DNA of 64,000 bases from positions 300,367-364,366 of the forward strand of contig CAVVMG010000001.1 of assembly GCA_963749415.1 (NCBI GenBank). Reading direction: 5' to 3'. The notes below the pieces were generated by a model. That model searched no databases and was not told where the DNA came from. It saw only the letters and a program-made list of their open reading frames with translations. How positions within the stretch are numbered: the first letter of the stretch is position 1; every line of letters starts with the position of its first letter. Source of the DNA: an uncultured Acidobacteriota bacterium. GTDB lineage: Bacteria; Actinomycetota; Acidimicrobiia; Spongiisociales; ZC4RG35. The translations under genes were made by a program, and so were the position numbers. Positions 1-64,000 of this stretch are shown piece after piece.

Positions 1-240
1 CACCAACTCGCTCAAGGCCGTGTTTTCGGCGTCCGAGGATGACCAGCCCCACAGGCTGAGCTCGACTCCCTCCAGCGACCCCTCGGCCATGGTCGTGGCG
101 GCACCCCCGGCGGTGGTGGCTGCACCGCCCTCGGTTGTCTCAGTGCCACCGGCGGTGGTCGTGTCCACTCCCCCGCTATCGCCGCAGGCGGCGATGAAAG
201 CCAAAAGGAGCGTCAGGACCACAAGCGTCCTGTATCTCAT
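1..240 (-). CDS. Sugar ABC transporter substrate-binding lipoprotein, N-terminal part (gene continues beyond the window start)
   Basis: Minus-strand ATG at 240..238. Translation is MRYRTLVVLTLLLAFIAACGDSGG..., a lipoprotein signal peptide with lipobox, followed by a Thr/Gly linker and ...LSLWGWSSSD typical of family-1 sugar-binding proteins. Lies 2 nt downstream of the GH65 stop. Confidence 0.5.
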   Translation of the reverse strand, partial: MRYRTLVVLTLLLAFIAACGDSGGVDTTTAGGTETTEGGAATTAGGAATTMAEGSLEGVELSLWGWSSSDAENTALSELV

Positions 241-242
241 AC

Positions 243-2400
243 TTATCCTCCTCCGTTGTGGTCGGACCGTGGGGCAATTGCCTCACGGTCCGGCTTGCCT
301 CCACGGACTTCTCTCTCGTGCCGGTTGCCCCGGTGCACGAAGGAGAAGCCCAGGGAATCCCAATGATCCGGGAGCCGGGGTGTGGTTTGGGGACCTCCCG
401 CGGTGAGACGGAGGCCGCCGAATCCGAGCAGCGCCGCCTGCAACAGGCCGCCCTGGGTGGCGGCGTGGATGCCGTGGCTGGAGTTGCCCATCGAGTCGTC
501 GAGATCGATGGCGGCGGCGCGCCGAAAGAAGTCATATGCCTGATCGGGACGCATCGCGAGAGACGCGGCGAGTGAGTAGACGGCCAGGCTCAGTGAGGAG
601 CCGTGGTCGGTGCGAGCGGCGTAATAGTCGAGATTCGCGCCGATCAGTTCCGAGGACCGATAGGCATCGAGCAGCACCATTCCCATCACCACGTCGGCCT
701 GTTTGGTGATCTGGCTCCGCTCCAGGCGCTTGTCCCCGAGGATCGCCTGGAGGGACCACCTCCTTGGCTCAAAGTGCGATAGCTCGACCTGGTCGAGGTC
801 GAAGTATCCGTCGTGTTCCTCGAAGACGCCGTTTTCTCCGGGCCCCGGTTCGAGGCCGTCGGCGAGAACGTTGTAGGCGTCCTCCCAGCCGGTGGCCAGA
901 CCGAGTCGGGAGACGAGGGCATCGCGGTCGTGTGTGGCGAGCTCGGCAGCGTGGCGGACCGCGGTTCGCAGATGCCAGGCGGCCATGGCGTTGGTGAAGA
1001 AATTGTCGTCGATGTCGACGTGGTACTCGTTGGGCCCGATCACATGACGCAGATGGCCCCTGCCGTCAGACCCGATCTCGATCCGACCTTGCCAGTAGCG
1101 GGCTCCGTCGACCGTCATCTCCGCCCCTTGCTCGGTCAGGAACTCTCGGTCGTCGGTCCAACTCACGTAATGGTCGACGGCATAGGCGACGTCGGCGACG
1201 ATGTGCTCCTCGATCTCACCAGTGCGGATCCGGACCCGCTCCCCGTCGGGGGTCTCTCCCCAATCCGGAGTGACCTCGTCGCCGGTGCCGGCCGATTCCC
1301 ATGCATAGAAGGCTCCGGACCGCCCGTAGTTAGCTGCCTTTCGCCTCGCTCCGTCGAGACCGTGGTAGCGGTACTCGAGATGCGCCCGCGCCAGGTCGGG
1401 CTGAGTCATGGTGAGATAGGGCACGACGAAAATGTCCGCGTCCCAGAAGACATGGTGCCGGTAGCCGTAGCCGGAGAGAAGCCTGGCGCCCACTCCCGCC
1501 CGCTCCGAGGATCGTGGCGCCCCGCCGATGAGATGGAAGGCGCCGAAACGGAGGGCAAGTTCGGCCCCGGGATCGCCCGAAACATCGACCCGACTCGTCT
1601 CCCAACGTCGGGCCCACTCCGCGGCGGAGTCGGCGACGACCTGGTCGAAGGAGACGGCAGGCATCTTTACCGACTGCACTCCCTTGTCTCGCGAGTAGAC
1701 CGCGTATTTGGTGAAGCCAAGCCTGTCCCCTTGGGCCAGATCGAGGGTCGCGTTGAGACGAGGATGGCTGGCGTGGTTGGTCAACTCGAGGGGACCGATG
1801 CCAGACACGACGCAGGTGGCGGTGACCGAGGCCAGGCCATCATCGGACTCAGCCCACATGGAGAGCTGGTCGGCGGCGGTTCGCTCCCAGTCGAGGCGTC
1901 GCCACGGCGCTCCGAACGGGCCGATGATCGAGCCGTCGAGACCGGTCTCGATCCCGATCTGCACGTCATCGGTGAGTGAGGTGATCTGCACCTCCATCGC
2001 CGCTAGTGCGGGGTCGGCCATGGAGAGGAGGCGACGGAACTCAACCCGAATGACACCGGTCCCTGGTCCGCGCCACACAACCCGCCGCGTGAGGACTCCC
2101 GTCCTGAAGTCGAGGATTCGCTCGTAACCTGCCGGTGGTTGCTGGTCGAGCCGGAAGCGCACACCGTCGACCGTGATCGAGACCCCGGTCCAATCGGGCA
2201 ATGGGGCGAGATAGGGCAGGTCCCCGAGCGGGGTTGACAAACAGACCGTGCATGAACGTGGCCGGAACCGAGTCCCCATATCCCTCCTCAAAAGTGCCTC
2301 TGGTACCGAGACGTCCATTGGCCACGCTGAATAGGGACTCTTTCCACGAGATCCGCTCCGGCCAAATCCGATCCTCGGTCAGGAGCCAGGTATCGATCAT
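243..2400 (-). pseudogene. Glycoside hydrolase family 65 phosphorylase (kojibiose/trehalose/maltose phosphorylase-like), split by a frameshift near 2222-2233
   Basis: The N-terminal ORF 2041..2400 (..FSVANGRLGTRGTFEEGYGD..ATFMHGLFVNP) and the main ORF 243..2318 (..LGDLPYLAPLPDWTGVSITVDGVRF.. HVFWDADIFVVPYL.. FYAWESAGTGDEVTP..) are consecutive parts of one GH65 protein in different frames. The join lies in a C4/G4 homopolymer. Confidence 0.8.
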
Positions 2401-3422
2401 CCCGGGCTCTCCGCGTTGTGCAGCGAGCTGTCCCGGACCACCAACTCTGGCTCGATCAGGTCCGAGCGACGGATGGGCTCGTCGTCCTCGAGGTGGTTCA
2501 CGAGGAACTCCACGATCCGCCGCCCGATTTCCTCGATCGGCTGCCGAACCGAGGTGATACCGGGCGTGCTGTAGACGGCAGGGGGCGAGTCGTCGAAGCC
2601 GGTGACCGCCACGTCCCGACCGGGGCGCAGGCCCCTGCTGTGTAGCTCGGCGATCACACCAGCAGCGAGAACATCCTGGACAGTGGCAATCGCGGTTGGA
2701 GGGGGGACGGTGTCGAGGAGATGAGATGCCGCTTTCCGTCCCGCGGCGAGACCGGTCTCGGTTCGAACGACGACGCCAGGATCGAGCTCGAGGCCGGCCA
2801 TGTTCAGTCCTTGTGCATAGCCGGCAGCTCGGTCGTCGCCCGATAGCGAGCCTTCGGGCCAGGCGATCAAAGCGATACGGCTGTGGCCCTGGTCAACGAG
2901 ATGCTTGACCGCGGCCCGGGTCCCGGCCCGGCCGTCGACATCCACCCAGGAGTGGCCGTCGGCGAGGTCGGTTCGCCCGAATGTGACGATGGGAATCCCA
3001 GCCCCGAGAAGGATGCGGACCCGCTCGTCGTCATGGACGGTGCCGGAGAGCACGAAACCGTCCACGGCCCCGCGCCTCATGATCTCACGGTAGGAATCGG
3101 TCTCGCTCTGACCGCGGTGTGGGGTGAACAAGAGGATGTCCATGCCTGCATCGGAAGCGCGCTCGGTGACCTGGTGGAGAAAGGTGTCGAGTGCGAAGCC
3201 GTCGCGTCCAGCCGGGATGCAATAGCCGATGGTGAACGTGCGCCCCTTGGGAAGGGCGCTGGCAGCTCGGTTGGGTCGATAGCCGAGCTGGTCAGCGGTC
3301 TCGATCACCCTCCGTCTCGTTTCAGGGGCGACCTTCTCCGGCGCGTTGAGCGCGTTGGAAACGGTGGAGACGGACACCCCGGAGGCCCGGCTCACGTCCT
3401 TGATCGTGGTGCGGGAGCTCAC
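2397..3422 (-). CDS. LacI-family transcriptional regulator
   Basis: N-terminal HTH TIKDVSRASGVSVSTVSNALN followed by a periplasmic-binding-protein-like sugar-binding core. It overlaps the GH65 start by 4 nt. Confidence 0.9.
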   Translation of the reverse strand: MSSRTTIKDVSRASGVSVSTVSNALNAPEKVAPETRRRVIETADQLGYRPNRAASALPKGRTFTIGYCIPAGRDGFALDTFLHQVTERASDAGMDILLFTPHRGQSETDSYREIMRRGAVDGFVLSGTVHDDERVRILLGAGIPIVTFGRTDLADGHSWVDVDGRAGTRAAVKHLVDQGHSRIALIAWPEGSLSGDDRAAGYAQGLNMAGLELDPGVVVRTETGLAAGRKAASHLLDTVPPPTAIATVQDVLAAGVIAELHSRGLRPGRDVAVTGFDDSPPAVYSTPGITSVRQPIEEIGRRIVEFLVNHLEDDEPIRRSDLIEPELVVRDSSLHNAESPG

Positions 3423-3425
3423 ATC

Positions 3426-3461
3426 AAAAACGTTTTACATGAACGTCTAAAACGTTTTTAC
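3426..3461. promoter_or_regulatory. Pair of LacI-type operator palindromes (AAAACGTTTT and TAAAACGTTTTTA) about two helical turns apart at the lacI start
   Basis: A perfect 10-bp palindrome at 3427-3436 and a near-palindrome at 3448-3460, centred on a CG as in LacI/GalR operators, lie immediately upstream of or overlapping the LacI start codon. Confidence 0.5.
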
Positions 3462-3521
3462 AAGGGTTCCTTGGTGGTGTCAACGGTGCGGCAACCCCGG
3501 CGATCGACCTCCCCGAGAAGG

Positions 3522-3891
3522 TCAGGCGGATCCGTAGGCGTAGGCGCTTTGCAGAAGCTCGCCCAGCCACTCGCTCTCGGCGTCGTCCTTGGAGCGGATC
3601 ACGATCTGATGGTTCCAGCGGGACCGGCCGACCTGTTGGATGCTGGCGCACGTGATCACTTGGAACCTCATGGTCCAGAGCCAACATGAGGTGAGGGACG
3701 CCGTCGGGGTTCTTCTTGCTCACGTTGTACAGCCAGAACCAGGCGAACTTGCGGTTGACGCCGAAGCTGATCTGTGAGGCGACGCTCACCTCGCACGATC
3801 CCAAGGCCGCGATCCGGTCGGCGATGACCCGGAAGGTCGCCAACGATTCCGGCTTGCCCGCGAAGTACTTCTCGATCGAGGCATCGGCCAT
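3522..3891 (-). pseudogene. DUF5655-like small protein, frameshifted near 3650-3670
   Basis: The first frame reads MADASIEKYFAGKPESLATFRVIADRIAALG...VPHLMLALDHE. The conserved C-terminus (FQVITCASIQQVGRSRWNHQIVIRSKDDAESEWLGELLQSAYAYGSA*) is in the +1 frame and ends at 3522. The listed ORF otherwise runs on through the LacI operator region. Confidence 0.55.
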
Positions 3892-4019
3892 GGCCGTCTA
3901 CTCCCTCGCCGCCTAGCCGCGCCGGTCGCGGGTCGTCACCGGCGAACCCGGTAGCGCAAGTGAAGCACCCGCGCGTCCACCATCACCAAGCGACCTTGAA
4001 GGGGGGCCTCGTCGCACAC

Positions 4020-4490
4020 CTATTGGTCGACCGACCACCTCTGAGTTGAGGGCATGGGCACGTCACCGTAACCGTGGCATCGGGCCTCACTCAGCTGGAA
4101 CTCGAACAGGATGTAGCGGTCGATCGGCGTGTAGGTCGAAGCCTCGGCAACATGGGACCACATGTCCGGATCGTCCACGGCGAGCCCACGGCCGGTGGCG
4201 CAGAACTCGCCTCCGGAGCCTGCATTGTCCGGGACTCCGTTGTGCAAGGCGAACCATCCACGTTCCAGGAGATCCTTCCTCTTGGGAGAAGTCGGCTCCA
4301 TGTACAGGAATAGCCCGGCGTCCGTGAAGATCGGCGTCACCGGATGAACTCGAGGGGCGCCCGACCGGCGAACTGTCGCCAGATAGGCAGGCACTGCGGT
4401 CAACCTGTCCGCCCCGAAACGTGCCAGTTCGGGCTCACGTTCCGCGAACTCCCCCCAGCTGATCGTCTGCGGCAATCCCGTGTCCGACAC
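4020..4490 (-). CDS. Pyridoxamine 5'-phosphate oxidase-family (PPOX / F420-dependent-type split-barrel) protein
   Basis: The C-terminal 150 aa of ORF 4020..4829 (..RSGAPRVHPVTPIFTDAGLFLYMEPTSPKRKDLLERGWFALHNG..) match the FMN-binding split-barrel family. A GTG start near 4490 is inferred. The upstream part of the ORF is Arg/Pro-rich non-coding read-through. Confidence 0.5.
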   Translation of the reverse strand: MSDTGLPQTISWGEFAEREPELARFGADRLTAVPAYLATVRRSGAPRVHPVTPIFTDAGLFLYMEPTSPKRKDLLERGWFALHNGVPDNAGSGGEFCATGRGLAVDDPDMWSHVAEASTYTPIDRYILFEFQLSEARCHGYGDVPMPSTQRWSVDQ

Positions 4491-4518
4491 GCCCCGCTCG
4501 CCTCTCAATGATCCGCTT

Positions 4519-4923
4519 CTAGCCCTGCTCGATGCGGAGCATGTTGCCCGCCGGGTCGCGCACGGCGGCGTCGCGGGCACCCCAGAACTGGTCGGCGGGC
4601 TCTGAGAGCACTTCGACGCCCGGCGCGGCGGCCACCTTCTCGAATGTCTCGTCGAGGTCGTCGGAGCGGAAGAAAACGGAGCCCAGCTCTCCCTTGGCGA
4701 GCAGTGCTGCGATGGCGTCACCGTCCTCCTGAGAACGACCGGCCTGGGGTTGCGACAACACGATCTGGATCTCGGGCTGGCTGTCGGTGGCCAGGGTGAT
4801 CCAGCGGAAGCCGCCGTTCTCGACCTCATTGGTCACCTCGAGACCAAGGGTGTCCCGGTAGAAGCCGAGGGCGGCGTCGGGATCGTCGACAAGGATGTGC
4901 ACGTGGCTTATTGAAACGGTCAT
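4519..4923 (-). CDS. VOC-family (glyoxalase/bleomycin-resistance/dioxygenase) protein
   Basis: MTVSISHVHILVDDPDAALGFYRDTLGLEV...GNMLRIEQG. ATG at 4923..4921. Confidence 0.8.
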   Translation of the reverse strand: MTVSISHVHILVDDPDAALGFYRDTLGLEVTNEVENGGFRWITLATDSQPEIQIVLSQPQAGRSQEDGDAIAALLAKGELGSVFFRSDDLDETFEKVAAAPGVEVLSEPADQFWGARDAAVRDPAGNMLRIEQG

Positions 4924-4933
4924 GACCGTGACC

Positions 4934-5389
4934 CTACGTGCGGGCGACGAACGTTGCTTCTCCGAAACTGCTCGATTCCGAAGAGCGATAGTCGTAACGG
5001 CGCGGCCGGGTCGCCACCATCGTCTGGCAAGAGGGGATTGCTCGAACCTCGTCGTGGTCTCGGGCCCGATAGGCGCTCGGCGTCTCTCCGACCAGCTCGG
5101 TGAACCGGGCGGAGAAGGAGCCGAGGCTGGTGCAACCCACCGCAAAGCAGACCTCGGTCACACTCATGTCACCCCGACGCAGCAGGGCCTTCGCCCGCTC
5201 GATGCGCCGGGTCATGAGGTAGGAGTAGGGCGTCTCGGAGTACGCGGCGCGGAAACGGCGGCTGAAGTGCGCCGGCGACATGAGCGCAGTTCGGGCGAGC
5301 GCTGGGACGTCGAGCGGCTGGGCGTACTCTCGATCCATCCGGTCTCGGGCTCGTCGCAGCAGACGCAGCTCGTCGAGGTCGGCGCTCAC
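4934..5389 (-). CDS. AraC-family transcriptional regulator (HTH domain)
   Basis: ..LMSPAHFSRRFRAAYSETPYSYLMTRRIERAKALLRRGDMSVTEVCFAVGCTSLGSFSARF.. are the AraC dual HTH motifs. Confidence 0.75.
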   Translation of the reverse strand: MSADLDELRLLRRARDRMDREYAQPLDVPALARTALMSPAHFSRRFRAAYSETPYSYLMTRRIERAKALLRRGDMSVTEVCFAVGCTSLGSFSARFTELVGETPSAYRARDHDEVRAIPSCQTMVATRPRRYDYRSSESSSFGEATFVART

Positions 5390-5510
5390 ACATCCAGCCT
5401 AAACGTCGATCTGGACAGCCCATGCCCACGGCGCGATCGAGCAGGATCGGAGAAGCATCCGCCCCCCTTCACCCGTACTGTCGGTTACGACTGGTATAGG
5501 AGGTCAAGAG

Positions 5511-5957
5511 ATGAGCACCACGAAACAGACCCGTGCGGACGGCTTCTCCGAGGCAGAGCGTGACGCCATGAGGGCGCGTGCCCAGGAACTGAAGGCGCAG
5601 GGCCGCAGCGGCGCGAAGAAGGCCGACAACGAGCGCGCCGTGCTCGACGCGATCGCCGAGATGCCGGATGCCGACCGCGCGGTCGCCGAACGCATCCATG
5701 CACTCGTAACCACGCACGCCCCGGCCCTTCTGCCCAGGACCTGGTACGGCATGCCCGCCTACGCGAAGGAGGACGGCAAGCTCGTTTGCTTCTTCAAGGC
5801 CGCTTCCAAGTTCGACGGCCGCTACGCGATGTTGGGATTCGAAGACGCGGCCGCTCTCGACGACGGCCCGATGTGGCCGGTCGTGTTCGCGATCGTCGAA
5901 TGGACCCCCGCCGTCGAGAAGAAGGTCGTGGCGCTGGTCAAGTCCGCAACCGCCTGA
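5511..5957 (+). CDS. DUF1801 (YdhG / iron-chaperone-like) domain protein
   Basis: ATG with AGGAGG RBS. ..WYGMPAYAKEDGKLVCFFKAASKFDGRYAMLGF.. is the DUF1801 signature. Confidence 0.75.
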   Translation: MSTTKQTRADGFSEAERDAMRARAQELKAQGRSGAKKADNERAVLDAIAEMPDADRAVAERIHALVTTHAPALLPRTWYGMPAYAKEDGKLVCFFKAASKFDGRYAMLGFEDAAALDDGPMWPVVFAIVEWTPAVEKKVVALVKSATA

Positions 5958-6011
5958 GCGTCGCCGCCCGGCTTCAGAAATGGCCGAGAACGTTGCGCGT
6001 GCGCCGCACGC

Positions 6012-6437
6012 TCACGTCTCGGCGGACTCGGCGGCGTGCTTCATGTCCTGCGCCTCGCTGGTCATGTAACGGGTGGTGAGGCCCCTGAACATTGCGACGA
6101 CCGGGATCATCAGTCCTCGCATATCCAGGGTCAGCGTCAAGCGAGAGCGGTCTCCCTCCAGCGCCTCGACGCGATGGCCCGCCACGCTGGCGACGCCGCC
6201 GGACTTCTGGCGCATCTCGAAGTAAGACGGGGCGTCCCATACGGTGATGTCCCATGTGCTCTCTCCCAGCTTCGGCTGCTTGAGGCGAACACGGCTGCCC
6301 TTCGCCACAGGAGCGGGCGTGAGCAGCTCCGCGACGTCGACCGTTTCGATGCGCCGCGGCCACGCTTCGATGTCGCTGAGCACCTCCCAGACGCGCTGCT
6401 GCCCGGCGTCGATATCAATGGATTCCTCAAAGTGCAT
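6012..6437 (-). CDS. SRPBCC-family (polyketide cyclase/START-like) protein
   Basis: MHFEESIDIDAGQQRVWEVLSDIEAWPRR... matches the Bet v1-like SRPBCC fold. Confidence 0.7.
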   Translation of the reverse strand: MHFEESIDIDAGQQRVWEVLSDIEAWPRRIETVDVAELLTPAPVAKGSRVRLKQPKLGESTWDITVWDAPSYFEMRQKSGGVASVAGHRVEALEGDRSRLTLTLDMRGLMIPVVAMFRGLTTRYMTSEAQDMKHAAESAET

Positions 6438-6554
6438 GTCGGACGGTCACCTCGAAGGTTGCTCACGCAAGAGCAGTCGGGGAAGGTTAGTTGTGACAAC
6501 GGATGTGGGATGGGGTCCGGCATGGGTTGCTCCACGGCCGGGCGGTAACAAGCG

Positions 6555-6582
6555 AAAAACCCAGGCGATGCCTGGGTTTTTC
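6555..6582. terminator. Rho-independent terminator hairpin (AAAAACCCAGGC-GAT-GCCTGGGTTTTT) downstream of tRNA-Met
   Basis: Perfect 7-bp GC-rich stem flanked by A5 and T5, usable in both orientations. It lies 6 nt after the tRNA 3' end. Confidence 0.5.
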
Positions 6583-6587
6583 TGGAG

Positions 6588-6661
<74 letters not shown>

Positions 6662-6719
6662 TCGCTTGTGAAGTTCTGATTGTACGGCGCACCCGGGCCT
6701 ACGACAACAGGCGGCCTGC

Positions 6720-7112
6720 TCAGCCCGCGGCTGTTCGCTCGGCGACGATGCGTAGTAACTCGGCCCATACGTGAGGCATCTCCGCCCTGAGCGCCGTCAC
6801 CTCCGGCCCATACATGACGATGGCTTCCACCGGACTGGTAGCAACCACGGTTGCTGTCCTGATGTGGGTCTTGAGAACGCCGATCTCGCCCACGACGTCG
6901 CCCGGGCCCATTTGTGCAATCACCTGACCGGCCTGGAGAACGTCCGCGGTGCCTGTTTTGATGACGAACATCTCGTAGGCGAGGGCACCTTGATTGACGA
7001 TGGATGTGCCCTCCTCGAGGCTGACTTCGTCGGCATGCTCGGCGATCACCGCGCGCTCCCTACGAGGGAGAGTGGCGAAGAGCGGGATCGTGTCCAGACC
7101 GGCGACATCCAT
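6720..7112 (-). CDS. Cyclic-nucleotide-binding domain protein
   Basis: ..GTSIVNQGALAYEMFVIKTGTADVL...GPGDVVGEIGVL.. is a CAP/Crp-type cNMP-binding fold with no DNA-binding domain. Confidence 0.7.
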   Translation of the reverse strand: MDVAGLDTIPLFATLPRRERAVIAEHADEVSLEEGTSIVNQGALAYEMFVIKTGTADVLQAGQVIAQMGPGDVVGEIGVLKTHIRTATVVATSPVEAIVMYGPEVTALRAEMPHVWAELLRIVAERTAAG

Positions 7113-7164
7113 CGGTGACCTCCGATCGGAGGCTAGTTCTCTGACGCGGGGCGCGCCCTATTGC

Positions 7165-7539
7165 TCAGAGTCCCTCCGACACCCACCCCGAGATGCTGGC
7201 GGCGTGCCCGTCAGGGTCGCGGAAGTGGGCCGCAAGCAGGTTACGGGAGCCGTCACCGGTGACCACCCGGGGCTCGATCTCGAATGGCACCCCGCGTCCG
7301 AGCAGTTCCGCGTAGGTGGCATGGATGTCCTCGACCTCCAGGACCACCTCCGTAAGAGAGGAATCGTCGATGGGGCCGTCGACGCCGTTGAGAGCGAGCT
7401 GTATCGAGCCGCCGTCGAGAAAGGCGAACGCCTCGAACCGGCCAAGGAGAGGCAAACCGACCTTTTCCGACCAGAAGTCCACGGCGCGGTCGAGGTCGGT
7501 GGTGCGCAGGATGAGGTTCGAGACCTTCATCCTGCGCAA
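7165..7539 (-). CDS. VOC-family (glyoxalase-like) protein
   Basis: MKVSNLILRTTDLDRAVDFWSEKVGLPLLGRFEAFAFL... Confidence 0.75.
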   Translation of the reverse strand: MRRMKVSNLILRTTDLDRAVDFWSEKVGLPLLGRFEAFAFLDGGSIQLALNGVDGPIDDSSLTEVVLEVEDIHATYAELLGRGVPFEIEPRVVTGDGSRNLLAAHFRDPDGHAASISGWVSEGL

Positions 7540-7548
7540 GCTACAGAT

Positions 7549-7686
7549 CTAGCCGAGCTCGTCCCACCAGATGGCGATCATCGAATAGACCCCGATGACC
7601 ACCATGAGGATCCCGGCTACCACTGCCACCACGTTCAAGAGCAACCCCATGGTGACATCATCGGAAACCGGGGTGACAGATTCCAT
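7549..7686 (-). CDS. Small hydrophobic protein, 45 aa (MESVTPVSDDVTMGLLLNVVAVVAGILMVVIGVYSMIAIWWDELG)
   Basis: ATG-initiated ORF below the six-frame size cut-off with a single predicted TM helix. It lies between the VOC gene and infA. Confidence 0.3.
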   Translation of the reverse strand: MESVTPVSDDVTMGLLLNVVAVVAGILMVVIGVYSMIAIWWDELG

Positions 7687-7723
7687 AGACCGTTGAACCT
7701 ATTTCGGTGCCGAAACGGCGGGT

Positions 7724-7951
7724 TCAGCGATAGCGCCAGACGATGCGACCTCGGGTCGGGTCATATGTCGAGACCTCGACGTCGACGGTGTCCCCGGGAA
7801 GCACCCTGATCCCCCGACCCCGGCGCATCCGACCGGACGGCTTGGCGAGCAACTCGAATCCACTCTCCAGCTTCACCTCGAAGGTGGAGTCAGGAAGCAT
7901 CTTCACGACCGTGCCGCGCATTCGTATGTATTCGTCTTCGTCTTTGGCCAT
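7724..7951 (-). CDS. infA: Translation initiation factor IF-1
   Basis: MAKDEDEYIRMRGTVVKMLPDSTFEVKLESGFELLAKPSGRMRRGRGIRVLPGDTVDVEVSTYDPTRGRIVWRYR is the S1-like IF-1. ATG at 7951..7949. Confidence 0.9.
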   Translation of the reverse strand: MAKDEDEYIRMRGTVVKMLPDSTFEVKLESGFELLAKPSGRMRRGRGIRVLPGDTVDVEVSTYDPTRGRIVWRYR

Positions 7952-8009
7952 GAATTCCTGGGGAGGGTGCGTCATGGTAGGGGTAGCGCACGCCATTTGA
8001 GAATGTGGG

Positions 8010-8411
8010 TCATGCGGCGACCAGTCGGAGGTCGGAAACGGCTGCGATCCGGATGAAATCGGAGTCCGCCGCCAGCAATGGCACATCCTTCCCCATCGCA
8101 ACCGCCGCGATCAACAAGTCGTGGCTGTTTGCCGGGGTGAACCCCGCCCGCCGGCAGCGGTGATAGAGGTCGGCGGCGACCTCGTAGTCGAACAGGGGGC
8201 GGGTGGGCAACATCGTGCACCAGTTCATGGTCGCCCATATCTTGTCCTGCGCCTGTCGGGTGGTAGCCCCCTCGAGCAGCTCCATGATCACGACATCGGT
8301 GGTGGCCACACGCCTACCGGACTGCAGCCATTTCCTCAAAGCGACATTCGTCTCGGATCCGGTTCGCCGCAAGTACTCCACCCACGCCGAGGTGTCCACG
8401 AGGACGGTCAC
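8010..8411 (-). CDS. vapC: PIN-domain toxin VapC
   Basis: [20 protein letters not shown]...MELLEGA...[22 protein letters not shown] is a PIN fold with its acidic residues. The GTG start overlaps the vapB stop (GTGA). Confidence 0.8.
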
Positions 8412-8626
8412 TCGATCTCCTCGATGACCACCACTCCCCCGCGAATCTCGGCGAGATCGCCATCCCAACCGGCCCCCTCCATGGCCAGCACGTCCTCCCT
8501 GGTGAAAACAGTGCCCACCATCCGACGCAGGGCGAGGTCGACCGCCTCTTTCTTGGTCTTCAGGCCGTAGCGCTCCATGACCTTCCCCACGAGTTGATCG
8601 TCGATGTCGATGTTCGTCCTGCCCAT
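8408..8626 (-). CDS. vapB: VapB-family antitoxin (ribbon-helix-helix, [10 protein letters not shown] type)
   Basis: [38 protein letters not shown].. is the type II antitoxin family found with VapC. Longer alternative start at 8644. Confidence 0.75.
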
Positions 8627-8661
8627 ATACACCATCATACACATCGAGGTGTATGGATTCG

Positions 8662-11538
8662 TCAGCCGAAGCGGGGAGCCATTGCCTCCACGGAGCCGGC
8701 GATCGTGTTGCGGGCCTCGTCGATGAGTCGCTGCGCCTCCTCCACAAAGCGCTGGTACTCGGAGAGGTTCCCGTCGCGTAGGGCATCATCGGCGTTGGCG
8801 AAGGCTTCGGCGGCCTGATCCAACAATTCTTCGACCGTTCCCCCACCCGGTGTCGGCCCCGGTTCCGACGGCTCACCGTCTCCGAAAACCAGGTCGAGGG
8901 CGCCCTCCAAAGTGGAGGACCACTCCACCTGATCGCCGTAGACCACGATGACCCTCTGGAACTCGGGAAAGCCCCCACCTTCGGCCTGGAGGAAGATCGG
9001 CTGGACATAGATCACCGATCCCTCGATCGGCACCACCAGCATGTCCCCCTTGATCACCTGCGACCCCACGTTGTTCCACAACGTGAACTGCTGGGAGATC
9101 GTGGGATCCTGCTCGATCCGTTGCCCGACCTGCTCGGTGCCGTCGACCAGCTCCCCCTGGGGCATTCGAAAGTCGATGAGCCGCCCGTAGCGGCCGGGCG
9201 TCGAATCGGCCACCAGAAAACTGGCCATGTTCTTCTTGGTGGAGGGGGTGAACGGTTGGAGCAGGAGATAGGAGAGGTCGGTCTCCCCCGGGATCGTCGT
9301 CAACAGGTAATACGGGAGGATGTCTCTGAGATACTCGACTGTCCCTTGGAGCGCGTCATCACCACGCAAGAGCTCTGCGCCCGCGCTCTGACCCCGGGAA
9401 ATAGTCGAGGGATCCAACGGGAGATCCCACTGGTCGTTGCCGGAGAAGAGCTCGGCGAAGTCGGTGACGTGGTACTCGAGGTAGAGCTCCCCCTGGACCC
9501 GGAACAGGTCCTGGGGGTAGCGGAGATGCTCGACCAATCCCTCTGGCATCTCCGAAGCCGGCTTGAGCATGCCCGGGTAGACCTGTGACCACGCCCGGGC
9601 TATGGGGTCGCTGGGGTCGTGGAGATAGAAGGTGACATCCCCGTCGTAGGCGTCAATCACGGCCTTGACCGAGTTGCGCATGTAGTTGACCCCCGGGTCC
9701 AGCGACGTGGAAACGGGAAGTCGGCCAACCGAGCCCGGGGTTAGGGGTTGCGAGTACGGGTAATGGGTCGAGGCCGTGTAAAGGTCGAGCACCCAGAGGA
9801 TCCGGCCGTCCATGATCACCGGGTAGGGGTCGGTGTCGACGTGGAGGAACGGGGCGAGGTTGGCCACGATCTGGCGGATGTTTCGCTCCACCAGCACCTT
9901 GCTCTCCGGCTTGATCTCACCGGAGATCAACAGGTTGAGGTCGCGGTAGCGGAATGCGAATGCGATCCGCTCCCAGATGCTGCTCAGCCTCACTCCCGCG
10001 GTCCCATCGTATGAGTTGAAGGCCGTGCCCTCCCCCTCCGAGGGATAGTCGATCTCCTGAGGCTCGTCACCCGTGACCACGATCACCGGGCGCCCCGGCT
10101 CGTAGGTCTCGCCGAAATAGACCCGGGGCTGTTCCAGCTCGAGCTGATCCACGGATGCCACAGGAGGGACGTCCTGGAGCAGGAATTGGGGCTGCCCGTC
10201 CTCCTGCACCACGGCTGCGGCATTGGCGACCGCCCCCACGCCGTGGGTGTAGATCAGGCGCTGGTTCTCCCAGTCATCGCGGGGCAGCTCGAGCTCCTCG
10301 AGCTCACGAACCGCGAGCATCACCTGGCGAGGCGTTCCCTCGTCGAGATAGCGGTCGGTATCGACGACTCCGAGGTTGTAATAGGGACGGAGCTCCTGGA
10401 AGTTCTGATAGGTGCTGGGGAGGACCGAGGGCGCCCAGATCCTGAGGTTCTCCATCGTCAGCTGGTTGGCCTCGATGTCCTCCGTCGTCAGATCGTCGGC
10501 CGCGGCAAAGGGGCGGACATCGACTTGATCGAAACCCCACGCGGCGCGGGTGAACTGCAGGTTGTTCTCCAGGTAGGGGGCCTCCTTGTCCTGGGGGTCA
10601 GGCGCTACCTGGAATCGCTGCACGATAAGGGGATAGATCACGGCTGCGGCCAGGGCGACGACGACCCACGACCCGACCGCCACCCCGGCGAGGATCCAGC
10701 CCTGGCGGAAGATGTTGACGATGAACAGGACCGCGGCGACCAAAGCCACCAGGATCAGCAGCCGGTACGCCGGTAGCCGGGCCGTGATGTCGGTGAAGCC
10801 CGGGCCGAAAAAGTTGTTCCGGTCCGAGAGCAAGAGCTCGTACATGTCCAGCCGATAGACCGCAGCACGCACCAGGGCGATCAGAGCCAAGAGCACCGAG
10901 ACGTGGATCTTGGGGCCCCGGGCCACCGCGAACCGCCGCCCGTTGAAGCGGATGCCGCCGTTGAAGTAGTGGGAGACGACCACCACGATGATGGTCAGGA
11001 CCAGAGCGTTGAAGACCCAGTCGGCGATGTCAGCCCACAACGGCAACCGGAACACGAAGAAGCCGATGTCCTGGCCGAAGAAGGGAGCTTCAACCCCGAA
11101 TTCCTGGGCCTTGATGAACAGGAACACATCCTCCCGCCATGAGGCGACGGCCAGCCCGAGCAACAGGGCGAGGAACCCGGTGACCCAGAGTCGGACCTGG
11201 CGTGCCCTGGGCTCGATCCATTCCCGGAACCTCTCGATCAACTCCTCTTCCTCCGAGAGGTCGAATGGAGCCCAACGCGGGGAGAGGCGATCGGCGATCC
11301 GGAGGTTGACCCAGAGCAGGATGAACGACACTGCGATCCCGATCACCCCGAGAAGGATCGACATGCCCCATTTCCGTTGCCAGACCTCGGAGTAGCCGAT
11401 GGAATCGAACCAGAGGTAGTCGGTCCACAGCGTGCCGAGGGCGGTCAGCGCCAGGTAGAGGACGGCACCGATGACCAGGACGATCGTGAGCGGGCGGCGC
11501 CGATCGGTCGGGTAGTCCGCGGGCGCCCGGGTGAACAT
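8662..11538 (-). CDS. UPF0182 family membrane protein (about 958 aa)
   Basis: An N-terminal polytopic region (..[16 protein letters not shown]..) and a large extracytoplasmic domain, conserved along the whole length with actinobacterial UPF0182 proteins. Confidence 0.85.
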
Positions 11539-11592
11539 GGGAGCCGAGGGTAACTGCTGGCGAAACTTGGAGAAGCTGGCTTTGGCGGCGGT

Positions 11593-13398
11593 TCAGACTG
11601 CGACCAGGGTGCACCCGCACCCGGCGTGGATGGGCGGGAGATTCGCGGCCGGCTCGGACGAAGCCTCACTGCAAGCCGAACAGGGGGTGCCGGCGGAAAC
11701 CCATTCCAATCGAGCGTCTGCACCCACCGATTCTGTGATCCCGCTGTGATACCCACGCAGAGCCAGCTCCCGGATCCTTCGCTCCGCCTCATCGGAGCGC
11801 CAACCCCTGAACACCCGGGAGGCTGCGGACTGCCTCTCCCGAAGACCGGTGCCGGCCTCGGTCAGCGCCCCATCGATCGCATTGGCCAACGCGGCGCCGA
11901 AATCGTCTGCCGCGTCCGAGTGCGGAGTGTCTGGCCGCTTCAGCCGCTCCCCCGTCATCTCCTCGGCCACTGCATGTCCCGCGGCATAGCTCTCGGCCCA
12001 CAACCCGATCAGGTCGGCGCGCATGGTGTCTGCCAAGCTCTTCTCGTCCGGGCCCCAGCTCTCGTCGGTGCGCAGGCTGTCGAGGGCCACGTTCTGCGCC
12101 TCGGTCACGGCCTTCTTCACCCCGCGGAGGGCGCGATTGCTGATCGGCAGGAGCCGGACCTCCCTCTCCTCGATCCACCCCGTCGTCTCCGCGTCGGAGG
12201 ACTCGCTGTCCGCCATTTCCTCGGCCACCGCGGGCAGCGGCGACGGCTCGGGGCTCACGCCGTCTCCTGGCTCCGAGCCGCGCAGGGATGCGAAGAGGGC
12301 CCCAACGTCGTCTGCCCGGGGCTGGGCCCAAGTCGGCACGTCATGACTGTCGGGGGCGGATTCCTCCTCCGGAGCAGTCTCCTCGGGGATGATCTCGACC
12401 TCCGGCTGGATAGTCGCCTCGTCGGGCTCACCTAGCTCGATCGGGGCCGGTTCGGGCGTTGGCTCGGGCTCGGAACGCTGTTTGATCCTGGCCACGTCGT
12501 CGGCGACCTCGTCGGCGAGGGGCTCCGGTCCTTCACCCCCACCCGGCTGACCCCGCTGGATCACTCGCACCGTTTCTCCGGGCTCCCAGGTCAAAGGCGG
12601 GGATTCCGGCTCACGGCGGGTGCCGATCACCCGAACGCTGCTTGTCGGCTCCGGTAGGTGCTCGATGCCCTCCCTCCGCTCTTCGAGCGTCGTCTCCAGC
12701 CGGGTCAGTGTGGCGCGGGCGTGCTCCAACTCCTCTAGGAGCTCCTCACGACGCTCCTCCAAAGCCCGGGTTCGCTCCTGGGCGGCCTCGGCGGCCCGAT
12801 GGGCCTGTTCGATGATCTCGTCATGCCGTTTCGTGGCCTGAGAGGACATCTTCTCTGCATCCATGCTCGCTACACGGATGGCCTCTTCGGACTCGCGGCG
12901 CGCCGCCGAGGTGAGCCGATGCGCTTCGCGCTCGGCCTCTCCCATCACCGTGAGCACATCACGCTCCGCGTTTTGGCGCAGCTGTCGGAGCTCGGCCAGC
13001 GTCTGGTTGAGGAGCTCGGTGCCGGTGGCCCAGGCATCACCACGCAGGGCCTCTGCGTCGCTGCGCGCCTCCTTCACCGTCGTCTCGGCTTCGGCCATCG
13101 ACTCCGCTCGCCACTGCGCGGCATCGAGGCTTGCCCTCTGCCTCATCGACTCGGCGGCTTCCCGGGCCGCCTGGAGCACCGAAGCCACTTCCCGCCCGAC
13201 GTTGTCGAATTCGGAGGCCAGGTCGCGGTCGGCGTACTCCCCGAGCCGGGCATTGAGGCGTTCCCTTTGCTCCCGAAGCTTCTCTATTTCTGCTGCGAGG
13301 GCCTCGATTCGTTGGGTCACCTCGCCCGGATCGAATCCTCTCAGGACCGTGCGGAACTGAGCGCGATAGATCTCCCCGGCAGCGACGTCAGGTTCCAT
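11593..13398 (-). CDS. DivIVA-domain protein with C-terminal phage Mu F-like (head-morphogenesis-type) zinc motif domain
   Basis: The N-terminus FRTVLRGFDPGEVTQRIEALAAEI plus a long coiled coil are DivIVA. There is an acidic/Pro-rich linker. The C-terminus ..RIRELALRGYHSGITESVGADARLEWVSAGTPCSACSEASSEPAANLPPIHAGCGCTLVAV matches the Phage_Mu_F pattern (..W.a..D.rtCp.C..ldG......PPlHpnCRCtlv). Confidence 0.7.
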   Translation of the reverse strand: MEPDVAAGEIYRAQFRTVLRGFDPGEVTQRIEALAAEIEKLREQRERLNARLGEYADRDLASEFDNVGREVASVLQAAREAAESMRQRASLDAAQWRAESMAEAETTVKEARSDAEALRGDAWATGTELLNQTLAELRQLRQNAERDVLTVMGEAEREAHRLTSAARRESEEAIRVASMDAEKMSSQATKRHDEIIEQAHRAAEAAQERTRALEERREELLEELEHARATLTRLETTLEERREGIEHLPEPTSSVRVIGTRREPESPPLTWEPGETVRVIQRGQPGGGEGPEPLADEVADDVARIKQRSEPEPTPEPAPIELGEPDEATIQPEVEIIPEETAPEEESAPDSHDVPTWAQPRADDVGALFASLRGSEPGDGVSPEPSPLPAVAEEMADSESSDAETTGWIEEREVRLLPISNRALRGVKKAVTEAQNVALDSLRTDESWGPDEKSLADTMRADLIGLWAESYAAGHAVAEEMTGERLKRPDTPHSDAADDFGAALANAIDGALTEAGTGLRERQSAASRVFRGWRSDEAERRIRELALRGYHSGITESVGADARLEWVSAGTPCSACSEASSEPAANLPPIHAGCGCTLVAV

Positions 13399-13443
13399 CT
13401 CCCATAGAAGATAACGACCGACCGGGGTTTCGTTGTGGTTTCG

Positions 13444-14457
13444 CTAGACGGCGCCGAGGTTTTCCAGGAAGTCGAGGGCCTCGTTGAAGTCGGCGATGGG
13501 GATGATCTCGATCGTGTCCCGCTCGGCGGTCAGCGCCTGTTCGTAGTTGCCTTCGGGGACGAGGATGTACTCGGCGCCGGCTGCCTCCGCCCCCACCACC
13601 TTCTGCCGAATACCTCCGATGCTGCCCACCGTGCCGTCGTACGAGATGGTGCCGGTTCCCGCGATCACGTGCCCTCCGGTGAGCTCACCCGGGGTGAGGG
13701 TGTCGACGATGGCCAAGGCGTGCATCATCCCCGCCGAAGGACCGCCCACGCTTCCGGCCTCGATGGTGAGAGGGAAAGGTGGCTCGGTCAGCTCGCCAAC
13801 CGTGATCCCGATCATCGCCCCTTCGGGATCGTCGGGTCGAGCTGCCAGCTCGACGTCGATCGTCTGCTCGGAGCCCTCCCTGGTTATTCCCATCACCACG
13901 ACATCACCTGGCGCATGGCCGGCCAGGGCATCGGTGAGATCGGTGCCGCTAACGATCTCCACACCGTCGAGGCTGTTCACAGCGTCGCCGATCTGCAGCA
14001 CCTCGGCGGATGGGGCGTCCTCCATGAGATCGGTGATCAGGACGTCGATGGGAACCATCTCGTATCCCAGGTGATCGAGTGCGACGGTTATCGCTCGCTG
14101 CGTCGAGTCGTCCATCTGAGCCAGGACGCGGCGCCGGTACGCGTCGTCTGACTCGTCGGGCCGGCGGAATGCCTCCTTGCGCACCAGGTCGATGGTGGGG
14201 TCCAGCCCTGCGATCAACGCCTCGAACACATTCACGTCCTGGCTGACGACGGTCAGCATCAACAACTCACCGTTGGGGGGGAAGACCTCGACTTGTTCGG
14301 CGACGACTGCATCGGCGGCGTCCGACACCGGTCCCGAAGAGAAGGCCAGAAACGGAAGCTCGACATTCCAGGCGGCCAGGGCGAGGGCACCCGCGACAAG
14401 GAGGCCACCTATGAGGTATAGGGGCCAAGAAGAGCCGCGTTCTGTCTCGTCTTCCAT
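13444..14457 (-). CDS. PDZ-domain Lon-like (S16) protease, YlbL/SepM-like
   Basis: An N-terminal TM, a PDZ (..VLQIGDAVNSLDGVEIVSGTDL..) and a Lon C-terminal proteolytic domain (..GGPSAGMMHALAIVDTL..GTGTISYDGTVGSIGGIRQKV..). Confidence 0.75.
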   Translation of the reverse strand: MEDETERGSSWPLYLIGGLLVAGALALAAWNVELPFLAFSSGPVSDAADAVVAEQVEVFPPNGELLMLTVVSQDVNVFEALIAGLDPTIDLVRKEAFRRPDESDDAYRRRVLAQMDDSTQRAITVALDHLGYEMVPIDVLITDLMEDAPSAEVLQIGDAVNSLDGVEIVSGTDLTDALAGHAPGDVVVMGITREGSEQTIDVELAARPDDPEGAMIGITVGELTEPPFPLTIEAGSVGGPSAGMMHALAIVDTLTPGELTGGHVIAGTGTISYDGTVGSIGGIRQKVVGAEAAGAEYILVPEGNYEQALTAERDTIEIIPIADFNEALDFLENLGAV

Positions 14458-14539
14458 GATTTTGATCGTACCTGGGGGGTCGGGAATCAGGTCTTAGACG
14501 TAAAGTGCCAGCGACTTGGTTTCCAGGAGATAAAGATTC

Positions 14540-15136
14540 ATGGCAGCGACGGTCATCACGGAACGGGTCTTTCCCCGGACGACGGTCTCCTCGGTCCTCC
14601 TCGTGGTCTCGGCGGCGGCACTCACCGCCCTGGCCGCCCAATGGCGGATCGTCCTCCCGTTCACACCGGTCCCCATCACCGGTCAGACGTTTGCGGTCCT
14701 GCTCACCGGCGCGGCCCTCGGGATGACCCTCGGCGCCTCCGGCCAGCTGCTCTATGTCGGCCTCGGGGTTCTGGGGGCGCCGGTTTTCGCCGATGCCTCA
14801 GGGGGCTGGGACCTGGAGCGCGGGCTGGAAACCATCACCGGAGCCACTTCGGGCTACCTCTTCGGTTTCATCGTCGCTGCCGGCTTGATCGGGTACATGG
14901 CCGAGCGCCGACAGGACCGCACTTTTCCCACGATGTTCACCGCATTCCTGCTCGGGTCCGCAGTGATCTACACTTTCGGCGTCATCGGGCTGATGATCAC
15001 CGTCGACATGACCCTGACCGAAGCGATCGTCGCCGGCGTGGTCCCTTTCCTGGTCGGAGACCTGATCAAGGCGGCCTTCGCCGGCGTCCTGCTCCCCGGC
15101 GCCTGGCGCCTGGTGGGCGAGTACCCCCGGCCCTGA
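14540..15136 (+). CDS. bioY: Biotin transporter BioY (ECF S-component)
   Basis: ..LPFTPVPITGQTFAVLLTGAALG.. is the BioY signature. Six TM segments. Confidence 0.85.
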   Translation: MAATVITERVFPRTTVSSVLLVVSAAALTALAAQWRIVLPFTPVPITGQTFAVLLTGAALGMTLGASGQLLYVGLGVLGAPVFADASGGWDLERGLETITGATSGYLFGFIVAAGLIGYMAERRQDRTFPTMFTAFLLGSAVIYTFGVIGLMITVDMTLTEAIVAGVVPFLVGDLIKAAFAGVLLPGAWRLVGEYPRP

Positions 15137-15156
15137 TGCGGTCCCTGACCTGAAGG

Positions 15157-15981
15157 TCAGGCGGTCTCCAACTCCTCACCAAGGTAGGCCTTGACCACAT
15201 TCGGGTCCGCCTGGACCTCGGCAGGGGTGCCGATCGCGATCGGTTTCCCGAAATCGACCACGAGGACCCGGTCGGCGATGTCCATGACCAGGCCCATGTC
15301 GTGCTCCACCAGGAGAACGGCGATCCCCAGCTCGTCCTGGACGTCGAGGATGAACCGGGCCATGTCCTCGGTCTCCTCCAGGTTCATCCCGGCCACCGGC
15401 TCGTCGAGCATCAGGAGCTCTGGGTCCATCGCCAGGGCACGACCCAGCTCGACCCGCTTTTGGATCCCGTAGGGGAGCAGCCCGACCGGGTATTTCCGCC
15501 ACTGCTCGATCTCGAGGAAGTCGATGATGCTCTCCACGACTTCGCGGTTTTCGATCTCCTCGCGCTTGGCCTTCCCCACCCACAGGCTCCCGGCGAGCCA
15601 CGAGGTCCTCATGCGTATGTGGCGGCCGGTCAGCAGGTTCTCGATGACCGTCATGTGGGGGAACAGAGCGATGTTCTGGAAGGTGCGAGCTATGCCGAGA
15701 GCGGCCGTCTGGTTGGGCTTGAGCCCCATGAGGCTCTCCCCTTTCCAGCGGATGTCACCCTGGTCGGGGTCGTAGACCTGGTTGATCGAGTTGAAGAGTG
15801 AGGTCTTGCCGGCGCCGTTGGGACCGATGATGGCGAACAACTCGCCATCGTCGACGTGGAAGGAGACGCCGGCGATCGCCTTTACGCCTTTGAACGAGAG
15901 ATGGATGTCGTCGACCTCCAACAGGTGCTCGTAGGCCTTCGAGTCGGTGGGATCGGCGCGCCGTTCCAGGAGCTTGCTCAC
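15157..15981 (-). CDS. livG: Branched-chain amino acid ABC transporter ATP-binding protein LivG
   Basis: Walker A GPNGAGKTSLFN, ..NPNVVKAYLGEE C-terminus. The GTG start overlaps the livF stop (GTGA). Confidence 0.85.
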   Translation of the reverse strand: MSKLLERRADPTDSKAYEHLLEVDDIHLSFKGVKAIAGVSFHVDDGELFAIIGPNGAGKTSLFNSINQVYDPDQGDIRWKGESLMGLKPNQTAALGIARTFQNIALFPHMTVIENLLTGRHIRMRTSWLAGSLWVGKAKREEIENREVVESIIDFLEIEQWRKYPVGLLPYGIQKRVELGRALAMDPELLMLDEPVAGMNLEETEDMARFILDVQDELGIAVLLVEHDMGLVMDIADRVLVVDFGKPIAIGTPAEVQADPNVVKAYLGEELETA

Positions 15982-16770
15982 GAGAGCCAACGCTTTCTGC
16001 GTTTGTAGTGCTTCACATCGCGGAACGATTTCTGCTCGCCGGTGGCGTGGAGCCCGAGGTAGAACTCCTTCACGTCCTCGTCCTTGAGGAGCCGTGCGGG
16101 ATCCCCGTCCATCACCATCTTCCCGGTCTCCATGATGTAGCCATGGTCGGCGATGGAGAGCGCCATCCGGGCGTTCTGCTCGATGAGGAGCACCGAGGTT
16201 CCCTGTTTGTTGATCTCGACGATCGTGCGCCGCACCTCCTGCACCAAACGCGGCGCCAGCCCGAGGGAGGGCTCGTCGAGGATCAGAAGCTTCGGGTCCT
16301 GCATGAGCGCCCGCCCGATGGCCAACATCTGCTGTTCTCCTCCAGACAGGTAGCCGGCCAGAGCGCTGCCCCTGTCCGCGAGCCTGGGGAACAGGCTCAT
16401 CACCCGTTCCCGGGACTCCTCGACCCGGCTGCCCGTCGCGGTTGGCGTAGGCACCGGCTCGCAGGTTGTCCTCGACTGTCATCTCGGCGAAGACCCGCCG
16501 CCCCTCCATCACCTGGCTTATCCCCCGCCGCACTCGGGCCGCCGGGTCTTCGTCGGTGATGTCGTAGTCGTCGAAGTGGATCTCGCCCTTGGTGATGTCT
16601 CCCTCGTGGACTTCGAGGAGACCGGTTATCGCCCGCAGAGTCGTCGTCTTCCCGGCGCCGTTGGCTCCGAGCAGGGCGACGATCTTGCCATCGGGCACCT
16701 CGAGCGAGATCCCGCGCAGCACCAATACCACGTCGTTGTAGACGACCTCGAGGTTCTCTACCGCCAGCAA
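15978..16770 (-). pseudogene. livF: Branched-chain amino acid ABC transporter ATP-binding protein LivF, frameshifted near 16425-16435
   Basis: The N-terminal half (MLAVENLEVVYNDVVLVLRGISLEVPDGKIVALLGANGAGKTTT..AYANRDGQ) and the C-terminal half (..RVEESRERVMSLFPRLADRGSALAGYLSGGEQQMLAIGRALM..) are in different frames. The shift is at a CC/GGG run. Confidence 0.8.
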
Positions 16771-16786
16771 TTCGACCGTCCCAGGG

Positions 16787-18225
16787 TCACTCCATGTCCC
16801 GGTGGATGGGGGTGGCCCGAATTTGGGCCAGCCCTTTCACCGCTTCGATCAACTCAGGGCGAAGCAGGCCTCGGTGAACTCGAAGGCCTCGGCGATCGGC
16901 GACGTGTACATCGACTCGACAAGCGTGACGCCCGGTGGAAGTCCCACCAGCCAGACCAGCCGGATCGGGCCGTGAGATGAACTGAGCCCGCTGCACACGG
17001 TCGTTGGGCTCGCCGACATAGGTCTCATCGGGAGCCAACCCGTCGAAGGTGACCGACTCCAGCGCCTTGGCCGCCGCCAAGACCCCGGCCTGGGTCATGT
17101 CCCCGGCGTCGTATGCCGCCTGCAGGGCCTGATGCAGGATCGTGGCCTCGATCACCCCCTCGGCGTAGTAGTCGAGCGGATCTGCTCCGGCCGCAGTCAC
17201 CAGATCGCGCACCGCCTGGTTGCCCGGAGTGTCCGTGGCCCAGGGGGCGTAATACTGCGAGACGAAGAAGTTCTGCGCCAGAGCGTCCTTGATCGGCTGA
17301 GTCCGGCGCCACCAGTGCCGGGTTCCAGGTCGGGACTGGCACCGGACCACAGAGCGCCGGTGAAGCCGGCGGCGAGGGCCTGCCCGTAGATGGAGCCGAA
17401 CGGGGTCGGTGATGTGGTGATCCACACCAGATTGCGCTCCAGAGCCGGCGATCCCTCCTGCGACCTCGGCCAGAGTGGCGTCGTCCTGCGCATTGATCAG
17501 CCCAGTCCCGTCGTACACGACCTCGAGCCCGAGCGCCTCGGCTGCCAGCCGGGCCCCTGCATTGGAGTCCTCGCCGTAGTCACCAGGGCTGGAGGCGATG
17601 GCGATGGTCGTCGCATCGGGCATCTGCAGCTTGAGGTACTCGATCATGTTCATCGACTCGATGCAATAGGGCACCCCGTGAGGCACCAGATTGCTGTTGA
17701 TAGCCGGGTCCGACCAGCCCGAGTACCAGGTGAGCGGGATCGCCAGGATCCCATCCGCCTGCAGGCTTCCGTTGATCGCCACCGTCTGCGGTGACCCGGT
17801 GGAGTGACCGAAGGCCACCACCTGGGACTTGAGCTCCTCGTAGAGCTGGACATGGGTATCCACGTCGTAGCCGGTGTCCCGGGTCTCGACCTGCACCTGG
17901 AGGCCACCGATACCGCCGTTGGCGTTGACATCGGCCCAATACATCTCCTGGCCGGCGACGATCACCTGCACCAGAGGGGCAAACGGCCCACTGAGGTCGG
18001 ACAGGAGACCGACCGTGATGGTCCCGGCCTCGAGGTCGACCCCGACATCCGTTTGGACATCACCCGCTGCCGCGGCCGAAGTCGTCGACTCGGCCGGAGC
18101 CGCGTCGTGGTGCTCTCCCCGGCGGCGGCGGTGGTGGTGGTGTCCTCACCTCCGCCATCGCCACAGGCGGCGAGCACGAGGCCCAACGCCAGGAGGATCA
18201 CAGCCCATTTTGAGTTCTTCCTCAT
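16787..18225 (-). pseudogene. livK: Branched-chain amino acid ABC transporter substrate-binding lipoprotein (LivK/LivJ-like), three or more frameshifts
   Basis: Lipoprotein signal MRKNSKWAVILLALGLVLAACGDGG. The mature domain continues in a second frame (..GTITVGLLSDLSGPFAPLVQVIVAGQEMYWADVNANGGIGG..). A further pair of compensating shifts lies near 17290-17420 (..NLVWITTSPTPFGSIYGQALAAGFTGAL.. read in the third frame). The C-terminal end is uncertain. Confidence 0.7.
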
Positions 18226-18275
18226 TCCTTTCCTTTCTCCTTGTCGAGACGGCGGCGAGCCGCCGTGGCAACCGC

Positions 18276-19516
18276 TCAATAGGTGAACGGCCAACCCTTC
18301 CAGTAGTTGCGTATCCGAAGCCAGATCCCATAAAGGCCGAGGGGCTCGAAGATGAGGAACCCAATGATCAGGAGCCCGTAGAGAACGAGGTTGAGTTGGG
18401 CCACCGACAAGCCAGGGCCCACGCCGGCGAGGGTGTTGATCAGCCCGAAGTCGGTCGGTGGACGTGGCCATGAACACATCGGCAATCGAAGAGAGGAGCC
18501 CCTCCCCGGATACGGCCAGATCTTCGAGCCAAAGGGTGAAGTTCTGCACCATCCGGGGAAGCAGCACCACGAAGCCGGTGCCGAGCAGGGCCCCGGTAAC
18601 CGTGCCCGCGCCGCCGATGAGGACAATGGCAATGAACTCGACAGACAAGAAGAGGTCCCATCGCTCCGGAACCACCCGGGTGACGAAAGAGGCGAGCAAG
18701 GCGCCTGCGATCCCCGCGTAGAACGAAGAGATGCCAAACGCCAGCAGCTTGTACCCGAACTCGTCTACGCCCATGATCTCGGCGGCGATGTCCCGATCGC
18801 GGATCGACATGAAGGCTCGACCCACCCGGGTTCGCTGGAGGTTCTTGGCCAACACGGCGAAGATGGCGGCGACAACGGCCAGGAACAGAAATTGTTTGGC
18901 GAGGGCGGAGACCTCGACCCCGAACCAGGTGCTCGGCATCGTGAGATCGATGAGTGGCGGATCCTCCTTCCAGAATCGGAACTGGAGCGGGGGGAAATCA
19001 CGACCCACCTGGGCGCCGCCGGTGAGCGACGCCCAGTTGCGCCACACGTATTCCCCGATGAAGACCAGGCCCAGGGTGACGATCGCCAGGTAGAGCCCAC
19101 GCACTCTGACCGCGGTGGGCCCGATCGCCACCCCGATCAGGGCGGCCACGATCCCGGCGGCTGGAAGCCAGATCCAGATCGGAAGCCCGAGCCCGAGCAG
19201 CGGGCCGTCCTCCGGGCCCTCCGAGCCATACCGAGGTGTAGGCCCCAATCGCCATGAAGAAGGCGTGGCCAAGGGAGACCTGACCGGCGAGACCGGTGAG
19301 GATGTTGAGACCGAGGGCGCCGATTGCGTAGATCGCAGCCGTGCCCAGGAGCCGCAGCCAGTCGTCCTGACCGAGGAACTTCAAACCGGGGATCACTTGG
19401 AACGGGATGGTGAGCAGCGTCAGGGCGAACAGTCCGACCATGACCCGTTTGGTGGTGGTGTTGAGCAGCGCCTGGTCGGCCTCGTAGGAGGTGTAGAGGA
19501 GTGGTCTCCCTCTCAT
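18276..19516 (-). pseudogene. livM: Branched-chain amino acid ABC permease LivM, two frameshifts (about 19215 and about 18460)
   Basis: The N-terminal part (MRGRPLLYTSY...LGHAFFMAIGAYTSVWLGG), the middle (..LPIWIWLPAAG..FGYKLLAFGISSFYAGIAGALL..) and the C-terminus (..FGLINTLAGVGPGLSVAQLNLVLYGLLIIGFLIFEPLGLYGIW..) lie in three different frames. Confidence 0.7.
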
Positions 19517-19529
19517 ACGGCGCCCCCGC

Positions 19530-20493
19530 TCATACCCGCCTCACCTCCGGTGTCCCGTACAGCCCGTAGGGCCGGACCAAAAGGACGATCATCATCAGCA
19601 GGTAGCCAACGATCCCCGGGAACCCGCTCCCCAGGAAGGCGAACTGCAGATAGGTGTTGGCCGCGGCTTTCGGCGATCCCCACGGCGAACCCGCCGACGA
19701 CCGCCCCCGGGATCGAATCGAGCCCACCGATGATCACCGCGGGGAAAGCGCGGAAAGCTATGAACGCAGTCGATTGGTCGACACCGGTGGCCCGCCGGGG
19801 ATAGATCGAGTAGAACAGCCCGGCCACGGCCGCGAGGAAGGCGCCGATCGCCCATGCGATGGAGAAGACGCGGCCCACGTTGATCCCCTGGGCCCGCGCC
19901 GTCTCCTGGTCGAAGGCGGTGGCCCGCATCGCGATCCCGGTGCGCGTGCGCAGGAAGAGGGCCATGAGCACGAGCAGCAAGACCGTGACCAGGATCTGGA
20001 TGATCTCCGACCACGTGATTCGCACCCAGCCGAGATTCACCTCGTTTAGCCCCCAGGGGGCGCCCAATGGGCGGGGTTGGGTCCCGATCCAGTCGTTGGT
20101 GATGGTTCGCACCACGATGTCCATGCCCAACGTGACGATGGCGACCGCGAACAGGGCCTCACCAACCATCGGCCTGAGGAAGATCCGCTCGAGGATCACG
20201 CCGAACAGAGCGGCCACGACCAGCGCGGTCAGGACGTTGGTCGTCCACTGGCCCCATTCAGGCAGGGCAGTCAGGTAGCGGCCGGGGAAGTCGAGCACGG
20301 TGACGAAGGCCGCAATCAGGAAGGCGCCCAGGCCGGTGAGAGCCCCGTGGGCGAAGTTGAGCACCGAGGTCGCCTTGAAGATGATCACAAAGCCCATCGC
20401 CAGGAGGGCGTATATGGCCCCGAAGCTGATCCCATCCACCAGCATTTGAGCGAAGGCGTTGGAGGCGACCTCTTCCTGGGCCAGGATCACCAC
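19530..20493 (-). pseudogene. livH: Branched-chain amino acid ABC permease LivH, frameshifted near 19668
   Basis: ..MLVDGISFGAIYALLAMGFVIIFKATSVLNFAHGAL.. is the LivH core. The conserved C-terminus ..YLQFAFLGSGFPGIVGYLLMMIVLLVRPYGLYG is in another frame. The shift is in an AAA/TTT run. Confidence 0.75.
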
Positions 20494-20500
20494 AGCGGGA

Positions 20501-22378
20501 TCACGATCGATACATGTCTTCGATGAGCTCGGAGAACATGCTGCTCATCGAGTTCCTCTTCAGCTTCTGGGTGGCTGTGAGCTCGCCGTCCTCGTGGTCC
20601 AGCTCCTTGGGGATGAGGCGGAACTTCTGCACCCCCTCTACATGAGAGTGCGTGTTGTTGACCTCGGTGATCACACCCTGGATGAGCTCGATGACGTCGG
20701 GTTTCCGGGTCAGGTCCCGGTAGGTGGTGTAGGGAATCTGGCGTCGGGTGGCCCAGTTCCCGACCACATCGGCCTCGATGGCCACCAGGGCCGTGAGGTA
20801 CTTCCTCCGGTCTCCGATCACCATCGCCTCCTTCACATAGGGCGAGGTCTTGATGGCGTTCTCGATCTCGGAGGGCGAGACGTTCTTCCCCCCCGAGGTG
20901 ATGATGATGTCCTTGATCCGGTCGACGACCTTGACATGGGTCCCGTCGACCCATTCCCCGACATCGCCCGTTTTGAGCCATCCATCTTCGGTGAACGTCT
21001 CGGCTGTCTTCTCCGGGTTGTTCCAATATCCCTTGAAGGTCCCCCGGCTCCGGGTCTGGATCTCGCCGGACTTCTCCTCGATGCGGAGCTCTGTGCCCGG
21101 ATAGGGGACGCCGACCGTTCCCACCTTGTTCGCACCCGGGAAGTTGCAGGTGGCGACCGCAGAGTTCTCGGTCATCCCGTAGAGCTCGAACAGCGGGACT
21201 CCGAGCCCGAGGAAGTCCCGGATCACCTCGGGGGCGATTGGTGCCGCGCCACTCGCCGCGTAGCGGACACGGCGAAACCCGATCCGCTCCTTGAGGGCGC
21301 GGAAGACCACGGGATAGCCGGCGATGTAGAGGAGCCGGCTGACGAAGGTGTGCTCGCCGTCATTGGCGACCCGCCGTTTGCCGATCGACGCGGCCATTTT
21401 CATGCCCAGGCCGAACCACAGGCGCTTGAACCAGGTCCCGTCCCTGCCTTTGATCGCGATCGAGGCGTGAATCCGCTCCCAGATCCGGGGAACAGCAAAG
21501 AAGATCGTGGGCTGGATCTCCCGCAGGTTCTGTTGCACCGTCTCGATCGACTCCGCGAAGTTGAGCGAGGGGCCATGCGACACCGACGACCAGGTGGAAA
21601 AAATCCGCTCCGCCACGTGACAGAGCGGCAGATAGGTCAGGATCAGGTCGTCGGGACCGATCGGCCTCCCGTCCGGGGTCCGTCCTGCTGCCGAAATCAG
21701 CACCTCGGCGTTGAAGGCGAAGTTGGAGTTGGTGAGCATGGCGCCTTTGGGCGGCCCGGTGGTCCCCGAGGTGTAGACCAGGGTGATCACGTCGTCGCCC
21801 GACGCACGGGACATGATCTCCTCGACCATCCCGGGATGGGAGGCGCGGTGCTCACGTCCCAGTGCGATGAAGTCGTCCCATGCGATGAACCGGGAATCGT
21901 CGCGCCACTTGCGAAAGCCACGTGGCTCGATGTGGATGATCGTGCGCAGGTCCGAAAGGTCGTCGATGACCTCCATCACCTTGTCCGCCTGTTCCTGATC
22001 TTCGGCGAGATGGATCACCGCCCCCGAGTCGGAGAGGAGGTAGCGGACCTCAGCAGAGGGGTTGGTCGGATAGAGGCCGACGGTCATCGCCCGGACCGCA
22101 ACGGTCGCCATGTCGAGGATCACCCATTCCGGCCGGTCCTCGGATTGGATCGAGACCCGGTCCCCGATGTTCACACCCAGGGCGAGAAGGCCATATGCGG
22201 CGTCGAGGACGGTCTCCCAGTATTCGGACCAGGTGGTCTCCTGCCAGATCCCGAAGTCCTTCTCCCGCATCGCCACCCGGGTCGGGGTCTCCTCCGCCCA
22301 TCTCCTCACATATGCGGGGGGCGTCATGAACCCGACGTCAGCCACCGGGGTGTCGTGTCGCTGCAACACCGTGGTCAA
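20501..22378 (-). CDS. Long-chain fatty-acid--CoA ligase (AMP-dependent synthetase, FadD-like)
   Basis: YTSGTTGPPKGAMLTNSNF AMP-binding motif. 625 aa. The ..GYWNNPEKTAE.. and ..SGGKNVSPSEIE.. motifs are present. Confidence 0.85.
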   Translation of the reverse strand: MTTVLQRHDTPVADVGFMTPPAYVRRWAEETPTRVAMREKDFGIWQETTWSEYWETVLDAAYGLLALGVNIGDRVSIQSEDRPEWVILDMATVAVRAMTVGLYPTNPSAEVRYLLSDSGAVIHLAEDQEQADKVMEVIDDLSDLRTIIHIEPRGFRKWRDDSRFIAWDDFIALGREHRASHPGMVEEIMSRASGDDVITLVYTSGTTGPPKGAMLTNSNFAFNAEVLISAAGRTPDGRPIGPDDLILTYLPLCHVAERIFSTWSSVSHGPSLNFAESIETVQQNLREIQPTIFFAVPRIWERIHASIAIKGRDGTWFKRLWFGLGMKMAASIGKRRVANDGEHTFVSRLLYIAGYPVVFRALKERIGFRRVRYAASGAAPIAPEVIRDFLGLGVPLFELYGMTENSAVATCNFPGANKVGTVGVPYPGTELRIEEKSGEIQTRSRGTFKGYWNNPEKTAETFTEDGWLKTGDVGEWVDGTHVKVVDRIKDIIITSGGKNVSPSEIENAIKTSPYVKEAMVIGDRRKYLTALVAIEADVVGNWATRRQIPYTTYRDLTRKPDVIELIQGVITEVNNTHSHVEGVQKFRLIPKELDHEDGELTATQKLKRNSMSSMFSELIEDMYRS

Positions 22379-22495
22379 CCAGGTCCTCCTCGCAGGGCGG
22401 GTCGGACAATATCCAACGGTGCTATCCGGTGACGGCCAACTTTGGTGGAAGGTTCAAGTTTGTTACGCGGAGATCTTCGCGCCGCTGACCGTCGG

Positions 22496-22930
22496 TCACG
22501 ACCCCTGACTCCACTCGGCGCCGCCCGGCCAATGCTCCTTCTTCCAGATCGGCGCCCGGACCTTCAATTCGTCGATGATGAACCTGGCGGCCTCGAAGGC
22601 GTCGCTGCGGTGTGCGGTCGCCACCACCACTGCTACCGAAGCCTCACCGAGGGCCACCACACCAGACCGGTGCTCCACCAAGACCGAGAGCAAGGGCCAC
22701 TTGTCGGCGGCCTCGGAGATGATCGCCTCGATGGAGGGCCCGACTGCCTCCTGGTACACCTCATAGTCGAGGTGGGTCACCTCCTCGGCGCGGGGCGAGT
22801 GGTCGCGCACCGTCCCCAGGAAGACCACTGTCGCTCCTGAGTCGGGGCGACCCGCCTCGCGGGCCAATGCGGCGACGTCGATCGGGGCCTCGCCGACCGA
22901 CACCCTGATCCGTACCTCGGGTCGCTCCAT
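22496..22930 (-). CDS. moaE: Molybdopterin synthase catalytic subunit MoaE
   Basis: ..DVAALAREAGRPDSGATVVFLGTVRDHS..HLDYEVY... is the MoaE fold. Confidence 0.8.
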   Translation of the reverse strand: MERPEVRIRVSVGEAPIDVAALAREAGRPDSGATVVFLGTVRDHSPRAEEVTHLDYEVYQEAVGPSIEAIISEAADKWPLLSVLVEHRSGVVALGEASVAVVVATAHRSDAFEAARFIIDELKVRAPIWKKEHWPGGAEWSQGS

Positions 22931-22944
22931 ACAATTCCAAGCCT

Positions 22945-24087
22945 ATGACAGAACAGGGGCCCATCGGGCCCGAGGAAGACCCAGGACCGCCCCCGCCACG
23001 ACGCCGGGTCGACCCCTGGACCCTGATCCTGGGGATCCTTGGTGGGGCCCTGCTCGGCACCGGTGTCACCTTCGCGGTGCTCGGGTTCACCGGCACCTTC
23101 GAGGAGCCGCCACCCGCCACCACGCTTCCTCCGCCACCGAGCGTGACTGTGCCTCCCCCGACCAGCGCACCGCTGCCGGTAGCGGAGAGTGCGTCGGCCG
23201 CCGCCATCGCCCAGCGCGCCATCCCCTCGATAGTCGCCGTGGAGGTGGGTGAGGACCTCGTCGAGAGCGGCGGGAGCGGGGTCGTGTATGGGAATGACGG
23301 ATACTTGATCACCAACAACCACGTGATCGAGGGCGGAGGAGACGTCAATGTGGTGTTCGCCGATGGGGCGCGGTACCCCGCGGAGATAGTCGGCAGCGAT
23401 CCGGTGACCGACCTCGCCGTGCTCCACATCGAGCGCGCCGACGTGACCACTCTCGACGTCGGTGACCCGACAGCCCTCGAGATCGGGCAGATGGCAGTGG
23501 CCATCGGCAACCCTCTGGCCCTGACCGGCGGTCCCTCGGTCACCGAAGGGATCGTCAGCGCCCTCGACCGGTGGCTGGAGGTGGAGGCGGGCAGCGTCCT
23601 CTACGGCTTGGTCCAGACTGATGCCCCGATCACCCACGGGTCATCGGGAGGGGCGCTACTCGATGAAAACGCCCGGCTGATTGGGATCACCACGGCGATC
23701 GCGGTCTCCGATATCGCCGCCGAGGGGTTCGGATTCGCAATTCCCATCGACATGGCGATCGGGGTCGCCGATGACCTGATCGAGTTCGGTGAGGTCAGCC
23801 ATGCCTTGCTGGGGATTCAGGGCGGTACCTACCTGGCGGAGGAATCCGGGGCCGAGTTCCCCGTTGGTGTGCTGGTCCAGACAGTGAACACCGGCTCGGC
23901 CTACGGCGCCGGCGGTGGCCAGGTCAACGACGTGATCGTGGCTCTGGACGGGGCACCCGTCGACACACTCGAGCAACTTCTCACCGTGCTCCGAAAGAGA
24001 CGCGCCGGGGAGGAGGTGAGCCTCGCCGTGGAACGGGCCGAGTCGAACTTGGATCTGACAGTCACTCTGGCGAGACTCGAATCGTGA
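22945..24087 (+). CDS. HtrA/DegP-family trypsin-like serine protease with PDZ domain
   Basis: An N-terminal cytoplasmic tail plus TM. The catalytic triad context is ..ITNNHVI.. (His), ..DLAVL.. (Asp) and ..GSSGGAL.. (Ser). C-terminal PDZ. Confidence 0.85.
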   Translation: MTEQGPIGPEEDPGPPPPRRRVDPWTLILGILGGALLGTGVTFAVLGFTGTFEEPPPATTLPPPPSVTVPPPTSAPLPVAESASAAAIAQRAIPSIVAVEVGEDLVESGGSGVVYGNDGYLITNNHVIEGGGDVNVVFADGARYPAEIVGSDPVTDLAVLHIERADVTTLDVGDPTALEIGQMAVAIGNPLALTGGPSVTEGIVSALDRWLEVEAGSVLYGLVQTDAPITHGSSGGALLDENARLIGITTAIAVSDIAAEGFGFAIPIDMAIGVADDLIEFGEVSHALLGIQGGTYLAEESGAEFPVGVLVQTVNTGSAYGAGGGQVNDVIVALDGAPVDTLEQLLTVLRKRRAGEEVSLAVERAESNLDLTVTLARLES

Positions 24088-25154
24088 GCGACGACCTGTT
24101 CTCACAGCTGTTCGAGTTGTTCGACCATCCAGGGCCGGTCAACTGGAAGCTGGCAGCCGAGGTGGCACGGCACCTCGCCGGGGAACAGCAACCAATCGAG
24201 CCCTGGGCTGCCGAGGAGTTCCGCGAACTGGCCCGTCTCGCCGAGTACCGGCTGGAGCAGGTGGCTCCATTTCGCAGCAATCCGGCACCTGACGTTCTCC
24301 CCACCGACGCACGGGGATGGGTGGAGAAGAGTCTCGAGTCATACGGGCCGTTGGTGGAGCCGTTCGCCAATTCAGTGGTCGCGGAGGGCCCGGTCGCCCC
24401 TCTCATGGCACAGCTGACTCCGGCGATCGTGGGGCTTCAGGTCGGGTCCCTGGTGGGCTCCCTGTCGTCATGGGTGGTCGCTTCTTTCGATGCCGGGCTG
24501 CCTCAGACCCACCCCGGGCCACTGACCGTCGTCGTCCCCAACATCGAGGCCCTCAGCCGCGCGGCCAACACCGAGCACCGGGAACTGAGGCTGTGGGTGG
24601 TAACCAATGAGGTCGCGTTCCGCGCCGTGTCCCAGCTTCCATGGATCGAAGACCACCTTGCAGATCTCGTTGGCAGATACGCGGATGCCGTTCAGATCGA
24701 TCCCACCCGCCTCAGTGGCCTGATGGCTGGAGGGACCGACCCCGAGGCGATCGAGGCCGCTATCGAGCAGGCCGGCGGGATCGAGAGCATCCTCGGGGGG
24801 GAAGAGGCGGAGGGGCCCCGTCAGGAGCTGGAGGCATTCCTGGGAACGGTGACCGGGTGCGGGCGCTTGCTGGCCCGCCGTGCTGTCGGCGACCTGGCGC
24901 CGAATTTCGATCGAATCACCGCGGAGAGGGACCTGGCCCGCACCGAGGCCGACTCGCAGACCGCGATCGGCGTTCGCCCGGTGCCAGCGGAGACCACACG
25001 GCTCGGCGACGCCTTCAACCAGGAAGTGGAGCGTCGTTACGGTGAAGACGCTCTGGAGACTCTCTGGACCGACCCGACCCGCATGCCGGGTGCGGCCGAG
25101 CTCAGGGACCCGACTGCTTGGGCAGCCCGTGTCCTTCTCGACGGCTGGAACTGA
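24084..25154 (+). CDS. DUF2342-family putative zinc-dependent hydrolase conserved in actinobacteria
   Basis: It overlaps the htrA stop by 4 nt. MSDDLFSQLFELFDHPGPVNWKLAAEVARHLAGEQ... is typical of the family. Confidence 0.55.
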   Translation: MSDDLFSQLFELFDHPGPVNWKLAAEVARHLAGEQQPIEPWAAEEFRELARLAEYRLEQVAPFRSNPAPDVLPTDARGWVEKSLESYGPLVEPFANSVVAEGPVAPLMAQLTPAIVGLQVGSLVGSLSSWVVASFDAGLPQTHPGPLTVVVPNIEALSRAANTEHRELRLWVVTNEVAFRAVSQLPWIEDHLADLVGRYADAVQIDPTRLSGLMAGGTDPEAIEAAIEQAGGIESILGGEEAEGPRQELEAFLGTVTGCGRLLARRAVGDLAPNFDRITAERDLARTEADSQTAIGVRPVPAETTRLGDAFNQEVERRYGEDALETLWTDPTRMPGAAELRDPTAWAARVLLDGWN

Positions 25155-25170
25155 ACAGGAGACGAAGCCG

Positions 25171-25629
25171 ATGCCGCTCGCCGTTGGGACCTCCGCGCCG
25201 GATTTCACGTTGGTCAGCCAGGACCGGGAGAAGATCTCCCCGGCGACCCTGAAGGGCAAGCGCTCGATGATCGTCTTCATGCCCTATCCGTTCACCAGCA
25301 CCTGCGACGGTGAAATGTGCGACCTCAGGGACACCTGGAGCACGTACCAGGGCCTGGACACCAATGTCGTGGTGATCACCTGCCACCCGGTGTCCACGAA
25401 TCGGGTTTGGGCAAGCCAAAACGGCTACCAGTTCCCGATCCTGGCGGATTACTGGCCGCATGGTGAGGTCTCCCGAGCCTACGACAGCTTCGACGAGAAG
25501 TACGGGTACTCGACGCGCACCACCTACATCCTCGATGCGGAGGGAATCATCCGAGACGTGATCGCCTCCGACGTGCTCGGGGAGGCCAGGGACTACGCCA
25601 GCTACCCCGACGCACTGACCTCGGTCTGA
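25171..25629 (+). CDS. Peroxiredoxin (AhpC/TSA family, AhpE/Bcp-like 1-Cys type)
   Basis: ..FMPYPFTSTCDGEMCDLRD.. holds the peroxidatic Cys in a T-x-x-C context, and the protein resembles mycobacterial AhpE throughout. Confidence 0.85.
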   Translation: MPLAVGTSAPDFTLVSQDREKISPATLKGKRSMIVFMPYPFTSTCDGEMCDLRDTWSTYQGLDTNVVVITCHPVSTNRVWASQNGYQFPILADYWPHGEVSRAYDSFDEKYGYSTRTTYILDAEGIIRDVIASDVLGEARDYASYPDALTSV

Positions 25630-25639
25630 ATCGAGTGGC

Positions 25640-26353
25640 TCAGTCGGCCAACCAATTGATGGCGATCGCGACTGCGAAACCGAAGGAAGTGGCCAGCCCC
25701 ACTGGTCGATGCGCCTCCTGGTAAGCCTGGGGGATCATCGTCGTGGAGAGCATGGTGAGAATCGCACCACCGGCGAATGCGAGCACGAATGCCACCGTGC
25801 GCGGCGACGCGCCGTCGAGAACCGCATAGCCGATCCCTGCAGCCGCCGCACTGACCAGCGCTACCCCCACCCACAACCCAAGGACTCGGTTCTTGCTCCA
25901 ACCCGAGTCCAGCATCTGACTCGAGGCCCCAATCGACTCGGGGAGGTTGGAGATGAACACCGCAACCAGCATCGAGATCCCGATCTCTCCCGTCTGCAGC
26001 AGCGTGAGGCCCAACACCGCCGACTCGGGCACTCCGTCGAGGATGGTGCCGAGAACGATGGAAAGGCCCGACCCTTCGCCCTCGCTCTGGCCTCCCATCC
26101 GATCGATCAGAGAGTCGCCGATATAGAAGACCAGGACGCCGCTGAAGAACCCGAGGGCTACATCTCCGAGCCCATTCGACACCGTCAATGCCTCGTCGAC
26201 CAGCTCGAAGGAGACCGCGCTGATCAGCACCCCCGCCCCAAATCCCATCACCAGACCCAGGGTTCGGATACGAGGCTCGTGAACGAAGACGATCAACGCA
26301 CCGATCACCAGCGACGATGCAGCGAGCAGCCCCCACGCAAACGCCTCACCCAT
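25640..26353 (-). CDS. ZIP-family divalent metal (Zn) transporter
   Basis: MGEAFAWGLLAASSLVIGALI... has eight TM segments with His/Glu in TM4-5 (..HEPRIRTLG.. / ..GVPESAVLGL..). Confidence 0.75.
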   Translation of the reverse strand: MGEAFAWGLLAASSLVIGALIVFVHEPRIRTLGLVMGFGAGVLISAVSFELVDEALTVSNGLGDVALGFFSGVLVFYIGDSLIDRMGGQSEGEGSGLSIVLGTILDGVPESAVLGLTLLQTGEIGISMLVAVFISNLPESIGASSQMLDSGWSKNRVLGLWVGVALVSAAAAGIGYAVLDGASPRTVAFVLAFAGGAILTMLSTTMIPQAYQEAHRPVGLATSFGFAVAIAINWLAD

Positions 26354-27299
26354 CAGGGGGCTGCTTCGCCATGGCTTCGAGTCGAGAGAGATGGGTCGAC
26401 GCGTTGAGCCCGGTCCCGAGAACCCAGAGCCGGGTAAGGATGAAAAGCCAGGCCAGGAAGACCGATGCCAGCCCCAACGCCCCATACAGGTCGTCCACCC
26501 GATCCAGCTTGCCCGCGAAGTACACGATGGTGGCGAGGCGGGTCACCAACACACCGGCTGCGATCACGAATGCGCCGGGCAACATTTGCCAAAACCCGAC
26601 ATCAGGGGCGTGAGGGAGCCTCGAGAAGAGCACGGCGCATATCGCGGCCAGCACCACAGTCTCCAACCCGATGACCAGCACATCACTGGCGAAAGGCCCA
26701 CTGAGAGAAGCGACAGCCAAACGGTTGATCGCCAACACGGCGATCGCCGTAACACCGAGCATGGCAGACGAGGCGAGGGGGTTCTGCGTCATCTTGGGAG
26801 GGACTTCCCATGCCAGCCCGCTGATGAGTCGAGCCGCCTTGACCACCCCCATCCCCGCCCACAAAGTCAGGAACACGCCGAGGGCGAGCAAGTACCAGCG
26901 GCCGTTGCTCGAGGCCTCGACCCCTTGGGCCACGGTCGCCGCGATGGCTGCCGAGAAGCCGGCCTGACGCGCCAACTCCGAAGGGGGGTCATCGAGTTGA
27001 TCCGCTGTCCCGCCAAACAGGGTGACCAGCACCAGAGCAAGGGGGAGCAGCCACAGGAAGAGCCGAAACGCAAGACCGCCTGCGAGGAGGCCACCCGCGA
27101 ATCGGCGGTCACGATAGAACGCGTCGACCGCGATCCGCACCGAAGAGCGGTTGGCTTGCTCCCTCTCCAGGATCTCCGTGCCGGCCTTCCTCGCGGCGTC
27201 CGCCTGGGTCTTCACCCTCGCCAAGCGACCGGGTGCCTTCGGAGACGGCTGGACCTCCAGTTGATCTTCCTCATGACCCTGACCGGATTCCGGAGTCAT
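26346..27299 (-). CDS. YihY/BrkB (virulence factor BrkB / RNase BN-like) family membrane protein
   Basis: ..SSVRIAVDAFYRDRRFAGGLLAGGLAFRLFLWLLPLAL.. is the YihY signature, with six TM segments. The start is ambiguous (27299 or 27389). Confidence 0.7.
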   Translation of the reverse strand: MTPESGQGHEEDQLEVQPSPKAPGRLARVKTQADAARKAGTEILEREQANRSSVRIAVDAFYRDRRFAGGLLAGGLAFRLFLWLLPLALVLVTLFGGTADQLDDPPSELARQAGFSAAIAATVAQGVEASSNGRWYLLALGVFLTLWAGMGVVKAARLISGLAWEVPPKMTQNPLASSAMLGVTAIAVLAINRLAVASLSGPFASDVLVIGLETVVLAAICAVLFSRLPHAPDVGFWQMLPGAFVIAAGVLVTRLATIVYFAGKLDRVDDLYGALGLASVFLAWLFILTRLWVLGTGLNASTHLSRLEAMAKQPPDG

Positions 27300-27487
27300 C
27301 CTCCATCTCAAGCTACTCGGAGGCCGTCGAGAGCCGTCCGGTAGCTTCGGCGTTGTGAGCAGCCGGAGGATCACTTGACGGTTCCGCATCAGATGGCCCG
27401 ACCGATTCCGGAGGACGGACGACGAGGCGATCGGCCATCCTGACCGCCCGCCTCGGGATCGTCCAGGGTCTCCTCCTCATCACATCG

Positions 27488-28108
27488 GTGTGGCTCATCA
27501 CACTCATTCCCGGGCCCAGGTCCACGGATGAGGAGTTCTTCGAGTTCTACGCCTCCGACCGTCGCTGGCTGGTGATCCTGGTCGGCATCTACCTGATGCC
27601 CTTCGCCGCAATCGCCTTCGTCTGGTTTGCGGTGGCGCTGAGGATGTGGGTGGCGCAAAGCTCCTCGCGGCCCCAGGACGTCCTGTTGTCGAACGTGCAA
27701 TTGGTGAGTGCGATCCTCTTCGTCGGGCTGTTCCTGGCCGGCGCAGCGGCATTTACGGTGCTCGCGGTGACTGTCGAGATGTCAGGGGGCCAGATCGAGC
27801 CGATTACCGCACGCCAGTTCCCACAATTCGGGGCGGCCCTGTTCGTGGTGTTCGGGATGCGAATGGCAGCGATGTTCGTCTTCACCACGTCGGGGCTGGC
27901 AAGACGTCATTCCGCGCTGCCGCCCTGGTTCATTTGGACCGGTTACGGGGTTGGGCTCTTCCTGCTGTTGAGCGCTTCATTGAATCGGTTCCTCGTCCTC
28001 CTGTTCCCCGTTTGGGTGTTGACCCTCAGCGTGATCCTCCTGATCAAGGCCCGGAGGATGCCGAAAGATCCGGAGCCATCGGGCGCCGGAATAGCTGAGA
28101 GCGTATGA
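27488..28108 (+). CDS. Uncharacterised polytopic membrane protein (paralogue of 53871..54575)
   Basis: About 75% identical at the amino-acid level to the protein at 53871..54575 (shared ..EEFFEFYASDRRW.. LSNVQLVSAILFV.. ARQFPQFG.. motifs). The stop overlaps the SulP start (ATGA). Confidence 0.6.
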   Translation: MWLITLIPGPRSTDEEFFEFYASDRRWLVILVGIYLMPFAAIAFVWFAVALRMWVAQSSSRPQDVLLSNVQLVSAILFVGLFLAGAAAFTVLAVTVEMSGGQIEPITARQFPQFGAALFVVFGMRMAAMFVFTTSGLARRHSALPPWFIWTGYGVGLFLLLSASLNRFLVLLFPVWVLTLSVILLIKARRMPKDPEPSGAGIAESV

Positions 28109-29853
28109 GTATCGGCACTTGGTGGGCCGCGACCAGGCCCAAGCCCGGCACCCTGAAGAAGGATGCGGTTGCCGGCCTTCCCGGGGCCATCGGAAGTGTG
28201 CCGGACGGCATGGCTTCCGCGGTACTGGCCGGGGTCAACCCCGTATACGGGCTCTTTGCCAGCTTTGCGGGGCCGATCGGCGGTGGGCTCACCGCGAGTA
28301 CCCGGCTGATGGTGATCACAACGACGACTGCGGCGGCACTGGCAGCCGGGTCGGCTCTCTCCTCGATCGACGCCGCGGACAGACCTGCCTCCCTGTTTCT
28401 GATTGTCCTCATTGCCGGCGCCTTCATGGTCGTCGCCGGGCTGTTGAAGTTGGGCAGGTACACCCGTTTCGTCTCCCATTCGGTGATGATCGGCTTCCTC
28501 ACCGGGGTTGCGGCCAACATCATTTTCGGGCAGTTGCCCGACCTGACCGGGGTGGAGGCCGAGGGCGAAAACGCGATCGGCAAGGCCCTGGACGTGATCC
28601 TGAATCCGGGTTCGATCGACTTGCCCTCCCTGCTCGTCGGGCTCGGTGCAATGGCCATCCTGGTCGTGCTGGCGCGCACACCACTCTCCTCGTACTCATC
28701 GATCATCGCCCTGATCATCCCGACGCTGCTCACACTTGGCGCCGAAACGATCGCCCGGGTCGAGGACGTCGGTGATATCCCCCGTGGCTTTCCAGTTCCC
28801 GCTCTCCCTCAACTTGGCCTGATCACGCCGACGATCATCGCCACTGCCCTGGCCATCGCGGCGATCGTCCTGGTTCAGGGCGCCGGAGTCGCCGAGTCGG
28901 CGCCCAATCGTGACCGGTCTCGTTCCGACCCGGATCAGGACTTCATCGCTCAAGGCGCCGGGAACCTGGCCTCTGGCTTCTTCCAGGGGATGCCGGTTGG
29001 GGGCTCGGTGGGCCAGACCGCACTAAATATCAGCGCCGGGGCGGTCGACCGTTGGGCATCGATCTTCTCGGGGATCTGGATGCTCGTGATCCTGGTTGCC
29101 TTTTCGGGTGTTGTCGGGGTGGTGGCGATGCCGACACTCGCCGCAGTTCTCATCGTCGCTGCCGTCGGCTCGCTGCGCGTGGGTCAGATCCAGAGCATCA
29201 TGCGCACAGGGCCCAACTCCCAGATCGCCCTCGTCTCCACCTTTCTGGCCACGCTCTTCCTACCGATCACCGCCGCGGTTGGGGTCGGCGTCGTTCTCTC
29301 CCTCATGCTCCAACTCAACCAGGAGGCCATCGACCTCAAGGTGGTGGAATGGGTCCCTCGCGCAGACGGAGGGTTCGAAGAGCGCCCGGCACCCCTGGTT
29401 CTGCCCAGCCACGCGGTAACGATTCTCCATACATACGGGAGTCTGTTCTATGCCGGTGCCCGCACTCTCCAGGCTCGGCTCCCCCAGGTTGGAGAATCGA
29501 TGGAACCGGTCGTGATCCTCCGCATTCGGGGCCGCTCGATGCTGGGTGCCACTGCGTTCGAGGTGATCACCGACTACTCAGAGCGCCTGGTGGGCGCCGG
29601 CGGCCGCCTCTATCTGAGTGGAGTGGAGCCATCGGTAGTTCGGCAGTTCGAGCGAACCGGCCACGTCACGACAGAGGGCCTGCTCCGGGTGATCGAAGCC
29701 ACCCCTCATGTCGAGGAGTCGACCCGCGCCGCCCTCGGGGAGGCCGAGGCGTGGTTGATCAGCAATCGAGCCGCCGATGAGCCGATTCCCGAAGAGGAGC
29801 CTCCACCGCCGCGAATCGGGACCTGGATCAAGAAACTGTTCCGACGGGGCTGA
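28105..29853 (+). CDS. SulP-family anion (sulfate) permease with C-terminal STAS domain
   Basis: 582 aa. ..GVNPVYGLFASFAGPIGG.. matches the SulP signature and a STAS domain sits at the C-terminus. Confidence 0.85.
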   Translation: MSIGTWWAATRPKPGTLKKDAVAGLPGAIGSVPDGMASAVLAGVNPVYGLFASFAGPIGGGLTASTRLMVITTTTAAALAAGSALSSIDAADRPASLFLIVLIAGAFMVVAGLLKLGRYTRFVSHSVMIGFLTGVAANIIFGQLPDLTGVEAEGENAIGKALDVILNPGSIDLPSLLVGLGAMAILVVLARTPLSSYSSIIALIIPTLLTLGAETIARVEDVGDIPRGFPVPALPQLGLITPTIIATALAIAAIVLVQGAGVAESAPNRDRSRSDPDQDFIAQGAGNLASGFFQGMPVGGSVGQTALNISAGAVDRWASIFSGIWMLVILVAFSGVVGVVAMPTLAAVLIVAAVGSLRVGQIQSIMRTGPNSQIALVSTFLATLFLPITAAVGVGVVLSLMLQLNQEAIDLKVVEWVPRADGGFEERPAPLVLPSHAVTILHTYGSLFYAGARTLQARLPQVGESMEPVVILRIRGRSMLGATAFEVITDYSERLVGAGGRLYLSGVEPSVVRQFERTGHVTTEGLLRVIEATPHVEESTRAALGEAEAWLISNRAADEPIPEEEPPPPRIGTWIKKLFRRG

Positions 29854-30821
29854 GTGGACCGCTCGCCAGCGAGCGTAGGGAGTGCGAGCGAATGGGCGGC
29901 GGGAACCGCGGCTTCTACCCGAACAGGCTTCGCCAGACCCGCTGCAGGAAGCCGGGGCTGCTCGGTGCGGCCAAACCGGCGAGCACTGCGGCGATGCATG
30001 TCGAGCGGCAGGTCTCCAACGAGCGCCATACCACCCTCACGGGTCTCCCAGCTGTACGTGACCTGACCCGGTGAGAAGGCCCGGGCGTAGACGGCGTCTT
30101 CGATAACGAGGGCCCCCGGATCCTCCAACGCGACCAGGGTTGGGGTCCGGAACACCGCAAACGAGAAGAAGCCGTCGGAGTAGTAGGCGAACACCAGACC
30201 CTCACCGTCCTCGTAGATGTCGAGTCGGCGGAAGTCACCGAGGCGATCCGGGAACTCCGCAACGGCACCGGGCTCCAAAGCCTCGGTGGACTCCGGCGTG
30301 GTCGCCGGCTCGTCAGCCGGTGAGGGGTCGAACTCGACGAACTTGCGCTCGCAGTACACGGACCCGTCCTCGTTGTAGGTCACCACGCTGAGCAACGCCC
30401 CGGTGCTCCCGTCGACGATCAATTCCGCCCGGAGCACGTCGCCTGCATACAACTTGTAAAGGCCTGCGTTGCGGTTGAGGAAGGTATGAGCGGTGCCCTC
30501 GTCGATGACGTAGGTCGGCTCGGCGTCGACGTCCTCGGCCGTTACCGAGGCGCTGGTCACAACCGCCCCTTCCCTGACCAACTCCCATCCCCCATAGCCG
30601 GAGGAGACCTCAACCTCTCCGGAGACGTGGAGCCCGGCACCGGTCTGCTCCAGGGAGACCACTGCGTTCTTGGCGCCATCTGGCGTGGTGCAGCTGATCA
30701 CCTGCTCAGCCGTATAGGACGCTTCCCGGCTCCGATCGAGCAGCTCGTCGAGCTCGACAGCCGAGGCGCTCACCGCCGGAACCAATGTCAGCAAGGCGAC
30801 CATCGTCACGAGCCGCCTCAT
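29706..30821 (-). CDS. Secreted protein downstream of the anti-sigma factor; possible MucB/RseB-like sigma-E regulatory protein (3' end uncertain)
   Basis: ATG at 30821 overlaps the rseA-like stop (ATGA). The signal peptide is MRRLVTMVALLTLVPAVSASA. The last roughly 90 codons are low-complexity (Ala/Pro/Gly/Ser-rich) and may be read-through past an undetected frameshift. Confidence 0.4.
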   Translation of the reverse strand: MRRLVTMVALLTLVPAVSASAVELDELLDRSREASYTAEQVISCTTPDGAKNAVVSLEQTGAGLHVSGEVEVSSGYGGWELVREGAVVTSASVTAEDVDAEPTYVIDEGTAHTFLNRNAGLYKLYAGDVLRAELIVDGSTGALLSVVTYNEDGSVYCERKFVEFDPSPADEPATTPESTEALEPGAVAEFPDRLGDFRRLDIYEDGEGLVFAYYSDGFFSFAVFRTPTLVALEDPGALVIEDAVYARAFSPGQVTYSWETREGGMALVGDLPLDMHRRSARRFGRTEQPRLPAAGLAKPVRVEAAVPAAHSLALPTLAGERSTQPRRNSFLIQVPIRGGGGSSSGIGSSAARLLINHASASPRAARVDSST

Positions 30822-31231
30822 TCGGTCACATCCCTCACGTCCGGAACCATCACCTTTGCCGGACCGAATGCGGGGTCGAGTGAGACTCTGGCCCCGAAGC
30901 GGCTGTTGAGATCGTCGACCGAGAGCGCGCTCGGCGGCGGCGTGAGGAGGGCGGCCAGAGTCACCACGATGGCAACCACGGCCGCGGCGGCACCCACCCA
31001 CAACCCGCGATTGCGGTGGAGGGGAACGACAACTGGCTCGGCGTCCCCAAGGAGGCCCGGGGGCAGCTCGAGGACGGGCAGTGAGCGCACCGCGCTCCGC
31101 ACCCGCTGCATGCGCTCCAAATCTCCGGCGCACGCGCCACAACGCGACATGTGGTCCAGCAATTGCCTGATCTCGCTCTGGGTCAGCTCACCATCCAGAT
31201 AGGCGCTCAGGAGCTCGCTGGGGTGGGTCAT
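30818..31231 (-). CDS. Anti-sigma factor (zf-HC2 / RsrA-ChrR-type zinc-binding N-domain)
   Basis: LSAYLDGELTQSEIRQLLDHMSRCGACAGDLERMQ contains the H-x3-C-x2-C motif, followed by a TM segment. It overlaps the sigma factor gene by 4 nt. Confidence 0.75.
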   Translation of the reverse strand: MTHPSELLSAYLDGELTQSEIRQLLDHMSRCGACAGDLERMQRVRSAVRSLPVLELPPGLLGDAEPVVVPLHRNRGLWVGAAAAVVAIVVTLAALLTPPPSALSVDDLNSRFGARVSLDPAFGPAKVMVPDVRDVTE

Positions 31232-31731
31232 GTCAGCAATTCCACGAGGAGCTTCCGACCGCGATGGATTCGGCTGCGGACGGTCCCGATCGGCACCGCC
31301 ACCGCATTGGCGATCTCTTCGTATGAGAGACCGACGATGTCACAAAGCACCACCGCCTCCCTGAATTCGTACGGCAGCTCGAGTAGCGCCTTCTGGATGT
31401 CATCGCCGATCGAGATCCTCGAATACTCGACATCGGCGGGTGGAGTCGATGCGATGTCCCATCGGTCGATGTCTTCGGGAATCGGGAAGGTTGGCCTGCG
31501 ATTGCGCCTCCGAACCTCATCGAGGAAAGCGTTCCGGGTGATCCTCCACAGCCAGCCCTCGAAGCTCCCGGGCTGATAAGAGGCGAGACCACGGCGGACT
31601 CGAAGCAGTACCTCCTGGACCAGGTCCGCGGCGTCGTCGGCGTTACCGGTGAGCCGGTAGGCGAAGTTGTAGATCTTCCTGCCATAGACACGCGCGACCT
31701 CTTCCCAGGTGAGTGGGACGGACTCTTCCAC
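31228..31731 (-). CDS. ECF (group IV) sigma-70 factor, SigE-like
   Basis: Region 2 (..ADLVQEVLLRVRRGL..) and region 4 (..VLCDIVGLSYEEIANAVAVPIGTVRSRIHRGR..) are both present. Confidence 0.9.
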   Translation of the reverse strand: MEESVPLTWEEVARVYGRKIYNFAYRLTGNADDAADLVQEVLLRVRRGLASYQPGSFEGWLWRITRNAFLDEVRRRNRRPTFPIPEDIDRWDIASTPPADVEYSRISIGDDIQKALLELPYEFREAVVLCDIVGLSYEEIANAVAVPIGTVRSRIHRGRKLLVELLT

Positions 31732-31783
31732 GGAGAACTACACCTTCAACGCCGGTCGTCGGCGGCGGGTTCCTAGCGGCCCG

Positions 31784-32005
31784 CTAGGTGTCCGTGGTCT
31801 TCGGATCCGAGATCTGCGGATCCGTTGGCTGCGTGTCCGTGGCTTCGACATCCGACTCTGACTCGCTGCCTTGCTCGACGCCCTTGCGGAACTCCTTGGC
31901 GGATGCGCCGAGAGAGCGGGCGAGGTCGGGGAGCTTCCTCGCCCCGAAGATGAGGACCACGATCAGCAGGATGATCAAGAGCTCTTGGCCTTTCATACCG
32001 AACAA
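31784..32005 (-). CDS. tatA: Twin-arginine translocase subunit TatA/E
   Basis: MFGMKGQELLIILLIVVLIFGARKLPDLARSLG... is the canonical TatA helix-hinge-amphipathic helix. Confidence 0.85.
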   Translation of the reverse strand: MFGMKGQELLIILLIVVLIFGARKLPDLARSLGASAKEFRKGVEQGSESESDVEATDTQPTDPQISDPKTTDT

Positions 32006-32059
32006 GTAGGACCTCCTGCTGTCAGCTTAACCAGGGGTTAAGGGTTTTCCGCTTGGCGC

Positions 32060-32989
32060 TCACCCGAGAGCCATCGAGTCGATGAATCGCTGCATCCGGT
32101 CACGGGTCACGAATCGCACCCGGGGTTCGGACATCTCGACGTCGTAGATCATGAACGGGCCGTATTTGTCGGTGATCAACATGCCGCGGGCCGCTCCCGC
32201 GGTCCCGAATTCCGCCATGAACTTGCGAACCACCATCTCGTCCAATTCCGGATGACTGCCCGACTGGTGGGACTCCGCCCGGATGAAGGTCTTCACGTTG
32301 TCCTTGATCGCCATATAGGTGCCATCGACCTGTGGCGTCACCATGTAGCCGAACATCTCGAGCAAGGCGAGGATGATCTCCGGACCGGAGGCGTTTGCCG
32401 GGTCGACCCCGCTCGTGCGGAGCCCTCGATCCAATCCGGCCGGGACTCTCAGCTCCGCCCCGATCGGCCCCAAGTCGTCGCGGGGCACCTCGACCCGGGT
32501 CTCGTATTGGGCGGTGTGATCGGTCTCGAACTGCCCGGCGAACGGATCCCGGGCGATGTGAGTCAGGTTGAGCATGTCCGCCTGCATCGGCGGGGGTAGC
32601 TCCCCCGGAGCAGGCAGCTTGGTGCGACCTATCTCTCGCACCGCTTCACGACCCGCGAACACGACGATCACGGTGACATCTGAGATCGGAAGGATGTGCC
32701 TCTTCTCCCGCACCACCTCTATTGCCTCGTCGACCAGCAGATCGTTGAGGACGGGGTCGTTTTCGTCTGGAAGGGGCACGTTGAAGGTGACCCTCGCCTC
32801 TGAGCCGTGGACGTGAAAGTCCGAGACCTCCGCGTGCCGGGTCGCGATGTCCTCGACCGGTTGTTCGCGCCGGAGCCACGATGTGTCCTCGAGGTCGATC
32901 GCGGCCGCCCGCTTGCGCTGCCTGCGCAGGCTGAACACGACCACCATCAACGCAACCAGGACGATCAGAACAACGCCGACTTCCTGCAC
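32060..32989 (-). CDS. Membrane-anchored hypothetical protein with a C-terminal restriction-endonuclease-like (Mrr_cat-like) region
   Basis: A single N-terminal TM. The C-terminus ..ILALLEMFGYMVTPQVDGTYMAIK...VVRKFMAEFGTAGAARGMLITDKYGPF.. resembles the D..(E/Q)xK core of the PD-(D/E)xK fold. This is weak and based on pattern only. Confidence 0.4.
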   Translation of the reverse strand: MQEVGVVLIVLVALMVVVFSLRRQRKRAAAIDLEDTSWLRREQPVEDIATRHAEVSDFHVHGSEARVTFNVPLPDENDPVLNDLLVDEAIEVVREKRHILPISDVTVIVVFAGREAVREIGRTKLPAPGELPPPMQADMLNLTHIARDPFAGQFETDHTAQYETRVEVPRDDLGPIGAELRVPAGLDRGLRTSGVDPANASGPEIILALLEMFGYMVTPQVDGTYMAIKDNVKTFIRAESHQSGSHPELDEMVVRKFMAEFGTAGAARGMLITDKYGPFMIYDVEMSEPRVRFVTRDRMQRFIDSMALG

Positions 32990-33043
32990 GTCATGCCTCT
33001 CTCTCGACCACCCGAAAGCCTAATTTCAACATGAAGGCCGGCG

Positions 33044-35204
33044 TCAACCGTCGCCGGAGTCTTCCAGATCCCGGAGACGACCTTCGGCCTCGATTTCGTC
33101 GAGGAAGATCTCCGCGGTGGCCTCCATCGCCCCGGCGTTGAGGCGTTCGATCATCTTCGACTTGGAGGTCGCGGTGCCGAAAGCAGTGACCACATCTCCC
33201 CTGAGAAGGATGGTGTCACCTCCCGGGACGATCACCCCGCGATCCCTCCTCACGGAAACCAAGGTCGACTCTTCGGGCCACGAAACCTCGCGGATCGCCC
33301 GGCCATCCGCCATCGAGCCGGGCGGGACCCGGAAGTCGTAGTACCCGGCGCCGGGATCGGTGCGTTGGGCCAGGCGGGCACGATGGAGCTCGACATCGGT
33401 CGCGGCGGTCAGTGCCAGGTGATAGGCGCTGACCGCGTCCTCCCGGCGGAACATGCCCTCCAGCCGCTGCGGGTCATCGTCGGCGACAACCGGGAGCCGG
33501 CCCACACCAAGGGCCGCCATCCGCTCCAGCGCACGAGATACCGGGGTGGCCCGGGTGACGGTGGCCGGTCTCGACGTCATCGCCTCGCTGACGACACCGC
33601 TCTTGCCATCTGCGGTGAACCGGGCGATATCCGAGATGGTGATCAGGCCAACGAGGCGCCCGTCGTCGACCACCGGCGCACCGTGCGAGTGGTGTCGCTG
33701 CATGCGACCCTCGACTTCGCTCGAGGTCGTCCCCGGGCCCGACGATCACAACGGGCGTGGTCATCACCGCACCAACATCGATCGTGTCGAGGACGTCGAC
33801 CTCCCCGGTCTGCCGAACACTGATCCCCATGCGCTTCAGAGCGAGGGAATACACGGAGTCGGGGGCGAAGCGCTCGGCGAGAAAGGTGGCGAGAGTGGCG
33901 GTCAGCATCAGGGGGAGGATCAGCTGATAGTCACGGGCCCCGGTGACCTCGAAGACGATCAGGATTGCGGTTAGAGGCGCTCGTCCCACGACCGCGAACA
34001 TTGCGGCCATCCCCACCACGGCGAAGGCTCCCGGATCGAGCTCGGAGAAACCCCAGACCGGGGCAAAGAGAAAGGCGAACCCGGTGCCGACGGCGGCACC
34101 CATCATCAGCGACGGCATGAACGCCCCTCCGGATCCGCCCGACGAAAGGGTCAAAGCGGTGGCCACGGCCTTGATCAATGCCAGGGCGATCAGGACCCAC
34201 CACACCTCGGAGACCTGCCCGTTGAGCAGCTCGTTGGTCACTGCCTGACCGGTCCCAAAGACCGCGGGCTCGATGAAGATGAGCCCGGCCACGAGCAGAC
34301 CCGTGATCACGGGCCGCAGCAGGCCCATGGGCCGCTCCCACGCCCTCGCGTACCGATCGACCACGCCGACGAGGCGGAGGAAGAGGAGCCCGACCGCCAC
34401 CACCGCGATCGCCATACCGGCGTAGAGCACCAGCTCGGAAGGGTGGTTGAGCCGATAGGCCCCGGTCTGGATCGCCAGCTCCTGACCCACGAGGGTCTGC
34501 GTGGTCACCGCCGCCGTCACCGAAGCGATGACGATTGCGGACATGTGCCGGGCCGCAAAGGAGGAAAGGATCACCTCGAGGGCGAACAGCATCCCGGCGA
34601 TCGGAGCGTTGAACGCGGCGCCGATCCCGGCTCCAGCCCCGGCAGCCACCAGAGAGCGCAGCTGGTCCTCACCCAGATTGAATCGCTTCGAGATCACGGA
34701 TCCGATGGCACCGCCCACCTGGACGATCGGGCCCTCCCGACCGGCCGAACCACCGGTGCCGATGGTGAGGGCGGTGGCCAGGATCTTGAGCGGGATGACC
34801 CGGGCCCGCATCTTGCCCCCTTGCACTTCGAGGGCGGCGACTGCCTGGGGCACGCCATCGCCCGAGATCTCCGGAGCGAGGCGCTTGGCCAGGAGCCAAG
34901 CGGCGAAGAACCCGGTGGGGACGGTGAGGAAGATCCAGACCCGGCCCTCCTCGATGGCAAAGAGAGCAAAGAAGCGCTCGAACCAATCGACCAGGGTGAC
35001 GAGGGCCGCGGCACCGAGCCCGACACCAACCCCGATCAGAGCCGCCATTGCCAGGAATCCGCCCATCTGGCGCTCGGCGAGAACTCCGACCGCCGGCAAC
35101 TTCCGGATGCTCTCCAAAGGACGGGTCACCAGGTCAGGGTAAATGGAGGACCGCCGATCGCCGGTACCCCGTCCAGAATGTGGGTGATGGCTTTTCGCTC
35201 TCAC
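33044..35204 (-). pseudogene. ClC-family chloride channel with C-terminal CBS pair and TrkA-C domain, frameshifted near 33715
   Basis: The channel core (..GSAGREGPIVQVGGAIGS.. GIGAAFNAPIAGMLFALEV..) runs up to ..VMTTPVVIVGPGDDLE. The second CBS domain and RCK-C (..VVDDGRLVGLITISDI.. DFRVPPGSMADGRAIREV..) continue in the +1 frame. Confidence 0.75.
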
Positions 35205-36037
35205 CTGACGAGACCACTGGATCCCCGGTTGCCGTCGAATGCGACGATCAGCGGGCTCACCCTGGTCGTAGCCGGCGCCGCAGGGATATTGGCGCTAACC
35301 GGGGATCGCACGCTCTGGCTGCCGGTGTTGGCAGCCGGTGCCACCTTCCTCACCTGGGCGTTGGGTCGTGAGCTCGACCCCGACCATCAGCCAACCGCGC
35401 TGATCGCCGCGCTCCCGGCCGCTGCCTCGTTCTCATCGGGTTCGAGATCAGCATCCTGGTGACCGTCGCCGTGATGATGTCGGCGCGGCTGGTGGTGGCC
35501 TCCACGGGGCGACGGCCACTCCCCACCGATCTCGCCGGCATGGTGGTGCTCGCGGGAGCTGTCTCCATCACGCCGCTGGGCTGGGTCGCCGGATTCGGCC
35601 TGGCCGTTGCGATCTACCTCGACGACCGAATGGAGGAGACGCACAGCGGGAGGGCGGTGGTGGCAGCGATCGGTGCCGCCGTTGCCGCAACCGTGGTCGC
35701 AACTCTCACCGACGCCCTGCCGCAGACGGTGCCCCAGGTGCGACCCCTGCTCACATTGGCACTTGGGGCCCTGGCCCTGATCGCCGTGAGCCGCGACCCG
35801 GTTGCCCCCTCTTCACTGGTCGACTCCCGGCGCAAGGCGCTGCTGGTCCCTGAGCGCTTGCACACCGGTCGGGCCCTGGTCGGATTGGTCCTCTTCGTTG
35901 GTGGGCTGCTCGACCCGACCCAGGCCGTGGTGCTCGCCACCATGGCTTTCACCCTGGCTCTGGCACTCGGCGCCGATTCCGCGGAGCGGATCCGACGTGG
36001 GCGCCGCCCTCGCCAAGAAGGCCCGGGACCGCGTTAG
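35178..36037 (+). pseudogene. Hypothetical polytopic membrane protein, probable frameshift near 35420
   Basis: MWVMAFRSHLTRPLD...LTWALGRELDPDHQPTALIAALPAAA is in frame 1. It continues in frame 2 as ..LVLIGFEISILVTVAVMMSARLVVAST.. with four or more TM segments. No family assigned. Confidence 0.4.
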
Positions 36038-36047
36038 CGTCCACGGG

Positions 36048-36263
36048 ATGTGCAGATCAATCAAGGTCCTTCGTGAGGGCGCCGTCCCGGCACCGAGTGA
36101 GGAGATCGAGGCCGCTGCTCTCCAATTCGTGCGCAAGATCTCGGGATTCTCCAAGCCCGCGGCTCACAATGCCGAGGCTTTCGACCACGCCGTGCACGAA
36201 ATCGCATTGGCTTCGCAGGAGTTGCTGGAGGCCCTGGAGATCAGGGGCGCCAAAGCCTCCTGA
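36048..36263 (+). CDS. DUF2277 domain protein
   Basis: MCRSIKVLREGAVPAPSEEIEAAALQFVRKISGFSKPAAHNAEAFDHAVHEIA... matches the conserved MCRNIK...AALQYVRK family. Confidence 0.65.
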   Translation: MCRSIKVLREGAVPAPSEEIEAAALQFVRKISGFSKPAAHNAEAFDHAVHEIALASQELLEALEIRGAKAS

Positions 36264-36307
36264 GTACTCCCCGAGCGCTGTTGGGCAGGAACTCTTGAGC
36301 AGCGTCG

Positions 36308-37180
36308 CTATCCCGGGAGCAGGGTCCCGATCCCGCCTTCGAAAGCGTTGGCCAATGCCCGATGTGCTGCGGCCACGTCCTGGGCGGCGATGCCGACGCT
36401 CTTGAAGACAGTCACGTCCTCCCCGATCGCCGGATTGGTTCCGGCAAGAAGCGACCGGAGATCGGTGTTGGCAGCCCGGCCTGCCTGTATCAGATCCCCG
36501 GCCTCGACCTCGGCAGCTTCCAGGTCATCGACCACCACATAGGCCCTCTCCAACAGCTCGGGCGGCAACTCGGCCATCATGGGCGTGAACGCCCCCACTG
36601 CGTTGAGATGGGTGCCGGGCCGGACCATCGAGTGGTCGAATAGCGGTGTCGTCGCCGGCGTCGCGGATGAGATCACATCGGCCTCGGCGACCGCGTTGTC
36701 GGCGTAAGACTCCACCTCACCACCGATGAGCCCGGCGAGGGTCCGAGCCCGTACCGCCGACCGCGACCAGACCAGCACTCTGTCGATGGGCCGCACCGAG
36801 CGCACCGCCTCCACCTGGTCGAAAGCCATGGCACCCGCACCGAGCATCGCAAGCGTCGATGCGCCACCGGAGGCGAGCAGGCTGGTCGCGAGCCCACAGA
36901 CCGCCCCGGTGCGTATCGCGGTCAGCGTCGGCCCGTCGACCAGTCCCAGCGGGCTCCCCTCTTCGTCGAACACGACGACGAGCCCCGTTGGATTGCCGGG
37001 CACCGTGGACACCACCTTGACCGCCATGATGTCGTCGAGTCGCCCCGGCATGACCAGGGAGTTGGCGACCTGGATCCGCAATGGAGACTCGGCGTCGCCC
37101 GAGAATGCGTGCTCCATTGCCTCGATCGCGTCCGGCATGGGCAGGGCTGCCCTGGTGTCGGCCGCATTGAGATATCGCAT
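36308..37180 (-). CDS. Ornithine cyclodeaminase / mu-crystallin family protein
   Basis: ..VMPGRLDDIMAVKVVSTVPGNP.. ..MLGAGAMAF.. Rossmann motif. The start overlaps the upstream FAD-oxidase stop by 1 nt (TGATG). Confidence 0.8.
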   Translation of the reverse strand: MRYLNAADTRAALPMPDAIEAMEHAFSGDAESPLRIQVANSLVMPGRLDDIMAVKVVSTVPGNPTGLVVVFDEEGSPLGLVDGPTLTAIRTGAVCGLATSLLASGGASTLAMLGAGAMAFDQVEAVRSVRPIDRVLVWSRSAVRARTLAGLIGGEVESYADNAVAEADVISSATPATTPLFDHSMVRPGTHLNAVGAFTPMMAELPPELLERAYVVVDDLEAAEVEAGDLIQAGRAANTDLRSLLAGTNPAIGEDVTVFKSVGIAAQDVAAAHRALANAFEGGIGTLLPG

Positions 37181-38415
37181 CAGGCCAGCACGTTTTTGAC
37201 CGCGATGTCGATCGGCTCCCGATCGACTGAGAGGAAGCTCATCGGGACGTCGGTGTCGTAATCCATGCTTCGCCCGCTTAACGCCTGGGCCACCAGGGAG
37301 CCAACCGCGGGGGCGAGCTTGAACCCGTGGCCGGAGAACCCATTGGCCACCCAGAACCCCTCGACGCCCGTGGGCCCGACCACCGGGTGGACGTCCTCAC
37401 GATTGATCGTGTAGAGCCCGGCTACCCCTGACACCTGGCCCCGGGTGGCGAGCGCCGGAATTCGATGCTGGAGAGCGGCGAGTTTCATTTCGGTGAAGTC
37501 GGCGTCGGGCACCATCTTGAAATGGTCCGGATCGTCAACGATCTCCTCCTCGTCCTCGGCAGCAACCGAGCCGATGAGTATCTGCTCCGGCCCCTGAGGG
37601 CGGAAGTAGATCCCCGTCGAGTTGTCGGCCGCCACCGGGAGCGGTCCCAGGTCAGGCGGCCAGGTCCGATACACAGTCTGGATTCGAGTCGGTGTCAGCG
37701 TCCAGCGGAGATCGGCCCCGGCCATCTCATTGAGCTGATTGCACCATGGCCCGGCTGCATTCACCACGAGACCAGCTGAGATCTCGGAGCCATCGGCTAA
37801 TCGGACGCCTGTCACCCGCCCGTTCTCCCTGAGCACGCCTGCGACCCGGGCATCGAATTCCACGGTGACCCCCTGGTTGCGAGCGGCTTCGATCAAGTCC
37901 TGGTTGGCTCCGCCGGGATCGGCATAGCCGCCGTCGGGCTCGAAGAGGAATGCCTCCCCGGGCTCACAGACATGCTCGTCGGCGGACTCGAAGTCGAGAG
38001 CCACCCCGCACGGAGAGAGCGCCGGATACATGGAGGTCACGTCTTCGGGGCCGAGGGCCCGAGCCTCCACTCCCTGTGATCTCAGCTTTCCGGCATCGGC
38101 CTCGACCTTCTCCCCCGACTCCCCCATGAGCCAGAGCACGCCCAGACGCTGCAGCCCGGAACGCGGCTCGCGGAGACCGGTGAATTCGGCCCAGTTCCCG
38201 TAGGCCTCCTGCCCATGGAAAGCGAGGCGCACCACCTCGGGGTGGGTGTACCGGCAACGGCAGATCGAGGATGAGGCTCCCGTGGAGCCCTCCGACGGGC
38301 CGCGCCCCTTGTCGAGAGCTACCACGTCGCACACGCCATGGCGGGCGAGCTGGTAGGCGATCGAGGAGCCGATGATCCCGGCCCCGACGACCACCACCTC
38401 GGCGGTCCGGGTCAT
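37180..38415 (-). CDS. FAD-dependent oxidoreductase (DAO / sarcosine-oxidase-beta-like family)
   Basis: MTRTAEVVVVGAGIIGSSIAYQLARHG is the GxGxxG FAD motif. 411 aa. Confidence 0.8.
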   Translation of the reverse strand: MTRTAEVVVVGAGIIGSSIAYQLARHGVCDVVALDKGRGPSEGSTGASSSICRCRYTHPEVVRLAFHGQEAYGNWAEFTGLREPRSGLQRLGVLWLMGESGEKVEADAGKLRSQGVEARALGPEDVTSMYPALSPCGVALDFESADEHVCEPGEAFLFEPDGGYADPGGANQDLIEAARNQGVTVEFDARVAGVLRENGRVTGVRLADGSEISAGLVVNAAGPWCNQLNEMAGADLRWTLTPTRIQTVYRTWPPDLGPLPVAADNSTGIYFRPQGPEQILIGSVAAEDEEEIVDDPDHFKMVPDADFTEMKLAALQHRIPALATRGQVSGVAGLYTINREDVHPVVGPTGVEGFWVANGFSGHGFKLAPAVGSLVAQALSGRSMDYDTDVPMSFLSVDREPIDIAVKNVLA

Positions 38416-39422
38416 TTCGCAGAGACTCGGTAGTCGCCTAGAGCCTCGTCCCAGGTCAGGTCGATGACCTCTTTGGTAGCGGCGGCCTTGCAGAATTGGA
38501 GGAACCCGCCATAGCCGAACTTCTTCTCCGAGAAGTTGGGGTCTTGCTTTCGGAGCTGATTCTTCAACCCGGACAGGACTACCGGCCCGTTCCGGGAGTC
38601 GAGCTTTCCCACCACTTCCGCGAGCAGATCGAACGCGGCCTGCTCACTGGTCCCCGTCGCCGGGAACTGGACGACTGGGTCTCCCCGGCCCGGGCCCTCA
38701 GAAAGCTCGATCACTCCCTGCGACTCGAGATGACGAAGCAGCTCGCCGAAAGCACGGAACCCAAAGTCGGCTTCGCTGAACGTCGAGTCCTTGCGGATCA
38801 GGGCCCGCTTCAACGACGAGGCGAGCACTTCACCTCCGACCGAGCGCTGCAAACCGGCCAGGGTCGTGGTGATCACCGACTCCAGCTCGGCGGTGCCGGT
38901 GTCGGCCTCCTCGGGCTCGGGCCGGGGGCCCTCGGCGGTGCGAAGCGGTTCGACGCCTTCCAGGTTCTCGTAGAAAAGGAACTCGTCACAGGCCGGAGGC
39001 AGCAGGTTTGAAGTCGAGGCCTTGACCCCGACACCGATCACCTTCTTGTTGAGCTCGCGCAACTTGTGCACCAACGGGGTGAAGTCGGAATCACCGGTGC
39101 AGATGACGAAGGTGGTGACGTAGTCCCGCTCGTACGCTGATTCGATGGCGTCGACCGCCATCTTGATGTCGGCGGCGTTCTTCCGGGAGGCGCCCATTCG
39201 CTGTGGGATCTCGATGAGCTCGACATGGCTCCTGGTCAGCTTCTGGCGGGCATCGGAGAACATCGACCAGTCTGCATACGCCCTTCTGCTGACCACCCGC
39301 CCCCGCTCGGCGAGAGCGTTGGCGATGGGGTCGAAGTCGAATTCCATCCCGCCCAGGGCCTCCCGGGCGCCGATCGCCAGGTTCTCGAAGTCGATGAACA
39401 GGGCGATGCGTTCTTCTTCCAT
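38412..39422 (-). CDS. NYN (LabA-like PIN) domain protein with OST-HTH/LOTUS repeats
   Basis: MEEERIALFIDFENLA...VICTGDSDFTPLVHKLRELNKKVIGVG is the NYN nuclease fold. Two C-terminal OST-HTH-like repeats. Confidence 0.8.
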   Translation of the reverse strand: MEEERIALFIDFENLAIGAREALGGMEFDFDPIANALAERGRVVSRRAYADWSMFSDARQKLTRSHVELIEIPQRMGASRKNAADIKMAVDAIESAYERDYVTTFVICTGDSDFTPLVHKLRELNKKVIGVGVKASTSNLLPPACDEFLFYENLEGVEPLRTAEGPRPEPEEADTGTAELESVITTTLAGLQRSVGGEVLASSLKRALIRKDSTFSEADFGFRAFGELLRHLESQGVIELSEGPGRGDPVVQFPATGTSEQAAFDLLAEVVGKLDSRNGPVVLSGLKNQLRKQDPNFSEKKFGYGGFLQFCKAAATKEVIDLTWDEALGDYRVSAK

Positions 39423-39496
39423 ATGGGTGAATGTAGTGGCGGCAGGGGGCCATTCCCCATGACGAGCGGTCGATCGCGTCGGTAGCTTGAACCGAC

Positions 39497-41670
39497 TTGC
39501 CCAGGGAAACGATGCCGCAGCACAAAGAGCTCAGGGTTCACGGGGTGTCAGGGACACCTCCGGAGGCGATGCTGTATCTGGGTGCGGTGACCTACGACCA
39601 GTCGAAGGAGCACGCCCGGGTCTTCCGCGAGCGCACGCCCGACGACTACGACGTCGAGGCCTACCACTGGGGCAGCCTCACTTCGGGCAACTGGAAGACG
39701 GCCTACTGGGTGCTGCTAACACCCTTCCTCCTCGCCAACGTCGCCGGGTGGATGGGACGCAACTCCAGCCCGTGGTTCCGATTCGCGGTGACGACTCGCC
39801 GGGGCGGGCCTCACCGCCCTCTTCGTGGTCGAGATGTTGATCGTTGCCATCGACATCCCCTTGGAATGGGCCCACGACACCGGTCACGCAGTAGGAACAG
39901 TGCAACTCCTAGTGGTCGCAGTTTTCCTGGTCTTCCTCCTGATCATCCTGATCCTCTCCACCCAATCGCATTTCAGCCGTCTCGGCTGGGTGGAGCGATT
40001 CAGGCTGACCTTCTTCCCAACGCTTCAGGCGATGCTCCCCAAGAAGTACCGGACACCGAACGAAGCTCCAGCCGAGCAGTGGACCGACCCCGGCGAGTCG
40101 GTGCTCATCGATGGCCGGAACTGGGACGTTCACGCTTCACTGCATCGGTTACGACGAATTCATCTCGCGCTGGGGATGCTGATGATGGCGATGACGGTGT
40201 CGGTGGGAAGGGAGCAGACGACGCAGATGATGGTGGCGGGGGTCGGGATCGCGGTGATAGTCGGGCTCCTTTGGTGGACCAGCTTTCGCCCCGAGGACGA
40301 CACGCTCAAGTGGTTCACCGCCCTGGCCCCGGTCGGCGCTCTCCTGGTGCTGGGGTGGGTGACGCTGGACATGGCCTCCGGTTTTCCCCGAAGGGAGCGC
40401 CTGGCCTCACATCCACAAACTCAACTTCTACAGCGCCATGGCCCTCGGGGTTGGATCCGCCCTGATCGTCCTCGGAGAGGTCATCGCTCGCTTCCGGGGC
40501 AACGCCGACCCGCCCCCCAGCCTGGCGACGGCGGGTCTGCCGGTGGCCGCCATCACCCTGGCTGCATTGATCGGGTCGAGTCTGGGAATTGCCCTTGCTC
40601 TCGTCGCCGAAGCGTTTATCGGCGTCCATCACGTCTCGGACCAAGGCGCCGAGTGGGTGTCGATCGCAATGCTCGGCCTGGTGGTGGTGATGTTGCTTGT
40701 CACGCTGTGGCTGATGTTCACCCCGGTGAGGCCGAAGCACATCGGTTTGATCGGCAAGAAGGGTGCCGGCATCCGGAAGGTGGTCTATCGGGGACGCGTG
40801 GTGTTCTATGCCGCCGCTCTTTACGGCTTGGCGTTTGGAGTGGTCGCCTGGTGGAAGGGATGTTCCTGGACCATCGACTGCGACCCGGCCCGACTTGGTC
40901 CCTGGCCCGAGAAGTGGACCACCGACGCTCTGCTCTCGGTCACGGCCTTTGGAAAATCGTTCAGCCTCGGTGACCTCGCCGACGTAGCCCAATTGTTGGT
41001 GGTTCTGGCCCCGGCCTTCTTCGTTGTCCGCAACCTGCTCCTCAGGGCGCGAGATGCCGACCGGAGACGTCAAATCGGGATCCTGTGGGATGTCGGCTCC
41101 TTCTGGCCCCGGGCTTTTCACCCCCTCGGGCCCCCCGCCTATGGCCCGGCCGCGGTCGACCGTCTTCAGGGTGCACTGGAGCGGCCTGGCATCGCCTACC
41201 GCACGATTGTGACTCGAGAAGACCCCCGCTGGATGGATCTCCCCGACCCAACGGGTGGGCTCGACCTGCTCTCGGCCCACTCACAGGGCACCCTGGTATC
41301 CGCCGTCGCCCTCGACCGCCTCGTCGACAAGAAGTGCCTCCCCGGCGCATTCCTCACCTACGGATCACAACTCGGAATGCTCTACCCGACGATGTTCCCC
41401 CACAGCGGCATCGACGACCTCGTCGTGCGACTCCAGGAGCACCTTCCAAACCGGTGGGTCAACCTATGGCGGGACAGTGATCCAATCGGTGGCCAGCCGG
41501 CGGCTGTCCTGGGCTCGGCTAACTGGCGAGTGGTCACTGGCACCGGCCATTCTCTCTATGAGCTGACCCCCGAGTTCTGCCAGGCGCGGAAGAACCTCGA
41601 AACGCCGTCCGCGACAGGACCCAACGGTGATCTCGCCGATTGCTGGGACCAACCACCCGCCATGTCGTAG
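39497..41670 (+). pseudogene. Large polytopic membrane protein with C-terminal alpha/beta-hydrolase (lipase/esterase-like, AHSQG nucleophile elbow) domain, split by two frameshifts (about 39790 and about 40395)
   Basis: Three consecutive ORFs (39497.., 39825.., 40438..41670) join without gaps when shifted at G-runs. The C-terminal domain ..LDLLSAHSQGTLVSAVALDRLVDKK.. WRDSDPIGGQ.. GTGHSLYELTPEF is a hydrolase fold. Confidence 0.5.
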
Positions 41671-41895
41671 GCCACCATGAGGGCCCCCCGGGGTATCTAA
41701 CTCGCGGCAAATCACGTAGACTTGGTCTCACAGCGCACGCCTGTTGCGTGCTGCGCCATTTCTTCGCTTTTCTGTTCCGTCGGGTGAAGTCACCGCAAGT
41801 CTGAGCCCAGGACACCATTCTCCGGAACAGGACCCCATGCTGAGACCTGCCGGGCGTTCAGTTCAGACGGTTCGGCTTCCAGAAGGAGCATCGAA

Positions 41896-42150
41896 ATGGC
41901 AACCAACATCTACGTGGGGAATCTCACCTTCACCACCAACTCCACCGACCTGGAGAACCTCTTCTCCCAGCACGGCGCGGTCTCCAAGGCCCAGGTAGTC
42001 ACCGATCGTGACACCGGCCGCTCCCGAGGCTTCGGTTTCGTGGAGATGGACTCGGCTGACGCAGCCCAGGTGGCGATCGATGCCCTCAATGGCAAAGACG
42101 TCGGTGGGCGCCAGTTGACAGTGAACCTGGCGAAGGAGAGGTCCCGTTGA
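41896..42150 (+). CDS. RRM-type RNA-binding protein (glycine-poor, 84 aa)
   Basis: RNP2 NIYVGNL and RNP1 RGFGFVEM motifs. Long AT-richer leader upstream. Confidence 0.85.
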   Translation: MATNIYVGNLTFTTNSTDLENLFSQHGAVSKAQVVTDRDTGRSRGFGFVEMDSADAAQVAIDALNGKDVGGRQLTVNLAKERSR

Positions 42151-42287
42151 TCAAGGCGGTTCCCAAGCCTCAACGCGGCGACCAAAAACCCAGGGCGAAT
42201 CGCTGTGCCGGTTGTGGGCACCCCAACAAGGAGCACCGTCTCAACGAGTGCACCGTGCCCCATTGCAAATGCGAGGGCCGGCAGTAG
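42147..42287 (+). CDS. Putative 46-aa Cys/His-rich mini-protein translationally coupled to the RRM gene
   Basis: A TTG at 42147 overlaps the RRM stop (TTGA). Translation is LIKAVPKPQRGDQKPRANRCAGCGHPNKEHRLNECTVPHCKCEGRQ, with a CxxC..H..C..HCxC arrangement. Not in the ORF track because it is under 60 aa. Confidence 0.3.
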   Translation: MIKAVPKPQRGDQKPRANRCAGCGHPNKEHRLNECTVPHCKCEGRQ

Positions 42288-42335
42288 GCGTATCGGCGTT
42301 AGTCCCCCACGTCAACGGGGTATTCGTGTATCCCG

Positions 42336-42593
42336 ATGGAACAGCAGCTTCAGCAGGGCTCGCGATACGACTTCCGGATTCGAGACGCCAACGGGCGAGG
42401 CGCAACCGAGTATCACAACCTCGCCTTCGCCGGGTATGGGCGCTGGATCCCTGAGGTCGAAAACCAACCCGGGTTCGCTGTGGTCGTGTCAGACGAGACA
42501 ACGGCGGACGGTGAATCGGTCTGCCATCACGTCTGGAACCTCGATCGCATCATCGAGGCCAAAGAGACCACAGCCTCGACCGTCGAAACCTGA
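42336..42593 (+). CDS. Hypothetical protein (85 aa)
   Basis: ATG ORF with coding-like composition just upstream of tRNA-Arg. No family recognised. Confidence 0.35.
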   Translation: MEQQLQQGSRYDFRIRDANGRGATEYHNLAFAGYGRWIPEVENQPGFAVVVSDETTADGESVCHHVWNLDRIIEAKETTASTVET

Positions 42594-42618
42594 ACTGGCT
42601 TCTACCCTTTAGAGACAC

Positions 42619-42694
42619 GCCCTCGTAGCTCAGGGGATAGAGCACAGGTTTCCTAAACCTGGTGTCGGAGGTTCGAGTCCTCCCGGGGGCGCCA
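42619..42694 (+). tRNA. tRNA-Arg (CCT)
   Basis: GCCCTCGTAGCTCAGGGGATAGAGCACAGGTTTCCTAAACCTGGTGTCGGAGGTTCGAGTCCTCCCGGGGGCGCCA folds as a cloverleaf with the anticodon loop TTCCTAA. CCA is encoded. Confidence 0.85.
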
Positions 42695-42709
42695 GTCCAC
42701 GACTTCAGA

Positions 42710-43636
42710 TCAAGGCCCTTCCCTGGATACCTGGCCCGCATTGGCCACGGCCTGGGGTCGACCACGTACGACCACGAACATGGCCATAACTATGACGATC
42801 GCGCCGAACCACTGACGGCTGCTGAGGCGCTCCCCGAGAAGGACATAGCTTGCGGAGATTCCGAATACAGGGATCAAATTGATATAGAGACCGGCGATGG
42901 CTGCGGGCATCTGGCGTAGTCCGGTCAGGTAAAGCCAGAAGGCGGCGGCGTAGTAGAGCGCACCGGACACGAAAGCGCTGATCCACGCAGTCATCGAGAT
43001 GGCGGCGATCTCGGGCCCTTGACCGGTAATTGCCATGACTACGAGTAGGGCGAGGGCGAACAGGAGAGCGCTGGCTTGTTGTAGGGCCACGACTTGGAGG
43101 GTGGACTCGGCGGCCAACCACTTCCTCGAAACCACCGTGTAGACGGCGCAGGCGGCAACGCCGAGCAAGGTGAGAGCTACCCCGAGTGGTTGACCCTGAC
43201 CTCCTGGCTCAAACACGACGAGAAGAACGCCGACGAATGCGAGACAGGCCGCAAGGACGACGGGTTTGGTGATCCGATCGCCGAGGATCAGCCAGGCGAG
43301 GAGGATGATCATGATCGGCTCCGTTGCCCAGAGGAGAACCGAGAGGCTGGCCGTGATGAGTGTGAGCCCGACCAGGCCAAGCGCGTAGGAGATGCCTGGG
43401 TTGAGGATTCCGAGGAGGCCGAGACGTCGGAGTCCGGCTGGCCAGGTCAGATGTTTGCGGTCGACGACAAGGACTGTTGAAAGCAGGGCGACACTTACAG
43501 CGAGTTGGATCGGGAGAAGGGTGAGGGGTGGAATTTCGGAGAGGGCGCGCTTGGCGATGACTGTGGCGATGCCCCATGCGGCGGCGGCGCCGATCAACGC
43601 CAGAACGTACGGACGACGCGAGGTCGTGGTTGGCAC
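42710..43636 (-). CDS. EamA/DMT-superfamily transporter
   Basis: Ten TM segments with two EamA repeats (..LALIGAAAAWGIATVIAKRAL..). Confidence 0.7.
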   Translation of the reverse strand: MPTTTSRRPYVLALIGAAAAWGIATVIAKRALSEIPPLTLLPIQLAVSVALLSTVLVVDRKHLTWPAGLRRLGLLGILNPGISYALGLVGLTLITASLSVLLWATEPIMIILLAWLILGDRITKPVVLAACLAFVGVLLVVFEPGGQGQPLGVALTLLGVAACAVYTVVSRKWLAAESTLQVVALQQASALLFALALLVVMAITGQGPEIAAISMTAWISAFVSGALYYAAAFWLYLTGLRQMPAAIAGLYINLIPVFGISASYVLLGERLSSRQWFGAIVIVMAMFVVVRGRPQAVANAGQVSREGP

Positions 43637-43791
43637 GGGTCTGACTCCTTGAACGATGGCTGAAGTCGGGACGTCTAAGAACGTCGACTCAGTGGTTCTT
43701 CACCATCGCAAATCGAGTACCCGGGTAGTGGTCGACTACCTCGAGGTCGACCAACGCGCATCGGTGTAGAGAGTGGGTGCATTGGTTTGGT

Positions 43792-44589
43792 CTACGAGAC
43801 CGGCTTGCGCGCCTTGATTATCACCGAGTCCATCCCATCGGTCGCCTCATGCGTCGCAGTGAGGCTCACGGCTTCGAATCCGGCCCCTTCAAGCAGTCCG
43901 TGGTACTCGCTGTAGGAGAGCGCACCGGCGATGCATCCAACCCAATTGCCACGTTCGGCGCGTTGTTCTGGCGTTAGGGCGTCATCGGCGACGATGTCAG
44001 AGATTCCGATGCTCCCTCCCGGGCGGAGAACGCGGTGCATCTCGCGGATGACGGCCGCCTTGTCGGTGGAGAGGTTGATCACACAGTTGGATATGACGAC
44101 ATCTATCGAGTCGGCCTCTAGGGGGATGTCCTCGATGAACCCTTTGAGGAACTCGACGTTGGTGGCTCCCGATTGGTTGGCATTGTTGCGTGCGAGTTCG
44201 AGCATGTCGTCGGTCATGTCGAGTCCGTAGACGAATCCGGTGGGTCCGACGCGTCGAGCTGAGAGCAGGACGTCGATGCCGCCACCCGAGCCCAGGTCGA
44301 GGACCCGGTCACCTTCTGATAGGTCGGCGACTGCCGTGGGGTTGCCGCATCCCAGGCTGGCGTCGGACGCCTCGGCGGGTATGACCGAGAGTTCTTCTGG
44401 GGTGTAGGCGCCGTCGGTGAGGACTTTCTCTAGGGTCTCGTCGTGGCCGCAACATTCCGGTCCACAGCAGGAGCCGGACGTCGCAGCCTTCGCGTAACGC
44501 TCCCGCACTTCCTCTCTGAGCTCGAGGTTGTCGACCACGGTCCACGTCCTTTCATATCGATACTGATCGATGTGTGATCGTATCTTCAT
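43792..44589 (-). CDS. arsM: Arsenite S-adenosylmethionine methyltransferase ArsM
   Basis: A SAM-MT motif VLDLGSGGGIDV, plus the conserved cysteines (..SGSCCGPECCG.., ..SNCVINLS..) characteristic of ArsM. Start at MKIRSH (44589). Confidence 0.8.
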   Translation of the reverse strand: MKIRSHIDQYRYERTWTVVDNLELREEVRERYAKAATSGSCCGPECCGHDETLEKVLTDGAYTPEELSVIPAEASDASLGCGNPTAVADLSEGDRVLDLGSGGGIDVLLSARRVGPTGFVYGLDMTDDMLELARNNANQSGATNVEFLKGFIEDIPLEADSIDVVISNCVINLSTDKAAVIREMHRVLRPGGSIGISDIVADDALTPEQRAERGNWVGCIAGALSYSEYHGLLEGAGFEAVSLTATHEATDGMDSVIIKARKPVS

Positions 44590-44613
44590 ATCGATGGTTG
44601 TCAATGTGTTAGC

Positions 44614-44964
44614 GTGCCGCTGGTGGATGTGAACCCCACTTGCTGTGTCCCGGTGACCGATGAGACGCTTTCGGTCTCTGAGGCTCAGGCACTGGCCGCC
44701 GACTTCAAGGCTCTTGCTGACCCAGTTCGGCTTCGTCTTCTCAGTCTGATCGCCAGTGTTCCCGAGGGGGAGGTTTGTGCCTGTGACCTCACTGATCCGC
44801 TGGGTCGGAGTCAGGCCACCATCAGCCACCACCTGTCGGTGCTGGTGAACGCCGGTTTGATAACCCGCGAACAGCGAGGCAAATGGGCGTGGTTCCAGGT
44901 GGCGCCAGATCGAGCTGGTTTCGTCCGCACCGTGCTGGTCGGCAAGACCCTCTCGATGTCCTAA
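44614..44964 (+). CDS. arsR: ArsR/SmtB-family metalloregulator
   Basis: A wHTH ..ALADPVRLRLLSLIAS..GEVCACDL.. containing an ELCVCDL-type metal site. Divergent from arsM. Confidence 0.8.
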   Translation: MPLVDVNPTCCVPVTDETLSVSEAQALAADFKALADPVRLRLLSLIASVPEGEVCACDLTDPLGRSQATISHHLSVLVNAGLITREQRGKWAWFQVAPDRAGFVRTVLVGKTLSMS

Positions 44965-45599
44965 GAGGCCTCAGGAAGCAGTTCGGCGAGAAGCGCTCGT
45001 ACCCGCCTTTCGAGTTCGTCTCGGATCGGTCTCACTTCCTCGACTGTCTTCCCGGAGGGGTCGTCCAGATCCCAGTCGATGTACCGCTTGCCGGGGTAGA
45101 GCGGGCAGGCGTCGCCACAACCCATGGTGACGATCACGTCGGCGGCCCGGACGATTTCGTCGGCCCAGGGCTGGGGTATCTCGCCGCTGATGTTCACGCC
45201 GACTTCCGACATCGCCGCAACTGCGGCCTGGTTGACCTGTTCGGCTGGCTCGCTTCCTCCGGAGAACACGTCGACTCGGTCACCGCCGAGCTTCTTGGCC
45301 CAGCCCGCCGCCATCTGTGACCGCCCCGCGTTGTGGACGCATAGAAAGAGGATGCTCGGATTGAGCGTTGTGGAATCTGATTCCAGTCTCACAAGGGCGC
45401 GGAGCCGGTCTCGGGCGAAACGCTCGGCGAGCAGGGGAATCCAGCCGCTGGTGGTTGCACGCTCTACGAGCATGTCGAGGGAGTCGTTCATGAACCGTTC
45501 GATGGTCTCGGTGTTGAGGGTCCCCGAGAACTGGCGTTGCAGCCGTTCGGCGGCTTGTCGGATCTGAAGTTGCTCAGCGGTCGTGAGGGCGACGGGCAT
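44961..45599 (-). CDS. arsC: Arsenate reductase ArsC (low-molecular-weight phosphatase family)
   Basis: P-loop ILFLCVHNAGRSQMAAGW (CX5R). Start at MPVAL (45599). Its N-terminus overlaps the upstream aquaglyceroporin stop (45574) by 26 nt. Confidence 0.8.
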   Translation of the reverse strand: MPVALTTAEQLQIRQAAERLQRQFSGTLNTETIERFMNDSLDMLVERATTSGWIPLLAERFARDRLRALVRLESDSTTLNPSILFLCVHNAGRSQMAAGWAKKLGGDRVDVFSGGSEPAEQVNQAAVAAMSEVGVNISGEIPQPWADEIVRAADVIVTMGCGDACPLYPGKRYIDWDLDDPSGKTVEEVRPIRDELERRVRALLAELLPEAS

Positions 45600-46263
45600 C
45601 AGGTTCCTTCTGGCGGTCAGCCAATAACAGATGGGTTGACAGGACGACGGCGAGCAGGGCTCCAATTAGTTGAGCGATGATGAAACCTGGAGCATTCGAG
45701 GGAGCGATCCCGGTGAAGCTGTCGGTGAACATTCGAGCCAGAGTCAGTGCCGGGTTGAGGAAGCCGGCTGACACGGTGGAGAACACGGCCGCTGCCACCC
45801 AGGCGCCAACCACGGGAGCTACCGCAGGCGAGCGATCCTGGTCGACTAAGCCGAGGATCAGCAGCACGAGCACGAGTGTGGCGATGCCTTCGGCGAGGAT
45901 TGGACCCCATCCTCTGCGGTCGGTGGCCGACATTGCCAGTGGCTCACCGAAGCTGACCAGACCTATCGCAACACCGGCTACTGCGCCAAGGATCTGAGCG
46001 ATCCAGTATTGAGCGGCCGTGCCTGCGGTCATTCCCCGTCGAGTCCAGAACGCCAACGTCACCGCTGGATTGAAATGAGCCCCCGACGTCGAGCCCAGGA
46101 CCGAGATCAGCGCCGCGAGAGCCAAACCCACCGCCACTGCGTGAAAGAACAATCTGCTGGCGCCGTCAGCTCCCAGTTCCTCGACGGTGATCCCGCTACC
46201 GACGACGACAAAGGCGAGGAGGCATGTTCCAGCGAATTCTGCAACGACTGGCCTGGCGTTCAT
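45574..46263 (-). CDS. Aquaglyceroporin (MIP family, AqpS/GlpF-like, putative arsenite channel)
   Basis: Two NPA boxes (HFNPAVT, FLNPALT) and six TM segments. Confidence 0.85.
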   Translation of the reverse strand: MNARPVVAEFAGTCLLAFVVVGSGITVEELGADGASRLFFHAVAVGLALAALISVLGSTSGAHFNPAVTLAFWTRRGMTAGTAAQYWIAQILGAVAGVAIGLVSFGEPLAMSATDRRGWGPILAEGIATLVLVLLILGLVDQDRSPAVAPVVGAWVAAAVFSTVSAGFLNPALTLARMFTDSFTGIAPSNAPGFIIAQLIGALLAVVLSTHLLLADRQKEPDARRPHDR

Positions 46264-46909
46264 GCGATCAGTTGGTCCACCCGCCGTTCGACTTCGGAGA
46301 ATGCCGATCGAAAGGCAGCGACTCTTCCGGAGGAGACCGGATCGGGTATCGACCAGTGCAAATGGCGGCCTGCCTCCGGGAGAGCCCCTTCTCGCGCCCG
46401 GTCGCAGACCGAGATCAGAACATCGGGTACGGCACGGATCGACTCGTAGCCCCTTGGAACCGCATCACTGAGATCGATGCCCCGCTCCGCGGCAACTCGA
46501 ATCGCATGCGGATGAACCGTTGCACTGGGGTCGCGTCCTGCGCTAGAAGCGTGCTCGCCGGTTGTGGCAAACCAGTACGCCGCTGCGTATTGAGACGCGC
46601 CGAATTGTGACTGCACACGAACAAGACTGTTCCGGAGATCCCGCCAGCCGATGGCATTAACCCGACAAGCGCGCTCTGCCGCAGGGAGACATACCGACGA
46701 CGACGGTCACCCTCGGACGCCTTGCGCTCGACGACGGCTGCCGCCTCCAGCACATTGAGGTGGTGCGCGAGCAGATTTCCGGGCATCCCCAGATCGGTCC
46801 CCAGTTCTTGCACAGTGAGGTCACCGCCAAGAAGTAGGTCGACGATCCGTAACCGACTCTCGTCACCTAAACCCGAATGGACCCTGGCACGCTCCGTCAG
46901 TCGGCTCAT
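46260..46909 (-). pseudogene. ArsR-ArsC fusion (ArsR wHTH plus LMW-PTP arsenate reductase), frameshifted near 46615
   Basis: The ArsR part (..LTVQELGTDLGMPGNLLAHHLNVLEAAAVV..) runs without a stop into the ArsC P-loop GTVLFVCSHNSAR. The rest of ArsC (..SQFGASQ..VHPHAIRVAAERGIDLS..VLISVCDRARE..WSIPDP..) is in the +1 frame. It overlaps the aquaglyceroporin gene by 4 nt. Confidence 0.6.
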
Positions 46910-46965
46910 TCACACGAAGATAATGACTCAACAATAGTTGAGCAAATATCTCGACACTGAACCCT

Positions 46966-48222
46966 TCACCGACGAACGGTCGAGCCAAGAGGCATCGCAA
47001 AGCTCCCCAACACCGCCACGAGCATTCCTACCGAGGCGAAGATGAATGCAGCCGCTGGACCAACCAGCGTCCAGAGGATTCCGGCGACTCCTGAGGCGAC
47101 CAGGTTGCCGAAGCTCTGGGTTGCAGCCAGCAGTCCAAACGCCGAGCCACGACGCTCAACCGGCGCGGCCTCCGCAACCGCACCATTCTCCGCTGTCTCC
47201 ACGAGACCGATGGCGAAACCGGCAAGTACGAAGGCGATGGCGAGGATGACCGTCACGGGACCGGTCGCAGCGAACAGCAGATACGCCCCGAGGCCGAACA
47301 CGAACCCGATGGTGAGGATTGGTCGATATCCCAACCGGTCAGCCGCCTTGCCTCCCGGTATGGCGACCGCCGCGGCGGCCAAGTTGTGACCGGCGTAGAG
47401 GAGCAGGGCGGTCCTGGTCGCCGAGTCGAGGCCCACGGTCGGGGTGAGCAGATCGGTGGCCCGAAGGATGAGCAGCGTCGTGGCGAGGTTCCCCAACTCA
47501 AAGGCTCCGATGGGAACCCAGAGCCGACCCAGCCTCCCCCTGAGGAGAGGTCGGATTTCGATGCGAAGCGGCCGCCGCTCCCGGCCCGCTGGCCGTTCGA
47601 TATGTCGAATTGCATAGACGATGGAACCTGCCGCAGCGAGACCGAACACCCCCGAGGCGAGAATCGCCCCCCGTACTCCAACCAAGGCGACCAGGCCGAG
47701 TGCGAGGAGGGGACCTCCAACCGCCCCTAGGTTGTCCATCATTCGCTCAAACCCATAGGCACGGCCGTATGTCCTTGGACTCGACACGTCTGCGAGCAGA
47801 GCGTTGCGAGCCGGAACTCGAATCCCTCGACCCAGCCACGCTCCGGTGCGAAGCAGTGCTACCTGCCAGACCGCGGTAGCCAGCCCGATCATTGAGGAGA
47901 AGACTGCGGTGGCGGTGTATCCACCCACGGCCACCGTCCGGCGACGCATCGGATCGTCAGCGAGTACCCCGCCACCGAAGCGCGCCAGTCCTGCCGCTCC
48001 ATCGGCTACGCCCTCTATCAATCCCAAGGCGGCCGCGGGTGCACCCAGCGTGGAGGTCAGGAAGGCCGGGAGCAATGAGGTCGGTACCTCATGGCCGAGA
48101 TCGGCCAAGAGATCCCGACCGATCCCGCCACCGGTCTCTCGCCCACGGCCGTCATCGAGAGGCAAGCTATTCAATGCGTACGAACGAGTCTTACCGGCAC
48201 GCCGACCAGCGTGTGCCGTCAT
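46966..48222 (-). CDS. MFS transporter (12 TM segments)
   Basis: MFS_1 motifs (..GVLADDPMRRRTVAVGG.., ..GKAADRLGYRP..). The substrate is unknown. It sits at the edge of the arsenic gene cluster. Confidence 0.7.
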   Translation of the reverse strand: MTAHAGRRAGKTRSYALNSLPLDDGRGRETGGGIGRDLLADLGHEVPTSLLPAFLTSTLGAPAAALGLIEGVADGAAGLARFGGGVLADDPMRRRTVAVGGYTATAVFSSMIGLATAVWQVALLRTGAWLGRGIRVPARNALLADVSSPRTYGRAYGFERMMDNLGAVGGPLLALGLVALVGVRGAILASGVFGLAAAGSIVYAIRHIERPAGRERRPLRIEIRPLLRGRLGRLWVPIGAFELGNLATTLLILRATDLLTPTVGLDSATRTALLLYAGHNLAAAAVAIPGGKAADRLGYRPILTIGFVFGLGAYLLFAATGPVTVILAIAFVLAGFAIGLVETAENGAVAEAAPVERRGSAFGLLAATQSFGNLVASGVAGILWTLVGPAAAFIFASVGMLVAVLGSFAMPLGSTVRR

Positions 48223-48346
48223 CGCTCGCTGGCGTGACGCCGGGTATTAGTGCGTGAAATTGAGAACCGGTTCGCGCTAAACCTAGAGAGCGCGAAAACC
48301 CTATATTCATTGGTGTCTTCCAGTGTCGGGAGGCTCGAATACACGG

Positions 48347-48394
48347 CAGGTTTCCTAAACCTGGTGTCGGAGGTTCGAGTCCTCCCGGGGGCGC
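48347..48394 (+). repeat. Direct repeat identical to the 3' 48 nt of tRNA-Arg(CCT) (anticodon stem through acceptor 3' strand): att-like island boundary
   Basis: CAGGTTTCCTAAACCTGGTGTCGGAGGTTCGAGTCCTCCCGGGGGCGC is 48/48 identical to 42645-42692. There is no matching 5' tRNA half upstream, so this is a tRNA fragment rather than a gene. Confidence 0.7.
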
Positions 48395-48434
48395 TCACCT
48401 CAACGACAGGTGTCGGGAGATTTCTCCGAACGTG

Positions 48435-49770
48435 TCACGGGCCCACGTCAAATATCTCCCAGGTACCGGGCACCCCTTTCAGGTCATGTCGTCCCCGCGG
48501 TGTCAGGGCGAAGCGCGATCCAATCACCATGTCGCGGACGGTCTGGGAAACAACGACCTCACCAGGGTTCGCAAGCGCCGCCACGCGGGCTCCGATGTGC
48601 ACCGCCATTCCGCTGACATCTTCGGCCTCGAAGACAACCTCGCCAATATGGAGACCGACGCGGATCTCCAGACCGGCGCTCCGGCTCGCCAGGGACATCG
48701 CCAATGCGCACTCGATGGCGGGTGTCGGGCTGTCGAAGACGATGAGGAAACCGTCCCCGGCGGTGTTCATCTCCTTGCCCCCGTATCGAGTCAGCAGCCG
48801 GCGGGCCTCGGCGCGATGACTCTTCAGCAGAGCGCTCCACACCCGATCGCCGACTCCGGCGGCGCGCTCGGTCGACCCGACCACGTCGCTGAAGAGGACG
48901 GTGGCTACCCGCCGGTCGACCGCACCGCCCACCCTCGTGCCAACGAGGAACTCCTCGATCTCGTCCATGAGACCGTCCACGTCGCCGAGGTAGCCCGGCG
49001 TCTCGTCGCCCGGCACTTCGACGTACTGGCCGTTCTGCAGATGCTCCGCCAGCCAGCGCATGCCCTCGGCCGGGATGAAGGGAAGCATCCTTCCTGTGTA
49101 TTAGGAGGGCGGGTGCCGTCACCGATGACAGCAGCGGGCGCAAGTCGATTTCCATCATTCGTCGCATCAGACTGGCCGCCATGCTGGGAGTGGCCGACAT
49201 CCGCTCCAGCTTGCGAAACCAGCTGACGATCCGCTCGTCTTCCGTCACCGAAGGGGCGATGAGTGGAAGGAGGATGGCTTGGCCCCACATCCCCTGTTCG
49301 ATCACTCCGGCCACAGTCTCGAACGCCTCGGGGTCGGGGCCCCAGGGATGGTCCTCATCGGGGGTCGAGGTGGCCAGCACCTCGCCCAACACAAGGGCGG
49401 ACACCCGCTGTGGGTGCAGGGCCGCCACGGTCATCGCGATCGCCGCGGCATCGGTCCAGCCCACGAGAGCAGCTCTATCCATGCCCACGGCGTCCATGAC
49501 CGACAAGACGTCGGGCACCATCTCGTCGGTGCTGGCCTCGATCGAGGGCCGGTCGGAGAGACCGGTGCCCCTCTTGTCGAACAGTGCGACCCGCCCCATC
49601 GCTGCGTAGCGTTCCAGAAATCGCCGGCATTCGGGCAGCTCCCACAGGACCTCGAGGTGGGAAACCCATCCGATCATCAACAGGATGTCGAGCGGCCCTC
49701 CTCCAAAGACTTGATAGGCGAGATCGACCCTCCCTGAGCGGGTGAACTTGACCTCGGGAACGGGCAACAC
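48435..49770 (-). pseudogene. LipJ-like fusion of alpha/beta-hydrolase and class III adenylate/guanylate cyclase domains, frameshifted near 49085
   Basis: The N-terminal hydrolase (..LAYQVFGGGPLDILLMIGWVSHLE..) and the C-terminal cyclase homology domain (..ATVLFSDVVGSTERAA...MNTAGDGFLIVF..) are in different frames. The architecture resembles mycobacterial LipJ. Confidence 0.6.
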
Positions 49771-49966
49771 GGGTGGTCGATTCTATAGGCCTGGCACGAA
49801 GCCCCCAGATAGAGTCGACTGCGTTCGCCGTCACCGCCGTGTACCGGGTCATACCTTCTACCTGCCAGCTCTGGAGGTGTTCTTCGGGGCCCGTTGCCTG
49901 GAGCGGAACGAGTACATCTAGACGGGAGATCGAGAAAGTGTCTCATTCGCACAGCATGATCTGCAC

Positions 49967-51256
49967 ATGACCGCCCTGGCAATCCTCGCCGCGGTGTTCA
50001 TCTGCTACTCCCTCGTCGCGGCTCGTCTCGACAAGTGGTCGATCACTGCTCCTATGGTCTTCGTCCTCATCGGAGCCGTTCTCGGGCTGGCCGCTCCCGA
50101 CTGGCTCGGACCGCTGGGCGACCCCGAAACGGTCAAGCACATTGCCGAGCTGACCCTGGCACTGCTGCTCTTCGCGGACGCCTCCACGCTCCGATGGCGT
50201 GAATTGCGCGAGGACGGTGGTCTCCCCATCCGCCTGCTCCTGATCGGGTTCCCGCTCACTGTGCTCGCCGGCTTCGGAGCAGGAATGTGGCTGTTTCCGG
50301 CCGCCGGATGGGCCGCGGCAGCCCTCGCCGCCAGCATCCTCGCCCCCACAGACGCCGCACTCGGACTGGGCGTTTTCACCAACCGGTCGGTGCCCGGGCG
50401 CATCCGCCGCGCCCTCAATGTCGAGAGTGGGCTGAACGACGGGATGGCCACGCCTTTGGTGACCCTCTTTCTCGCCGTTCTCGTCGCTCAGGAGGGAACC
50501 GGCCCCGAAGACTGGGTGACCGAGTCCCTGCGGGAACTCGGGATTGGCTTCCTAGTGGCCCTTGTCGTGGGTTGGGTCTCGGGACGACTCATCCACGCCG
50601 CCCATGATCGCGGTTGGACATCCCCGCTCTCTGAGCGCCTAGCCGTCCTGGCTACGGCGCTGCTCTCCTACGGCGGAGCGGTGGCGGCCGGTGGGAACGG
50701 CTTCGTCGCCGCCTTCGTCGCCGGCATTGTTTTTGCGGTCGCCTCGAGAGGAAAGCTCCACGAGCCAGTCGAATTCACCGAGGACCTCGGTCTGTTCGCC
50801 TCGTTTCTGGTCTGGGCCATATTCGGGGCCCTGCTCCTCGCCCCACAACTGAGCGGCGAGATATCAGCCACCGCGATTATCTACGCGGTGTTGAGCCTCA
50901 CCCTGGTGCGGATCGTGCCCGTCGCCCTCGCAATGATCGGAACGGGCTTAAGACCGGCCAGCCTCTTTTTCATGGGGTGGTTCGGTCCCCGCGGATTGGC
51001 TTCCGTCGTGTTCACATTGATCGCGTTCGAATCACTCCACGAGGGCGGGATCGCCCCAGACACTCTGATCGATATCGCCACATGGACGGTCTTCCTCTCG
51101 GTCATCGCCCACGGGGTCACTGCCTCGCCACTGGCCATCAGGTACGGGAAAAGTGTCGCCGACGAGCCCATCGAGCAACTCGAGGCCGGAGCGCATCTCG
51201 GCGACCCCGTTCCCAGAGCGCTCAGCGAGACTTTGTCGCCGACGACGATTCGTTGA
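49967..51256 (+). CDS. CPA1-family Na+/H+ antiporter (NhaP-type)
   Basis: 429 aa and 11-12 TM segments. ..ESGLNDGMATPL.. matches the Na_H_Exchanger motif. Confidence 0.8.
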   Translation: MTALAILAAVFICYSLVAARLDKWSITAPMVFVLIGAVLGLAAPDWLGPLGDPETVKHIAELTLALLLFADASTLRWRELREDGGLPIRLLLIGFPLTVLAGFGAGMWLFPAAGWAAAALAASILAPTDAALGLGVFTNRSVPGRIRRALNVESGLNDGMATPLVTLFLAVLVAQEGTGPEDWVTESLRELGIGFLVALVVGWVSGRLIHAAHDRGWTSPLSERLAVLATALLSYGGAVAAGGNGFVAAFVAGIVFAVASRGKLHEPVEFTEDLGLFASFLVWAIFGALLLAPQLSGEISATAIIYAVLSLTLVRIVPVALAMIGTGLRPASLFFMGWFGPRGLASVVFTLIAFESLHEGGIAPDTLIDIATWTVFLSVIAHGVTASPLAIRYGKSVADEPIEQLEAGAHLGDPVPRALSETLSPTTIR

Positions 51257-51335
51257 TTCGGGTAGGGTCGAAAGGCCAGCCATGGCCGCCAAATCACCCC
51301 GATCCAGGCGATACGCGGGGTGCTGATCCATCCGT

Positions 51336-53753
51336 TTGGATGGAGGCTCGCTGTCACGGCATGTCCCTGAGGAGATGAGAATGCCCAACCAACCCGACCG
51401 TCATCTACGCGGCTCGTTGCCGATCCCCGATCGACCGGCCCACGGCCTGACCACATACGACGCGAAGGACCCGGACACCAGTTACGCGTCGATTCAACCG
51501 CTGCTCCCACCCGAGGGGGCGCCGAATGTTCTGGTGATCCTCCTCGATGACGTCGGTTTCGGCTCGTCCAGCGCATTTGGGGGCCCGATCAACACCCCTA
51601 CCGCAGAGCGGCTCGCCGCAGGCGGCGCCCGATACACCCGCTTTCACACCACGGCCCTGTGCGCCCCTACCCGGCAAGCGCTGCTGACCGGACGGAACCA
51701 TCATTCCGTGGGGATGGGAGCGATCACCGAGCTCGCCACCTCCGCCCCGGGCAACAATTCGCTGCGCCCAAACACCAAAGCCCCGGTGGCAACCAGCCTC
51801 AAGTTGAACGGCTACTCGACAGCGCAGTTCGGCAAGTGCCACGAGGTGCCTGTCTGGCAGAGCTCACCAATGGGCCCCTTCGACGCCTGGCCATCGGGAG
51901 GTGGAGGCTTCGAGTACTTCTATGGATTCATCGGCGGTGAAAACAACCAGTACGACCCCGCGCTCTACGAGGGGACCACGCCCATCGAGCCGCCCAAGAC
52001 CGCCGAGGAGGGGTATCACCTCACCGAAGACCTCACGAACAAGGCCATCGGCTGGGTCCGTCAGCAGAAGGCCCTCATGCCGGACAAGCCGTTCTTCGTC
52101 TACTTCGCGCCGGGGGCCACGCACGCTCCGCACCACGTCCGACCGGAGTGGTCGGACAAGTACGCCGGCAAGTTCTCCGACGGCTGGGATCGCCTGCGCG
52201 AGACCATCTTCGAACAGCAGAAGGAGCTAGGTGTCATCTCGGCCGATGCTGTGTTGACCCCCCGCCATGCGGAGATAGCCGGATGGGACGAGATGGATGA
52301 GGAGCTGAAGCCCGTCCTCGAGAGGCAGATGGAGGTCTATGCGGGTTTCCTCGAGCACACCGATGTCGAGGTGGGACGGCTCATCGACGCGATCGAGGAA
52401 CTGGGAATCCTCGAGGACACCCTGATCTATTACATCATCGGCGACAACGGTGCCTCTGCCGAGGGGACCATCAATGGCGCCTTCAACGAGATGGCGAACT
52501 TCAACGGGATGGCCGCCGTGGAGACCAAGGAGTTCCTGCTTTCGAAGATGGACGAGCTGGGGACTGAGACCTCCTACAACCACTATTCGATCGGGTGGGC
52601 ATGGGCACTGAACACGCCCTACCAGTGGACCAAGCAAGTGGCGTCGCACTGGGGTGGCACCCGCAACGGGACCATCGTGCATTGGCCCAAGGTCATCACC
52701 GACGGCGGCAGCATGCGTCACCAGTTCAGTCATGTGATAGACGTGGCGCCCACGATCCTGGAAGCCGCCGGGATCCCCGAACCGGCGTTCGTCAACGGTG
52801 TCATGCAGTCACCAATGGAAGGAACCAGCATGCTCTACAGCTTCGCCGAAGGCGAGGCTCCGGAGCAGCACGACCTGCAGTACTTCGAGATGTTCGGCAA
52901 CCGGGGCATTTATCACAAAGGCTGGAGCGCGGTGACCAAGCACAAGACTCCCTGGGTGCTGGTCGGTGGAAATCTGCCCGCTTTCGACGACGATGTTTGG
53001 GAGTTGTACGACGGGAGCAGTGACTGGTCTCAGGCGAAGGACCTCTCCGCGGAGATGCCTGACAAGCTCCACGAGTTACAGCGTCGCTGGCTGATCGAGG
53101 CCACTAAGTACAACGCCATCCCGCTGGATGATCGCTCCGGTGACCGTCTCAACTCTGACGTGGCAGGACGCCCGACATTGATTCGCGGTAACTCCCAGTT
53201 GCTGTTCGAAAACATGGGGCGGCTCTCCGAGTCGAGCGTGCTCAACATCAAGAACAAATCCTTCTCGATCACAGCCGAAGTCACGATCCCCGACGAGGGG
53301 GCCGAAGGCGTGATCATCGCCCAGGGGGGTCGTTTCGGAGGTTGGAGTGTCTATACCCGTGAGGGGGTTCTCAAGTTCACCTACAACGTCCTCGGGTTGC
53401 AGGTATTCACCGTGTCAGCCACCGAGCCTGTGCCGACCGGAAAGCACCAGGTGCGCATGGAGTTCGCCTACGACGGGGGTGGGCTGGCCAAAGGTGGCAC
53501 GGCGACGGTGTACCACGATGGGAAAGCCGTCGGGGAAGGCCGGGTCGACCTCACACAACCGATGGTCTTCTCTGCAGACGAGACCACCGACATCGGAAGA
53601 GAGACGGGGACGACCGTGTCCTCGGATTACACCCCCGCCTCGAGTCGCTTCAACGGGCGGATCGAGTGGGTGCAGATCGACATCGGCGCCGATGACAACG
53701 ACCACTACATAGACGACGAGGAGCGCCTCCGTATCGCAATGGCACGTCAGTGA
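51336..53753 (+). CDS. Arylsulfatase (Cys-type, S1 family) with large C-terminal domain
   Basis: ..PNVLVILLDDVGFG...TTALCAPTRQALLTGRNHHSVG is the C-x-P-x-R formylglycine site plus the metal-binding Asp residues. 805 aa. Confidence 0.85.
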   Translation: MDGGSLSRHVPEEMRMPNQPDRHLRGSLPIPDRPAHGLTTYDAKDPDTSYASIQPLLPPEGAPNVLVILLDDVGFGSSSAFGGPINTPTAERLAAGGARYTRFHTTALCAPTRQALLTGRNHHSVGMGAITELATSAPGNNSLRPNTKAPVATSLKLNGYSTAQFGKCHEVPVWQSSPMGPFDAWPSGGGGFEYFYGFIGGENNQYDPALYEGTTPIEPPKTAEEGYHLTEDLTNKAIGWVRQQKALMPDKPFFVYFAPGATHAPHHVRPEWSDKYAGKFSDGWDRLRETIFEQQKELGVISADAVLTPRHAEIAGWDEMDEELKPVLERQMEVYAGFLEHTDVEVGRLIDAIEELGILEDTLIYYIIGDNGASAEGTINGAFNEMANFNGMAAVETKEFLLSKMDELGTETSYNHYSIGWAWALNTPYQWTKQVASHWGGTRNGTIVHWPKVITDGGSMRHQFSHVIDVAPTILEAAGIPEPAFVNGVMQSPMEGTSMLYSFAEGEAPEQHDLQYFEMFGNRGIYHKGWSAVTKHKTPWVLVGGNLPAFDDDVWELYDGSSDWSQAKDLSAEMPDKLHELQRRWLIEATKYNAIPLDDRSGDRLNSDVAGRPTLIRGNSQLLFENMGRLSESSVLNIKNKSFSITAEVTIPDEGAEGVIIAQGGRFGGWSVYTREGVLKFTYNVLGLQVFTVSATEPVPTGKHQVRMEFAYDGGGLAKGGTATVYHDGKAVGEGRVDLTQPMVFSADETTDIGRETGTTVSSDYTPASSRFNGRIEWVQIDIGADDNDHYIDDEERLRIAMARQ

Positions 53754-53870
53754 GCTCCGCGTGGCGGGGAAGGCAGCGTCGACCGGTAGACGACCGGCGA
53801 CTGGTCCGCGACCGCCAGCTTCGGCCGATTCCGTGACACTGCGGGATCCAACTGCTTAGGCGAGGCATGC

Positions 53871-54575
53871 ATGACAACAGCCGGTCGTGATAGCGAGACG
53901 AACAACGGCGGACGCTCGCCGAGACGGTCGGCGCGTCTCACTGCCTGGCTCGGGATCGCCCAGGCAGTCCTGCTCTTGGCCTCGACCTGGCTTCTCTCGT
54001 TGATCCCGGGGCCAACGACGTCAGATGAGGAGTTCCTCGAGTTCTACGCGTCGGACAGCCGCCGAGTCGTGGTCCTCCTCGGCATCTACCTGATGCCTTT
54101 CGCAGCGATCGCCTTCCTGTGGTTCGCGGTAGCCCTACGGGTCTGGGTAGCTCAGACCTCGACACGACCACAGGATGCGCTGTTGTCGAACGTGCAATTG
54201 GTGAGTGCGATCCTTTTCGTCGCCCTTTTTCTGTCGAGCGCGGCCGCTTCTACGGTGGTCGCGGTGACCGTCGAACTCGCCGAGACGACGGTCGATCCGA
54301 CTACCGCTCGCCAATTCCCTCAATTTGGCACGGCGCTTCTCCTCGTCTTCGCGATGCGTATGGCGGCCATGTTCATCTTCACCACATCCGGCCTGGCCAG
54401 AGTCCATGCCGGCCTGCCTCGCTGGTTCACCTGGAGTGGATATCTGGTCGGGTTGTTCCTGCTGCTGAGTGCCTCCTTGAACCCGACCCTGGTCCTGGTG
54501 TTCCCTGTCTGGGTCCTTGCTCTCAGCGTGATTCTGTTGCTGAAATCGCAACGGCTCCCGAAAGTTCAGGTGTGA
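53871..54575 (+). CDS. Uncharacterised polytopic membrane protein (paralogue of 27488..28108)
   Basis: Roughly 75% identity with the 27488 protein. It shares near-identical nucleotide stretches (for example GTCGAACGTGCAATTGGTGAGTGCGATCCT at 27688 and 54187). Confidence 0.6.
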   Translation: MTTAGRDSETNNGGRSPRRSARLTAWLGIAQAVLLLASTWLLSLIPGPTTSDEEFLEFYASDSRRVVVLLGIYLMPFAAIAFLWFAVALRVWVAQTSTRPQDALLSNVQLVSAILFVALFLSSAAASTVVAVTVELAETTVDPTTARQFPQFGTALLLVFAMRMAAMFIFTTSGLARVHAGLPRWFTWSGYLVGLFLLLSASLNPTLVLVFPVWVLALSVILLLKSQRLPKVQV

Positions 54576-54582
54576 CCAGCTA

Positions 54583-55269
54583 ATGGCCAACCCTGAACAG
54601 GTCGAACAGCGAGACGAGGAGCTGAAGAGCACCGGATACGAGATCTTCATCGGGTTCCTCTCCATACTGTCCATCCTCAACGTCGCACTGATCTACCTTG
54701 CCGACGATCCGAACTTGGACACGGTCATCTATGCGTTGAATGGACTGTTCAGCGTCATCTTCCTGGCTGACTTCACCTACCGGTTGTTCACTGCGGATTC
54801 GAAGTCCCGCTACTTCCTGCGAGAGTTCGGGTGGGCGGATCTCTTCGCCAGCCTGCCGTTCCCACAGGCGAAGGTGCTACGCATCTTCCGCCTGATACGA
54901 GTCAGTCGCCTCCTCCGCGGCTATGGCATCAAAGGCATAGTCCGCAGCCTGGTCAAGGATCGGGCCGGGAGCGCGCTCTTCACGTTGTTGCTGATGGGGA
55001 TCCTCGTGCTCGAATTCGGCAGCCTCTGGATTCTCCATTTAGAGCAATACGCCTCTGACGCAAACATCACATCGGCATCCGATGCCCTTTGGTATGTCAT
55101 CGTCACCATCTCCACAGTCGGCTACGGCGACCAGTTCCCGGTGACTAACAACGGACGCATTGTTGGAAGCTTGATCATTGTCATCGGAGTCGGGATCTTT
55201 GGCACCTTTACCGGCTACCTGGCGAATCTGTTCCTCACACCGGCGAAGGAACGCACGGGTCAAACCTGA
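54583..55269 (+). CDS. Ion-transport protein: minimal voltage-sensor-like K+ channel (S4-like RIFRLIRVSRLLR plus pore TVGYGD)
   Basis: Selectivity filter TVGYGD with pore helix and inner helix, preceded by an arginine-repeat S4-like helix. Confidence 0.75.
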   Translation: MANPEQVEQRDEELKSTGYEIFIGFLSILSILNVALIYLADDPNLDTVIYALNGLFSVIFLADFTYRLFTADSKSRYFLREFGWADLFASLPFPQAKVLRIFRLIRVSRLLRGYGIKGIVRSLVKDRAGSALFTLLLMGILVLEFGSLWILHLEQYASDANITSASDALWYVIVTISTVGYGDQFPVTNNGRIVGSLIIVIGVGIFGTFTGYLANLFLTPAKERTGQT

Positions 55270-55380
55270 AGAAGGATCCCGGTCCAAGTCCTTTGGCGCT
55301 CTCGCACCGGATTTGAGTCTGGCCGGTCCCCGCAGCTGGGGATCACACCCTGTATTGCTCAAACGGAATTCGGACACCGC

Positions 55381-55428
55381 AGGTTTCCTAGACCTGGTGT
55401 CGGAGGTTCGAGTCCTCCGGGGGGCGCC
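55381..55428 (+). repeat. Third direct copy of the tRNA-Arg(CCT) 3' half (46/48 identical): second att-like island boundary
   Basis: AGGTTTCCTAGACCTGGTGTCGGAGGTTCGAGTCCTCCGGGGGGCGCC has two mismatches against 42646-42693 and no 5' tRNA half. Confidence 0.65.
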
Positions 55429-55525
55429 CACCCGCACCACCTATGTGCCAGCCCGATCGGGGTAGGTTCCGGGACTCGGAATCGTGCCGTGAAATCCGCG
55501 TCACACGTCGACAAGGAGGAATCCC

Positions 55526-56044
55526 ATGATTGGACCAATCCAGGCTTTCGTGATCGGCTTTCCCGACAATGACATGTTTGAGGGTCGGATCGCCGAGGAG
55601 CTGGCCCGTCTCAGTGACGTGGGCCAGATCCGGGTCATTGATGCAGTAGTCGTGACCCGCGAGGGCGACGACGTTGCGGTCCTCTCGGTGTCGGAGCTCG
55701 ATGACGAGGAGCGCGCCGAGCTGCGGACCGCGGTAGGCGCCCTGATCGGGCTCGGGGCAGCGGGCATGGATGGCGCCGAGGCAGGCGGGGCGGCTGGTGC
55801 CTCTATCGACGTCGAGGCTATGACCGCTGCGGAGATAATTGCTGCCGGCCTGATCGAGGACCTTCCTGATGGCAGCTCCGCACTCGTCCTCGCCATCGAG
55901 CATCTATGGGCCGTGCCGTTGCGCGATGCAGTCCGCGACGCCGGCGGGCTCGTGATCTCCCACCGCTCGATCACTCCCGAGGACCTGGTGGCCCTGGGAA
56001 TGGCAATTGGCTACGAGGCAGAGCTCGAGGCCGAAGAGGTTTAG
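55526..56044 (+). CDS. Hypothetical Gly/Ala-rich protein with an internally repeated half (DUF1269-like?)
   Basis: MIGPIQAFVIGFPDND...IRVIDAVVVTREGDDVAVLS... and ...GLVISHRSITPEDLVALGMAIG appear to be two related halves. Family assignment is uncertain. Confidence 0.4.
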   Translation: MIGPIQAFVIGFPDNDMFEGRIAEELARLSDVGQIRVIDAVVVTREGDDVAVLSVSELDDEERAELRTAVGALIGLGAAGMDGAEAGGAAGASIDVEAMTAAEIIAAGLIEDLPDGSSALVLAIEHLWAVPLRDAVRDAGGLVISHRSITPEDLVALGMAIGYEAELEAEEV

Positions 56045-56116
56045 CCGCGGCAAGCCCGCTGGAGGGTTTCTTTGGGATCCGCTGGCTGGGGAAGCACGGC
56101 TACGTCTGAGCGGTGA

Positions 56117-58459
56117 TCACTCCCGCTTCATCATGGCGAGGGCTTCCATCTCCAGGTCGACGTACTGATCACCGGATACGTCCACAACCACCTCTTTGAT
56201 GGTTCCTCCAATGAACGGGTAGGGATGTGCGCCTTCGTAGTCGGAGGTAACCGGTTCCCCGCCGTCCTTGCCCACATTGAGCCCCTCACCGACCAGTGAG
56301 AAGTTCCCGGGCTGGGTCATGATCTCGCCTTCGCCCACCTTCTCGTCATTGATGAACAGCGACACAGTGCCGGTAGTGGGCATGGCGTCGCCTTCCTTAT
56401 CGAAGGAGACGCCCAGGATCACGTCGCCGGTGGGGATCGCCTTGGTCGACTCGACCATCTGCTCCTTGGAGCCGACGAAGTTGTAGACGTACTTGAGCTT
56501 GCCGTCCTTGATGTACAACGAGTGGCCGCCGAAGCGAGCCCCATGGCTGAACAGCACACCCGAAGCCTCTTTCGTGTCGATCTTGGCCTCGACCATGATC
56601 GAGTAGCTCCGGTTGCGGACGTTGACCGCCGCCGTCTCCGGCACCTCGGCCGTGCCCGGGTAATAGATGTACTTGTCCCTGGGCGGCGCCACCTGGGGCC
56701 GGGTCGGGTCGGCGAGGACCTCGACGGCGGTCTTGTCCAGCAGCGGAAGGCCGTTGTAGAGGCCGGCGGCATGGAACCAGAGATTGATCATCTCCTGGAC
56801 CTTGGCCGGGTTCTCCGCAGCCAGGTCGTTCATCTCTGTGCGATCGTTCTCAGTGTCGTAGAGCTCCCACCGGTCCTCATCGAAGTGACCCCATCCCGCG
56901 ATGGTCGGGTGGACCGACACCGCCTTCCAACCCTTGTGCCAGATCGCCCTCGACCCGAGCATGGAGAAGAACCCGGTCTCCTTGGGGGTCGGCACATCAG
57001 CGCTCTCGAAGGTGGGTCGGATGCTCACTCCTTCCAACGGGATCTGATTGAAGCCCTTGACCTCCTCGGGCAATTCGACTCCGAGGCAGTCGTACATCGT
57101 GGCCACGATGTCGGTGGCGTGACAGAACTGGCTACGAACCTCACCCTTGGCCTCGATCCCCTTGGGCCAGGAGATCACCATCGCGTCGGCAACACCACCT
57201 TCGAAGTTGTACCGCTTCCACATCTTGAACGGGGTGTTGAACGCCCATGCCCAACCCACCGGGTAGTGGTTGTAGGTGGCGGTGGATCCGAGAACATCGA
57301 GGTACTGGAGGTTCTCCTCCATGGTGTCGGGGATCCCGTTGAAGAACTTGTTCTCGTTCACCGACCCGTTGGGGCCGCCCTCGCCGCTGGCGCCGTTGTC
57401 CGAGACCAGCACCACGATCGTGTTCTCCAACTGGCCGGAGTCCTCGAGATAGTCGAGAAGCCTTCCGATCTCATGGTCGGCGTGGCTGAGGAAGCCGGCA
57501 TACACCTCGGCCATCCGGCAGAACAGCGCCTTCTCGTCGTCGGAGAGTGAGTCCCAGGGGCGGACGACATCGAGGGGCGGCCAGGGCTTGTCGTCGACGC
57601 TGGTCTCCTCGGCGTAGGGATTGAGCGGGGAGAGCACCGCGTCCTGGGGCATGATCCCCATCTTCTTCTGATTCTCGAACACGATCTCCCGGTACGCCTC
57701 GTAGCCCATATCGAACTTGCCCTTGTACTTCTCGATCCACTCCTTGGGGGCGTGGTGAGGAGCGTGGGTGGCGCCCGGACAGAAATACATGAAGAACGGC
57801 TTGTCCGGCGCGATGGTCTTTGCGTCCTTGATGAACTCGATCGCCTTGTCGGTCAGGTCGACGGTGAGGTGATAGCCGTCCTCGGGAAGCGATGGTTGGT
57901 CCACCGGGTGGTTGTCGTAGATCAGGTCCGGGTACCACTGGTTGGTCTCGCCTCCGAGGAACCCGTAGTAGCGCTCGAAGCCGCGACCCACGGGCCAGTT
58001 TCTCTTGGTCGACGCCATGTTCATCTCGTCGGCCGCCACCAGATGCCACTTGCCGAGCATGTAGGTGTTCCACCCCTGGTCCCCCAACACCTCGGCGATC
58101 GTGGCGCACTCGAAGGGGATGTGGCCATTTGCGTTGGGAAACCCGGTGGTCGCCTCGGCGATGCATGCCATCCCATTGGTGGTGTGGTTGCGACCGGTGA
58201 GCAGTGACGATCTCGTCGGCGAGCACAGGGCAGTGGTGTGCCAGTTGGTGTAGGTCAGCCCGTTCTCCGCCAGTCGGTTGATGTTGGGGGTCTCGATCAG
58301 CCCACCCCAGGGCTCCATCGCGGAGAACCCAACATCGTCGAGGACGATGTAGAGGACACTCGGGGCCCCTTCGGGGGCAACCGGCTGGAGGTAGGGCTCC
58401 CAATCCGGGACCGAGTCCCGGTCGTCGATGTTGATCACGCCTTGGAATGTCTTGCTCAC
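56117..58459 (-). CDS. Arylsulfatase (Cys-type, S1 family) with large C-terminal domain; paralogue of 51336..53753
   Basis: ..PSVLYIVLDDVGFSAME...TTALCSPTRSSLLTGRNH.. is the C-x-P-x-R site. 780 aa. It is colinear with the other sulfatase over its full length. Confidence 0.85.
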   Translation of the reverse strand: MSKTFQGVINIDDRDSVPDWEPYLQPVAPEGAPSVLYIVLDDVGFSAMEPWGGLIETPNINRLAENGLTYTNWHTTALCSPTRSSLLTGRNHTTNGMACIAEATTGFPNANGHIPFECATIAEVLGDQGWNTYMLGKWHLVAADEMNMASTKRNWPVGRGFERYYGFLGGETNQWYPDLIYDNHPVDQPSLPEDGYHLTVDLTDKAIEFIKDAKTIAPDKPFFMYFCPGATHAPHHAPKEWIEKYKGKFDMGYEAYREIVFENQKKMGIMPQDAVLSPLNPYAEETSVDDKPWPPLDVVRPWDSLSDDEKALFCRMAEVYAGFLSHADHEIGRLLDYLEDSGQLENTIVVLVSDNGASGEGGPNGSVNENKFFNGIPDTMEENLQYLDVLGSTATYNHYPVGWAWAFNTPFKMWKRYNFEGGVADAMVISWPKGIEAKGEVRSQFCHATDIVATMYDCLGVELPEEVKGFNQIPLEGVSIRPTFESADVPTPKETGFFSMLGSRAIWHKGWKAVSVHPTIAGWGHFDEDRWELYDTENDRTEMNDLAAENPAKVQEMINLWFHAAGLYNGLPLLDKTAVEVLADPTRPQVAPPRDKYIYYPGTAEVPETAAVNVRNRSYSIMVEAKIDTKEASGVLFSHGARFGGHSLYIKDGKLKYVYNFVGSKEQMVESTKAIPTGDVILGVSFDKEGDAMPTTGTVSLFINDEKVGEGEIMTQPGNFSLVGEGLNVGKDGGEPVTSDYEGAHPYPFIGGTIKEVVVDVSGDQYVDLEMEALAMMKRE

Positions 58460-58562
58460 ACGGAGCTTCCTTTCGAACTAGGACCCCAACGAACGGGCGA
58501 CTGCAACAGGTCTTGGTCGCCAGCTTTCAACCCTACGCGCCTGCGATCGGGGGTCGAACAGG

Positions 58563-59485
58563 ATGGAAGAGCCACGCGTTTCGGCATCGACTCGGCTGCG
58601 TAGGATCGCATCGCCGGCGGCCGTGACCGCCAAATATGGCCCTACTCCGGAAGGAGCACATGTGATCGACGGACTCCATTTCGCCACGAGCGTTTCTGTC
58701 GGCGGCTTCGAATGGACTGGTGACTTCACCACTGTCGACCTGATCGCGGCCAGCACCAACGCCTTGAACGGTGCCCTGCTGGCCAGGCGGCCGGATCACT
58801 ACAAGCAGTTCACCATCGTCGGCATCATCTTGATGGCGATCCTCGGCGGCCTCGGTGGTGGCATCACCCGCGACCTCTTGGTCGGTGAGGTGCCGTCGGC
58901 GCTCACCAACCCGGCATACATCCTGCTCGCGGTCGCTTTCGGCTTCATCGGATACAGGATCGCCTACGCCGGAGGCCAGCTCTTCCGTGAGGGGATCTTC
59001 CAGTTCATGACCGCCTTCTCCCTGCCCTGGTACGCCATCGTCGGCGCCCAAAAGGGTGTGAACGTCGGTCTCCCGGTGCTCGGATGCCTGTTCCTGGCGG
59101 TCGTCGGCCCCACCGCCGGGCGTTACCTGATCGACGTCACCAGCGGGGTCACCCCGAAGCACTTCATCCGGGGCGAATGGTTCGTGGGCACCGCCGTGCT
59201 CACCGGCGCGGTGTGGATCCTGATCTACTGGGCGGGGGGCAGCACCTGGTTGGCGATGGGGCCGCATTCATCGTCGGGTTCACGTTCCGGGTCGTCGCCC
59301 TCTACCGGGACTGGGAGGAGCCGCTGCCGGCCGGGCCATGCCGGGGTGGTCATCCATCCCGAGCAGCGGCCTTTGCTGGGCCGCAAGCTCCACGGCAAGT
59401 CCCAACAGGAGCTGCGGGACCTGGGCTTGCTCACCGAAGAGCAAAGCCGCCGCCCTCTACGGACCGGCGGGTTCTACCGATTTGA
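58563..59485 (+). pseudogene. UPF0126 / TRIC-like (YicG/YadS family) membrane protein, frameshifted near 59235
   Basis: Glycine motif ..ILGGLGGGITRDLL.. with a repeated three-TM unit. The conserved C-terminus ..AAFIVGFTFRVVALYRDWEEPLP is in the +1 frame (ORF 59084..59485). Confidence 0.6.
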
Positions 59486-59581
59486 GCGAGCGCCGGCACC
59501 ATCGGGCGGATCGAGCGAGCCCGACGGCAGCTGTCGACGACACCGCCGGGTGGGGGAAAAATTCTGCTCACCCTGATCCTG

Positions 59582-61087
59582 GTGGCCGCGGTCGCCAATC
59601 TGAACCTCTCGGTGGCCAACGTGGCGCTCCCCTCCATCGGCGCCGCCTTCGACTCGTCACAGACCGTGCTCAACCTGATCGCGGTTGGTTACTCGCTGGG
59701 ACTCGCGGCCTCCGTGCTCTATCTGGGAGCGGTGGGCGACCGATACGGGCGCAAGATGATGCTGCTCATCGGGGTCTCGCTGGCGATTCCGGCCAGCCTG
59801 CTCGCCGCCTATGCGCCCAGCGACGAGATCCTGTTCCTGGCTCGTCTGATCGGGGGCGTCTCCGCTGGGATGGCCTATCCCACCACCCTCGCCCTCATCA
59901 CCGCCCTCTGGTCGGGCCCTGCTCGGACCAAATCGATCGCCCTCTGGTCCGGGAGCGGAGGCGCCATCGCCTCACTCGGTCCGCTGGTCGCCGGCGCCCT
60001 GCTCCTCCAGTTCTGGTGGGGCTCGGTGTTCCTGATCACCTTGCCGCTGGCCGCGGTCGCGCTCTTCATGGCTTTTCGCCTGGTCCCGAGCCACGTGAAC
60101 GAGACCACCGAGCCCGTAGACAATCTGGGTGGGATCCTTTCCATCGTGCTGGTGTCGAGCCTGATCCTCGCCATCAACTTCGCCCCGGTGCAGGGGGAGG
60201 CGACTCTCGTGCTCTCGCTCGCCATCGTTGCCATCGCCTCCGGGGCCGCCTTCGTCATCAGGCAGCGCCGGGCGCAGAGCCCCCTCTATGACCTGGACAT
60301 CGCCAAGCGTCGCATCTTCTGGGTCGCAGCTGTCGCCGGGATCATCGTCTTCGGATCGCTCATGGGGGCGATGTTCATCGGCCAGCAATTCCTGCAGAAT
60401 GTTCTTGGCTACTCGACCCTCGAGGCGGGTGCAGCCATTCTCCCGGCGGCGCTGCTGATGGTGATAGTCGCTCCTCGCTCCGCGAAGTTGGTCGAGAACA
60501 ACGGTGCCCGGGCCACGCTGCTGCTCGGATACCTGTTTTGTCTCCTCGGCTTCTTGACCATGCTCTTGCTCTGGAGTGAGGGGATCCCGTACTGGCAGGT
60601 CGGGCTCGGGTATGCGTTGTTGGGGATCGGAGTCGGTTTCGCCGGCACCCCGGCCTCACACTCGCTGACCGGCTCGGTGCCGGTGAAGCGGGCCGGGATG
60701 GCCTCGGGCACCGCAGACCTCCAGCGAGACCTCGGAGGGGCGATCATGCAGTCGACCTTCGGAGCTTTGCTCACCGCCGGCTATGCCGCGGCGTTTGTGG
60801 CCGCGATCGGCTCCTCGCCCGAACAGGCTCAGGTCACTTCTTCTGTCCAGAGCCAGCTCACAAAGTCCTTCGCCAGTGCCGAGGCCGTGGCCGCTCAGTA
60901 CCCCCAGTACGCAACCGAGATCACTGCGGCGGCCAAGGAGTCATTCCTCCAGGGCGACCAGTGGGCGTACCTGGCCGGCATCATCGCCGTCCTCCTTGGA
61001 GCGACCATCGTGTCGATCTTCTTCCCCAGGAAGGAAGAAGAGGAAGCCCTGCTCGCCCATTACGCCATGGAGGACGCCGCGGCCTAG
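59582..61087 (+). CDS. MFS transporter, DHA2 (EmrB/QacA, 14-TM) family
   Basis: ..NLNLSVANVALPSIGAAF..YSLGLAASVLYLGAVGDRYGRKMML.. Reading the frame upstream adds GGGKILLTLILVAAV, so the true start may lie upstream of 59582. Confidence 0.8.
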   Translation: MAAVANLNLSVANVALPSIGAAFDSSQTVLNLIAVGYSLGLAASVLYLGAVGDRYGRKMMLLIGVSLAIPASLLAAYAPSDEILFLARLIGGVSAGMAYPTTLALITALWSGPARTKSIALWSGSGGAIASLGPLVAGALLLQFWWGSVFLITLPLAAVALFMAFRLVPSHVNETTEPVDNLGGILSIVLVSSLILAINFAPVQGEATLVLSLAIVAIASGAAFVIRQRRAQSPLYDLDIAKRRIFWVAAVAGIIVFGSLMGAMFIGQQFLQNVLGYSTLEAGAAILPAALLMVIVAPRSAKLVENNGARATLLLGYLFCLLGFLTMLLLWSEGIPYWQVGLGYALLGIGVGFAGTPASHSLTGSVPVKRAGMASGTADLQRDLGGAIMQSTFGALLTAGYAAAFVAAIGSSPEQAQVTSSVQSQLTKSFASAEAVAAQYPQYATEITAAAKESFLQGDQWAYLAGIIAVLLGATIVSIFFPRKEEEEALLAHYAMEDAAA

Positions 61088-61788
61088 AGGAGGGCGGTGA
61101 GCCCTTTGAACAGGAAGATCCCTCCCAGGCCGAGCCCGACGATGATCTCGATGAGACGGGTGCGAGCCAGCAACCATTCGGTCATCCCACCCAGGATCCT
61201 CTGCGAGCTTCGAGGAGCGACGGCCTGGAGCACGATGGGAAGGTGATAGGGAACGAGCATGATCAACAGAAAGACGACGAGGACGACGACCACAGCGCCG
61301 ATGCCCGGTGGGGGCTCGGCGAGGGGAATCTCCTTCAGACCTGCGGCGTAAACGACGAGGGCATCGGAGTTGATCAGCTGGACCGCCAGGCCGAGCTTGA
61401 ACAGCGATGCGAACCCCGCTGAAGCGAACCCCTCGATACGGAGTCGTTGGGCGGCTTCCTTCTCGGGAGAGGGCTTGGCGAAGACGGCGACGACGCCAAG
61501 GACCACGAACACGGCACCGAGGATGGTGTCGACTATCGCCCCCAGATCCCCGCTCCCCGAGTCGACACCTGCCGCCTCGGCGATGATGAGGATGATGATC
61601 GCGAACACGACGTCCAGGAACACCGCGCCGGAAACGAATGCGACCCCAGAAGCAATCGGACGTTTCGCTTTGGTCACGATCACGGCGCTGACCACGAGAA
61701 CGATCGGCGCCGCGAGCATCGCACCCAACGCGTAAGGCAGCATTGTTCTGAACAGACTCAAAGGCTCGCCCCTAGGCGCTGAATCCAC
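61084..61788 (-). CDS. Hypothetical polytopic membrane protein (GAP/DUF2910-like?)
   Basis: Six predicted TM segments. No confident family. It overlaps the MFS stop by 4 nt. Confidence 0.45.
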   Translation of the reverse strand: MDSAPRGEPLSLFRTMLPYALGAMLAAPIVLVVSAVIVTKAKRPIASGVAFVSGAVFLDVVFAIIILIIAEAAGVDSGSGDLGAIVDTILGAVFVVLGVVAVFAKPSPEKEAAQRLRIEGFASAGFASLFKLGLAVQLINSDALVVYAAGLKEIPLAEPPPGIGAVVVVLVVFLLIMLVPYHLPIVLQAVAPRSSQRILGGMTEWLLARTRLIEIIVGLGLGGIFLFKGLTALL

Positions 61789-61840
61789 ACCCCTCTGATG
61801 CGGTCGGCGCCGAAGCTACACAGCCGGCTTGGGCGGGTTG

Positions 61841-62606
61841 TCACCAATCGATGGTGCGGACCTCATCCCTGACCACCGTGCCCCCGATCGACGCCGTGTC
61901 GTGGTCCCAGCGGAGTTGGATGGTGGATGGGTGGCCGATCTCGTCGCCCTGGTGGATCACCAGCCGCCCTTCGTCCTGCCCGGCGTCGCCTGAGATGGGC
62001 GGCCAGGGCGACTGCGGCGCTCCCTGTAGCCGGGTCCTCGGGGACCGCCAGCTCTCCGGCGAAGAACCGGGCCTTGACCACGCGGCCCGGATCCTCCCAG
62101 GCCCACACCAGGACCTCACCGAACGACACCGGTGGCGGCACCATGTCGGCAACCGCCCGGGCCGAGGAGAGTCGAACCAGGAGGTACGGGATCGGCATCG
62201 ACACCGAAACTGCGAGATCGCCGTCGAGTGGAGGCGGGTCTACCTGCTCGACCGGCTGTCCGCCTGACGCCTTGATCCAGATGGCGACGCCCTCGGTGCT
62301 CACTTCCACATCCCCGACCTGACAGCGGATAGTGCTGACCGGGCCATCGAGCAGATCCTGGAGAGCCCATGCCAGCCCGACGAGCGGATGACCGGCAAAT
62401 GGCATCTCGATCGCCGGCGTGAAGATCCTCGCCGTAGGGACATCCCCCTCGAGATCACAGAAGATGGTCTCGGAAAAGCCGAGGTCGGCGGCGATCGCCT
62501 GCATGTCCTCGGTGCTCAGCCCCGCGACATCCGTGACCACTCCAAGATGGTTGCCACCGTCCTGGTCGCGGGTGAACACGCGCAGGATCTGACATTCCCG
62601 GCTCAT
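61841..62606 (-). pseudogene. PhzF-family (phenazine biosynthesis-like, DAP-epimerase fold) protein, frameshifted near 61990-62010
   Basis: ..ILRVFTRDQDGGNHLGVV.. SETIFC.. ARIFTPAIEMPFAGHPLVG is in frame 1. The conserved C-terminus ..GDAGQDEGRLVIHQGDEIGHPSTIQLRWDHDTASIGGTVVRDEV is in the +1 frame and ends at 61841. Confidence 0.65.
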
Positions 62607-62645
62607 GAGCCACCAACGCTACCGGCTAGGTTTCCTCGAGAGCCC

Positions 62646-64000
62646 ATGACCGAGTTCCACTACGAGCCCCTGAGCTATCTAGACGCCTCATTCCTGGCGC
62701 TCGAGTCCCGGACCAGTCACATGCACGTGGCCGGTGTCGCTCTGCTCGACGCCGGTCCGCTCAAGGGGGAAGACGGTGGAATCGACTTCCCCCGAATCAA
62801 GTCGCACATTCTCTCCAAGCTGCAATACATCCCTCGATACCGGCAGCGTCTGGACTGGGTCCCCTACAACCGCCATCCGGTATGGGTCGACGACGAGCAC
62901 TTCGACTTCGATTACCACGTCCGCCACTCCTCCCTACCCCGTCCCGGCACCGAGGAGCAACTGGAGAACCTTGCCGGTCGAATCGTCTCTACCCCCCTCG
63001 ACCGCTCCAGGCCGCTCTGGGAGTTGTGGATCATCGAGGGTCTGGACGACAACCGGTTCGCCATCATCGCCAAGATCCACCACTGCATGATCGACGGGAT
63101 CTCGGGGGTGGACCTGACGACCATCCTGTTCAATGTGATCCCCACCTCTGACATCGAAGAAGCCCCGGAGTGGAAGCCACGGCCCTCCCCGACACCGACT
63201 CAGCTCGCAGTTGCGGAGTCGGCCCGGGCCACCCGCAGGCTGATCGACCGGCTCACCCACTTCTCGGAGGCGGTCCGTGACGGGCGGGTCCTCGCCGACC
63301 GCACGATGGGCAAATCCGCTGCCGCCCTTTCCTCGTTGCGCTCGGGATGGCTCACCGCGTCGGACCGGACCCCGCTCAACCCCGACATCGGGCCCAACCG
63401 GCGATTCACATGGACCGACCTGCCCCTCGCCGACCTGAAGGCGACCAAGAACAACCTCGGCGGCTCGATCAACGACGTGGTCCTCGCCATTTGTGCCGGG
63501 GCGCTTCGCAGCTTCCTCGTCGAACAGCGGGGCTACGACGTATCAGACACCGAATTCCGGGTGATGAACCCGGTCTCCACCAGAAAGGCCGATCAGCGGG
63601 GCGCCTTGGGCAACCAGGTCGCGATGTGGCTCATCGACCTCCCGATCGACGAGCCCGACCCGCTCCGCCGGTTCGAGTTGATCAAGAAGCGGACCCTCAA
63701 CCTCAAGAGGACCAACCAGGCACTGGGGGCCGCGACCCTGGTCGAGGTCAGCTCGGGAACACCGATCACTCTGCTCTCGCTGGCGAATCGGGTGGTCGGC
63801 TCGAGGATGCGCCCCTTCAACATGACGATCACCAACATCCCCGGGCCCCAGTTTCCCATGTACCTGCTCGAGGCCGAGATGCTGGCCAACTATCCGATGG
63901 TCCCGCTCTGGGCACAGCATGGCCTCGGGATCGCCCTCTTCTCCTACAACGGACGACTGTTGTGGGGGATCCAGGCCGACTACGACACCCTGCCCGACGC
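62646..64000 (+). CDS. Wax ester synthase / diacylglycerol acyltransferase (WS/DGAT), 3'-truncated by the window end
   Basis: ATG at 62646. Contains the HHCMIDGISG (HHxxxDG) active-site motif and the ..NDVVLAICAGALRSFL.. ..PFNMTITNIPGPQ.. motifs. The ORF is open to position 64000. Confidence 0.85.
   Translation, partial: MTEFHYEPLSYLDASFLALESRTSHMHVAGVALLDAGPLKGEDGGIDFPRIKSHILSKLQYIPRYRQRLDWVPYNRHPVWVDDEHFDFDYHVRHSSLPRPGTEEQLENLAGRIVSTPLDRSRPLWELWIIEGLDDNRFAIIAKIHHCMIDGISGVDLTTILFNVIPTSDIEEAPEWKPRPSPTPTQLAVAESARATRRLIDRLTHFSEAVRDGRVLADRTMGKSAAALSSLRSGWLTASDRTPLNPDIGPNRRFTWTDLPLADLKATKNNLGGSINDVVLAICAGALRSFLVEQRGYDVSDTEFRVMNPVSTRKADQRGALGNQVAMWLIDLPIDEPDPLRRFELIKKRTLNLKRTNQALGAATLVEVSSGTPITLLSLANRVVGSRMRPFNMTITNIPGPQFPMYLLEAEMLANYPMVPLWAQHGLGIALFSYNGRLLWGIQADYDTLPD

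What the first reader, a model, noticed from the sequence alone, without database searches (positions are those of the whole stretch)
243..62606. At least 17 single-base frameshifts in conserved genes, located in homopolymers: assembly indel errors are more likely than mass pseudogenisation
Genes whose two halves are both well conserved but lie in different frames: GH65 (about 2222-2233), DUF5655 (about 3660), livF (about 16430), livK (three or more), livM (about 19215 and about 18460), livH (about 19668), ClC (about 33715), membrane protein (about 35420), large hydrolase-membrane protein (about 39790 and about 40395), arsRC (about 46615), LipJ-like (about 49085), UPF0126 (about 59235) and PhzF (about 62000). 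Where I could localise them (GH65, livF, livH) the shift sits in a 3-4 nt C, G or A/T run. That gives about one shift per 3.7 kb, while long genes such as UPF0182, fadD and both sulfatases are intact. This pattern is typical of uncorrected homopolymer indels (454, IonTorrent or unpolished long reads). It would make any automated annotation of this contig report many false pseudogenes.
Basis: seen in the sequence. Interest (0 to 1): 0.5.

Follow-up and report, generated by a model that had tools for sequence, protein, structure and literature searches.

The report
Assembly-error frameshifts, not real pseudogenes
The many broken genes in this stretch of an uncultured Acidimicrobiia genome are single-base errors of the metagenome assembly, mostly an extra base written in where co-occurring strains differ, and not gene decay or classic homopolymer miscounts.

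Summary
I located 22 frame-breaking single-base indels in coding sequence.

The window belongs to a 2.64-Mb contig of an uncultured Acidimicrobiia MAG.

- **Repair test:** reverting one base per site fuses every split gene into one ORF. Where a relative has an intact copy, the ORF matches it end to end at 94-100% amino-acid identity.
- **Selection:** the broken liv genes have dN/dS 0.04-0.09, like their intact neighbours. Window-private codon changes in them are 47 synonymous to 6 non-synonymous. No stop codons remain after repair.
- **Relatives:** closely related contigs (95-98% nt) carry their own frameshifts in other genes. An Illumina MAG has the liv operon intact.

- **Direction:** 17 of the 22 are +1 insertions.
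- **Context:** of 74 assembly-private insertions across five contigs, 56 do not extend any run.
- **Signature:** 26 of the 74 place both alleles of a strain-level SNP side by side, against 2.5 expected (P about 1e-19).

The likeliest cause is consensus calling over mixed strains in a long-read assembly. This is ordinary and of low biological interest, but useful for annotation.

The parts
2207..2238 (-). GH65 glycoside hydrolase: one extra base (+1) in the stretch AACCCCGCTCGGGGAC
   Evidence: Pfam GH65_N positions 2-47 fall in ORF 2044-2892 and positions 66-229 in ORF 246-2378. Removing one base gives a single 2-229/233 match at 147 bits. No close relative carries this gene, so the exact base is unresolved.
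3642..3642 (-). DUF5655 protein: +1 insertion (GGATGCTGG against GGAT-CTGG)
   Evidence: Private to the window when compared with contig_20392 and L115. The intact 122-aa orthologue matches two frames in the window and one frame after repair.
16429..16429 (-). livF (ABC ATPase): +1 insertion. The window has GCTG where relatives have G-TG or G-CT
   Evidence: Both alleles (T and C) are retained. After repair there is a single 263-aa match.
16934..16934 (-). livK: +1 insertion. CCCGG merges CCC (contig_20392) with CCG (L001, contig_32013)
17297..17297 (-). livK: +1 insertion, shared with contig_20392
   Evidence: It is absent from L001 and contig_32013.
17331..17331 (-). livK: +1 insertion. TCGGG merges C (L001, contig_32013) with G (contig_20392)
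17431..17431 (-). livK: +1 insertion. CAGATT merges G with A. On the coding strand this reads TCTG, merging the CTG and TTG Leu codons
18103..18103 (-). livK: -1 deletion at a position where strains differ by a 3-nt indel. The window keeps 2 of the 3 bases
   Evidence: After all five livK repairs there is a single 456-aa match.
18460..18460 (-). livM: +1 insertion, shared with contig_20392
   Evidence: The 60 codons downstream are still 100% conserved in the original frame in both contigs.
19212..19212 (-). livM: +1 insertion, private to the window
   Evidence: After repair there is a single 412-aa match.
19665..19665 (-). livH: +1 insertion, shared with contig_20392. On the coding strand AGCC merges the AGC and GCC codons seen in two relatives
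   Evidence: After repair there is a single 320-aa match at 99.7% identity.
29994..29994 (-). 295-aa protein: +1 insertion.
   Evidence: The orthologue is 100% identical on both sides of the break, in two frames, and gives a single match after repair.
33722..33722 (-). ClC channel with CBS and TrkA_C domains: +1 insertion (GCTCGAGG merges T with C)
   Evidence: Pfam domains are split between two ORFs. The intact orthologue is 673 aa.
35425..35425 (+). 306-aa membrane protein: -1 deletion (CTGC-CTCG against CTGCGCTCG)
39790..39790 (+). 718-aa membrane protein of unknown family: +1 insertion
   Evidence: The contig_32013 ORF runs straight through this site. The repaired protein covers 96-99% of more than 100 single-ORF homologues of 650-770 aa.
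40385..40396 (+). The same protein: +1 insertion in GGTTTTCCCCGAA. TTTT+CCCC merges the TTT and TTC codons. contig_32013 has its own +1 insertion 7 nt further on
45607..45607 (-). MIP channel, last codons: -1 deletion in a T run (TTT to TT).
   Evidence: The product is 229 aa against 221 aa in relatives. After repair there is a full 221-aa match.
46595..46595 (-). ArsR-ArsC (LMWP) fusion: -1 deletion (GAGA-CGCG against GAGAGCGCG)
   Evidence: After repair there is one 216-aa ORF with HTH_5 and LMWPc profile positions 1-143/144.
49083..49083 (-). LipJ-like hydrolase plus adenylate cyclase: +1 insertion (GGGAAGC against GGG-AGC)
   Evidence: (444-aa orthologues).
59260..59260 (+). UPF0126 (Gly_transporter) protein: -1 deletion, possibly a G5 to G4 contraction
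59339..59339 (+). UPF0126 protein: compensating +1 insertion 79 nt downstream, shared with contig_20392.
   Evidence: contig_49352 reads through in one frame.
61988..61988 (-). PhzF-like protein: +1 insertion. GTCGCC merges C (contig_20392) with G (contig_49352)
   Evidence: After repair there is a single 254-aa match at 99.6% identity.

Best explanation
The window is part of a 2.64-Mb contig of an uncultured Acidimicrobiia metagenome-assembled genome, built in a long-read style. Its consensus carries about one spurious single-base indel per 3 kb. The organism's genes are intact and the frameshifts exist only in the assembled sequence.

Most of the errors are not homopolymer miscounts. They are +1 insertions at positions where co-occurring strains differ by a SNP, usually a synonymous one. 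The consensus step wrote both alleles one after the other: CTG/TTG became TCTG, CAC/AGC became CAGC, and CCC/CCG became CCCG. At one site it kept two bases of a strain-specific 3-nt indel.

The errors cluster where haplotypes were collapsed: 9 of the 22 lie in 3.3 kb of the liv operon.

Shown here: the indels, their privacy to each assembly, intact selection on the affected genes, and the two-allele signature. Inferred: that the cause is consensus or polishing over mixed strains, and that the platform was Nanopore with a Flye/Medaka-type pipeline.
For: **Origin of the window**
- Nine of ten window ORFs are exact members of the public protein collection, on one 2,641,084-bp NCBI/ENA contig.
- All relatives found are Acidimicrobiia MAGs.

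**Repair restores every gene**
- Eleven genes give single full-length tblastn matches at 94-100% identity to intact orthologues after one-base repairs. Before repair each matches in 2-4 frames.
- The repaired arsRC and GH65 give complete Pfam matches.
- The repaired 718-aa protein covers 96-99% of more than 100 single-ORF homologues.

**Selection is intact**
- dN/dS is 0.055, 0.088, 0.072 and 0.041 for broken livF, livK, livM and livH. Intact neighbours give 0.04-0.12. No stops remain after repair.
- Window-private codon changes in the four broken liv genes are 47 synonymous to 6 non-synonymous in the original frame.
- The C-terminal peptides downstream of the shared sites 18460 and 19665 are conserved despite nucleotide differences.

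**Each assembly has its own errors**
- contig_32013 splits UPF0182 into 540 and 422 aa.
- contig_20392 splits the NYN protein, ClC, fadD and a sulfatase.
- contig_49352 splits the MFS transporter, a sulfatase, EamA and arsRC.
- All of these genes except ClC and arsRC are intact in the window; in those two each assembly breaks at its own positions.
- The Illumina MAG L001 has the liv operon intact.

**The error signature**
- The 22 events are 17 insertions and 5 deletions (binomial P = 0.017).
- Of 74 assembly-private 1-nt insertions, 56 are flanked by different bases and only 8 lie in runs of 3 or more.
- 26 of the 74 have both bases present as alternative alleles in the comparators, against 2.5 expected (P about 9e-20). 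For the window alone the figure is 10 of 16.

**Clustering**
- Nine of the 22 lie within 3.3 kb (P = 1.5e-4).

**Literature**
- Frameshift errors are a recognised residue of Nanopore soil-metagenome assemblies (PMC13087279).
- The Flye plus one-round-Medaka pipeline used for a large catalogue of such MAGs is described in PMC12313526.
Against: - No reads were available, so the platform, the coverage and the presence of two haplotypes in the sample are all inferred.
- Four sites (17297, 18460, 19665, 59339) are shared with contig_20392, a separately assembled contig that is 96-98% identical. Under my explanation the same artefact must recur at the same polymorphic site, or the two assemblies must draw on overlapping read populations. 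I could not test this.
- About 3-5 sites could equally be ordinary homopolymer-length errors: 45607 and 59260, and possibly 2225, 40390 and 49083.
- In the limited literature searches I ran, I found no paper that describes the two-allele insertion signature explicitly.
Confidence: 0.85

Rival explanations
1. These are classic homopolymer-length errors of 454, IonTorrent or unpolished long reads. The basecaller or consensus miscounts runs of identical bases.
For: A few sites fit this reading: 45607 (TTT to TT), 59260 (probably G5 to G4), 49083 (A to AA), 40390 (a T4C4 context) and GH65 (a C4/G4 context). The intergenic sites 5419 and 51291 also extend short runs.
Against: - Of 74 private insertions in five contigs, 56 are flanked by different bases and only 8 lie in runs of 3 or more.
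- The window contains 105 runs of 5 or more G or C, yet almost none of them is hit.
- Insertions outnumber deletions 17 to 5.
- The inserted base matches the alternative strain allele about ten times more often than chance predicts.
Confidence: 0.1
2. This is genuine gene decay. The lineage is undergoing reductive evolution, and the frameshifts are real pseudogenising mutations.
For: The density of broken genes is high. Four sites are shared with a related contig, which could reflect inheritance.
Against: - dN/dS in the broken genes equals that in intact genes.
- Window-private changes are 47 synonymous to 6 non-synonymous.
- There are no nonsense mutations, larger deletions or insertion sequences in the broken genes.
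- Five independent hits in livK have left no other damage.
- The bias is towards insertion rather than deletion.
- Relatives at 95-98% identity break different genes.
- Downstream frames remain perfectly conserved.
Confidence: 0.02
3. A subset of the sites is real and is decoded by recoding, either programmed ribosomal frameshifting or transcriptional slippage. This would apply to the four sites shared by two contigs, and it would explain why the downstream frames stay under selection.
For: The shared sites 17297, 18460, 19665 and 59339 have conserved downstream frames.
Against: - No slippery heptamer or stop-codon-context motif is present at these sites (read directly from the sequence).
- Orthologues in L001, contig_32013 and contig_49352 have no shift at these positions.
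- The sites look like the 18 private artefacts in the same contig. For example, 19665 merges the AGC and GCC alleles seen in two relatives.
Confidence: 0.03

Closest known systems
Gene-fragmenting indel errors in long-read (Nanopore or PacBio) assemblies and MAGs. They are measured by the IDEEL test and corrected by tools such as proovframe (bioRxiv 10.1101/2021.08.23.457338), Homopolish (PMC8011154) and Kastor (PMC12007338). Residual frameshifts in ONT soil assemblies are noted in PMC13087279.
   Same: Single-base indels split conserved genes. They are private to an assembly, they are removed by comparison with homologues, and they lead to truncated protein predictions in public databases.
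   Different: The usual description puts the errors in homopolymers (PMC9262707). Here most are non-homopolymer +1 insertions at strain-variable positions, and they cluster locally.
Collapsed-haplotype or strain-mixture consensus problems in metagenome assembly. This is the motivation for strain-resolving tools such as Strainberry (PMC8302730) and Strainy or Floria (cited in PMC13087279).
   Same: Several closely related strains are merged into one consensus sequence. The affected positions are the strain SNPs.
   Different: Those papers focus on lost strain resolution and on mismatches. I did not find a description of the specific outcome seen here, where both alleles are written in tandem to give a frameshift.
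Mass pseudogenisation in reductive genomes, of the Mycobacterium leprae or M. ulcerans type (from general knowledge).
   Same: Many conserved genes are interrupted in a high-GC actinobacterial-type genome.
   Different: Real decay shows relaxed selection, mixed lesion types, a deletion bias and lesions shared by descent. None of these is seen here.

Membership tests
Assembly or consensus indel artefact | The indels are private to one assembly and absent from close relatives and from short-read assemblies | tested here: met
   Eighteen of the 22 are private to the window. The relatives carry different private indels. The Illumina MAG L001 has the liv genes intact. Four sites are shared with contig_20392.
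Assembly or consensus indel artefact | Affected genes show undiminished purifying selection on both sides of the break | tested here: met
   dN/dS is 0.04-0.09 in the broken liv genes against 0.04-0.12 in intact neighbours. Private changes are 47 synonymous to 6 non-synonymous. Downstream peptides are conserved.
Assembly or consensus indel artefact | Reversing a single base restores a full-length orthologous ORF, with no other lesions | tested here: met
Assembly or consensus indel artefact | Raw reads do not support the consensus base at the sites | not testable with these tools
   No reads are available.
Homopolymer-length sequencing error (454, IonTorrent, ONT R9) | The indel lengthens or shortens a run of identical bases, typically 3 nt or more | tested here: not met
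   Only 8 of 74 private insertions lie in runs of 3 or more, and 56 of 74 are flanked by different bases. About 3-5 of the 22 window sites are compatible.
Mixed-strain consensus artefact (two alleles written in tandem) | The inserted base and its neighbour are the two alleles of a SNP seen among related strains | tested here: met
   The signature appears at 26 of 74 insertions against 2.5 expected (P about 9e-20), and at 10 of 16 for the window alone.
Mixed-strain consensus artefact (two alleles written in tandem) | Two haplotypes are present in the reads of the sample at those positions | not testable with these tools
   No reads are available. Related strains do co-occur in the ENA assemblies ERZ25039494 and ERZ25039576.
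Pseudogenes of reductive evolution | Relaxed selection, mixed lesion types, deletion bias, and lesions shared by descent | tested here: not met
   The ratio is 17 insertions to 5 deletions. Relatives break different genes.
Programmed frameshifting or transcriptional slippage | A conserved slippery motif, and the same shift in orthologues | tested here: not met
   Orthologues are unshifted at every site. No slippery motif appears in the contexts listed.

The most novel reading that the evidence does not exclude
The four +1 sites shared by the window and the separately assembled contig_20392 are livK 17297, livM 18460, livH 19665 and UPF0126 59339. They might be real, inherited frameshifts in this lineage that are read through by some form of recoding. 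That would explain why the downstream frames remain under purifying selection.
Probability: 0.03. Interest if true: 0.5.

Novelty: not a real feature. Interest (0 to 1): 0.15.

Why it matters
There is no biological discovery here. The value is practical.

- **Public annotation is already affected.** The public gene calls for this 2.64-Mb MAG contain truncated or chimeric proteins. Examples are a 392-aa LivK with an out-of-frame middle, a 410-aa fragment of a 718-aa protein, a 217-aa fragment of a 444-aa LipJ-like enzyme, and a 247-aa PhzF.
- **Metabolic inference would be wrong.** Any reconstruction would wrongly infer loss of branched-chain amino-acid uptake, a chloride channel, arsenic resistance and other functions. 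Pseudogene counts would suggest genome decay that is not there.
- **The fix must match the cause.** Most errors sit at strain-variable positions, not in homopolymers. Homopolymer-aware polishing will therefore not remove them. Strain-aware polishing, short-read polishing or homology-guided frameshift correction is needed.
- **A possible screen.** An extra base next to a SNP could serve as a cheap, reference-free warning sign for collapsed-strain regions in long-read MAGs.

Tried and rejected
- **GC-frame plot and GC3 filtering of ORFs.** These were too noisy in this 65% GC sequence to place the shifts.
- **Initial guess of Mycobacterium.** I guessed this from the gene names, and the genome scan rejected it: all relatives are Acidimicrobiia MAGs.
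- **The look-up of encoding contigs on the window's own proteins.** It never returns the window's own contig, although listing of cluster members shows the proteins are in the collection. I could therefore not obtain the record name or sample of the window.
- **Metagenome scan with repaired LivK.** It found only relatives at 87% identity or less.
- **Repaired LivK protein search.** No intact copy above 94% identity was found. Same-lineage DNA came from cluster members instead.
- **GH65.** No close relative carries the GH65-LacI block; contig_20392 and L115 have other genes there. This site rests on Pfam coordinates only.
- **Contig or ENA accession numbers in the supplements of PMC12313526.** No supplements are held.
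- **Longest-ORF comparison before and after repair.** It was misleading because of long spurious ORFs, so I replaced it with tblastn against intact orthologues.

Full report
**What the window is**

The sequence is 65% GC. I first guessed Mycobacterium from the gene names. A scan of one genome per species with the intact UPF0182 protein returned only uncultured Acidimicrobiia MAGs. The best was L001, an Illumina/megahit MAG at 92% amino-acid identity.

Exact look-ups show that nine of ten window ORFs are in the public protein collection, all on one 2,641,084-bp contig held by NCBI and ENA. A contig of that length from an uncultured soil or sediment lineage implies a long-read assembly. The related contigs I retrieved have Flye-style names (contig_20392, contig_32013, contig_49352) and come from the ENA metagenome assemblies ERZ25039494 and ERZ25039576. 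The platform is an inference, because I had no reads.

**Checking the observation**

Pfam placed adjacent parts of one family in different frames in several genes:
- GH65: GH65_N positions 2-47 in one frame and 66-229 in another.
- DUF5655: profile positions 1-55 against 75-107.
- ArsR HTH in one frame and LMWPc positions 34-143 in another.
- An alpha/beta hydrolase in one frame and an adenylate cyclase in another.
- ClC in one frame and CBS plus TrkA_C in another.

For nucleotide-level placement I assembled comparators from fetched loci:
- L001 (87-89% nt identity).
- contig_32013, called C3 (90-92%).
- contig_20392, called C2 (95-98%, covering window 3517-39754 and 49913-64000).
- contig_49352, called C4 (95-98%, covering 42717-64000).
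- L115 (98%).

They also revealed three further sites: 29994, 45607 and 59339. The total is 22 frame-breaking indels, 17 of them +1 and 5 of them -1.

**Do the genes fuse when the indels are reverted?**

In the window each orthologue matches in two to four frames.

| Gene | Match length | Identity |
|---|---|---|
| DUF5655 | 122/122 | 98.4% |
| LivF | 263/263 | 96.6% |
| LivK | 456/456 | 93.7% |
| LivM | 412/412 | 93.9% |
| LivH | 320/320 | 99.7% |
| 295-aa protein | 295/295 | 100% |
| ClC | 673/673 | 97.2% |
| 306-aa protein | residues 6-306 | 97.0% |
| MIP | 221/221 | 93.7% |
| LipJ-like | 444/444 | 97.7% |
| PhzF | 254/254 | 99.6% |

Other repaired genes behave the same way:
- Repaired arsRC is one 216-aa ORF with HTH_5 and a complete LMWPc match at profile positions 1-143/144.
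- Repaired GH65_N matches profile positions 2-229/233 in one stretch.
- The repaired 718-aa membrane protein aligns over 96-99% of its length with more than 100 single-ORF homologues of 650-770 aa, mostly from short-read data. The best is 82% identical and 698 aa long.

**Real decay or artefact?**

Three independent lines point to artefact.

1. Selection. Between the window and L001, the frameshifted livF, livK, livM and livH have dN/dS of 0.055, 0.088, 0.072 and 0.041. Intact neighbours give 0.04-0.12. There are no in-frame stops once the indels are removed. On the terminal branch, codon changes private to the window in these four genes are 47 synonymous to 6 non-synonymous in the original frame. 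Five independent frameshifts in livK with no relaxation of constraint is not what a pseudogene looks like.

2. Privacy. Each related contig has its own set of breaks in other genes.
   - C3 splits UPF0182 into 540 and 422 aa.
   - C2 splits the NYN protein (251 and 100 aa), ClC, fadD and a sulfatase.
   - C4 splits the MFS transporter, a sulfatase and EamA, and has four private +1 insertions in arsRC.
   - The Illumina MAG L001 has the whole liv operon intact.

3. Lesion spectrum. All lesions are single-base indels. None of the broken genes has a nonsense mutation, a larger deletion or an insertion sequence. Insertions outnumber deletions 17 to 5 (P = 0.017).

**What kind of artefact?**

The homopolymer explanation does not fit. 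Across all blocks with three or more sequences there are 74 one-base insertions private to a single contig.
- In 56 of them the inserted base differs from both neighbours.
- In 10 it makes a run of two.
- Only 8 lie in runs of three or more.

The inserted base and its neighbour are very often the two alleles found at that position in the other strains. Examples:
- livK 17431, coding strand TCTG, where L001 has CTG and C3 has TTG.
- livF 16429, CAGC, against CAC and AGC.
- livH 19665, AGCC, against GCC and AGC.
- livK 16934, CCCG, against CCC in C2 and CCG in C3 and L001.
- The 295-aa protein at 29994, GA, against G and A.
- ClC 33722, TC, against T and C.
- PhzF 61988, CG, against C in C2 and G in C4.
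- The 718-aa protein at about 40390, TTTT+CCCC, against TTT and TTC.

The strict form of this signature requires both alleles to be present among only two to four comparators. It occurs in 26 of the 74 insertions, against 2.5 expected from random placement (P about 9e-20). For the window it occurs in 10 of 16.

The -1 event at 18103 sits on a strain-specific 3-nt indel, and the window keeps two of the three bases.

The sites are also clustered. Nine of the 22 fall within 3.3 kb of the liv operon (P = 1.5e-4), while 20.5-29.9 kb and 49.1-59.2 kb have none.

All of this fits a consensus or polishing step run on a pile-up of two closely related haplotypes. In such a pile-up, a SNP can be represented as an insertion in some reads and a match in others, and both get called. 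A few sites remain compatible with ordinary run-length errors: 45607 (TTT to TT), 59260 (probably G5 to G4), 49083, and possibly 2225.

**The awkward observation**

Four +1 sites (17297, 18460, 19665, 59339) are shared between the window and C2, which is a distinct sequence 96-98% identical to it.

Downstream of 18460 and 19665, the original-frame peptides are conserved in both contigs. For LivM this is 60 of 60 residues identical to L001. The nucleotide differences between the contigs in these stretches are all silent in that frame. The shared shifts are therefore not inherited inactivations.

There are two possible readings:
- The same artefact recurs at the same polymorphic position. This is plausible if the same pair of strains co-occurs in both samples or read sets.
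- The shift is real and is read through by recoding.

The second reading is unlikely, about 3%. There is no slippery motif, the orthologues are unshifted, and the sites look exactly like the 18 private ones. Site 19665, for example, merges the AGC and GCC alleles seen in two relatives.

**Comparison with what is known**

Frameshift-type truncation of predicted proteins is the standard residual error of long-read assemblies. It motivates the IDEEL test and correction tools (bioRxiv 10.1101/2021.08.23.457338; PMC8011154; PMC12007338). It is still reported for Nanopore R10.4 soil metagenomes (PMC13087279).

The large Danish long-read MAG catalogue, which contributed many of the Acidimicrobiia MAGs seen, used Flye plus a single round of Medaka. 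Its authors discuss microdiversity and homopolymer-linked loss of coding density (PMC12313526). Sereika et al. 2022 attribute residual Nanopore indels mainly to homopolymers (PMC9262707).

I did not find, in three searches, a description of the two-alleles-in-tandem signature. It may nevertheless be familiar to assembler developers.

**Verdict**

This is not a biological feature, so its interest is low. It is a useful warning for anyone annotating this MAG or others like it, and a hint that strain-aware polishing, not homopolymer polishing, is what is needed.

Noticed in passing
window 42619-42694 and 55380-55428: A tRNA-Arg(CCT) gene sits exactly where synteny with contig_20392 and contig_32013 ends. 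A 49-nt direct repeat of its 3' half (47/49 identical) lies 12.7 kb downstream. The interval has lower GC (62.4% against 64.7%). It carries arsR-arsC, a MIP channel, a second LMWP ArsC, a methyltransferase, EamA, a LipJ-like enzyme, NhaP, a sulfatase and an ion channel. This looks like a genomic island integrated at the tRNA, but I saw no integrase. contig_20392 lacks most of 42.7-49.9 kb.
   Followed up: partly
window 243-3434: The GH65 hydrolase and its LacI-type regulator are not syntenic with the closest relatives. Beyond DUF5655, contig_20392 and L115 carry an aldo-keto reductase and a 784-aa ABC-type ATPase instead. This appears to be strain-level gene-content variation.
   Followed up: no
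window 8010-8660: A VapB-VapC (PIN) toxin-antitoxin pair next to UPF0182 is present in the window, contig_20392, L115 and contig_32013. It is absent from the Illumina MAG L001, which shows gaps of about 600 nt in the alignment.
   Followed up: no
L001 about 5392-5558 (between livG and livF; window position 15975): L001 has a 167-nt insertion in the short livG-livF junction. The window and contig_32013 lack it. Its nature is unknown; it may be a small repeat element.
   Followed up: no
contig_32013 (L108), at window position 15146: A 50-nt, nearly perfect palindrome (CGCGCGCCGTTATGGACC...GTCAATAACGGCGCGCG) lies between bioY and livG in contig_32013 only. It looks like a terminator or a small inserted hairpin element.
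   Followed up: no
It belongs to a family of more than 200 hypothetical proteins of 650-770 aa, whose named members are Acidimicrobiia or Actinobacteria MAGs. This is an uncharacterised multi-pass membrane protein family.
   Followed up: partly
L109, L110, L111, L112, L116 (ENA ERZ25039494 and ERZ25039576): The related public contigs are more error-ridden than the window. Examples are at least 9 indels in ClC of contig_20392, four private +1 insertions in arsRC of contig_49352, and BPD_transp_2 permease genes shattered into 76-207-aa pieces. The problem is a property of the data set, not of this contig alone.
   Followed up: partly
window 3892-4027, 16787-16850, 58480-58640: Intergenic stretches also carry several window-private single-base indels. 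The error process is therefore not confined to coding sequence. Promoter and RBS regions in this contig may be affected too.
   Followed up: no

Follow-up and report, generated by a model that had tools for sequence, protein, structure and literature searches.

A DivIVA-type protein with a predicted MuF-like C-terminal module, encoded between a PDZ-Lon protease gene and a UPF0182 gene in Acidimicrobiia

The locus and its conserved neighbours

The gene described here lies at positions 11593..13398 on the minus strand of the window, by which we mean the whole stretch of 64,000 nucleotides that was analysed. In the ORF listing, these coordinates are the exact span of one open reading frame, which begins with ATG and encodes 601 aa followed by a stop codon. 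On the basis of a full-length AF2 model, the product was divided into four parts: a DivIVA-type N-terminal domain, a long helix, a disordered linker and a C-terminal module.

Both neighbouring genes are transcribed in the same direction and are closely spaced. Upstream, across a gap of 45 nt, the gene at 13444..14457 (minus strand) codes for a membrane-anchored protease in which Lon_C (E 3.2e-10) and PDZ_2 (E 6.3e-10) domains were detected, an architecture of the YlbL/DdcP type. Downstream, 54 nt separate the gene from that of a UPF0182 membrane protein (8662..11538, minus strand; Pfam PF03699, E 9.5e-254). An earlier note on this DNA had placed the gene in a chromosomal, non-prophage setting between UPF0182 and a PDZ protease, and the Pfam matches confirm both of these neighbours.

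When the same region was compared in 83 loci, the PDZ-Lon_C gene was present upstream in 73, the other ten contigs stopping short of that position, and the UPF0182 gene was present downstream in 76. The triad is kept in members that share just 30-45% identity and whose outer flanks differ. No terminator-like site was found between the three genes and, judging from their spacing and conservation, they probably belong to one operon. The neighbours encountered in the loci were the PDZ-Lon protease, UPF0182, BioY, ABC ATPases, VapBC and infA. Phage genes were absent nearby, and the gene does not lie in a phage packaging module directly behind a portal gene. In this genome, a VapBC toxin-antitoxin pair is located just downstream of the UPF0182 gene; it was absent from the other contexts examined.

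The order and the strand of the two flanking genes are identical to those of the actinobacterial PDZ-Lon_C/UPF0182 pair, for example Rv3194c and Rv3193c of M. tuberculosis, the latter being the UPF0182 partner. In the present lineage, the DivIVA-MuF-like gene is located between them. UPF0182 has been linked to FtsH and YccA and was proposed to regulate FtsH-dependent membrane-protein quality control (bioRxiv 10.1101/2025.11.14.688347), and YlbL, which has the TM-PDZ-Lon architecture, degrades the division inhibitor YneA (PMC6051672).

Conservation of the gene extends to many Acidimicrobiia; the genome scan was carried out with motif patterns particular to close relatives. At 50% identity, the family of the C-terminal module comprises 468 clusters, and a DivIVA domain (PF05103) was detected in 71 of the 79 full-length members. 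The architecture, which had at first been regarded as unusual, is thus the usual one in a large family. In the literature, no account was found of a conserved cellular MuF homologue fused to DivIVA, outside phage packaging modules.

The N-terminal domain, the long helix and the linker

The N-terminal domain (aa 1-59; 13222..13398, minus strand) consists of a short helix, a beta-hairpin containing LRGFD and the beginning of the coiled coil, the AF2 elements being H7-11, E17-22 and H24-56. Pfam PF05103 matched aa 8-119 with an E value of 1.5e-11 and a score of 44.8 bits, above its gathering threshold of 28. The NCBIfam model of the DivIVA N-terminal domain, TIGR03544, gave a score of 17.4, below its cut-off of 22, and the equivalog cut-offs of Wag31 (NF050102, 8.7 vs 260) and GpsB (NF010725, 14.7 vs 91) were both missed.

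The protein resembles DivIVA, Wag31 and GpsB by its PF05103 domain, by the signature xxRG[YF]DxxEV and by the long coiled-coil helix that follows, and its relatives are named 'DivIVA domain-containing protein' by NCBI. The hairpin reads LRGFD in the 601-aa protein whereas it reads FRGYD in DivIVA, and L20-R21 takes the place of F17-R18 in B. subtilis DivIVA. The present protein is much longer than B. subtilis DivIVA (about 164 aa) or Wag31 (about 260 aa), and we know of no characterised DivIVA member that possesses a disordered linker of 160 aa and a globular C-terminal domain of about 200 aa.

Residues 60-238 (12685..13221, minus strand) were predicted by AF2 to form a single uninterrupted helix of about 180 aa, devoid of proline and modelled with a pLDDT of about 90-97, which is presumed to act as a coiled-coil oligomerisation stalk. 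The matches of Scy, SMC and FliH to this region were weak and driven by composition only.

The helix is followed by a linker (aa 239-398; 12205..12684, minus strand) for which the AF2 pLDDT remains below 50 over most of the length. It is predicted to be disordered, contains 24% D/E and 16% Pro, has a pI of 4.1, and varies in length and in sequence across the relatives. Two short motifs of the linker are nevertheless conserved. The first one, WEPGETVRVI (aa 271-280; 12559..12588, minus strand), was delimited from conservation and translation; it was seen in the relatives P0013, P0016, P0039, P0046, P0048, P0053 and P0056, and W271 is kept in at least 90% of 102 sequences. The second one, DDVGALFASLRG (aa 363-374; 12277..12312, minus strand), coincides with a short predicted helix (AF2 H363-372). 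In the sets of 102 and 79 sequences, its residues F369 and L372 do not vary, and conservation reaches at least 90% at L368 and R373. For this half of the protein, the results agree with the earlier note, in which the DivIVA signature FRTVLRGFDPGEV, a coiled coil of about 230 aa and an acidic, proline-rich linker had been pointed out.

The C-terminal module and its Cys/His tail

The C-terminal module extends over about 200 aa (aa 399-601), rather than the 100 aa or so first attributed to it, and is confidently folded in the AF2 prediction (pLDDT 92-97, pTM 0.88). Its larger part is a predicted four-helix bundle (aa 399-558; 11725..12204, minus strand), defined from AF2 with an alignment and from invariant columns. 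In a 195-aa AF2 model of the module, for which the alignment was supplied (pLDDT 92.5, pTM 0.88), the helices span residues 2-36, 46-76, 90-109 and 113-152. Within the bundle, K428, R531, W533 and R534 are invariant, and the motifs LLPIxNRALRGVKK and RVFRGWRxDEAERR were recognised. The module is acidic, with a pI of 4.8 and 34 D/E against 22 K/R. Neither Pfam nor NCBIfam gives any annotation on these 200 aa, and the module therefore merits a family model of its own.

The bundle is followed by a terminal Cys/His knuckle (aa 559-601; 11596..11724, minus strand), a presumed zinc site that ends 5 residues before the stop codon. The residues concerned are W566, C573-x2-C576, P588-P589 and H591-x2-C594-x-C596. 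C573, C576, C594 and C596 are the sole cysteines of the whole protein, and H591 could provide a fifth ligand. Conserved Cys/His ligands, four in number, are thus arranged in two paired sets, as in a zinc knuckle or ribbon, and this pattern suggests that the tail binds zinc. In 102 sequences, C576, P588, P589 and C594 are conserved in at least 90%.

At aa 565-601, the protein contains EWVSAGTPCSACSE...PPIHAGCGCTLVAV, the terminal string on which the initial description of the Cys/His motif was based. The motif holds for the 601-aa protein but is not universal in the family. Among 136 representatives, the ligand sets CxxC+HxxCxC and CxxC+CxC were found in 67 and 18, respectively (together 85/136); many others have partial sets, and in 15, which make up a whole clade, the tail has left no trace. 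As the tail is absent from these 15 representatives and ligands are missing from others, the core function of the family cannot depend on the zinc knuckle.

Probable relationship of the C-terminal module with the phage MuF domain

The earlier note had assigned the end of the protein to the phage Mu F family. When the full protein, aa 404-601 or the last 79 aa were compared with PF04233 (Phage_Mu_F), no match was obtained at E<=10. The same was true of the relatives, with none of seven diverse C-terminal modules matching at E<=1 and none of 79 relatives at E<=0.01. For this profile, the gathering threshold is 29.6 bits, and the positive controls Mu F and gp7 scored 111 and 114 bits, respectively. 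The 601-aa protein and its 79 relatives are thus not members of the Pfam family Phage_Mu_F.

This result is the first of those that could be taken to mean that the module is unrelated to MuF, being a helical bundle joined to a generic zinc ribbon whose PPxHxxCxC motif resembles that of MuF by convergence. The profile-profile comparisons point in the same direction. When an alignment of 124 C-terminal modules was compared by hhalign with Mu F-, gp7- and VG15-like alignments, which are shallow (Neff 2-4), the probabilities were between 0.6 and 26%, with P values from 0.09 to 7e-4. In addition, several PHROG matches are confined to the last 40-60 residues. We nevertheless consider such a convergence improbable, in view of the predicted fold and of the more extended profile matches.

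Concerning the fold, the Foldseek comparison of the predicted module with BFVD, in which the viral models are themselves predicted, yielded 10 matches at E<=1e-3 (best 1e-4, probability 1.0, TMq 0.59-0.70). The matches cover about 200-290 alignment columns, and they are nearly all of the MuF class, instead of being random helical proteins. All the named proteins among the best 50 matches belong to phage heads or packaging; most of them are MuF-like, minor capsid or head morphogenesis proteins, or fusions of a portal or protease with MuF. The predicted fold is thus of the MuF type. No PDB structure matches the fold of the module, no relative of the module was found by phmmer among PDB sequences, and a tblastn search of 50,697 phage genomes with the last 82 aa found none.

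Concerning the profiles, the best PHROG match of the module encoded in the window is with positions 551-707 of phrog_2662, at an E value of 0.017. Its relatives gave E values of 2e-7 to 2e-5 overall with PHROGs that contain gp7. Thus, P0100 matched phrog_595 (8e-7), phrog_115 (1e-6), phrog_4728 (2e-6) and phrog_2662 (2e-5), and P0097 matched phrog_2662 (3e-6). The phrog_595 and phrog_2662 matches of these two relatives extend over about 150-160 residues and include helices 2-4, which argues against a likeness restricted to the tail. The PHROG families matched by members of the present family are also those matched by SPP1 gp7 and Mu F, with coinciding profile positions, and MuF-type families were the only recurrent PHROG matches among the 79 full-length relatives.

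Furthermore, a related signal was obtained with PF25310 (VG15), the family of L5 gp15, of which one member, P0346, is annotated as 'MuF-like minor capsid protein'. The 601-aa protein was not matched by this profile, for which the threshold is 26 bits and the control L5 gp15 scores 83.9 bits. The best relative, P0100, remained below the threshold (21.9 bits, E 2.3e-4), but its match extends over 155 profile positions (35-189 of 212), which again speaks against convergence of the terminal motif. Since the best PHROG E value of the 601-aa protein itself is just 0.017, the sequence link to MuF is transitive.

Taken with the predicted fold, these transitive profile matches lead us to consider the C-terminal module as a divergent domain of the MuF superfamily, a distant cellular relative of phage MuF. 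The BFVD fold matches and those with PHROGs containing gp7 are the reasons for which we prefer this assignment to a generic zinc ribbon. The MuF domain of the earlier note is thereby retained as regards the fold and the PHROG families shared with gp7 and Mu F, and abandoned as regards PF04233. The MuF-like domain may possibly be a domesticated phage domain.

The likeness to the phage MuF domains (SPP1 gp7, Mu gpF, L5 gp15) lies in the predicted helical bundle with a terminal knuckle. In the hhalign register, the W, the CxxC/RxxH pair and PPxHxxCxC with the NCRC of MuF are aligned, so that W...(C/R)xx(C/H)...PPxHxxCxC of the module stands in register with W...RxxH...NCRC of MuF. Several differences were also noted. 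In the module, the two pairs of ligands are separated by a short loop, and the GKxF...DxxF segment found in gp7 and Mu F is absent. The module forms the very C-terminal end of a cellular protein, in contrast to MuF domains, which are generally placed at the N-terminus or stand alone, and the 601-aa protein has no toxin or protease domain. Finally, the gene belongs to a chromosomal three-gene cluster, whereas MuF genes are found directly downstream of the portal gene (PMC5576092).

Proposed function

We propose, with a probability of roughly 0.6, that the protein is a DivIVA-family scaffold whose zinc-stabilised MuF-like docking domain receives clients from a membrane-proteostasis and envelope module. 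DivIVA proteins bind negatively curved membrane at the poles and at the septum and form coiled-coil oligomers. By analogy, the N-terminal domain would most likely bring a cytoplasmic scaffold to such membranes, and the helix of about 180 aa would most likely form a coiled-coil oligomer. The disordered acidic linker of about 160 aa, with its two conserved short motifs, would tether the C-terminal domain of about 200 aa, in which the four-helix bundle is predicted to be capped by a small knuckle of four Cys (plus His). This MuF-like domain may act as a zinc-stabilised protein-docking module through which the DivIVA scaffold recruits a partner.

The clients would most likely be sought in the membrane-proteostasis and cell-envelope module, because the gene is co-oriented and tightly packed between those of a TM-PDZ-Lon_C protease and of UPF0182. 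In proteases of the YlbL type, the PDZ and Lon domains are extracytoplasmic; a cytoplasmic scaffold could thus reach only the short N-terminal tail of the protease, or the cytoplasmic faces of TM proteins. A docking role would be in line with gp7, the sole characterised MuF protein, which docks onto the portal oligomer (PMC5576092).

Two other roles were envisaged for the MuF-like domain. It could tether DNA or the nucleoid, the protein then being a polar chromosome anchor. DivIVA proteins do anchor chromosome origins through adaptors, K428, R531 and R534 are invariant basic residues, and gp7 is called a DNA-binding protein in a paper cited by PMC5576092, as far as its title goes. The acidity of the module makes this reading unlikely; moreover, the adjoining linker is strongly acidic, no DNA-binding family was matched in profile searches of the protein, and the genes conserved on either side encode membrane proteins and are not segregation genes.

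The domain could also be a domesticated anti-phage component, for example a decoy or a sensor that would capture phage portal proteins, whether incoming or being assembled, at the cell pole. Defence genes tend to have a patchy distribution and to lie in variable islands, whereas the present gene belongs to a fixed housekeeping triad found across at least 70 species with differing outer flanks. Portal binding is the only characterised activity of MuF (PMC5576092), and VapBC is close to the gene in this genome; its absence elsewhere, together with the constancy of the triad, makes an anti-phage role very unlikely.

Finally, the 601-aa frame was envisaged as an artefact that would hide two genes, one for DivIVA and one for a product of about 220-300 aa. 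This idea originates from C-terminal products of 221, 295 and 184 aa in public calls for related contigs, and from a 98.8%-identical strain in which, in the public assembly, an insertion of 1 nt at gene nt 1141 breaks the ORF, leaving only a 221-aa C-terminal fragment and an antisense ORF in the public calls. Among the 76 loci having both halves, however, DivIVA and the C-terminal module share one uninterrupted frame in 68, and the frame changes, five in number, all come from 'MFD' long-read MAGs. One of the frame-changed contigs, L003 (the L070 contig), also has its UPF0182 and Lon_C genes in pieces, and where the frame is shifted, the DivIVA reading frame continues, without a stop, into an Arg-rich out-of-frame sequence. 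In the independent partial proteins P0046, P0056, P0013 and P0016, and thus in other JGI and ENA assemblies, the coiled coil or the linker reads in frame into the C-terminal module. The uninterrupted loci, the confinement of the frame changes to MFD MAGs and the in-frame partial proteins establish the single ORF as the real state of the gene, and the two-gene explanation is effectively refuted.

Significance

About one tailed phage in three carries a MuF domain, and the function of the domain was stated to be unknown (Jamet et al. 2017, PMC5576092). If the homology holds, the present family offers a way to study binding by the MuF fold outside the phage context. A more speculative and rather doubtful extension would make the MuF fold an ancient adaptor for ring- or dome-shaped oligomers, of which the DivIVA-tethered copy of Acidimicrobiia would position UPF0182/FtsH and PDZ-Lon at poles or septa. 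Were it true, the MuF domain would gain its first function in cells, together with a tractable model for its study, and membrane-protein quality control would be spatially tied to cell division.

In public annotation, the locus is often miscalled, with antisense ORFs or truncated products in place of the gene. Its recognition extends the PDZ-Lon/UPF0182 pair, whose roles are only now emerging, by a third component in strict synteny, and suggests that a DivIVA-type scaffold may spatially organise membrane proteostasis in Acidimicrobiia.

Domain organization of the 601-residue protein

The DivIVA-MuF-like gene (window 11593..13398, minus strand) encodes a protein of 601 residues, in which a Pfam search located a DivIVA domain at residues 8-119 (E 1.5e-11, 44.8 bits for a cut-off of 28). 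In the full-length AlphaFold2 model, built from an input alignment of 102 relatives, a small N-domain (residues 7-56) is followed by a single continuous helix (60-238), by a low-confidence stretch (239-398) with short helices at 295-308 and 363-372, and by a very confident globular C-terminal part (399-601, pLDDT about 97), called here the C-module. The linker contains 24% Asp/Glu and 16% Pro. Together with the C-x2-C pair and the PPIHAGCGCT motif, both present, these data bear out the layout proposed in the earlier note, namely DivIVA, coiled coil, acidic proline-rich linker and terminal motif. However, the conserved terminal module is about 200 residues long, and not about 100 as had been estimated.

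The linker is variable and disordered around two strongly conserved short motifs, WEPGETVRVI (window 12559..12588, minus strand) and DDVGALFASLRG (window 12277..12312, minus strand); in the latter, F369 and L372 are invariant across 102 sequences. Both look like candidate docking peptides that may bind either a partner or the C-module of the same protein.

Relationship of the C-module to phage MuF proteins

The earlier note had proposed scoring the C-terminus against Pfam Phage_Mu_F (PF04233). This model matched neither the full protein nor its C-terminal 198 or 79 residues at E<=10, and none of the relatives scanned (7 diverse and 79 full-length ones); the positive controls Mu gpF and SPP1 gp7 scored 111 and 114 bits. 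The C-module is thus not a member of Pfam Phage_Mu_F.

A structural comparison led to MuF-class phage proteins. The AlphaFold2 model of residues 407-601 (pLDDT 92.5, pTM 0.88) comprises four long helices and a small beta-hairpin/helix knuckle. When the C-module model was compared with BFVD by Foldseek, 10 matches were obtained at E<=1e-3, with a probability of 1.0 and TMq up to 0.70. All named matches in the top 50 were phage head or packaging proteins. Most bear the label 'MuF-like', 'minor capsid protein' or 'head morphogenesis', and among the others are fusions of MuF with a portal, protease, ADP-ribosyltransferase or zeta-toxin part. The PDB gave no informative match to the C-module.

Among the PHROG phage protein families, the window C-module weakly matched the C-terminal MuF part of phrog_2662 (E 0.017). 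Relatives that are more MuF-like gave clear matches: P0100 with phrog_595 (8e-7, 153 residues), phrog_115 (1e-6), phrog_4728 (2e-6) and phrog_2662 (2e-5), and P0097 with phrog_2662 (E 3e-6). The same families were matched by SPP1 gp7 (phrog_115, 1.5e-66; 595, 1.8e-37; 4728, 4.7e-24; 2662, 2e-16, at profile positions 591-712), and Mu F matched phrog_595 and phrog_115 at the same positions. For the 79 full-length relatives, only these MuF-type PHROG families were matched more than once, the rest being single coiled-coil-type matches. Furthermore, P0100 approached Pfam VG15, the L5 gp15 family (E 2.3e-4, 155/212 positions); the name 'MuF-like minor capsid protein' is given to one member of this family, P0346. 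In profile-profile comparisons by hhalign, which reached only P 0.02 to 7e-4, W566 was in register, CxxC lay opposite the MuF RxxH and PPxHxxCxC opposite ...NCRC. By predicted fold and transitive profile similarity, the C-module is most likely a divergent MuF-superfamily domain; the MuF-like character claimed earlier agrees with the fold and with the transitive PHROG matches, but does not extend to Phage_Mu_F membership. Taken together, the anatomy and the superfamily assignment appear highly probable.

The protein has no cysteines other than C573, C576, C594 and C596, whose natural reading is a putative four-Cys structural zinc site with the His as an optional extra. Among 136 family representatives, 67 have CxxC and HxxCxC, 18 have CxxC and CxC, about 30 have partial ligand sets, and 15, which stop soon after helix 4, have no tail at all. 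Across the family (P0036-P0063, P0070-P0074 and others), a whole clade ends directly after helix 4 (...AIxAYExGIExS), without the knuckle, and other members retain CxxC but no longer have the His or one of the CxC cysteines. These losses indicate that the putative site is evolutionarily labile. The invariant core is the helical bundle with K428, R531, W533 and R534, which the Cys/His site decorates without being essential to it. The acidic pI of the C-module (4.8) argues against a gp7-like DNA binding.

A large family with both halves in a single gene

With a cut-off of E<=1e-3, an exhaustive hmmsearch of 1.84 billion cluster representatives with a 195-position C-module profile retrieved 468 proteins; 233 of these remained at E<=1e-10 and 125 at E<=1e-30. 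Most have 550-870 residues with the C-module at the extreme C-terminus; their N-termini bear F-x4-RG[YF]D-x2-EV, and 71 of the 79 full-length members matched Pfam DivIVA. The NCBI name of relatives is 'DivIVA domain-containing protein [Acidimicrobiia bacterium]', and the closest genomes are Acidimicrobiia MAGs throughout (best 93% identity). Neither Pfam nor NCBIfam has a model that covers the C-module. The architecture, which had been called unusual, is the norm of a large family and not an oddity of one genome.

Two separate genes were considered as an alternative, the nearest database proteins having only 214-346 residues and no DivIVA. On the related contigs L001 and L002, public annotation places an antisense ORF of 202 or 162 residues over the coiled coil (2851-3459 and 3088-3576, equivalent to window 12799..13407, plus strand), and the real gene is represented by its C-terminal 221 or 295 residues only. 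Both the antisense and the truncated calls are artefacts of annotation, produced by high GC content together with 1-nt indels in long-read MAG assemblies. In the L001 strain (98.8% identical), one extra base relative to the window at gene nt 1141 breaks the frame; L002 and L003 have a DivIVA frame that continues without stopping into Arg-rich out-of-frame sequence. On the L003/L070 contig (contig_13297, 2.08 Mb, long-read MAG), the UPF0182, Lon_C and DivIVA-MuF genes are each split into several called genes. The fragmented UPF0182 and Lon_C genes and the run-on frames point to indel errors in these assemblies, frequent on the L003/L070 contig, and indicate that gene lengths in that data set are not trustworthy.

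A survey took in 83 loci, one each from 80 GTDB species plus 3 of distant family members, and 76 of the loci held both halves. DivIVA and C-module shared one uninterrupted frame in 68 of these; a frame change separated them in 5, every one an 'MFD' long-read MAG, and 3 had an internal stop. In addition, incomplete proteins found in JGI and ENA assemblies (P0046, P0056, P0013, P0016) enter the C-module in frame, coming from the coiled coil or the linker. The two-gene alternative was thus rejected, and the fusion is genuine.

Gene neighbourhood

The gene lies between an upstream PDZ_2 and Lon_C protease gene (13444..14457, minus strand) and a downstream UPF0182 gene (8662..11538, minus strand, E 9.5e-254), both identified with Pfam. 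The gaps are 45 nt on the protease side and 54 nt on the UPF0182 side, and no terminator-like site was found between the three genes in the window. No phage genes were found nearby, the more distant neighbours being BioY, ABC ATPases, VapBC and infA; the chromosomal, non-prophage setting described earlier was therefore confirmed. The order PDZ-Lon_C, DivIVA-MuF, UPF0182 on one strand occurs in 73-76 of the 83 loci, the others being contigs that end too early, and it is kept in members 30-45% identical to the window protein, with entirely different outer neighbours. UPF0182 proteins are reportedly universal among Actinobacteria, consist of 7 TM helices plus a periplasmic dome, and are tied by phenotype to FtsH and YccA (bioRxiv 10.1101/2025.11.14.688347). 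One example of a TM-PDZ-Lon protease, YlbL of B. subtilis, degrades the division inhibitor YneA (PMC6051672).

Two other ORFs of the window appear to be miscalled. The 332-residue ORF at 8010..9008 (minus strand) is over-extended: in line with the gene calls in L001 (7615-8249), only its C-terminal 130 residues or so resemble a VapC toxin of the PIN-domain type, and a VapB antitoxin gene lies immediately upstream; the pair is missing from the other contexts examined. The 537-residue ORF at 15157..16770 (minus strand) apparently joins two ABC-ATPase genes, separate in L002 (276 and 277 residues). Its Arg/Gly-rich middle looks out of frame, and the C-terminal half that the upstream ATPase should have, recognisable by its LSGGEQQ signature, is encoded in a different frame (window 15978..16454, minus strand), suggesting a frameshift near 16450-16480.

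Proposed role of the fusion

No paper was found connecting DivIVA with MuF or describing DivIVA proteins in Acidimicrobiia, and the fusion is therefore counted as new. DivIVA and MuF are each already known; the novelty, at the sequence level, is a conserved chromosomal non-phage MuF-like domain joined to DivIVA, a solid and checkable bioinformatic observation.

In established DivIVA proteins, the N-domain and coiled coil bind negatively curved membrane as an oligomer. By analogy, those of the present family would act in the same way. As gp7 binds the portal oligomer (PMC5576092), the MuF-like domain may be a docking module. More tentatively, the synteny suggests that the docked clients might be connected with the PDZ-Lon/UPF0182 membrane-proteostasis pair, a specific partnership that we consider less likely than not. 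We give the explanation as a whole a probability of about 0.6.

Follow-up and report, generated by a model that had tools for sequence, protein, structure and literature searches.

AICEs such as pSAM2 and SLP1 have actinobacterial hosts, integrate into the 3' part of tRNA genes with att identity segments of several tens of nucleotides, and carry int, xis, rep, and FtsK-like tra genes. Islands integrated in tDNA have been formally defined (Islander/TIGER; Hudson, Lau & Williams 2015, PMC4383910). CIMEs and tandem accretion have been described for elements related to ICESt1/ICESt3 of Streptococcus thermophilus and for pathogenicity islands of Streptomyces, and the CIME/accretion model is established in the literature (PMC5704250). 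Here we analyzed a tRNA-Arg(CCT) locus in a 64-kb stretch of DNA from an uncultured actinobacterium; "the window" denotes this whole stretch.

The intact tRNA-Arg(CCT) gene lies on the + strand at 42619 to 42694, where ARAGORN also placed it, as originally predicted. A pattern search with its repeated core (42645 to 42692; 48 nt), which corresponds to tRNA positions 27 to 74 (the 5' end of the anticodon stem through the first C of CCA), detected two displaced 3' fragments on the + strand and no further copy on either strand of the window. Dinucleotide-preserving shuffles gave zero expected chance matches. The first fragment (DR2; 48347 to 48394) agreed with the prediction and matched the tRNA at 48 of 48 positions with no mismatches. 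The second (DR3; 55380 to 55428) matched at 46 of 48 positions over 55380 to 55427 (47 of 49 with 55428 included); the predicted identity was correct, and the start is 55380 instead of 55381. Both fragments are in direct orientation downstream of the tRNA, start sharply at position 27, and reach the tRNA 3' end. They are intergenic (gaps 48223 to 48434 and 55270 to 55525) and overlap no conserved coding domain. Neither has a 5' tRNA half, as had been noted: in the 40 nt upstream of DR2 and DR3, similarity to the tRNA 5' half was no better than in shuffled sequence (p = 0.95 and 0.15, respectively), and ARAGORN called no tRNA at either site. On these grounds, we rejected DR2 and DR3 as parts of full-length or decayed tRNA genes. 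Judging from the sequence, the intact gene would be the regenerated integration target on the attL side, with DR2 as an attR-type scar.

Segment 1 (42695 to 48346; 5.65 kb), between the tRNA and DR2, carries arsenic resistance and transporter genes. It begins with an EamA-family transporter (42710 to 43636, - strand; PF00892, E = 7.6e-39) whose stop codon is 15 nt from the tRNA 3' end. This gene is followed by an ArsM-like SAM-dependent methyltransferase (43792 to 44832 as the maximal ORF, - strand; Methyltransf_31, E = 8.8e-34), an ArsR-family regulator (44614 to 44964, + strand; HTH_5, E = 1.6e-13), and an LMWP-type arsenate reductase (ArsC) with a phosphatase-like N-terminal domain (44961 to 45665, - strand; LMWPc and Phosphatase-like_N). 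Plasmid matches of the methyltransferase and reductase genes are annotated as arsM and ArsC, respectively. The ArsM-like gene probably starts further downstream than its maximal ORF; the gene call in the close relative L038 is 248 aa. The remaining genes, all on the - strand, encode a MIP-family (aquaglyceroporin-type) channel (45574 to 46263; PF00230, E = 1.1e-32), a second LMWP-type phosphatase/ArsC-like protein (46260 to 46616; PF01451, E = 2e-8), a second ArsR/MarR-type regulator (46415 to 46909; HTH_5, E = 5.9e-7), and, as the last gene before DR2, an MFS transporter (46966 to 48222; PF07690). Pfam thus agreed with the arsenic genes and EamA transporter predicted for this island and added two ArsR, two LMWP-type ArsC, MIP, and MFS proteins. 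Segment 1 is compositionally foreign: its G+C content is 0.622, compared with 0.649 ± 0.007 in background chunks, its tetranucleotide distance exceeds that of every background chunk, and its GC3 is low (0.61 to 0.76). A composition check against the flanks had been proposed for both segments; the second proved close to native.

Segment 2 (6.99 kb) extends from DR2 to DR3. Its first gene encodes a LipJ-like alpha/beta-hydrolase with a class III nucleotidyl cyclase domain (48435 to 49770, - strand; Abhydrolase_1 and Guanylate_cyc). Alignment to L038, in which this gene is intact (444 aa), revealed one extra T at 49084 that splits it into two frames. A conserved 5.4-kb core block follows on the + strand. 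It consists of an Na+/H+ exchanger (49967 to 51256; PF00999), a sulfatase with a C-terminal lectin-like domain (51336 to 53753; PF00884, E = 5.6e-62), a 234-aa membrane protein that matches no Pfam family above the cut-off (53871 to 54575; compared with relatives by blastn), and an Ion_trans/K+ channel protein (54583 to 55269; PF00520 and PF07885). These assignments, together with a paralogue of the membrane protein at approximately 27413 to 28065, bear out the predicted content of the second island, including its duplicated membrane protein. The stop codon of the K+ channel gene marks the end of homology to all relatives, and DR3 sits in a 167-nt spacer. The right flank begins with X172 (55526 to 56044, + strand), a 172-aa, weakly DUF1269-like gene that is conserved at this flank in distant relatives. 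There, X172 has the opposite orientation, an inversion that counts against the explanation preferred below.

The Pfam scan covered selected candidate ORFs of at least 80 aa in 42.6 to 55.6 kb, and the intergenic gaps were scanned as six-frame translations; an integrase relic in the same-species contig L002 served as a positive control and was detected (PF00589, E = 1.7e-6). No recombinase, excisionase, transfer gene, or recombinase relic was found in this region by Pfam, the six-frame gap scan, a local HMM, or motif searches, and PF00589 matched neither the scanned ORFs nor the intergenic translations. These results support the original prediction that both islands lack such genes and answer its call for a search for integrase remnants. 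The local HMM and motif screen detected no integrase in the whole 64-kb window, and none was present among the ORFs scanned within 7 kb upstream of the tRNA. The scanned ORFs belonged to transporter, arsenic resistance, hydrolase/cyclase, sulfatase, and channel families or to no family; genes for conjugation (FtsK/Tra, relaxase, or T4SS), replication, or phage structure were absent among them, and ICE, AICE, and prophage were rejected as identities for the locus. Searches of IMG/VR, JGI metagenomes, and a plasmid collection yielded no autonomous relative of either segment, and no integrase with specificity for this site turned up in the lineage of the window.

Small hairpins had been predicted just outside the repeats, and both exist. 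Hairpin 1 (48271 to 48296, 1 nt from its predicted position), on the element side of DR2, has an 8-bp stem (TTCGCGCT/AGCGCGAA) and a 10-nt loop; it is significantly stable (fold z = -3.9) and has no terminator-like T tract. Hairpin 2 (TCCCC-GCAGCT-GGGGA) lies at 55327 to 55342, about 19 nt from its predicted position, and is not more stable than shuffled sequences (z = +0.2).

Comparison with close relatives revealed a more complicated history than two insertions bounded by repeats. In L038, an independent assembly, the whole array is present, including DR2 (48 of 48 positions) with its flanks, and there is no tRNA at the left end. L001 lacks the arsenic genes of segment 1, with breakpoints that are not at the repeats, and also lacks DR2 and the LipJ gene. 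Its MFS gene is only 83% identical to that in the window, compared with 98% for the neighboring genes; a fragment lies to its left, and none separates it from the Na+/H+ exchanger gene. The core block is 97.9% identical in L001, falls within a 97.2%-identical alignment in L038, and occurs at approximately 89 to 90% identity in L036/L037, where the context differs and no tRNA-Arg fragment adjoins it. DR3 is absent from L001 and L038, the two closest relatives with these genes; their spacer is an unrelated 100-nt sequence without a significant tRNA relic, indicating that the 167-nt spacer was replaced and not simply deleted. Upstream of the tRNA, L002 and the window share 99% identity; the two part 4 nt past the tRNA 3' end, after a common GCCAGTC. 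The island of L002 differs from that of the window, and the PF00589 relic of this contig is located directly after the tRNA. The original prediction held that the repeats would have another explanation if relatives carried the same genes without them. This situation was found for DR3 (L001 and L038) and for the core block (L036/L037).

The interval after tRNA-Arg(CCT) is demonstrably a hot spot for insertion in relatives. The tRNA is separated from the conserved flank gene by 1 to 7 kb in L015, L012, and L014 and by 75 nt in L016, and inserts bounded by fragments were present at tRNA-Arg in five other genomes, one with an integrase. The proposed search for empty sites yielded the nearly empty L016 site and one exact occupied/empty pair, which concerns a different insert: L014 has a 0.9-kb insert and a 49-nt fragment at the very point where, in L012, the tRNA directly adjoins the same flank. 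L008, L012, L019, and L030 likewise have downstream fragments. They start at position 27 in L012 and L014 and at 29 and 32 in L008 and L030; the L030 fragment starts in the anticodon loop. The L030 island, the only one with an integrase at this tRNA, has a PF00589 ORF approximately 40 nt before the fragment (E = 1.6e-8, above the Pfam cut-off) and cargo unrelated to that of the window. No integrase was found in the L008 and L012 inserts; that of L012 was searched by motif and a small-integrase HMM, with one ORF compared with Pfam.

We consider it probable (roughly 70%) that tyrosine integrase insertion into tRNA-Arg(CCT) left the three copies as att-type scars, now in a decayed and remodeled CIME-like array. 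An attP with tRNA positions 27 to 74 would have recombined with the tRNA gene around the anticodon loop, and every insertion would have restored the tRNA and displaced the old 3' part downstream. Repeated insertion would yield a tandem array with the tRNA-proximal arsenic segment as the youngest layer. The integration modules would have been lost afterwards, and deletions and homologous exchange between strains may have remodeled the array further. That an integrase acted, in which order the events took place, and that the integrase was lost through decay are inferred from several signs. Layering is suggested by the perfect DR2 compared with DR3, by the outlying composition of segment 1, and by the absence of the arsenic genes in L001 (the age order is read from the two mismatches and composition only). 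Decay is suggested by the LipJ frameshift, the L002 integrase relic, and the lost tRNA junction of L038. Serial tRNA integration, as originally predicted, is thus backed by the repeat geometry, the hot spot in relatives, the missing integrase, and the foreign composition of segment 1. Its picture of two islands each delimited by repeats did not hold: since DR3 is missing in relatives, the core block occurs without fragments, and L001 and L038 are rearranged, the boundaries derive from several events and not from two clean insertions. The present segment boundaries probably coincide only in part with the original elements.

An alternative that we regard as unlikely is that the segments are live nonautonomous cassettes, for which an integrase from another part of the genome or from an incoming element provides movement in trans (or in cis after accretion), with the tRNA-Arg 3' half as their shared recombination site. 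The perfect DR2 copy, conserved in L038, fits this proposal, as do the inserts that are bounded by fragments and lack an integrase in several genomes (the L014 insert with its empty L012 counterpart, L008, and L012). DR2 and the L014 fragment also have a common motif, ATACACGG, directly 5' of the core (arm similarity p = 0.02), and cis-mobilization of CIMEs is documented (PMC5704250). However, the window offers no candidate integrase, DR3 has its two substitutions, and the collections searched contained neither a circular or attP form nor a second copy of either segment. Moreover, the strain differences are mostly imprecise (L001 and L038) instead of exact gains or losses at the repeats.

Two explanations that dispense with mobile elements or with the repeats themselves are far less probable. 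In L019, the tRNA 3' part and its flank are duplicated in tandem, and L001 has an odd internal 28-nt duplication at its tRNA, as might be seen if the fragments were remnants of a tandem tRNA-Arg gene array or products of gene conversion. Whole-gene decay would not be expected to leave two near-perfect copies that start at position 27 next to unrelated 5' sequence, particularly given the similar starts in L012, L014, L008, and L030. Also against this origin, which we judge very unlikely, are the unrelated cargo between the copies (5.7 and 7.0 kb) and the fact that segment 1 is compositionally foreign. We assign an equally low likelihood to an assembly or chimerism artefact of a metagenome-derived genome, affecting one or both fragments and DR3 above all. 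DR3 is seen in the window only and sits where identity to relatives drops from 97 to 98% on the left to 94.6 to 96.5% on the right, and the L001 duplication could itself be an assembly error. Nevertheless, L038 independently reproduces DR2 and its flanks, the window, L001, and L038 agree in gene order across DR3, and a repeat-induced misjoin could not produce the substitutions and unique arms of DR3.

Among known systems, integron cassette arrays offer a superficial analogy only, i.e., modules without an integrase split by a repeated recombination site; the modules of the window are multigenic and have their own regulators. An integron was rejected: no IntI-type integrase is present among the ORFs scanned, including those up to 7 kb before the tRNA, there is no attI or attC structure, and the repeat is a tRNA fragment. 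AICEs share the actinobacterial host, the tRNA 3' part as the site, and the size of the att identity, whereas no int, xis, rep, or tra genes are present among the ORFs scanned at the locus. Like the tandem arrays of Islander, the locus has an intact tRNA and several direct 3' end fragments at one tDNA with cargo between them; the fragments are downstream, on the same strand, and noncoding, and both segments fall within the Islander length range of 2 to 200 kb. The repeat geometry is exactly that of tyrosine integrase islands, and the start of the fragments at the anticodon stem places them in the anticodon-centered "A" crossover class. Under the Islander criteria, every island must carry an integrase, and neither segment has PF00589; both would therefore be filtered out. 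Also unlike in Islander arrays, the distal fragment is strain specific and the distal cargo occurs elsewhere without fragments. CIMEs differ in that no related autonomous ICE/IME was found here, the host is an uncultured actinobacterium, probably a member of the Acidimicrobiia, and the array is additionally remodeled, with the tRNA junction lost in one strain and the distal repeat in two. The likeness to CIMEs extends to the absence of integration/excision and transfer genes, to the retention of attL/attR-type repeats in tandem at the 3' end of the target gene, with a putative att core that appears intact at the tRNA and DR2 and nearly so at DR3, and to the youngest layer being expected beside the functional target. 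The locus is best read as an ordinary decayed genomic-island hot spot of a known kind.

The intact tRNA-Arg(CCT) gene was called by ARAGORN at positions 42619 to 42694 (+ strand), and, as the original prediction had it, its 3' part recurs twice downstream on the same strand. The copy at 48347 to 48394 (DR2) has no mismatches to the 48-nt core repeat (42645 to 42692), and the copy at 55380 to 55427 (DR3) has two (47/49 identities when position 55428 is counted); this third copy is itself real but starts one base to the left of where it was first placed. The core corresponds to tRNA positions 27 to 74, that is, from the first anticodon-stem base through the variable loop, T arm, acceptor 3' strand, and discriminator to the first C of the encoded CCA. 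Neither strand of the 64-kb window contained further core copies, and shuffled sequence also yielded none. The absence of an ARAGORN call at either fragment agrees with the prediction that these are not parts of full-length tRNA-Arg genes. The 40 nt upstream of DR2 and of DR3 resembled the tRNA 5' half only at the level of shuffled sequence (p = 0.95 and 0.15). Pseudo-tRNAs with decayed 5' halves were rejected as an account of DR2, DR3, and the fragments in other genomes because local alignments were not significant against shuffles.

Of two hairpins reported beside the repeats, the first was recovered at 48271 to 48296 (8-bp stem; z = -3.9), but the second lies at 55327 to 55342 instead of 55346 to 55362 and is no better than chance. 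Neither resembles an intrinsic terminator, and terminator and promoter scans around DR2 and DR3 found nothing. The interval 48300 to 48400 has an unusually stable fold (z = -5.1). On each side of DR2 there is a weak partial match to the core, at 48322 to 48337 and 48397 to 48416 (GTGTCGGGAGGCTCGA, p about 0.01 to 0.02; CCTCAACGACAGGTGTCGG, p about 0.05 to 0.09); these matches may be remnants of earlier scars or places where proteins bind.

Segment 1, between the tRNA gene and DR2 (42695 to 48346), encodes an EamA transporter, an ArsM-like methyltransferase, two ArsR proteins, two LMWP-type arsenate reductases, an MIP channel, and an MFS transporter. The names arsM and arsC are backed by annotations of related plasmid genes; the plasmid collection contained no island-level relative of the segment, only gene-level arsM/arsC matches (69 to 76% identity). 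Segment 2, between DR2 and DR3 (48395 to 55379), encodes a fusion of a LipJ-like alpha/beta-hydrolase with a class III cyclase, a Na+/H+ exchanger, a sulfatase, a 234-aa membrane protein, and an Ion_trans K+ channel. An extra T at 49084 breaks the frame of the LipJ-like gene (48435 to 49770, - strand), so that the gene is either a pseudogene or has been misread at a homopolymer during sequencing; a related locus (L038) has an intact 444-aa ORF. Coding is dense across the region, and the widest gap between assigned genes is about 210 nt (48223 to 48434). The sulfatase gene within segment 2 (51336 to 53753, + strand) has an inverted paralogue just beyond the array (56117 to 58459, - strand), with patches of 77 to 83% nucleotide identity. 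The membrane protein gene (53871 to 54575) likewise has a paralogue roughly 26 kb upstream (about 27413 to 28065; about 74% identity).

Segment 1 is outlying in composition by three measures: its GC content is 0.622 (0.649 ± 0.007 for size-matched chunks from elsewhere in the window), it has a greater tetranucleotide distance than any background chunk, and its genes have GC3 values of 0.61 to 0.76, compared with about 0.78 to 0.87 for most neighbouring genes. Segment 2 is slightly GC-poor, with a borderline tetranucleotide distance (5% of background chunks were equally far) and GC3 values (0.75 to 0.81) near the native range. Only segment 1 therefore looks, by composition, like a recent acquisition; segment 2 does not have that appearance.

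The predicted absence of an integrase from the array was borne out by several kinds of search. Candidate ORFs scanned in the two segments had no match to recombinase, excisionase, relaxase, replication, or phage families. Six-frame translations of the main intergenic gaps, entered into the Pfam scan in X-masked form, gave no match at E ≤ 1, in the same run in which a positive control, the integrase relic of a close relative (L002), matched PF00589 (E = 1.7e-6). Across the whole window, neither a tyrosine-recombinase box I/II motif screen nor a local HMM trained on 33 small integrases gave a match, and no recombinases were present among the scanned genes upstream of the tRNA. Pattern scans for the core in IMG/VR, and in JGI metagenomes for the core together with its element-side arm and for the tRNA plus upstream flank, returned 0 matches each, and no attP-bearing or excised form was found. 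The searches also yielded no cognate integrase and no second copy.

Close relatives, at 94 to 99% nucleotide identity, were retrieved by an exact-protein look-up with the RRM protein encoded just upstream of the tRNA, which gave two ENA metagenome contigs (L001 and L002), and by a homologue search with the MFS protein, which gave three more loci (L036, L037, and L038). L001, L002, and L038 derive from ENA assemblies numbered ERZ250394xx to ERZ250395xx, with L002 and L038 from one sample. Up to the tRNA, L002 and the window are 99% identical; at the 3' end the two have only GCCAGTC in common, after which L002 has wholly different genes for at least 9.4 kb. About 55 nt past the tRNA, it carries a relic of a tyrosine recombinase (roughly 45 aa) with the box I motif GLRLGEVLALRPKDI and a PF00589 match above the cut-off (28.4 bits). 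This relic belongs to a large family of small PF00589 recombinases, with the longest matches at about 176 to 178 aa. Members of the family (proteins P0001 to P0120; L033 5969 to 6487, L034 8001 to 8438, and L035 8001 to 8471) have no N-terminal domain and occur in varied mobile contexts, e.g., beside IS66 genes. Three members on long contigs had no tRNA-Arg beside them, and no link between the family and this att site was established.

In L001, the tRNA (10725 to 10826) runs from position 1 to 57 and then from 29 to 74, out of register, with a 28-nt internal tandem duplication, and ARAGORN made no call on it; this form could have arisen when an out-of-register deletion joined the tRNA to a fragment downstream of it, or in faulty assembly. 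The tRNA/fragment is followed by the MFS gene (83% identical to that of the window), then directly by the block from the Na+/H+ exchanger to the K+ channel (97.9%), and then by the right flank; the arsenic genes, DR2, and the LipJ gene are missing. L038 is colinear with positions 42717 to 55269 of the window (97.2% identity), including DR2 (48/48) and an intact LipJ gene, and has a Ser/Thr kinase gene at its left end where the window has the tRNA. Both loci have the same 100-nt spacer without DR3, which is unrelated to the 167-nt DR3-holding spacer of the window; a decayed DR3 within it was rejected (similarity not significant; p = 0.2 to 0.34). Identity to the window falls across the DR3 spacer from 97 to 98% on the left to 94.6% (L038) and 96.5% (L001) on the right, which suggests a recombination breakpoint there. 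DR3 could be ancestral, with another spacer taking its place in the lineage of L001 and L038, or it could have entered the lineage of the window along with the right flank, which is the more divergent side.

In L036 and L037, the exchanger-to-channel block is about 89 to 90% identical and lies in another neighbourhood, without tRNA-Arg or a fragment, and the MFS homologue lies between two tmRNA 3' fragments. These direct copies of the tmRNA 3' end (L036 7188 to 7359 and 11259 to 11397, the same in L037; Rfam tmRNA, partial, 27.6 bits) enclose BrkB, an 85-aa gene, and the MFS homologue, upstream of the exchanger-to-channel block. In L036, the MFS gene thus seems to belong to the cargo of an ssrA island array. 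On the other side of the tRNA, positions 39754 to 41670 of the window, upstream of the RRM gene, also differ between the window and L001, and the variable zone thus spans both sides of the tRNA. This interval holds a 410-aa ORF without a Pfam family, which is itself variable and for which no related loci were found in genome contigs.

A scan of species-representative genomes with the core gave 30 loci. Four of these (L012, L014, L015, and L016) form a group with 88 to 92% identity among its members and about 78% to the window; near the tRNA, each carries the RRM gene and/or a homologous counterpart of the right-flank gene of 172 aa (L012 7506 to 8000, L014 182 to 676, L015 4535 to 5211, and L016 2250 to 2837). 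The distance from the tRNA to the flank-gene homology block is only 75 nt in L016, which is effectively an empty site, 1 kb in L015, and 7.4 kb in L012, where a fragment (positions 27 to 66) lies about 0.5 kb ahead of the flank gene. The insert of L014 is 0.9 kb long and codes for a single small membrane protein; after it come a 49-nt fragment and the exact post-tRNA sequence of L012, which makes the two loci a clean occupied/empty pair. In 4/4 of these relatives, the flank gene and the tRNA are convergent, and the gene has the opposite orientation in the window (55526 to 56044), L001, and L038; no inverted att copy was found that might account for an inversion. Downstream fragments are also present in three further loci, L008, L019, and L030. 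The 3.4-kb island of L030, a member of the Thermoleophilia, encodes a small HTH protein and a PF00589 ORF that ends about 40 nt ahead of the fragment (E = 1.6e-8; 35 bits). The remaining fragment-bounded inserts examined yielded no integrase. In L019 (7287 to 7513), a second, tandem copy of the tRNA-Arg 3' part with its downstream flank follows after only 74 nt, and each copy is followed by an inverted 16-nt D-arm piece.

We consider the array to consist of decayed att scars of integration with later remodelling (probability, about 0.7). A tyrosine integrase would split the tRNA gene, the attP of the element would restore it, and the displaced end fragment would mark the far end of the island. 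The original observation is correct, and its basic reading of integration scars without an integrase is right. The repeat geometry is that of a tyrosine-integrase island. The abrupt onset of identity at position 27, the record of the site as a hot spot, the L012/L014 pair, the integrase-bearing L030 island, and the L002 relic all support the view that the copies in the window are integration scars and that integrase loss by decay occurs at this tRNA. The stratigraphy is as expected, with a proximal segment of foreign composition bounded by a perfect copy and a distal copy with two substitutions. The claim of two adjacent islands is borne out only in part: the three copies are not clean limits of two elements. 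DR3 is found only in the window, even though L001 and L038 share genes on both sides of it; the conserved core block of segment 2 also occurs where there is no tRNA-Arg fragment; the MFS gene has diverged between strains much more than the genes around it, and its side relative to a fragment differs between the window and L001; and the tRNA junction at the left boundary is wholly lost in L038. Deletions and at least one rearrangement, and probably also homologous exchange between strains, have therefore reworked the array.

It is unlikely that the segments are still-mobilisable modules moved in trans. Such movement would fit the perfect DR2, the recurrence at this tRNA, across several genomes, of fragment-bounded inserts without an integrase, and the ATACACGG motif just 5' of the core that is common to DR2 and the L014 fragment, whereas the integrase relic in L002, the LipJ frameshift, and the imprecise strain differences favour decay. 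More doubtful still is a reading of the tRNA-Arg(CCT) 3' part as a docking site shared, in this actinobacterial clade, by a population of integrase-less modules of 0.9 to 7 kb, inserted, stacked, and exchanged in trans by a recombinase encoded elsewhere; this would be a cassette-like tDNA array system instead of a graveyard of decayed islands. Explanations by tRNA duplication or artefact share the probability that decayed scars and trans-mobilisable modules leave over.

Our results document a tRNA-Arg(CCT) hot spot in an uncultured, probably Acidimicrobiia, lineage, at which arsenic-resistance and ion-transport genes have gathered, and show the rapid loss of integrases and clean boundaries in such arrays. 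Island finders that require an integrase would overlook this array, and those that rely on tRNA fragments as ends would draw boundaries not common to close relatives. Should trans-mobilisation of the modules be shown, this locus could serve as a compact model of integrase-independent cargo exchange; nothing found requires this. Elements that lack integration and transfer genes and keep attL and attR are known as cis-mobilizable elements (CIMEs), beside which new elements stack by accretion (PMC5704250). Fragments that start at the anticodon stem form the anticodon-centred class, about half of all islands found by Islander, and tandem island arrays are common (PMC4383910). The repeat geometry of the window is the same textbook tyrosine-integrase signature as that of the Islander tDNA islands; the phenomenon is well known, and the locus adds an example in a poorly studied actinobacterial lineage.

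Follow-up and report, generated by a model that had tools for sequence, protein, structure and literature searches.

A probable pump-less, AqpS-type arsenate-detoxification cassette next to a tRNA-Arg gene in an uncultured bacterium

Introduction

How would arsenite leave a cell whose arsenate reductase genes are not accompanied by a gene for the pumps ArsB or Acr3? This question is raised by a gene cluster in a 64-kb stretch of DNA (64,000 nucleotides, referred to here as the window) from an uncultured bacterium that probably belongs to the Acidimicrobiia. The six genes named in a preliminary description of this DNA, namely arsM, a divergent arsR, arsC, a MIP-family channel gene, an arsR-arsC fusion and an MFS transporter gene, are all present where it had placed them. 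Its title could be read as implying three arsenate reductase domains; the cluster encodes two of the LMW-PTP type, one free and one fused to a regulator.

Solutions of this kind have been described. The arsR-aqpS-arsC-arsH operon of Sinorhizobium meliloti (Yang et al. 2005, as summarised in PMC6205960) encodes the channel AqpS, which replaces ArsB and guards against internally generated arsenite (PMC6205960, PMC12838822). Fusions of an aquaglyceroporin to ArsC have been reported from the actinobacteria Frankia alni and Salinispora tropica (Wu, Song & Beitz 2010, cited in PMC6205960 and PMC12838822), and an AqpS-ArsC fusion leads to arsenate resistance (PMC6205960, PMC12838822). Our analysis leads us to regard the present cluster, with considerable confidence, as a pump-less cassette of the AqpS type for arsenate detoxification, organised in two regulatory units, in which arsenite probably exits through the channel instead of a pump.

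The Core Operon and Its Frameshifts

Three minus-strand genes, presumably co-transcribed, would form the first unit: an ArsR-ArsC (HTH plus LMW-PTP) fusion gene at 46260–46909, an AqpS-family channel gene at 45574–46263 (Pfam MIP, E 1e-32) and an arsenate reductase gene at 44961–45599, with neighbours overlapping at their stop and start codons. The fusion gene is real, although it is not the single reading frame of the earlier account, since a 1-nt deletion near 46594, located by DNA alignments, splits it into two overlapping ORFs in different frames (46415–46909, matching Pfam HTH_5, and 46260–46616, matching LMWPc). Once repaired, its product has 216 residues, spans both profiles end to end and agrees at 215 of 216 positions with the intact 216-aa protein of the related locus L094. 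It resembles the HTH-plus-LMWP gene located ahead of an ArsC1'-type gene on pREL1 of Rhodococcus erythropolis, and comparable actinobacterial fusions are known from Microbacterium A33 and Rhodococcus (PMC6514093). The channel ORF encodes 229 residues as it stands and 221 after repair of a second 1-nt deletion at about 45607, which was revealed by comparison with L001, L002 and L094; the repaired stop codon (45599–45601) overlaps the ATG of the reductase gene by one base. The same three-gene operon, with overlapping gene ends, is kept in L002 and L094. Channel and reductase are thus encoded by separate ORFs whose stop and start overlap in relatives, and the cluster was rejected as a case of channel-enzyme fusion.

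These two deletions relative to L001, L002 and L094 could be taken as the marks of a decaying remnant in which real frameshifts have killed the operon. Such a history is improbable, though the best surviving of the alternatives considered here. The 98.6%-identical contig L094 encodes a 216-aa fusion and a 221-aa channel, while its own indels break arsM; because the fusion and channel genes are intact there, the deletions in the window are almost certainly assembly errors. At least three other genes of the window (PhzF and two genes of 767 and 274 aa) likewise shift frame relative to their L002 orthologues, and splits affect the CLC/CBS and LipJ-like genes as well. Furthermore, each deletion removes one letter of a short run (AAA to AA, TT to T), a pattern that fits long-read assembly error, and the one in the channel gene changes the last few residues only.

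Absence of a Linked Pump and the MFS Gene

Neither ArsB nor Acr3, both reported missing by the preliminary description, was detected in the 64-kb window, whether by Pfam scans of all main ORFs of at least 200 aa or by tblastn searches using Acr3 of Rhodococcus and ArsB of E. coli (best E 0.28). The same holds within 10 kb of the channel gene in the 82 AqpS-family loci compared, none of which (0/82) has Acr3 or ArsB. Either pump may be encoded in the same genome outside the window, whose source contig appears to measure 2.64 Mb.

An alternative exit route would be the MFS transporter encoded at 46966–48222 (minus strand), for which an ArsJ- or ArsK-like role had been raised with reserve. If it were a real arsenical exporter, the system would not be pump-less and the channel would be an accessory. 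It is the immediate upstream neighbour of the fusion gene, with which it shares its orientation and the repeat-bounded cassette, and MFS exporters of arsenicals do exist in ArsJ and ArsK (PMC6205960). Its matches are nevertheless confined to generic MFS families such as MFS_1, its NCBIfam hits all fall below their cut-offs and include no family named ArsJ or otherwise linked to arsenicals, and no GAPDH partner gene is present. Orthologues at 88, 78 and 65% identity occur in three unrelated non-ars contexts, no homologue lies near the channel gene in the 82 loci, and L094, L001 and L002 all lack the gene but retain the ars operon. Neither of the palindrome types described below occurs upstream of it. 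Its homologues are mostly 369–423 aa long, and their alignment begins at residue 35. An exporter role for this gene is therefore unlikely, somewhat more so than decay of the operon; the gene is probably a passenger inside the cassette rather than part of the ars system.

The Channel

The channel protein matches the annotated S. meliloti AqpS over its full length (44% identity, E 3e-46, 224 aligned residues), as against only 25–28% identity to E. coli GlpF and AqpZ, an assignment made by pairwise identity comparison. By these identities the channel does not side with ordinary GlpF or water channels, which, together with a nearby Acr3 or ArsB gene, would have told against the AqpS interpretation. 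GlpF profile matches are restricted to the N-terminal half. Natural channel-ArsC (MIP-LMWPc) fusions are closer still, with P0030, P0066 and P0080 sharing 52–59% identity.

The AlphaFold2 model (pLDDT 91.6) shows a canonical MIP fold with six transmembrane helices and two NPA half-helices, beginning at P66 and P171, and Foldseek comparison with aquaporins gives TM-scores of 0.7–0.8. Loop E reads NPALTLAR, an instance of the motif NPAxxLAR common to this protein and S. meliloti AqpS. The position of the canonical arginine (NPAR) holds V or L across the clade, and R177, four residues after it, is invariant. A GlpF-type aquaglyceroporin was ruled out by the lack of an arginine right after the second NPA and of the GlpF loop-C insertion. 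As sequences, AqpS-clade members are distant from GlpF-type aquaglyceroporins, and since the clade has no arginine at the canonical position, pore properties are not transferable from GlpF.

Genomic linkage points in the same direction. Among the 82 AqpS-family loci, ArsC, ArsM or ArsH lies within 3 kb in 60, and ArsR is present in 57. The Streptomyces and Peterkaempfera loci L046, L073 and L076 carry the same set of arsM, arsR, channel and ArsC genes. In the window, too, an arsenate reductase and an ArsR-type regulator adjoin the channel gene, and no ArsB or Acr3 is linked to it. Together with the identity to AqpS and the lack of Acr3 and ArsB in the 82 loci, this linkage upholds the AqpS-type solution put forward in the earlier account. 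It is very unlikely that the protein is an ordinary water or glycerol channel lying among ars genes by chance, or chiefly a route of arsenite uptake: MIP channels are bidirectional, GlpF imports arsenite and S. meliloti AqpS brings sensitivity to external arsenite (PMC6205960), yet this gene overlaps ars genes on both sides, its clade is mostly ars-linked and naturally fused to ArsC, and its similarity to GlpF and AqpZ is low and, by profile, one-sided.

The AqpS-type reading is further placed by comparison with the known systems. As in the S. meliloti operon, a channel of this clade is encoded here alongside an arsenate reductase and a regulator of the ArsR type, and neither system has a linked ArsB or Acr3. 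They differ in that the reductase here is of the LMW-PTP, thioredoxin class (Cg_ArsC1', with an extra N-terminal domain) and that of S. meliloti is glutaredoxin-type; moreover, the first gene here is an ArsR-ArsC fusion, arsH is absent, and a divergent arsR-arsM unit is attached. The aquaglyceroporin-ArsC fusions share the channel clade, the host phylum and the ArsC subtype, whereas here the two functions are encoded by separate genes with the one-base overlap.

The Arsenate Reductase

The free reductase (212 aa; Pfam Phosphatase-like_N and LMWPc) is of the Cg_ArsC1' type and consists of an N-terminal three-helix-bundle domain followed by an LMW-PTP domain. It aligns over 190 residues (15–204) with Corynebacterium glutamicum Cg_ArsC1' (PDB 3t38, E 4.9e-50), and its cysteine motifs CVHNAGRS and GCGDAC, which comprise the CX5R(S/T) P-loop and two resolving cysteines, align with those of that structure. 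Cg_ArsC1' belongs to the thioredoxin-dependent class (PMC6514093), and by this resemblance the enzyme described here would be a thioredoxin-coupled member of the LMW-PTP class. With the ArsC half of fusion P0030 it shares 64% identity and the same CVHNAGRS and GCGDxC cysteines; the three-helix bundle is kept in the free enzyme and missing in the aquaglyceroporin-ArsC fusions. In C. glutamicum, Microbacterium A33 and Rhodococcus the exit route is Acr3, whereas here an AqpS channel gene lies between the fusion and ArsC1' genes.

The arsM-arsR Unit and Candidate Operators

The second unit would consist of a divergent pair, arsR on one side and arsM, perhaps with an EamA gene, on the other. The arsM gene (43792–44538, minus strand) starts with GTG at 44538, with GAAAGGA ahead of it, and encodes an As(III) S-adenosylmethionine methyltransferase of 248 aa, which scores 299.4 bits with NCBIfam NF008823 (cut-off 263) and contains a SAM-binding Rossmann domain (Methyltransf_31, E 4e-34). 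The three catalytic cysteines, whose loss would have undone the annotation, are all kept: C64, C152 and C202 correspond in the alignment to C72, C174 and C224 of CmArsM (PDB 4fr0/4kw7). An N-terminal CC..CC cluster (C24/25/29/30) may, by its region, correspond to CmArsM C44. The arsR gene (44614–44964, plus strand) encodes an ArsR/SmtB repressor of 116 aa (Pfam HTH_5; NCBIfam HTH_metalloreg above its cut-off), with cysteines at C10-C11 in the N-terminus and at C55 and C57 in an EVCACDL motif; its best PDB match is 6j0e (E 1e-17). A gap of 155 nt, in which no terminator-like site was found, separates arsM from a downstream EamA/DMT-family transporter gene of the same orientation (42710–43636, minus strand; Pfam EamA, E 7.6e-39). 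L001 and L094, both close relatives, also have this gene after arsM. Any part for this transporter in arsenic handling is hypothetical.

The spacer between arsM and arsR (75 nt, 44539–44613) contains the ATCGAT strings that had been proposed as an ArsR operator. Phylogenetic footprinting agrees with the proposal, but the strings are better described as parts of two tandem candidate operators of the pattern ATATCGA-N6-TCRATGT at 44554–44573 and 44588–44607, which are 20-bp imperfect inverted repeats with centres 34 bp apart. The pattern would be expected 0.11 times by chance in the whole window. In 13 of 17 loci it precedes an arsR homologue, with 16 of its 35 matches falling within 0.18% of the sequence. 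In a promoter scan, the sites overlapped a promoter-like site for arsM (-35 TTGACA at 44604–44599, -10 TACGAT ending at 44577).

A different palindrome lies upstream of the fusion gene, within a candidate leaderless promoter and candidate ArsR-ArsC operator at 46917–46945 on the minus strand (TTGCTC, 17 nt, TATCTT, 7 nt, ATG). This palindrome, CTCAAC-N4-GTTGAG at 46927–46942 (CTCAA-N6-TTGAG), is the single occurrence of CTCAA-N4-7-TTGAG in the window, and the motif is kept upstream of the ArsR-ArsC genes in L001, L002, L045, L068, L010 and L081; homology to L001 and L002 stops at 46945. Judged by position and conservation only, each repressor would be paired with its own palindrome.

A tRNA-Bounded Cassette

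The ars block occupies 5.7 kb between a tRNA-Arg(CCT) gene (42619–42694, plus strand; ARAGORN) and a perfect repeat of its 3' part. The left copy is the 3' 48 nt of the tRNA (42645–42692; repeat search, family D1), stretching from the anticodon stem as far as the 3' end; the att-like right copy (48347–48394, plus strand) is identical to it at 48 of 48 positions, with zero chance matches expected. A third copy (55380–55427, plus strand, 46/48) closes a second cassette at 48395–55379, whose cargo includes LipJ-like, Na+/H+ exchanger, sulfatase and ion-channel genes (Pfam). L002 has the same layout of tRNA and repeats. The term island, used earlier without these tRNA-derived direct repeats, is supported by them. 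Pfam scans of the main ORFs of 42695–61847, where frameshift errors could hide fragments, detected no recombinase or transposase family, and the sole gap in this region (55428–56116) is too small to harbour one. The ars block is an integrase-less cassette within a tandem, strain-variable island.

Cargo cassettes targeted to tRNA genes are known from flexible genomic islands, such as the tycheposon-shaped islands of Prochlorococcus (bioRxiv 10.1101/2020.12.28.424599). The present island resembles these in that one of its ends is marked by a full tRNA, its tandem blocks are divided by partial tRNA copies (about 40–48 nt), and its niche-related cargo varies in content among close relatives. It differs from them in that its 19-kb variable region contains no integrase, replication or packaging gene, and its host is probably a member of the Acidimicrobiia and not a cyanobacterium; the likeness seen is one of layout rather than of homology to tycheposon hallmark genes.

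Conclusions

The two units suggest the following scheme. Arsenate would enter via phosphate transporters and be reduced by the thioredoxin-class LMW-PTP reductase, and the As(OH)3 formed would pass out through the channel, down its own gradient. Such downhill exit, with outward conduction conferring arsenate resistance, is proposed in view of the lack of a linked ArsB or Acr3 pump. Transcription of this operon would probably start from the leaderless promoter with its CTCAA-N6-TTGAG palindrome. In the divergent unit, ArsR, which has cysteines of the As(III) type, would bind the two sites overlapping the arsM promoter and be released by As(III), after which ArsM could convert As(III) into methylated species that are volatile or less retained. 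Neither unit would include the MFS gene.

The pump-less design itself is already known from Sinorhizobium and from the actinobacterial channel-reductase fusions, and the present cluster is a well-formed, ordinary example of it. What is newly seen, beyond the preliminary description, is that this cluster is bounded by a tRNA-Arg(CCT) gene and a perfect 48-nt repeat of the 3' part of that tRNA.

Gene Content of the ars Cluster

ORF mapping and HMM scans confirmed the gene set that the preliminary description had proposed for this locus. It comprises arsM on the minus strand (43792-44538), which scored 299 bits against the NCBIfam model NF008823, 'arsenite methyltransferase' (cut-off 263); a divergent arsR (44614-44964); an LMW-PTP arsenate reductase gene, ArsC (44961-45599), which overlaps arsR by 4 nt; a MIP channel gene (45574-46263); a gene joining an ArsR-type HTH to an LMW-PTP domain (46260-46909); and an MFS transporter gene (46966-48222). 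The three catalytic cysteines on which the ArsM annotation had been said to depend are present, with C64, C152 and C202 aligning with C72, C174 and C224 of CmArsM, and the N-terminal region carries a CCxxxCC cluster; the annotation is not refuted. An EamA/DMT transporter gene following arsM (42710-43636) was missing from the original set. It also lies downstream of arsM in the related contigs L001 and L094, and because the three sequences are close relatives, this linkage carries little weight.

The MFS gene had been regarded, with reservation, as a possible ArsJ/ArsK-like exporter. However, it matches generic MFS models only, its orthologues at 88, 78 and 65% identity occur in three unrelated non-ars contexts, and it is missing from L094, L001 and the relative L002. 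The conclusion drawn from these comparisons is that the gene is a passenger. Between the window and L094, which share 98.6% identity over the ars genes, it constitutes a presence/absence difference (window 46993-48256 versus L094 94-239), suggestive of one gene gained or lost beside an att-like repeat. Upstream of the gene lies a perfect 10-bp palindrome, GAACCGGTTC (48264-48273), which may be the operator of an unrelated regulator.

Channel Identity and the Search for Efflux Pumps

The nearest relatives of the MIP are 221-aa MIPs from metagenomes, and three natural MIP-LMWPc fusion proteins (P0030, P0066 and P0080) share 52-59% identity with it. Among plasmid and replicon records, it matched the annotated aqpS of S. 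meliloti, from the canonical arsR-aqpS-arsC-arsH operon. The window MIP is 44% identical to this AqpS over 224 residues (E 3e-46) and 25-28% identical to E. coli GlpF and AqpZ, the GlpF match being confined to the N-terminal half. The best relatives of solved structure are AqpM, the rice metalloid channel NIP2;1 and AQP1. A confident AlphaFold2 model (pLDDT 91.6) displays standard MIP architecture, and Foldseek returned TM values of 0.7-0.8 for all MIP subfamilies, which were not separated.

All of the AqpS clade shares the loop-E sequence NPA-[VL]-x-L-A-R (residues 170-177 of the window MIP, ~45733-45756, minus strand; S. meliloti AqpS at 2980-3681 of its record, L093). A hydrophobic residue occupies the position of the canonical NPAR arginine, an invariant arginine follows one helical turn later, and the half-helix of the AlphaFold2 model begins at P171. 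This arginine shift and the start of the half-helix suggest that the selectivity filter of the clade is probably non-canonical.

Linkage was surveyed 10 kb either side of 82 loci of the channel clade, found with a contig scan whose listed matches were relatives at 37-50% identity. Among these listed loci, an arsenate reductase, ArsM or ArsH lay within 3 kb in 60 of the 82 and ArsR was present in 57, while an Acr3/ArsB homologue occurred within 10 kb in none. Within the 64-kb window, a Pfam scan of every main ORF of at least 200 aa revealed no member of the Acr3/ArsB families, and tblastn with the annotated Rhodococcus ACR3 (plasmid pREL1) and E. coli ArsB gave a best E value of 0.28, so the reported lack of both canonical pumps holds for this stretch.

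AqpS has been described as a substitute for ArsB that protects from internally generated arsenite, and MIPs as one of five transporter families in ars operons (PMC6205960); AqpS-ArsC fusions of actinobacteria provide resistance to arsenate (PMC6205960, PMC12838822). Identity to AqpS, linkage to ars genes and the lack of Acr3/ArsB at all 82 listed loci support, at the level of sequence, the AqpS-type interpretation of the channel advanced earlier. Since the clade and the Acr3/ArsB pumps shared no locus among the matches listed, the survey also supports the idea of the channel standing in for the pump. The combination of arsM, arsR, MIP and ArsC is not unique, as three Streptomyces/Peterkaempfera loci hold the same set; the system belongs to an already described AqpS-type arsenic solution, in a gene combination known elsewhere.

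Reductase Domains and Reading Frames

Two arsC genes and an ArsR-ArsC fusion had been counted at the locus; one free and one fused ArsC were recovered, and no third ArsC or glutaredoxin-type ArsC was found in the window. Over 190 residues, the free ArsC can be aligned (E 5e-50) with PDB 3t38, which we take to be the thioredoxin-dependent Cg_ArsC1'. Both possess an N-terminal three-helix-bundle domain, a CVHNAGRS P-loop and a GCGDxC pair, and the free ArsC shares 64% identity with the ArsC portion of one natural fusion. Thioredoxin dependence of Cg_ArsC1' is consistent with PMC6514093, and ArsR-ArsC fusions constitute a known actinobacterial class (PMC6205960, PMC6514093). On R. erythropolis plasmid pREL1 (L086, 5270-6630), a 230-aa 'helix-turn-helix' gene aligns with these fusions and overlaps the start of an ArsC1'-type gene; thus, the pair also exists without the channel, adjoining an Acr3 operon.

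Both domains of the proposed fusion are present in the window, but they fall in two ORFs in different frames, and alignment with three related contigs places one missing base near 46594. A second missing base, in an A-run near 45607, alters the C-terminal residues of the MIP; restoring it gives a 221-aa protein whose stop overlaps the start codon of ArsC. L094, 98.6% identical to the window over 42707-46993, encodes a 221-aa MIP and an intact fusion of 216 aa that matches the repaired window ORF at 215/216 residues, while its arsM is truncated by single-base differences of its own. Frame changes relative to L002 orthologues affect at least three further genes of the window, and splits are also seen in the CLC/CBS and LipJ-like genes. 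Given the intact L094 genes, the different indels of L094 and the other split genes of the window, the frameshifts are probably assembly indels, likely long-read errors, rather than marks of pseudogenes. Programmed frameshifting of the fusion gene was ruled out, as three relatives show no shift and comparable indels occur here and there in other genes. By comparison with orthologues, the genes split by single-base frame changes are CLC/CBS, a 274-aa gene, a 767-aa gene, the LipJ-like lipase/cyclase, PhzF, the MIP 3' end and the ArsR-ArsC fusion (33044-35204, 35187-35986, 39497-41670, 48435-49770, 61847-62606, ~45607 and ~46594).

Candidate Operators and Regulators

Two imperfect inverted repeats of 20 bp, ATATCGA-N6-TCRATGT (44554-44573 and 44588-44607), lie in the 75-nt spacer between arsM and arsR, where 0.11 matches would be expected by chance in the whole window; both overlap a promoter-like site facing arsM. 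Of 17 loci, 13 have the motif ahead of an arsR homologue, and 16 of its 35 matches in 1.62 Mb fall in the upstream regions of these genes, which make up 2,890 nt (0.18%) of that sequence. This conservation supports the spacer as a candidate ArsR operator, as the preliminary description had suggested. The best PDB match of the ArsR is 6j0e, presumably C. glutamicum ArsR, with which it shares an N-terminal cysteine pair; it additionally carries a CxC at the EVCACDL position of R773-type ArsR. The site definitions used here follow PMC4562236.

A different palindrome, CTCAAC-N4-GTTGAG (46927-46942), is the sole site of its kind in the window. It lies inside a leaderless-type promoter immediately upstream of the fusion gene, and six further loci keep the same palindrome type in front of their fusion genes. 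In the family alignment, the HTH half of the fusion has no cysteine, so it cannot sense As(III) in the manner of ArsR, and the LMW-PTP half retains CX5R-S and one further cysteine. Possible signals for the fusion, which heads the channel operon, would be arsenate or the redox state of the P-loop cysteine in its LMW-PTP half; in response, it could let go of a CTCAA-N6-TTGAG operator of its own. If true, arsenate would directly induce the reduce-and-leak operon, and the Cys-rich classical ArsR would govern an As(III)-driven methylation unit.

A Repeat-Bounded Block at tRNA-Arg

The term island, already applied to the locus, is borne out by tRNA-derived direct repeats. A perfect repeat of the last 48 nt of tRNA-Arg(CCT) (42619-42694), spanning anticodon stem to 3' end, lies at 48347-48394, and the two att-like copies delimit a 5.7-kb block holding the ars genes, EamA and MFS; a second block adjoins it downstream, and a third copy with two mismatches lies at 55380-55427. 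The region from the tRNA to PhzF/WS_DGAT differs among the window, L001, L002 and L087, and GC content is 62.2% in the variable region versus 64.9% in the core. The tRNA-Arg 3' copies split this 19-kb strain-variable region into tandem cargo blocks. In L002, whose flanking genes are syntenic, the same tRNA and two partial copies (11311-11384, 9114-9151 and 6570-6607) accompany different cargo, with a minimal 2.2-kb block of ArsR-ArsC fusion, MIP and ArsC1' immediately beside the tRNA.

No recombinase or integrase gene was found in the 19-kb variable region. Degenerate att copies were sought within the cassette, the arsR-ArsC junction included, and flanking repeats were sought around the L001 copy; neither turned up. 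The att core had no match in viral contigs and matched 35 tRNA-Arg genes in JGI metagenome contigs, none with ars genes and only one, in the unrelated contig L100, with a second copy. There (5439-7620), the second 3'-core copy lies 2.1 kb downstream of the same tRNA-Arg, and the two copies enclose only a 634-aa membrane protein, forming another integrase-less block. Just inside the right-hand repeat of the window, ~90 nt (48256-48369) are conserved at 84%; the segment occurs twice in L094 (1-93 and 6000-6113), each time beside a partial tRNA copy, and could represent an attachment-site arm carried by the element. With its Na+/H+ exchanger, arylsulfatase and 234-aa protein of unknown function, the second block (48435-55269) is 90% identical to L087 12954-17212, a segment of another genome that adjoins the MFS orthologue there, in a different order and orientation. 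The overall pattern resembles cargo-cassette, tRNA-anchored flexible islands (bioRxiv 10.1101/2020.12.28.424599).

A bolder joint proposal holds that the ArsR-ArsC fusion is a new kind of sensor and, separately, that an integrase-less cassette is moved by trans-acting recombination at the tRNA-Arg repeats; taken together, we consider it unlikely.

Concluding Remarks

The current picture of arsenic resistance is unchanged by this locus, which provides a clear case of the AqpS-type arsenic solution with channel and reductase unfused. The source names of related MFS and MIP proteins point to a probable Acidimicrobiia-like actinobacterium as the host. Single-base indels are frequent in the assembly, and its apparent pseudogenes should not be trusted at face value. 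Candidate operator motifs are now concrete and testable for two different ArsR-type regulators. The operon itself appears to travel as a small repeat-bounded cassette adjoining tRNA-Arg.
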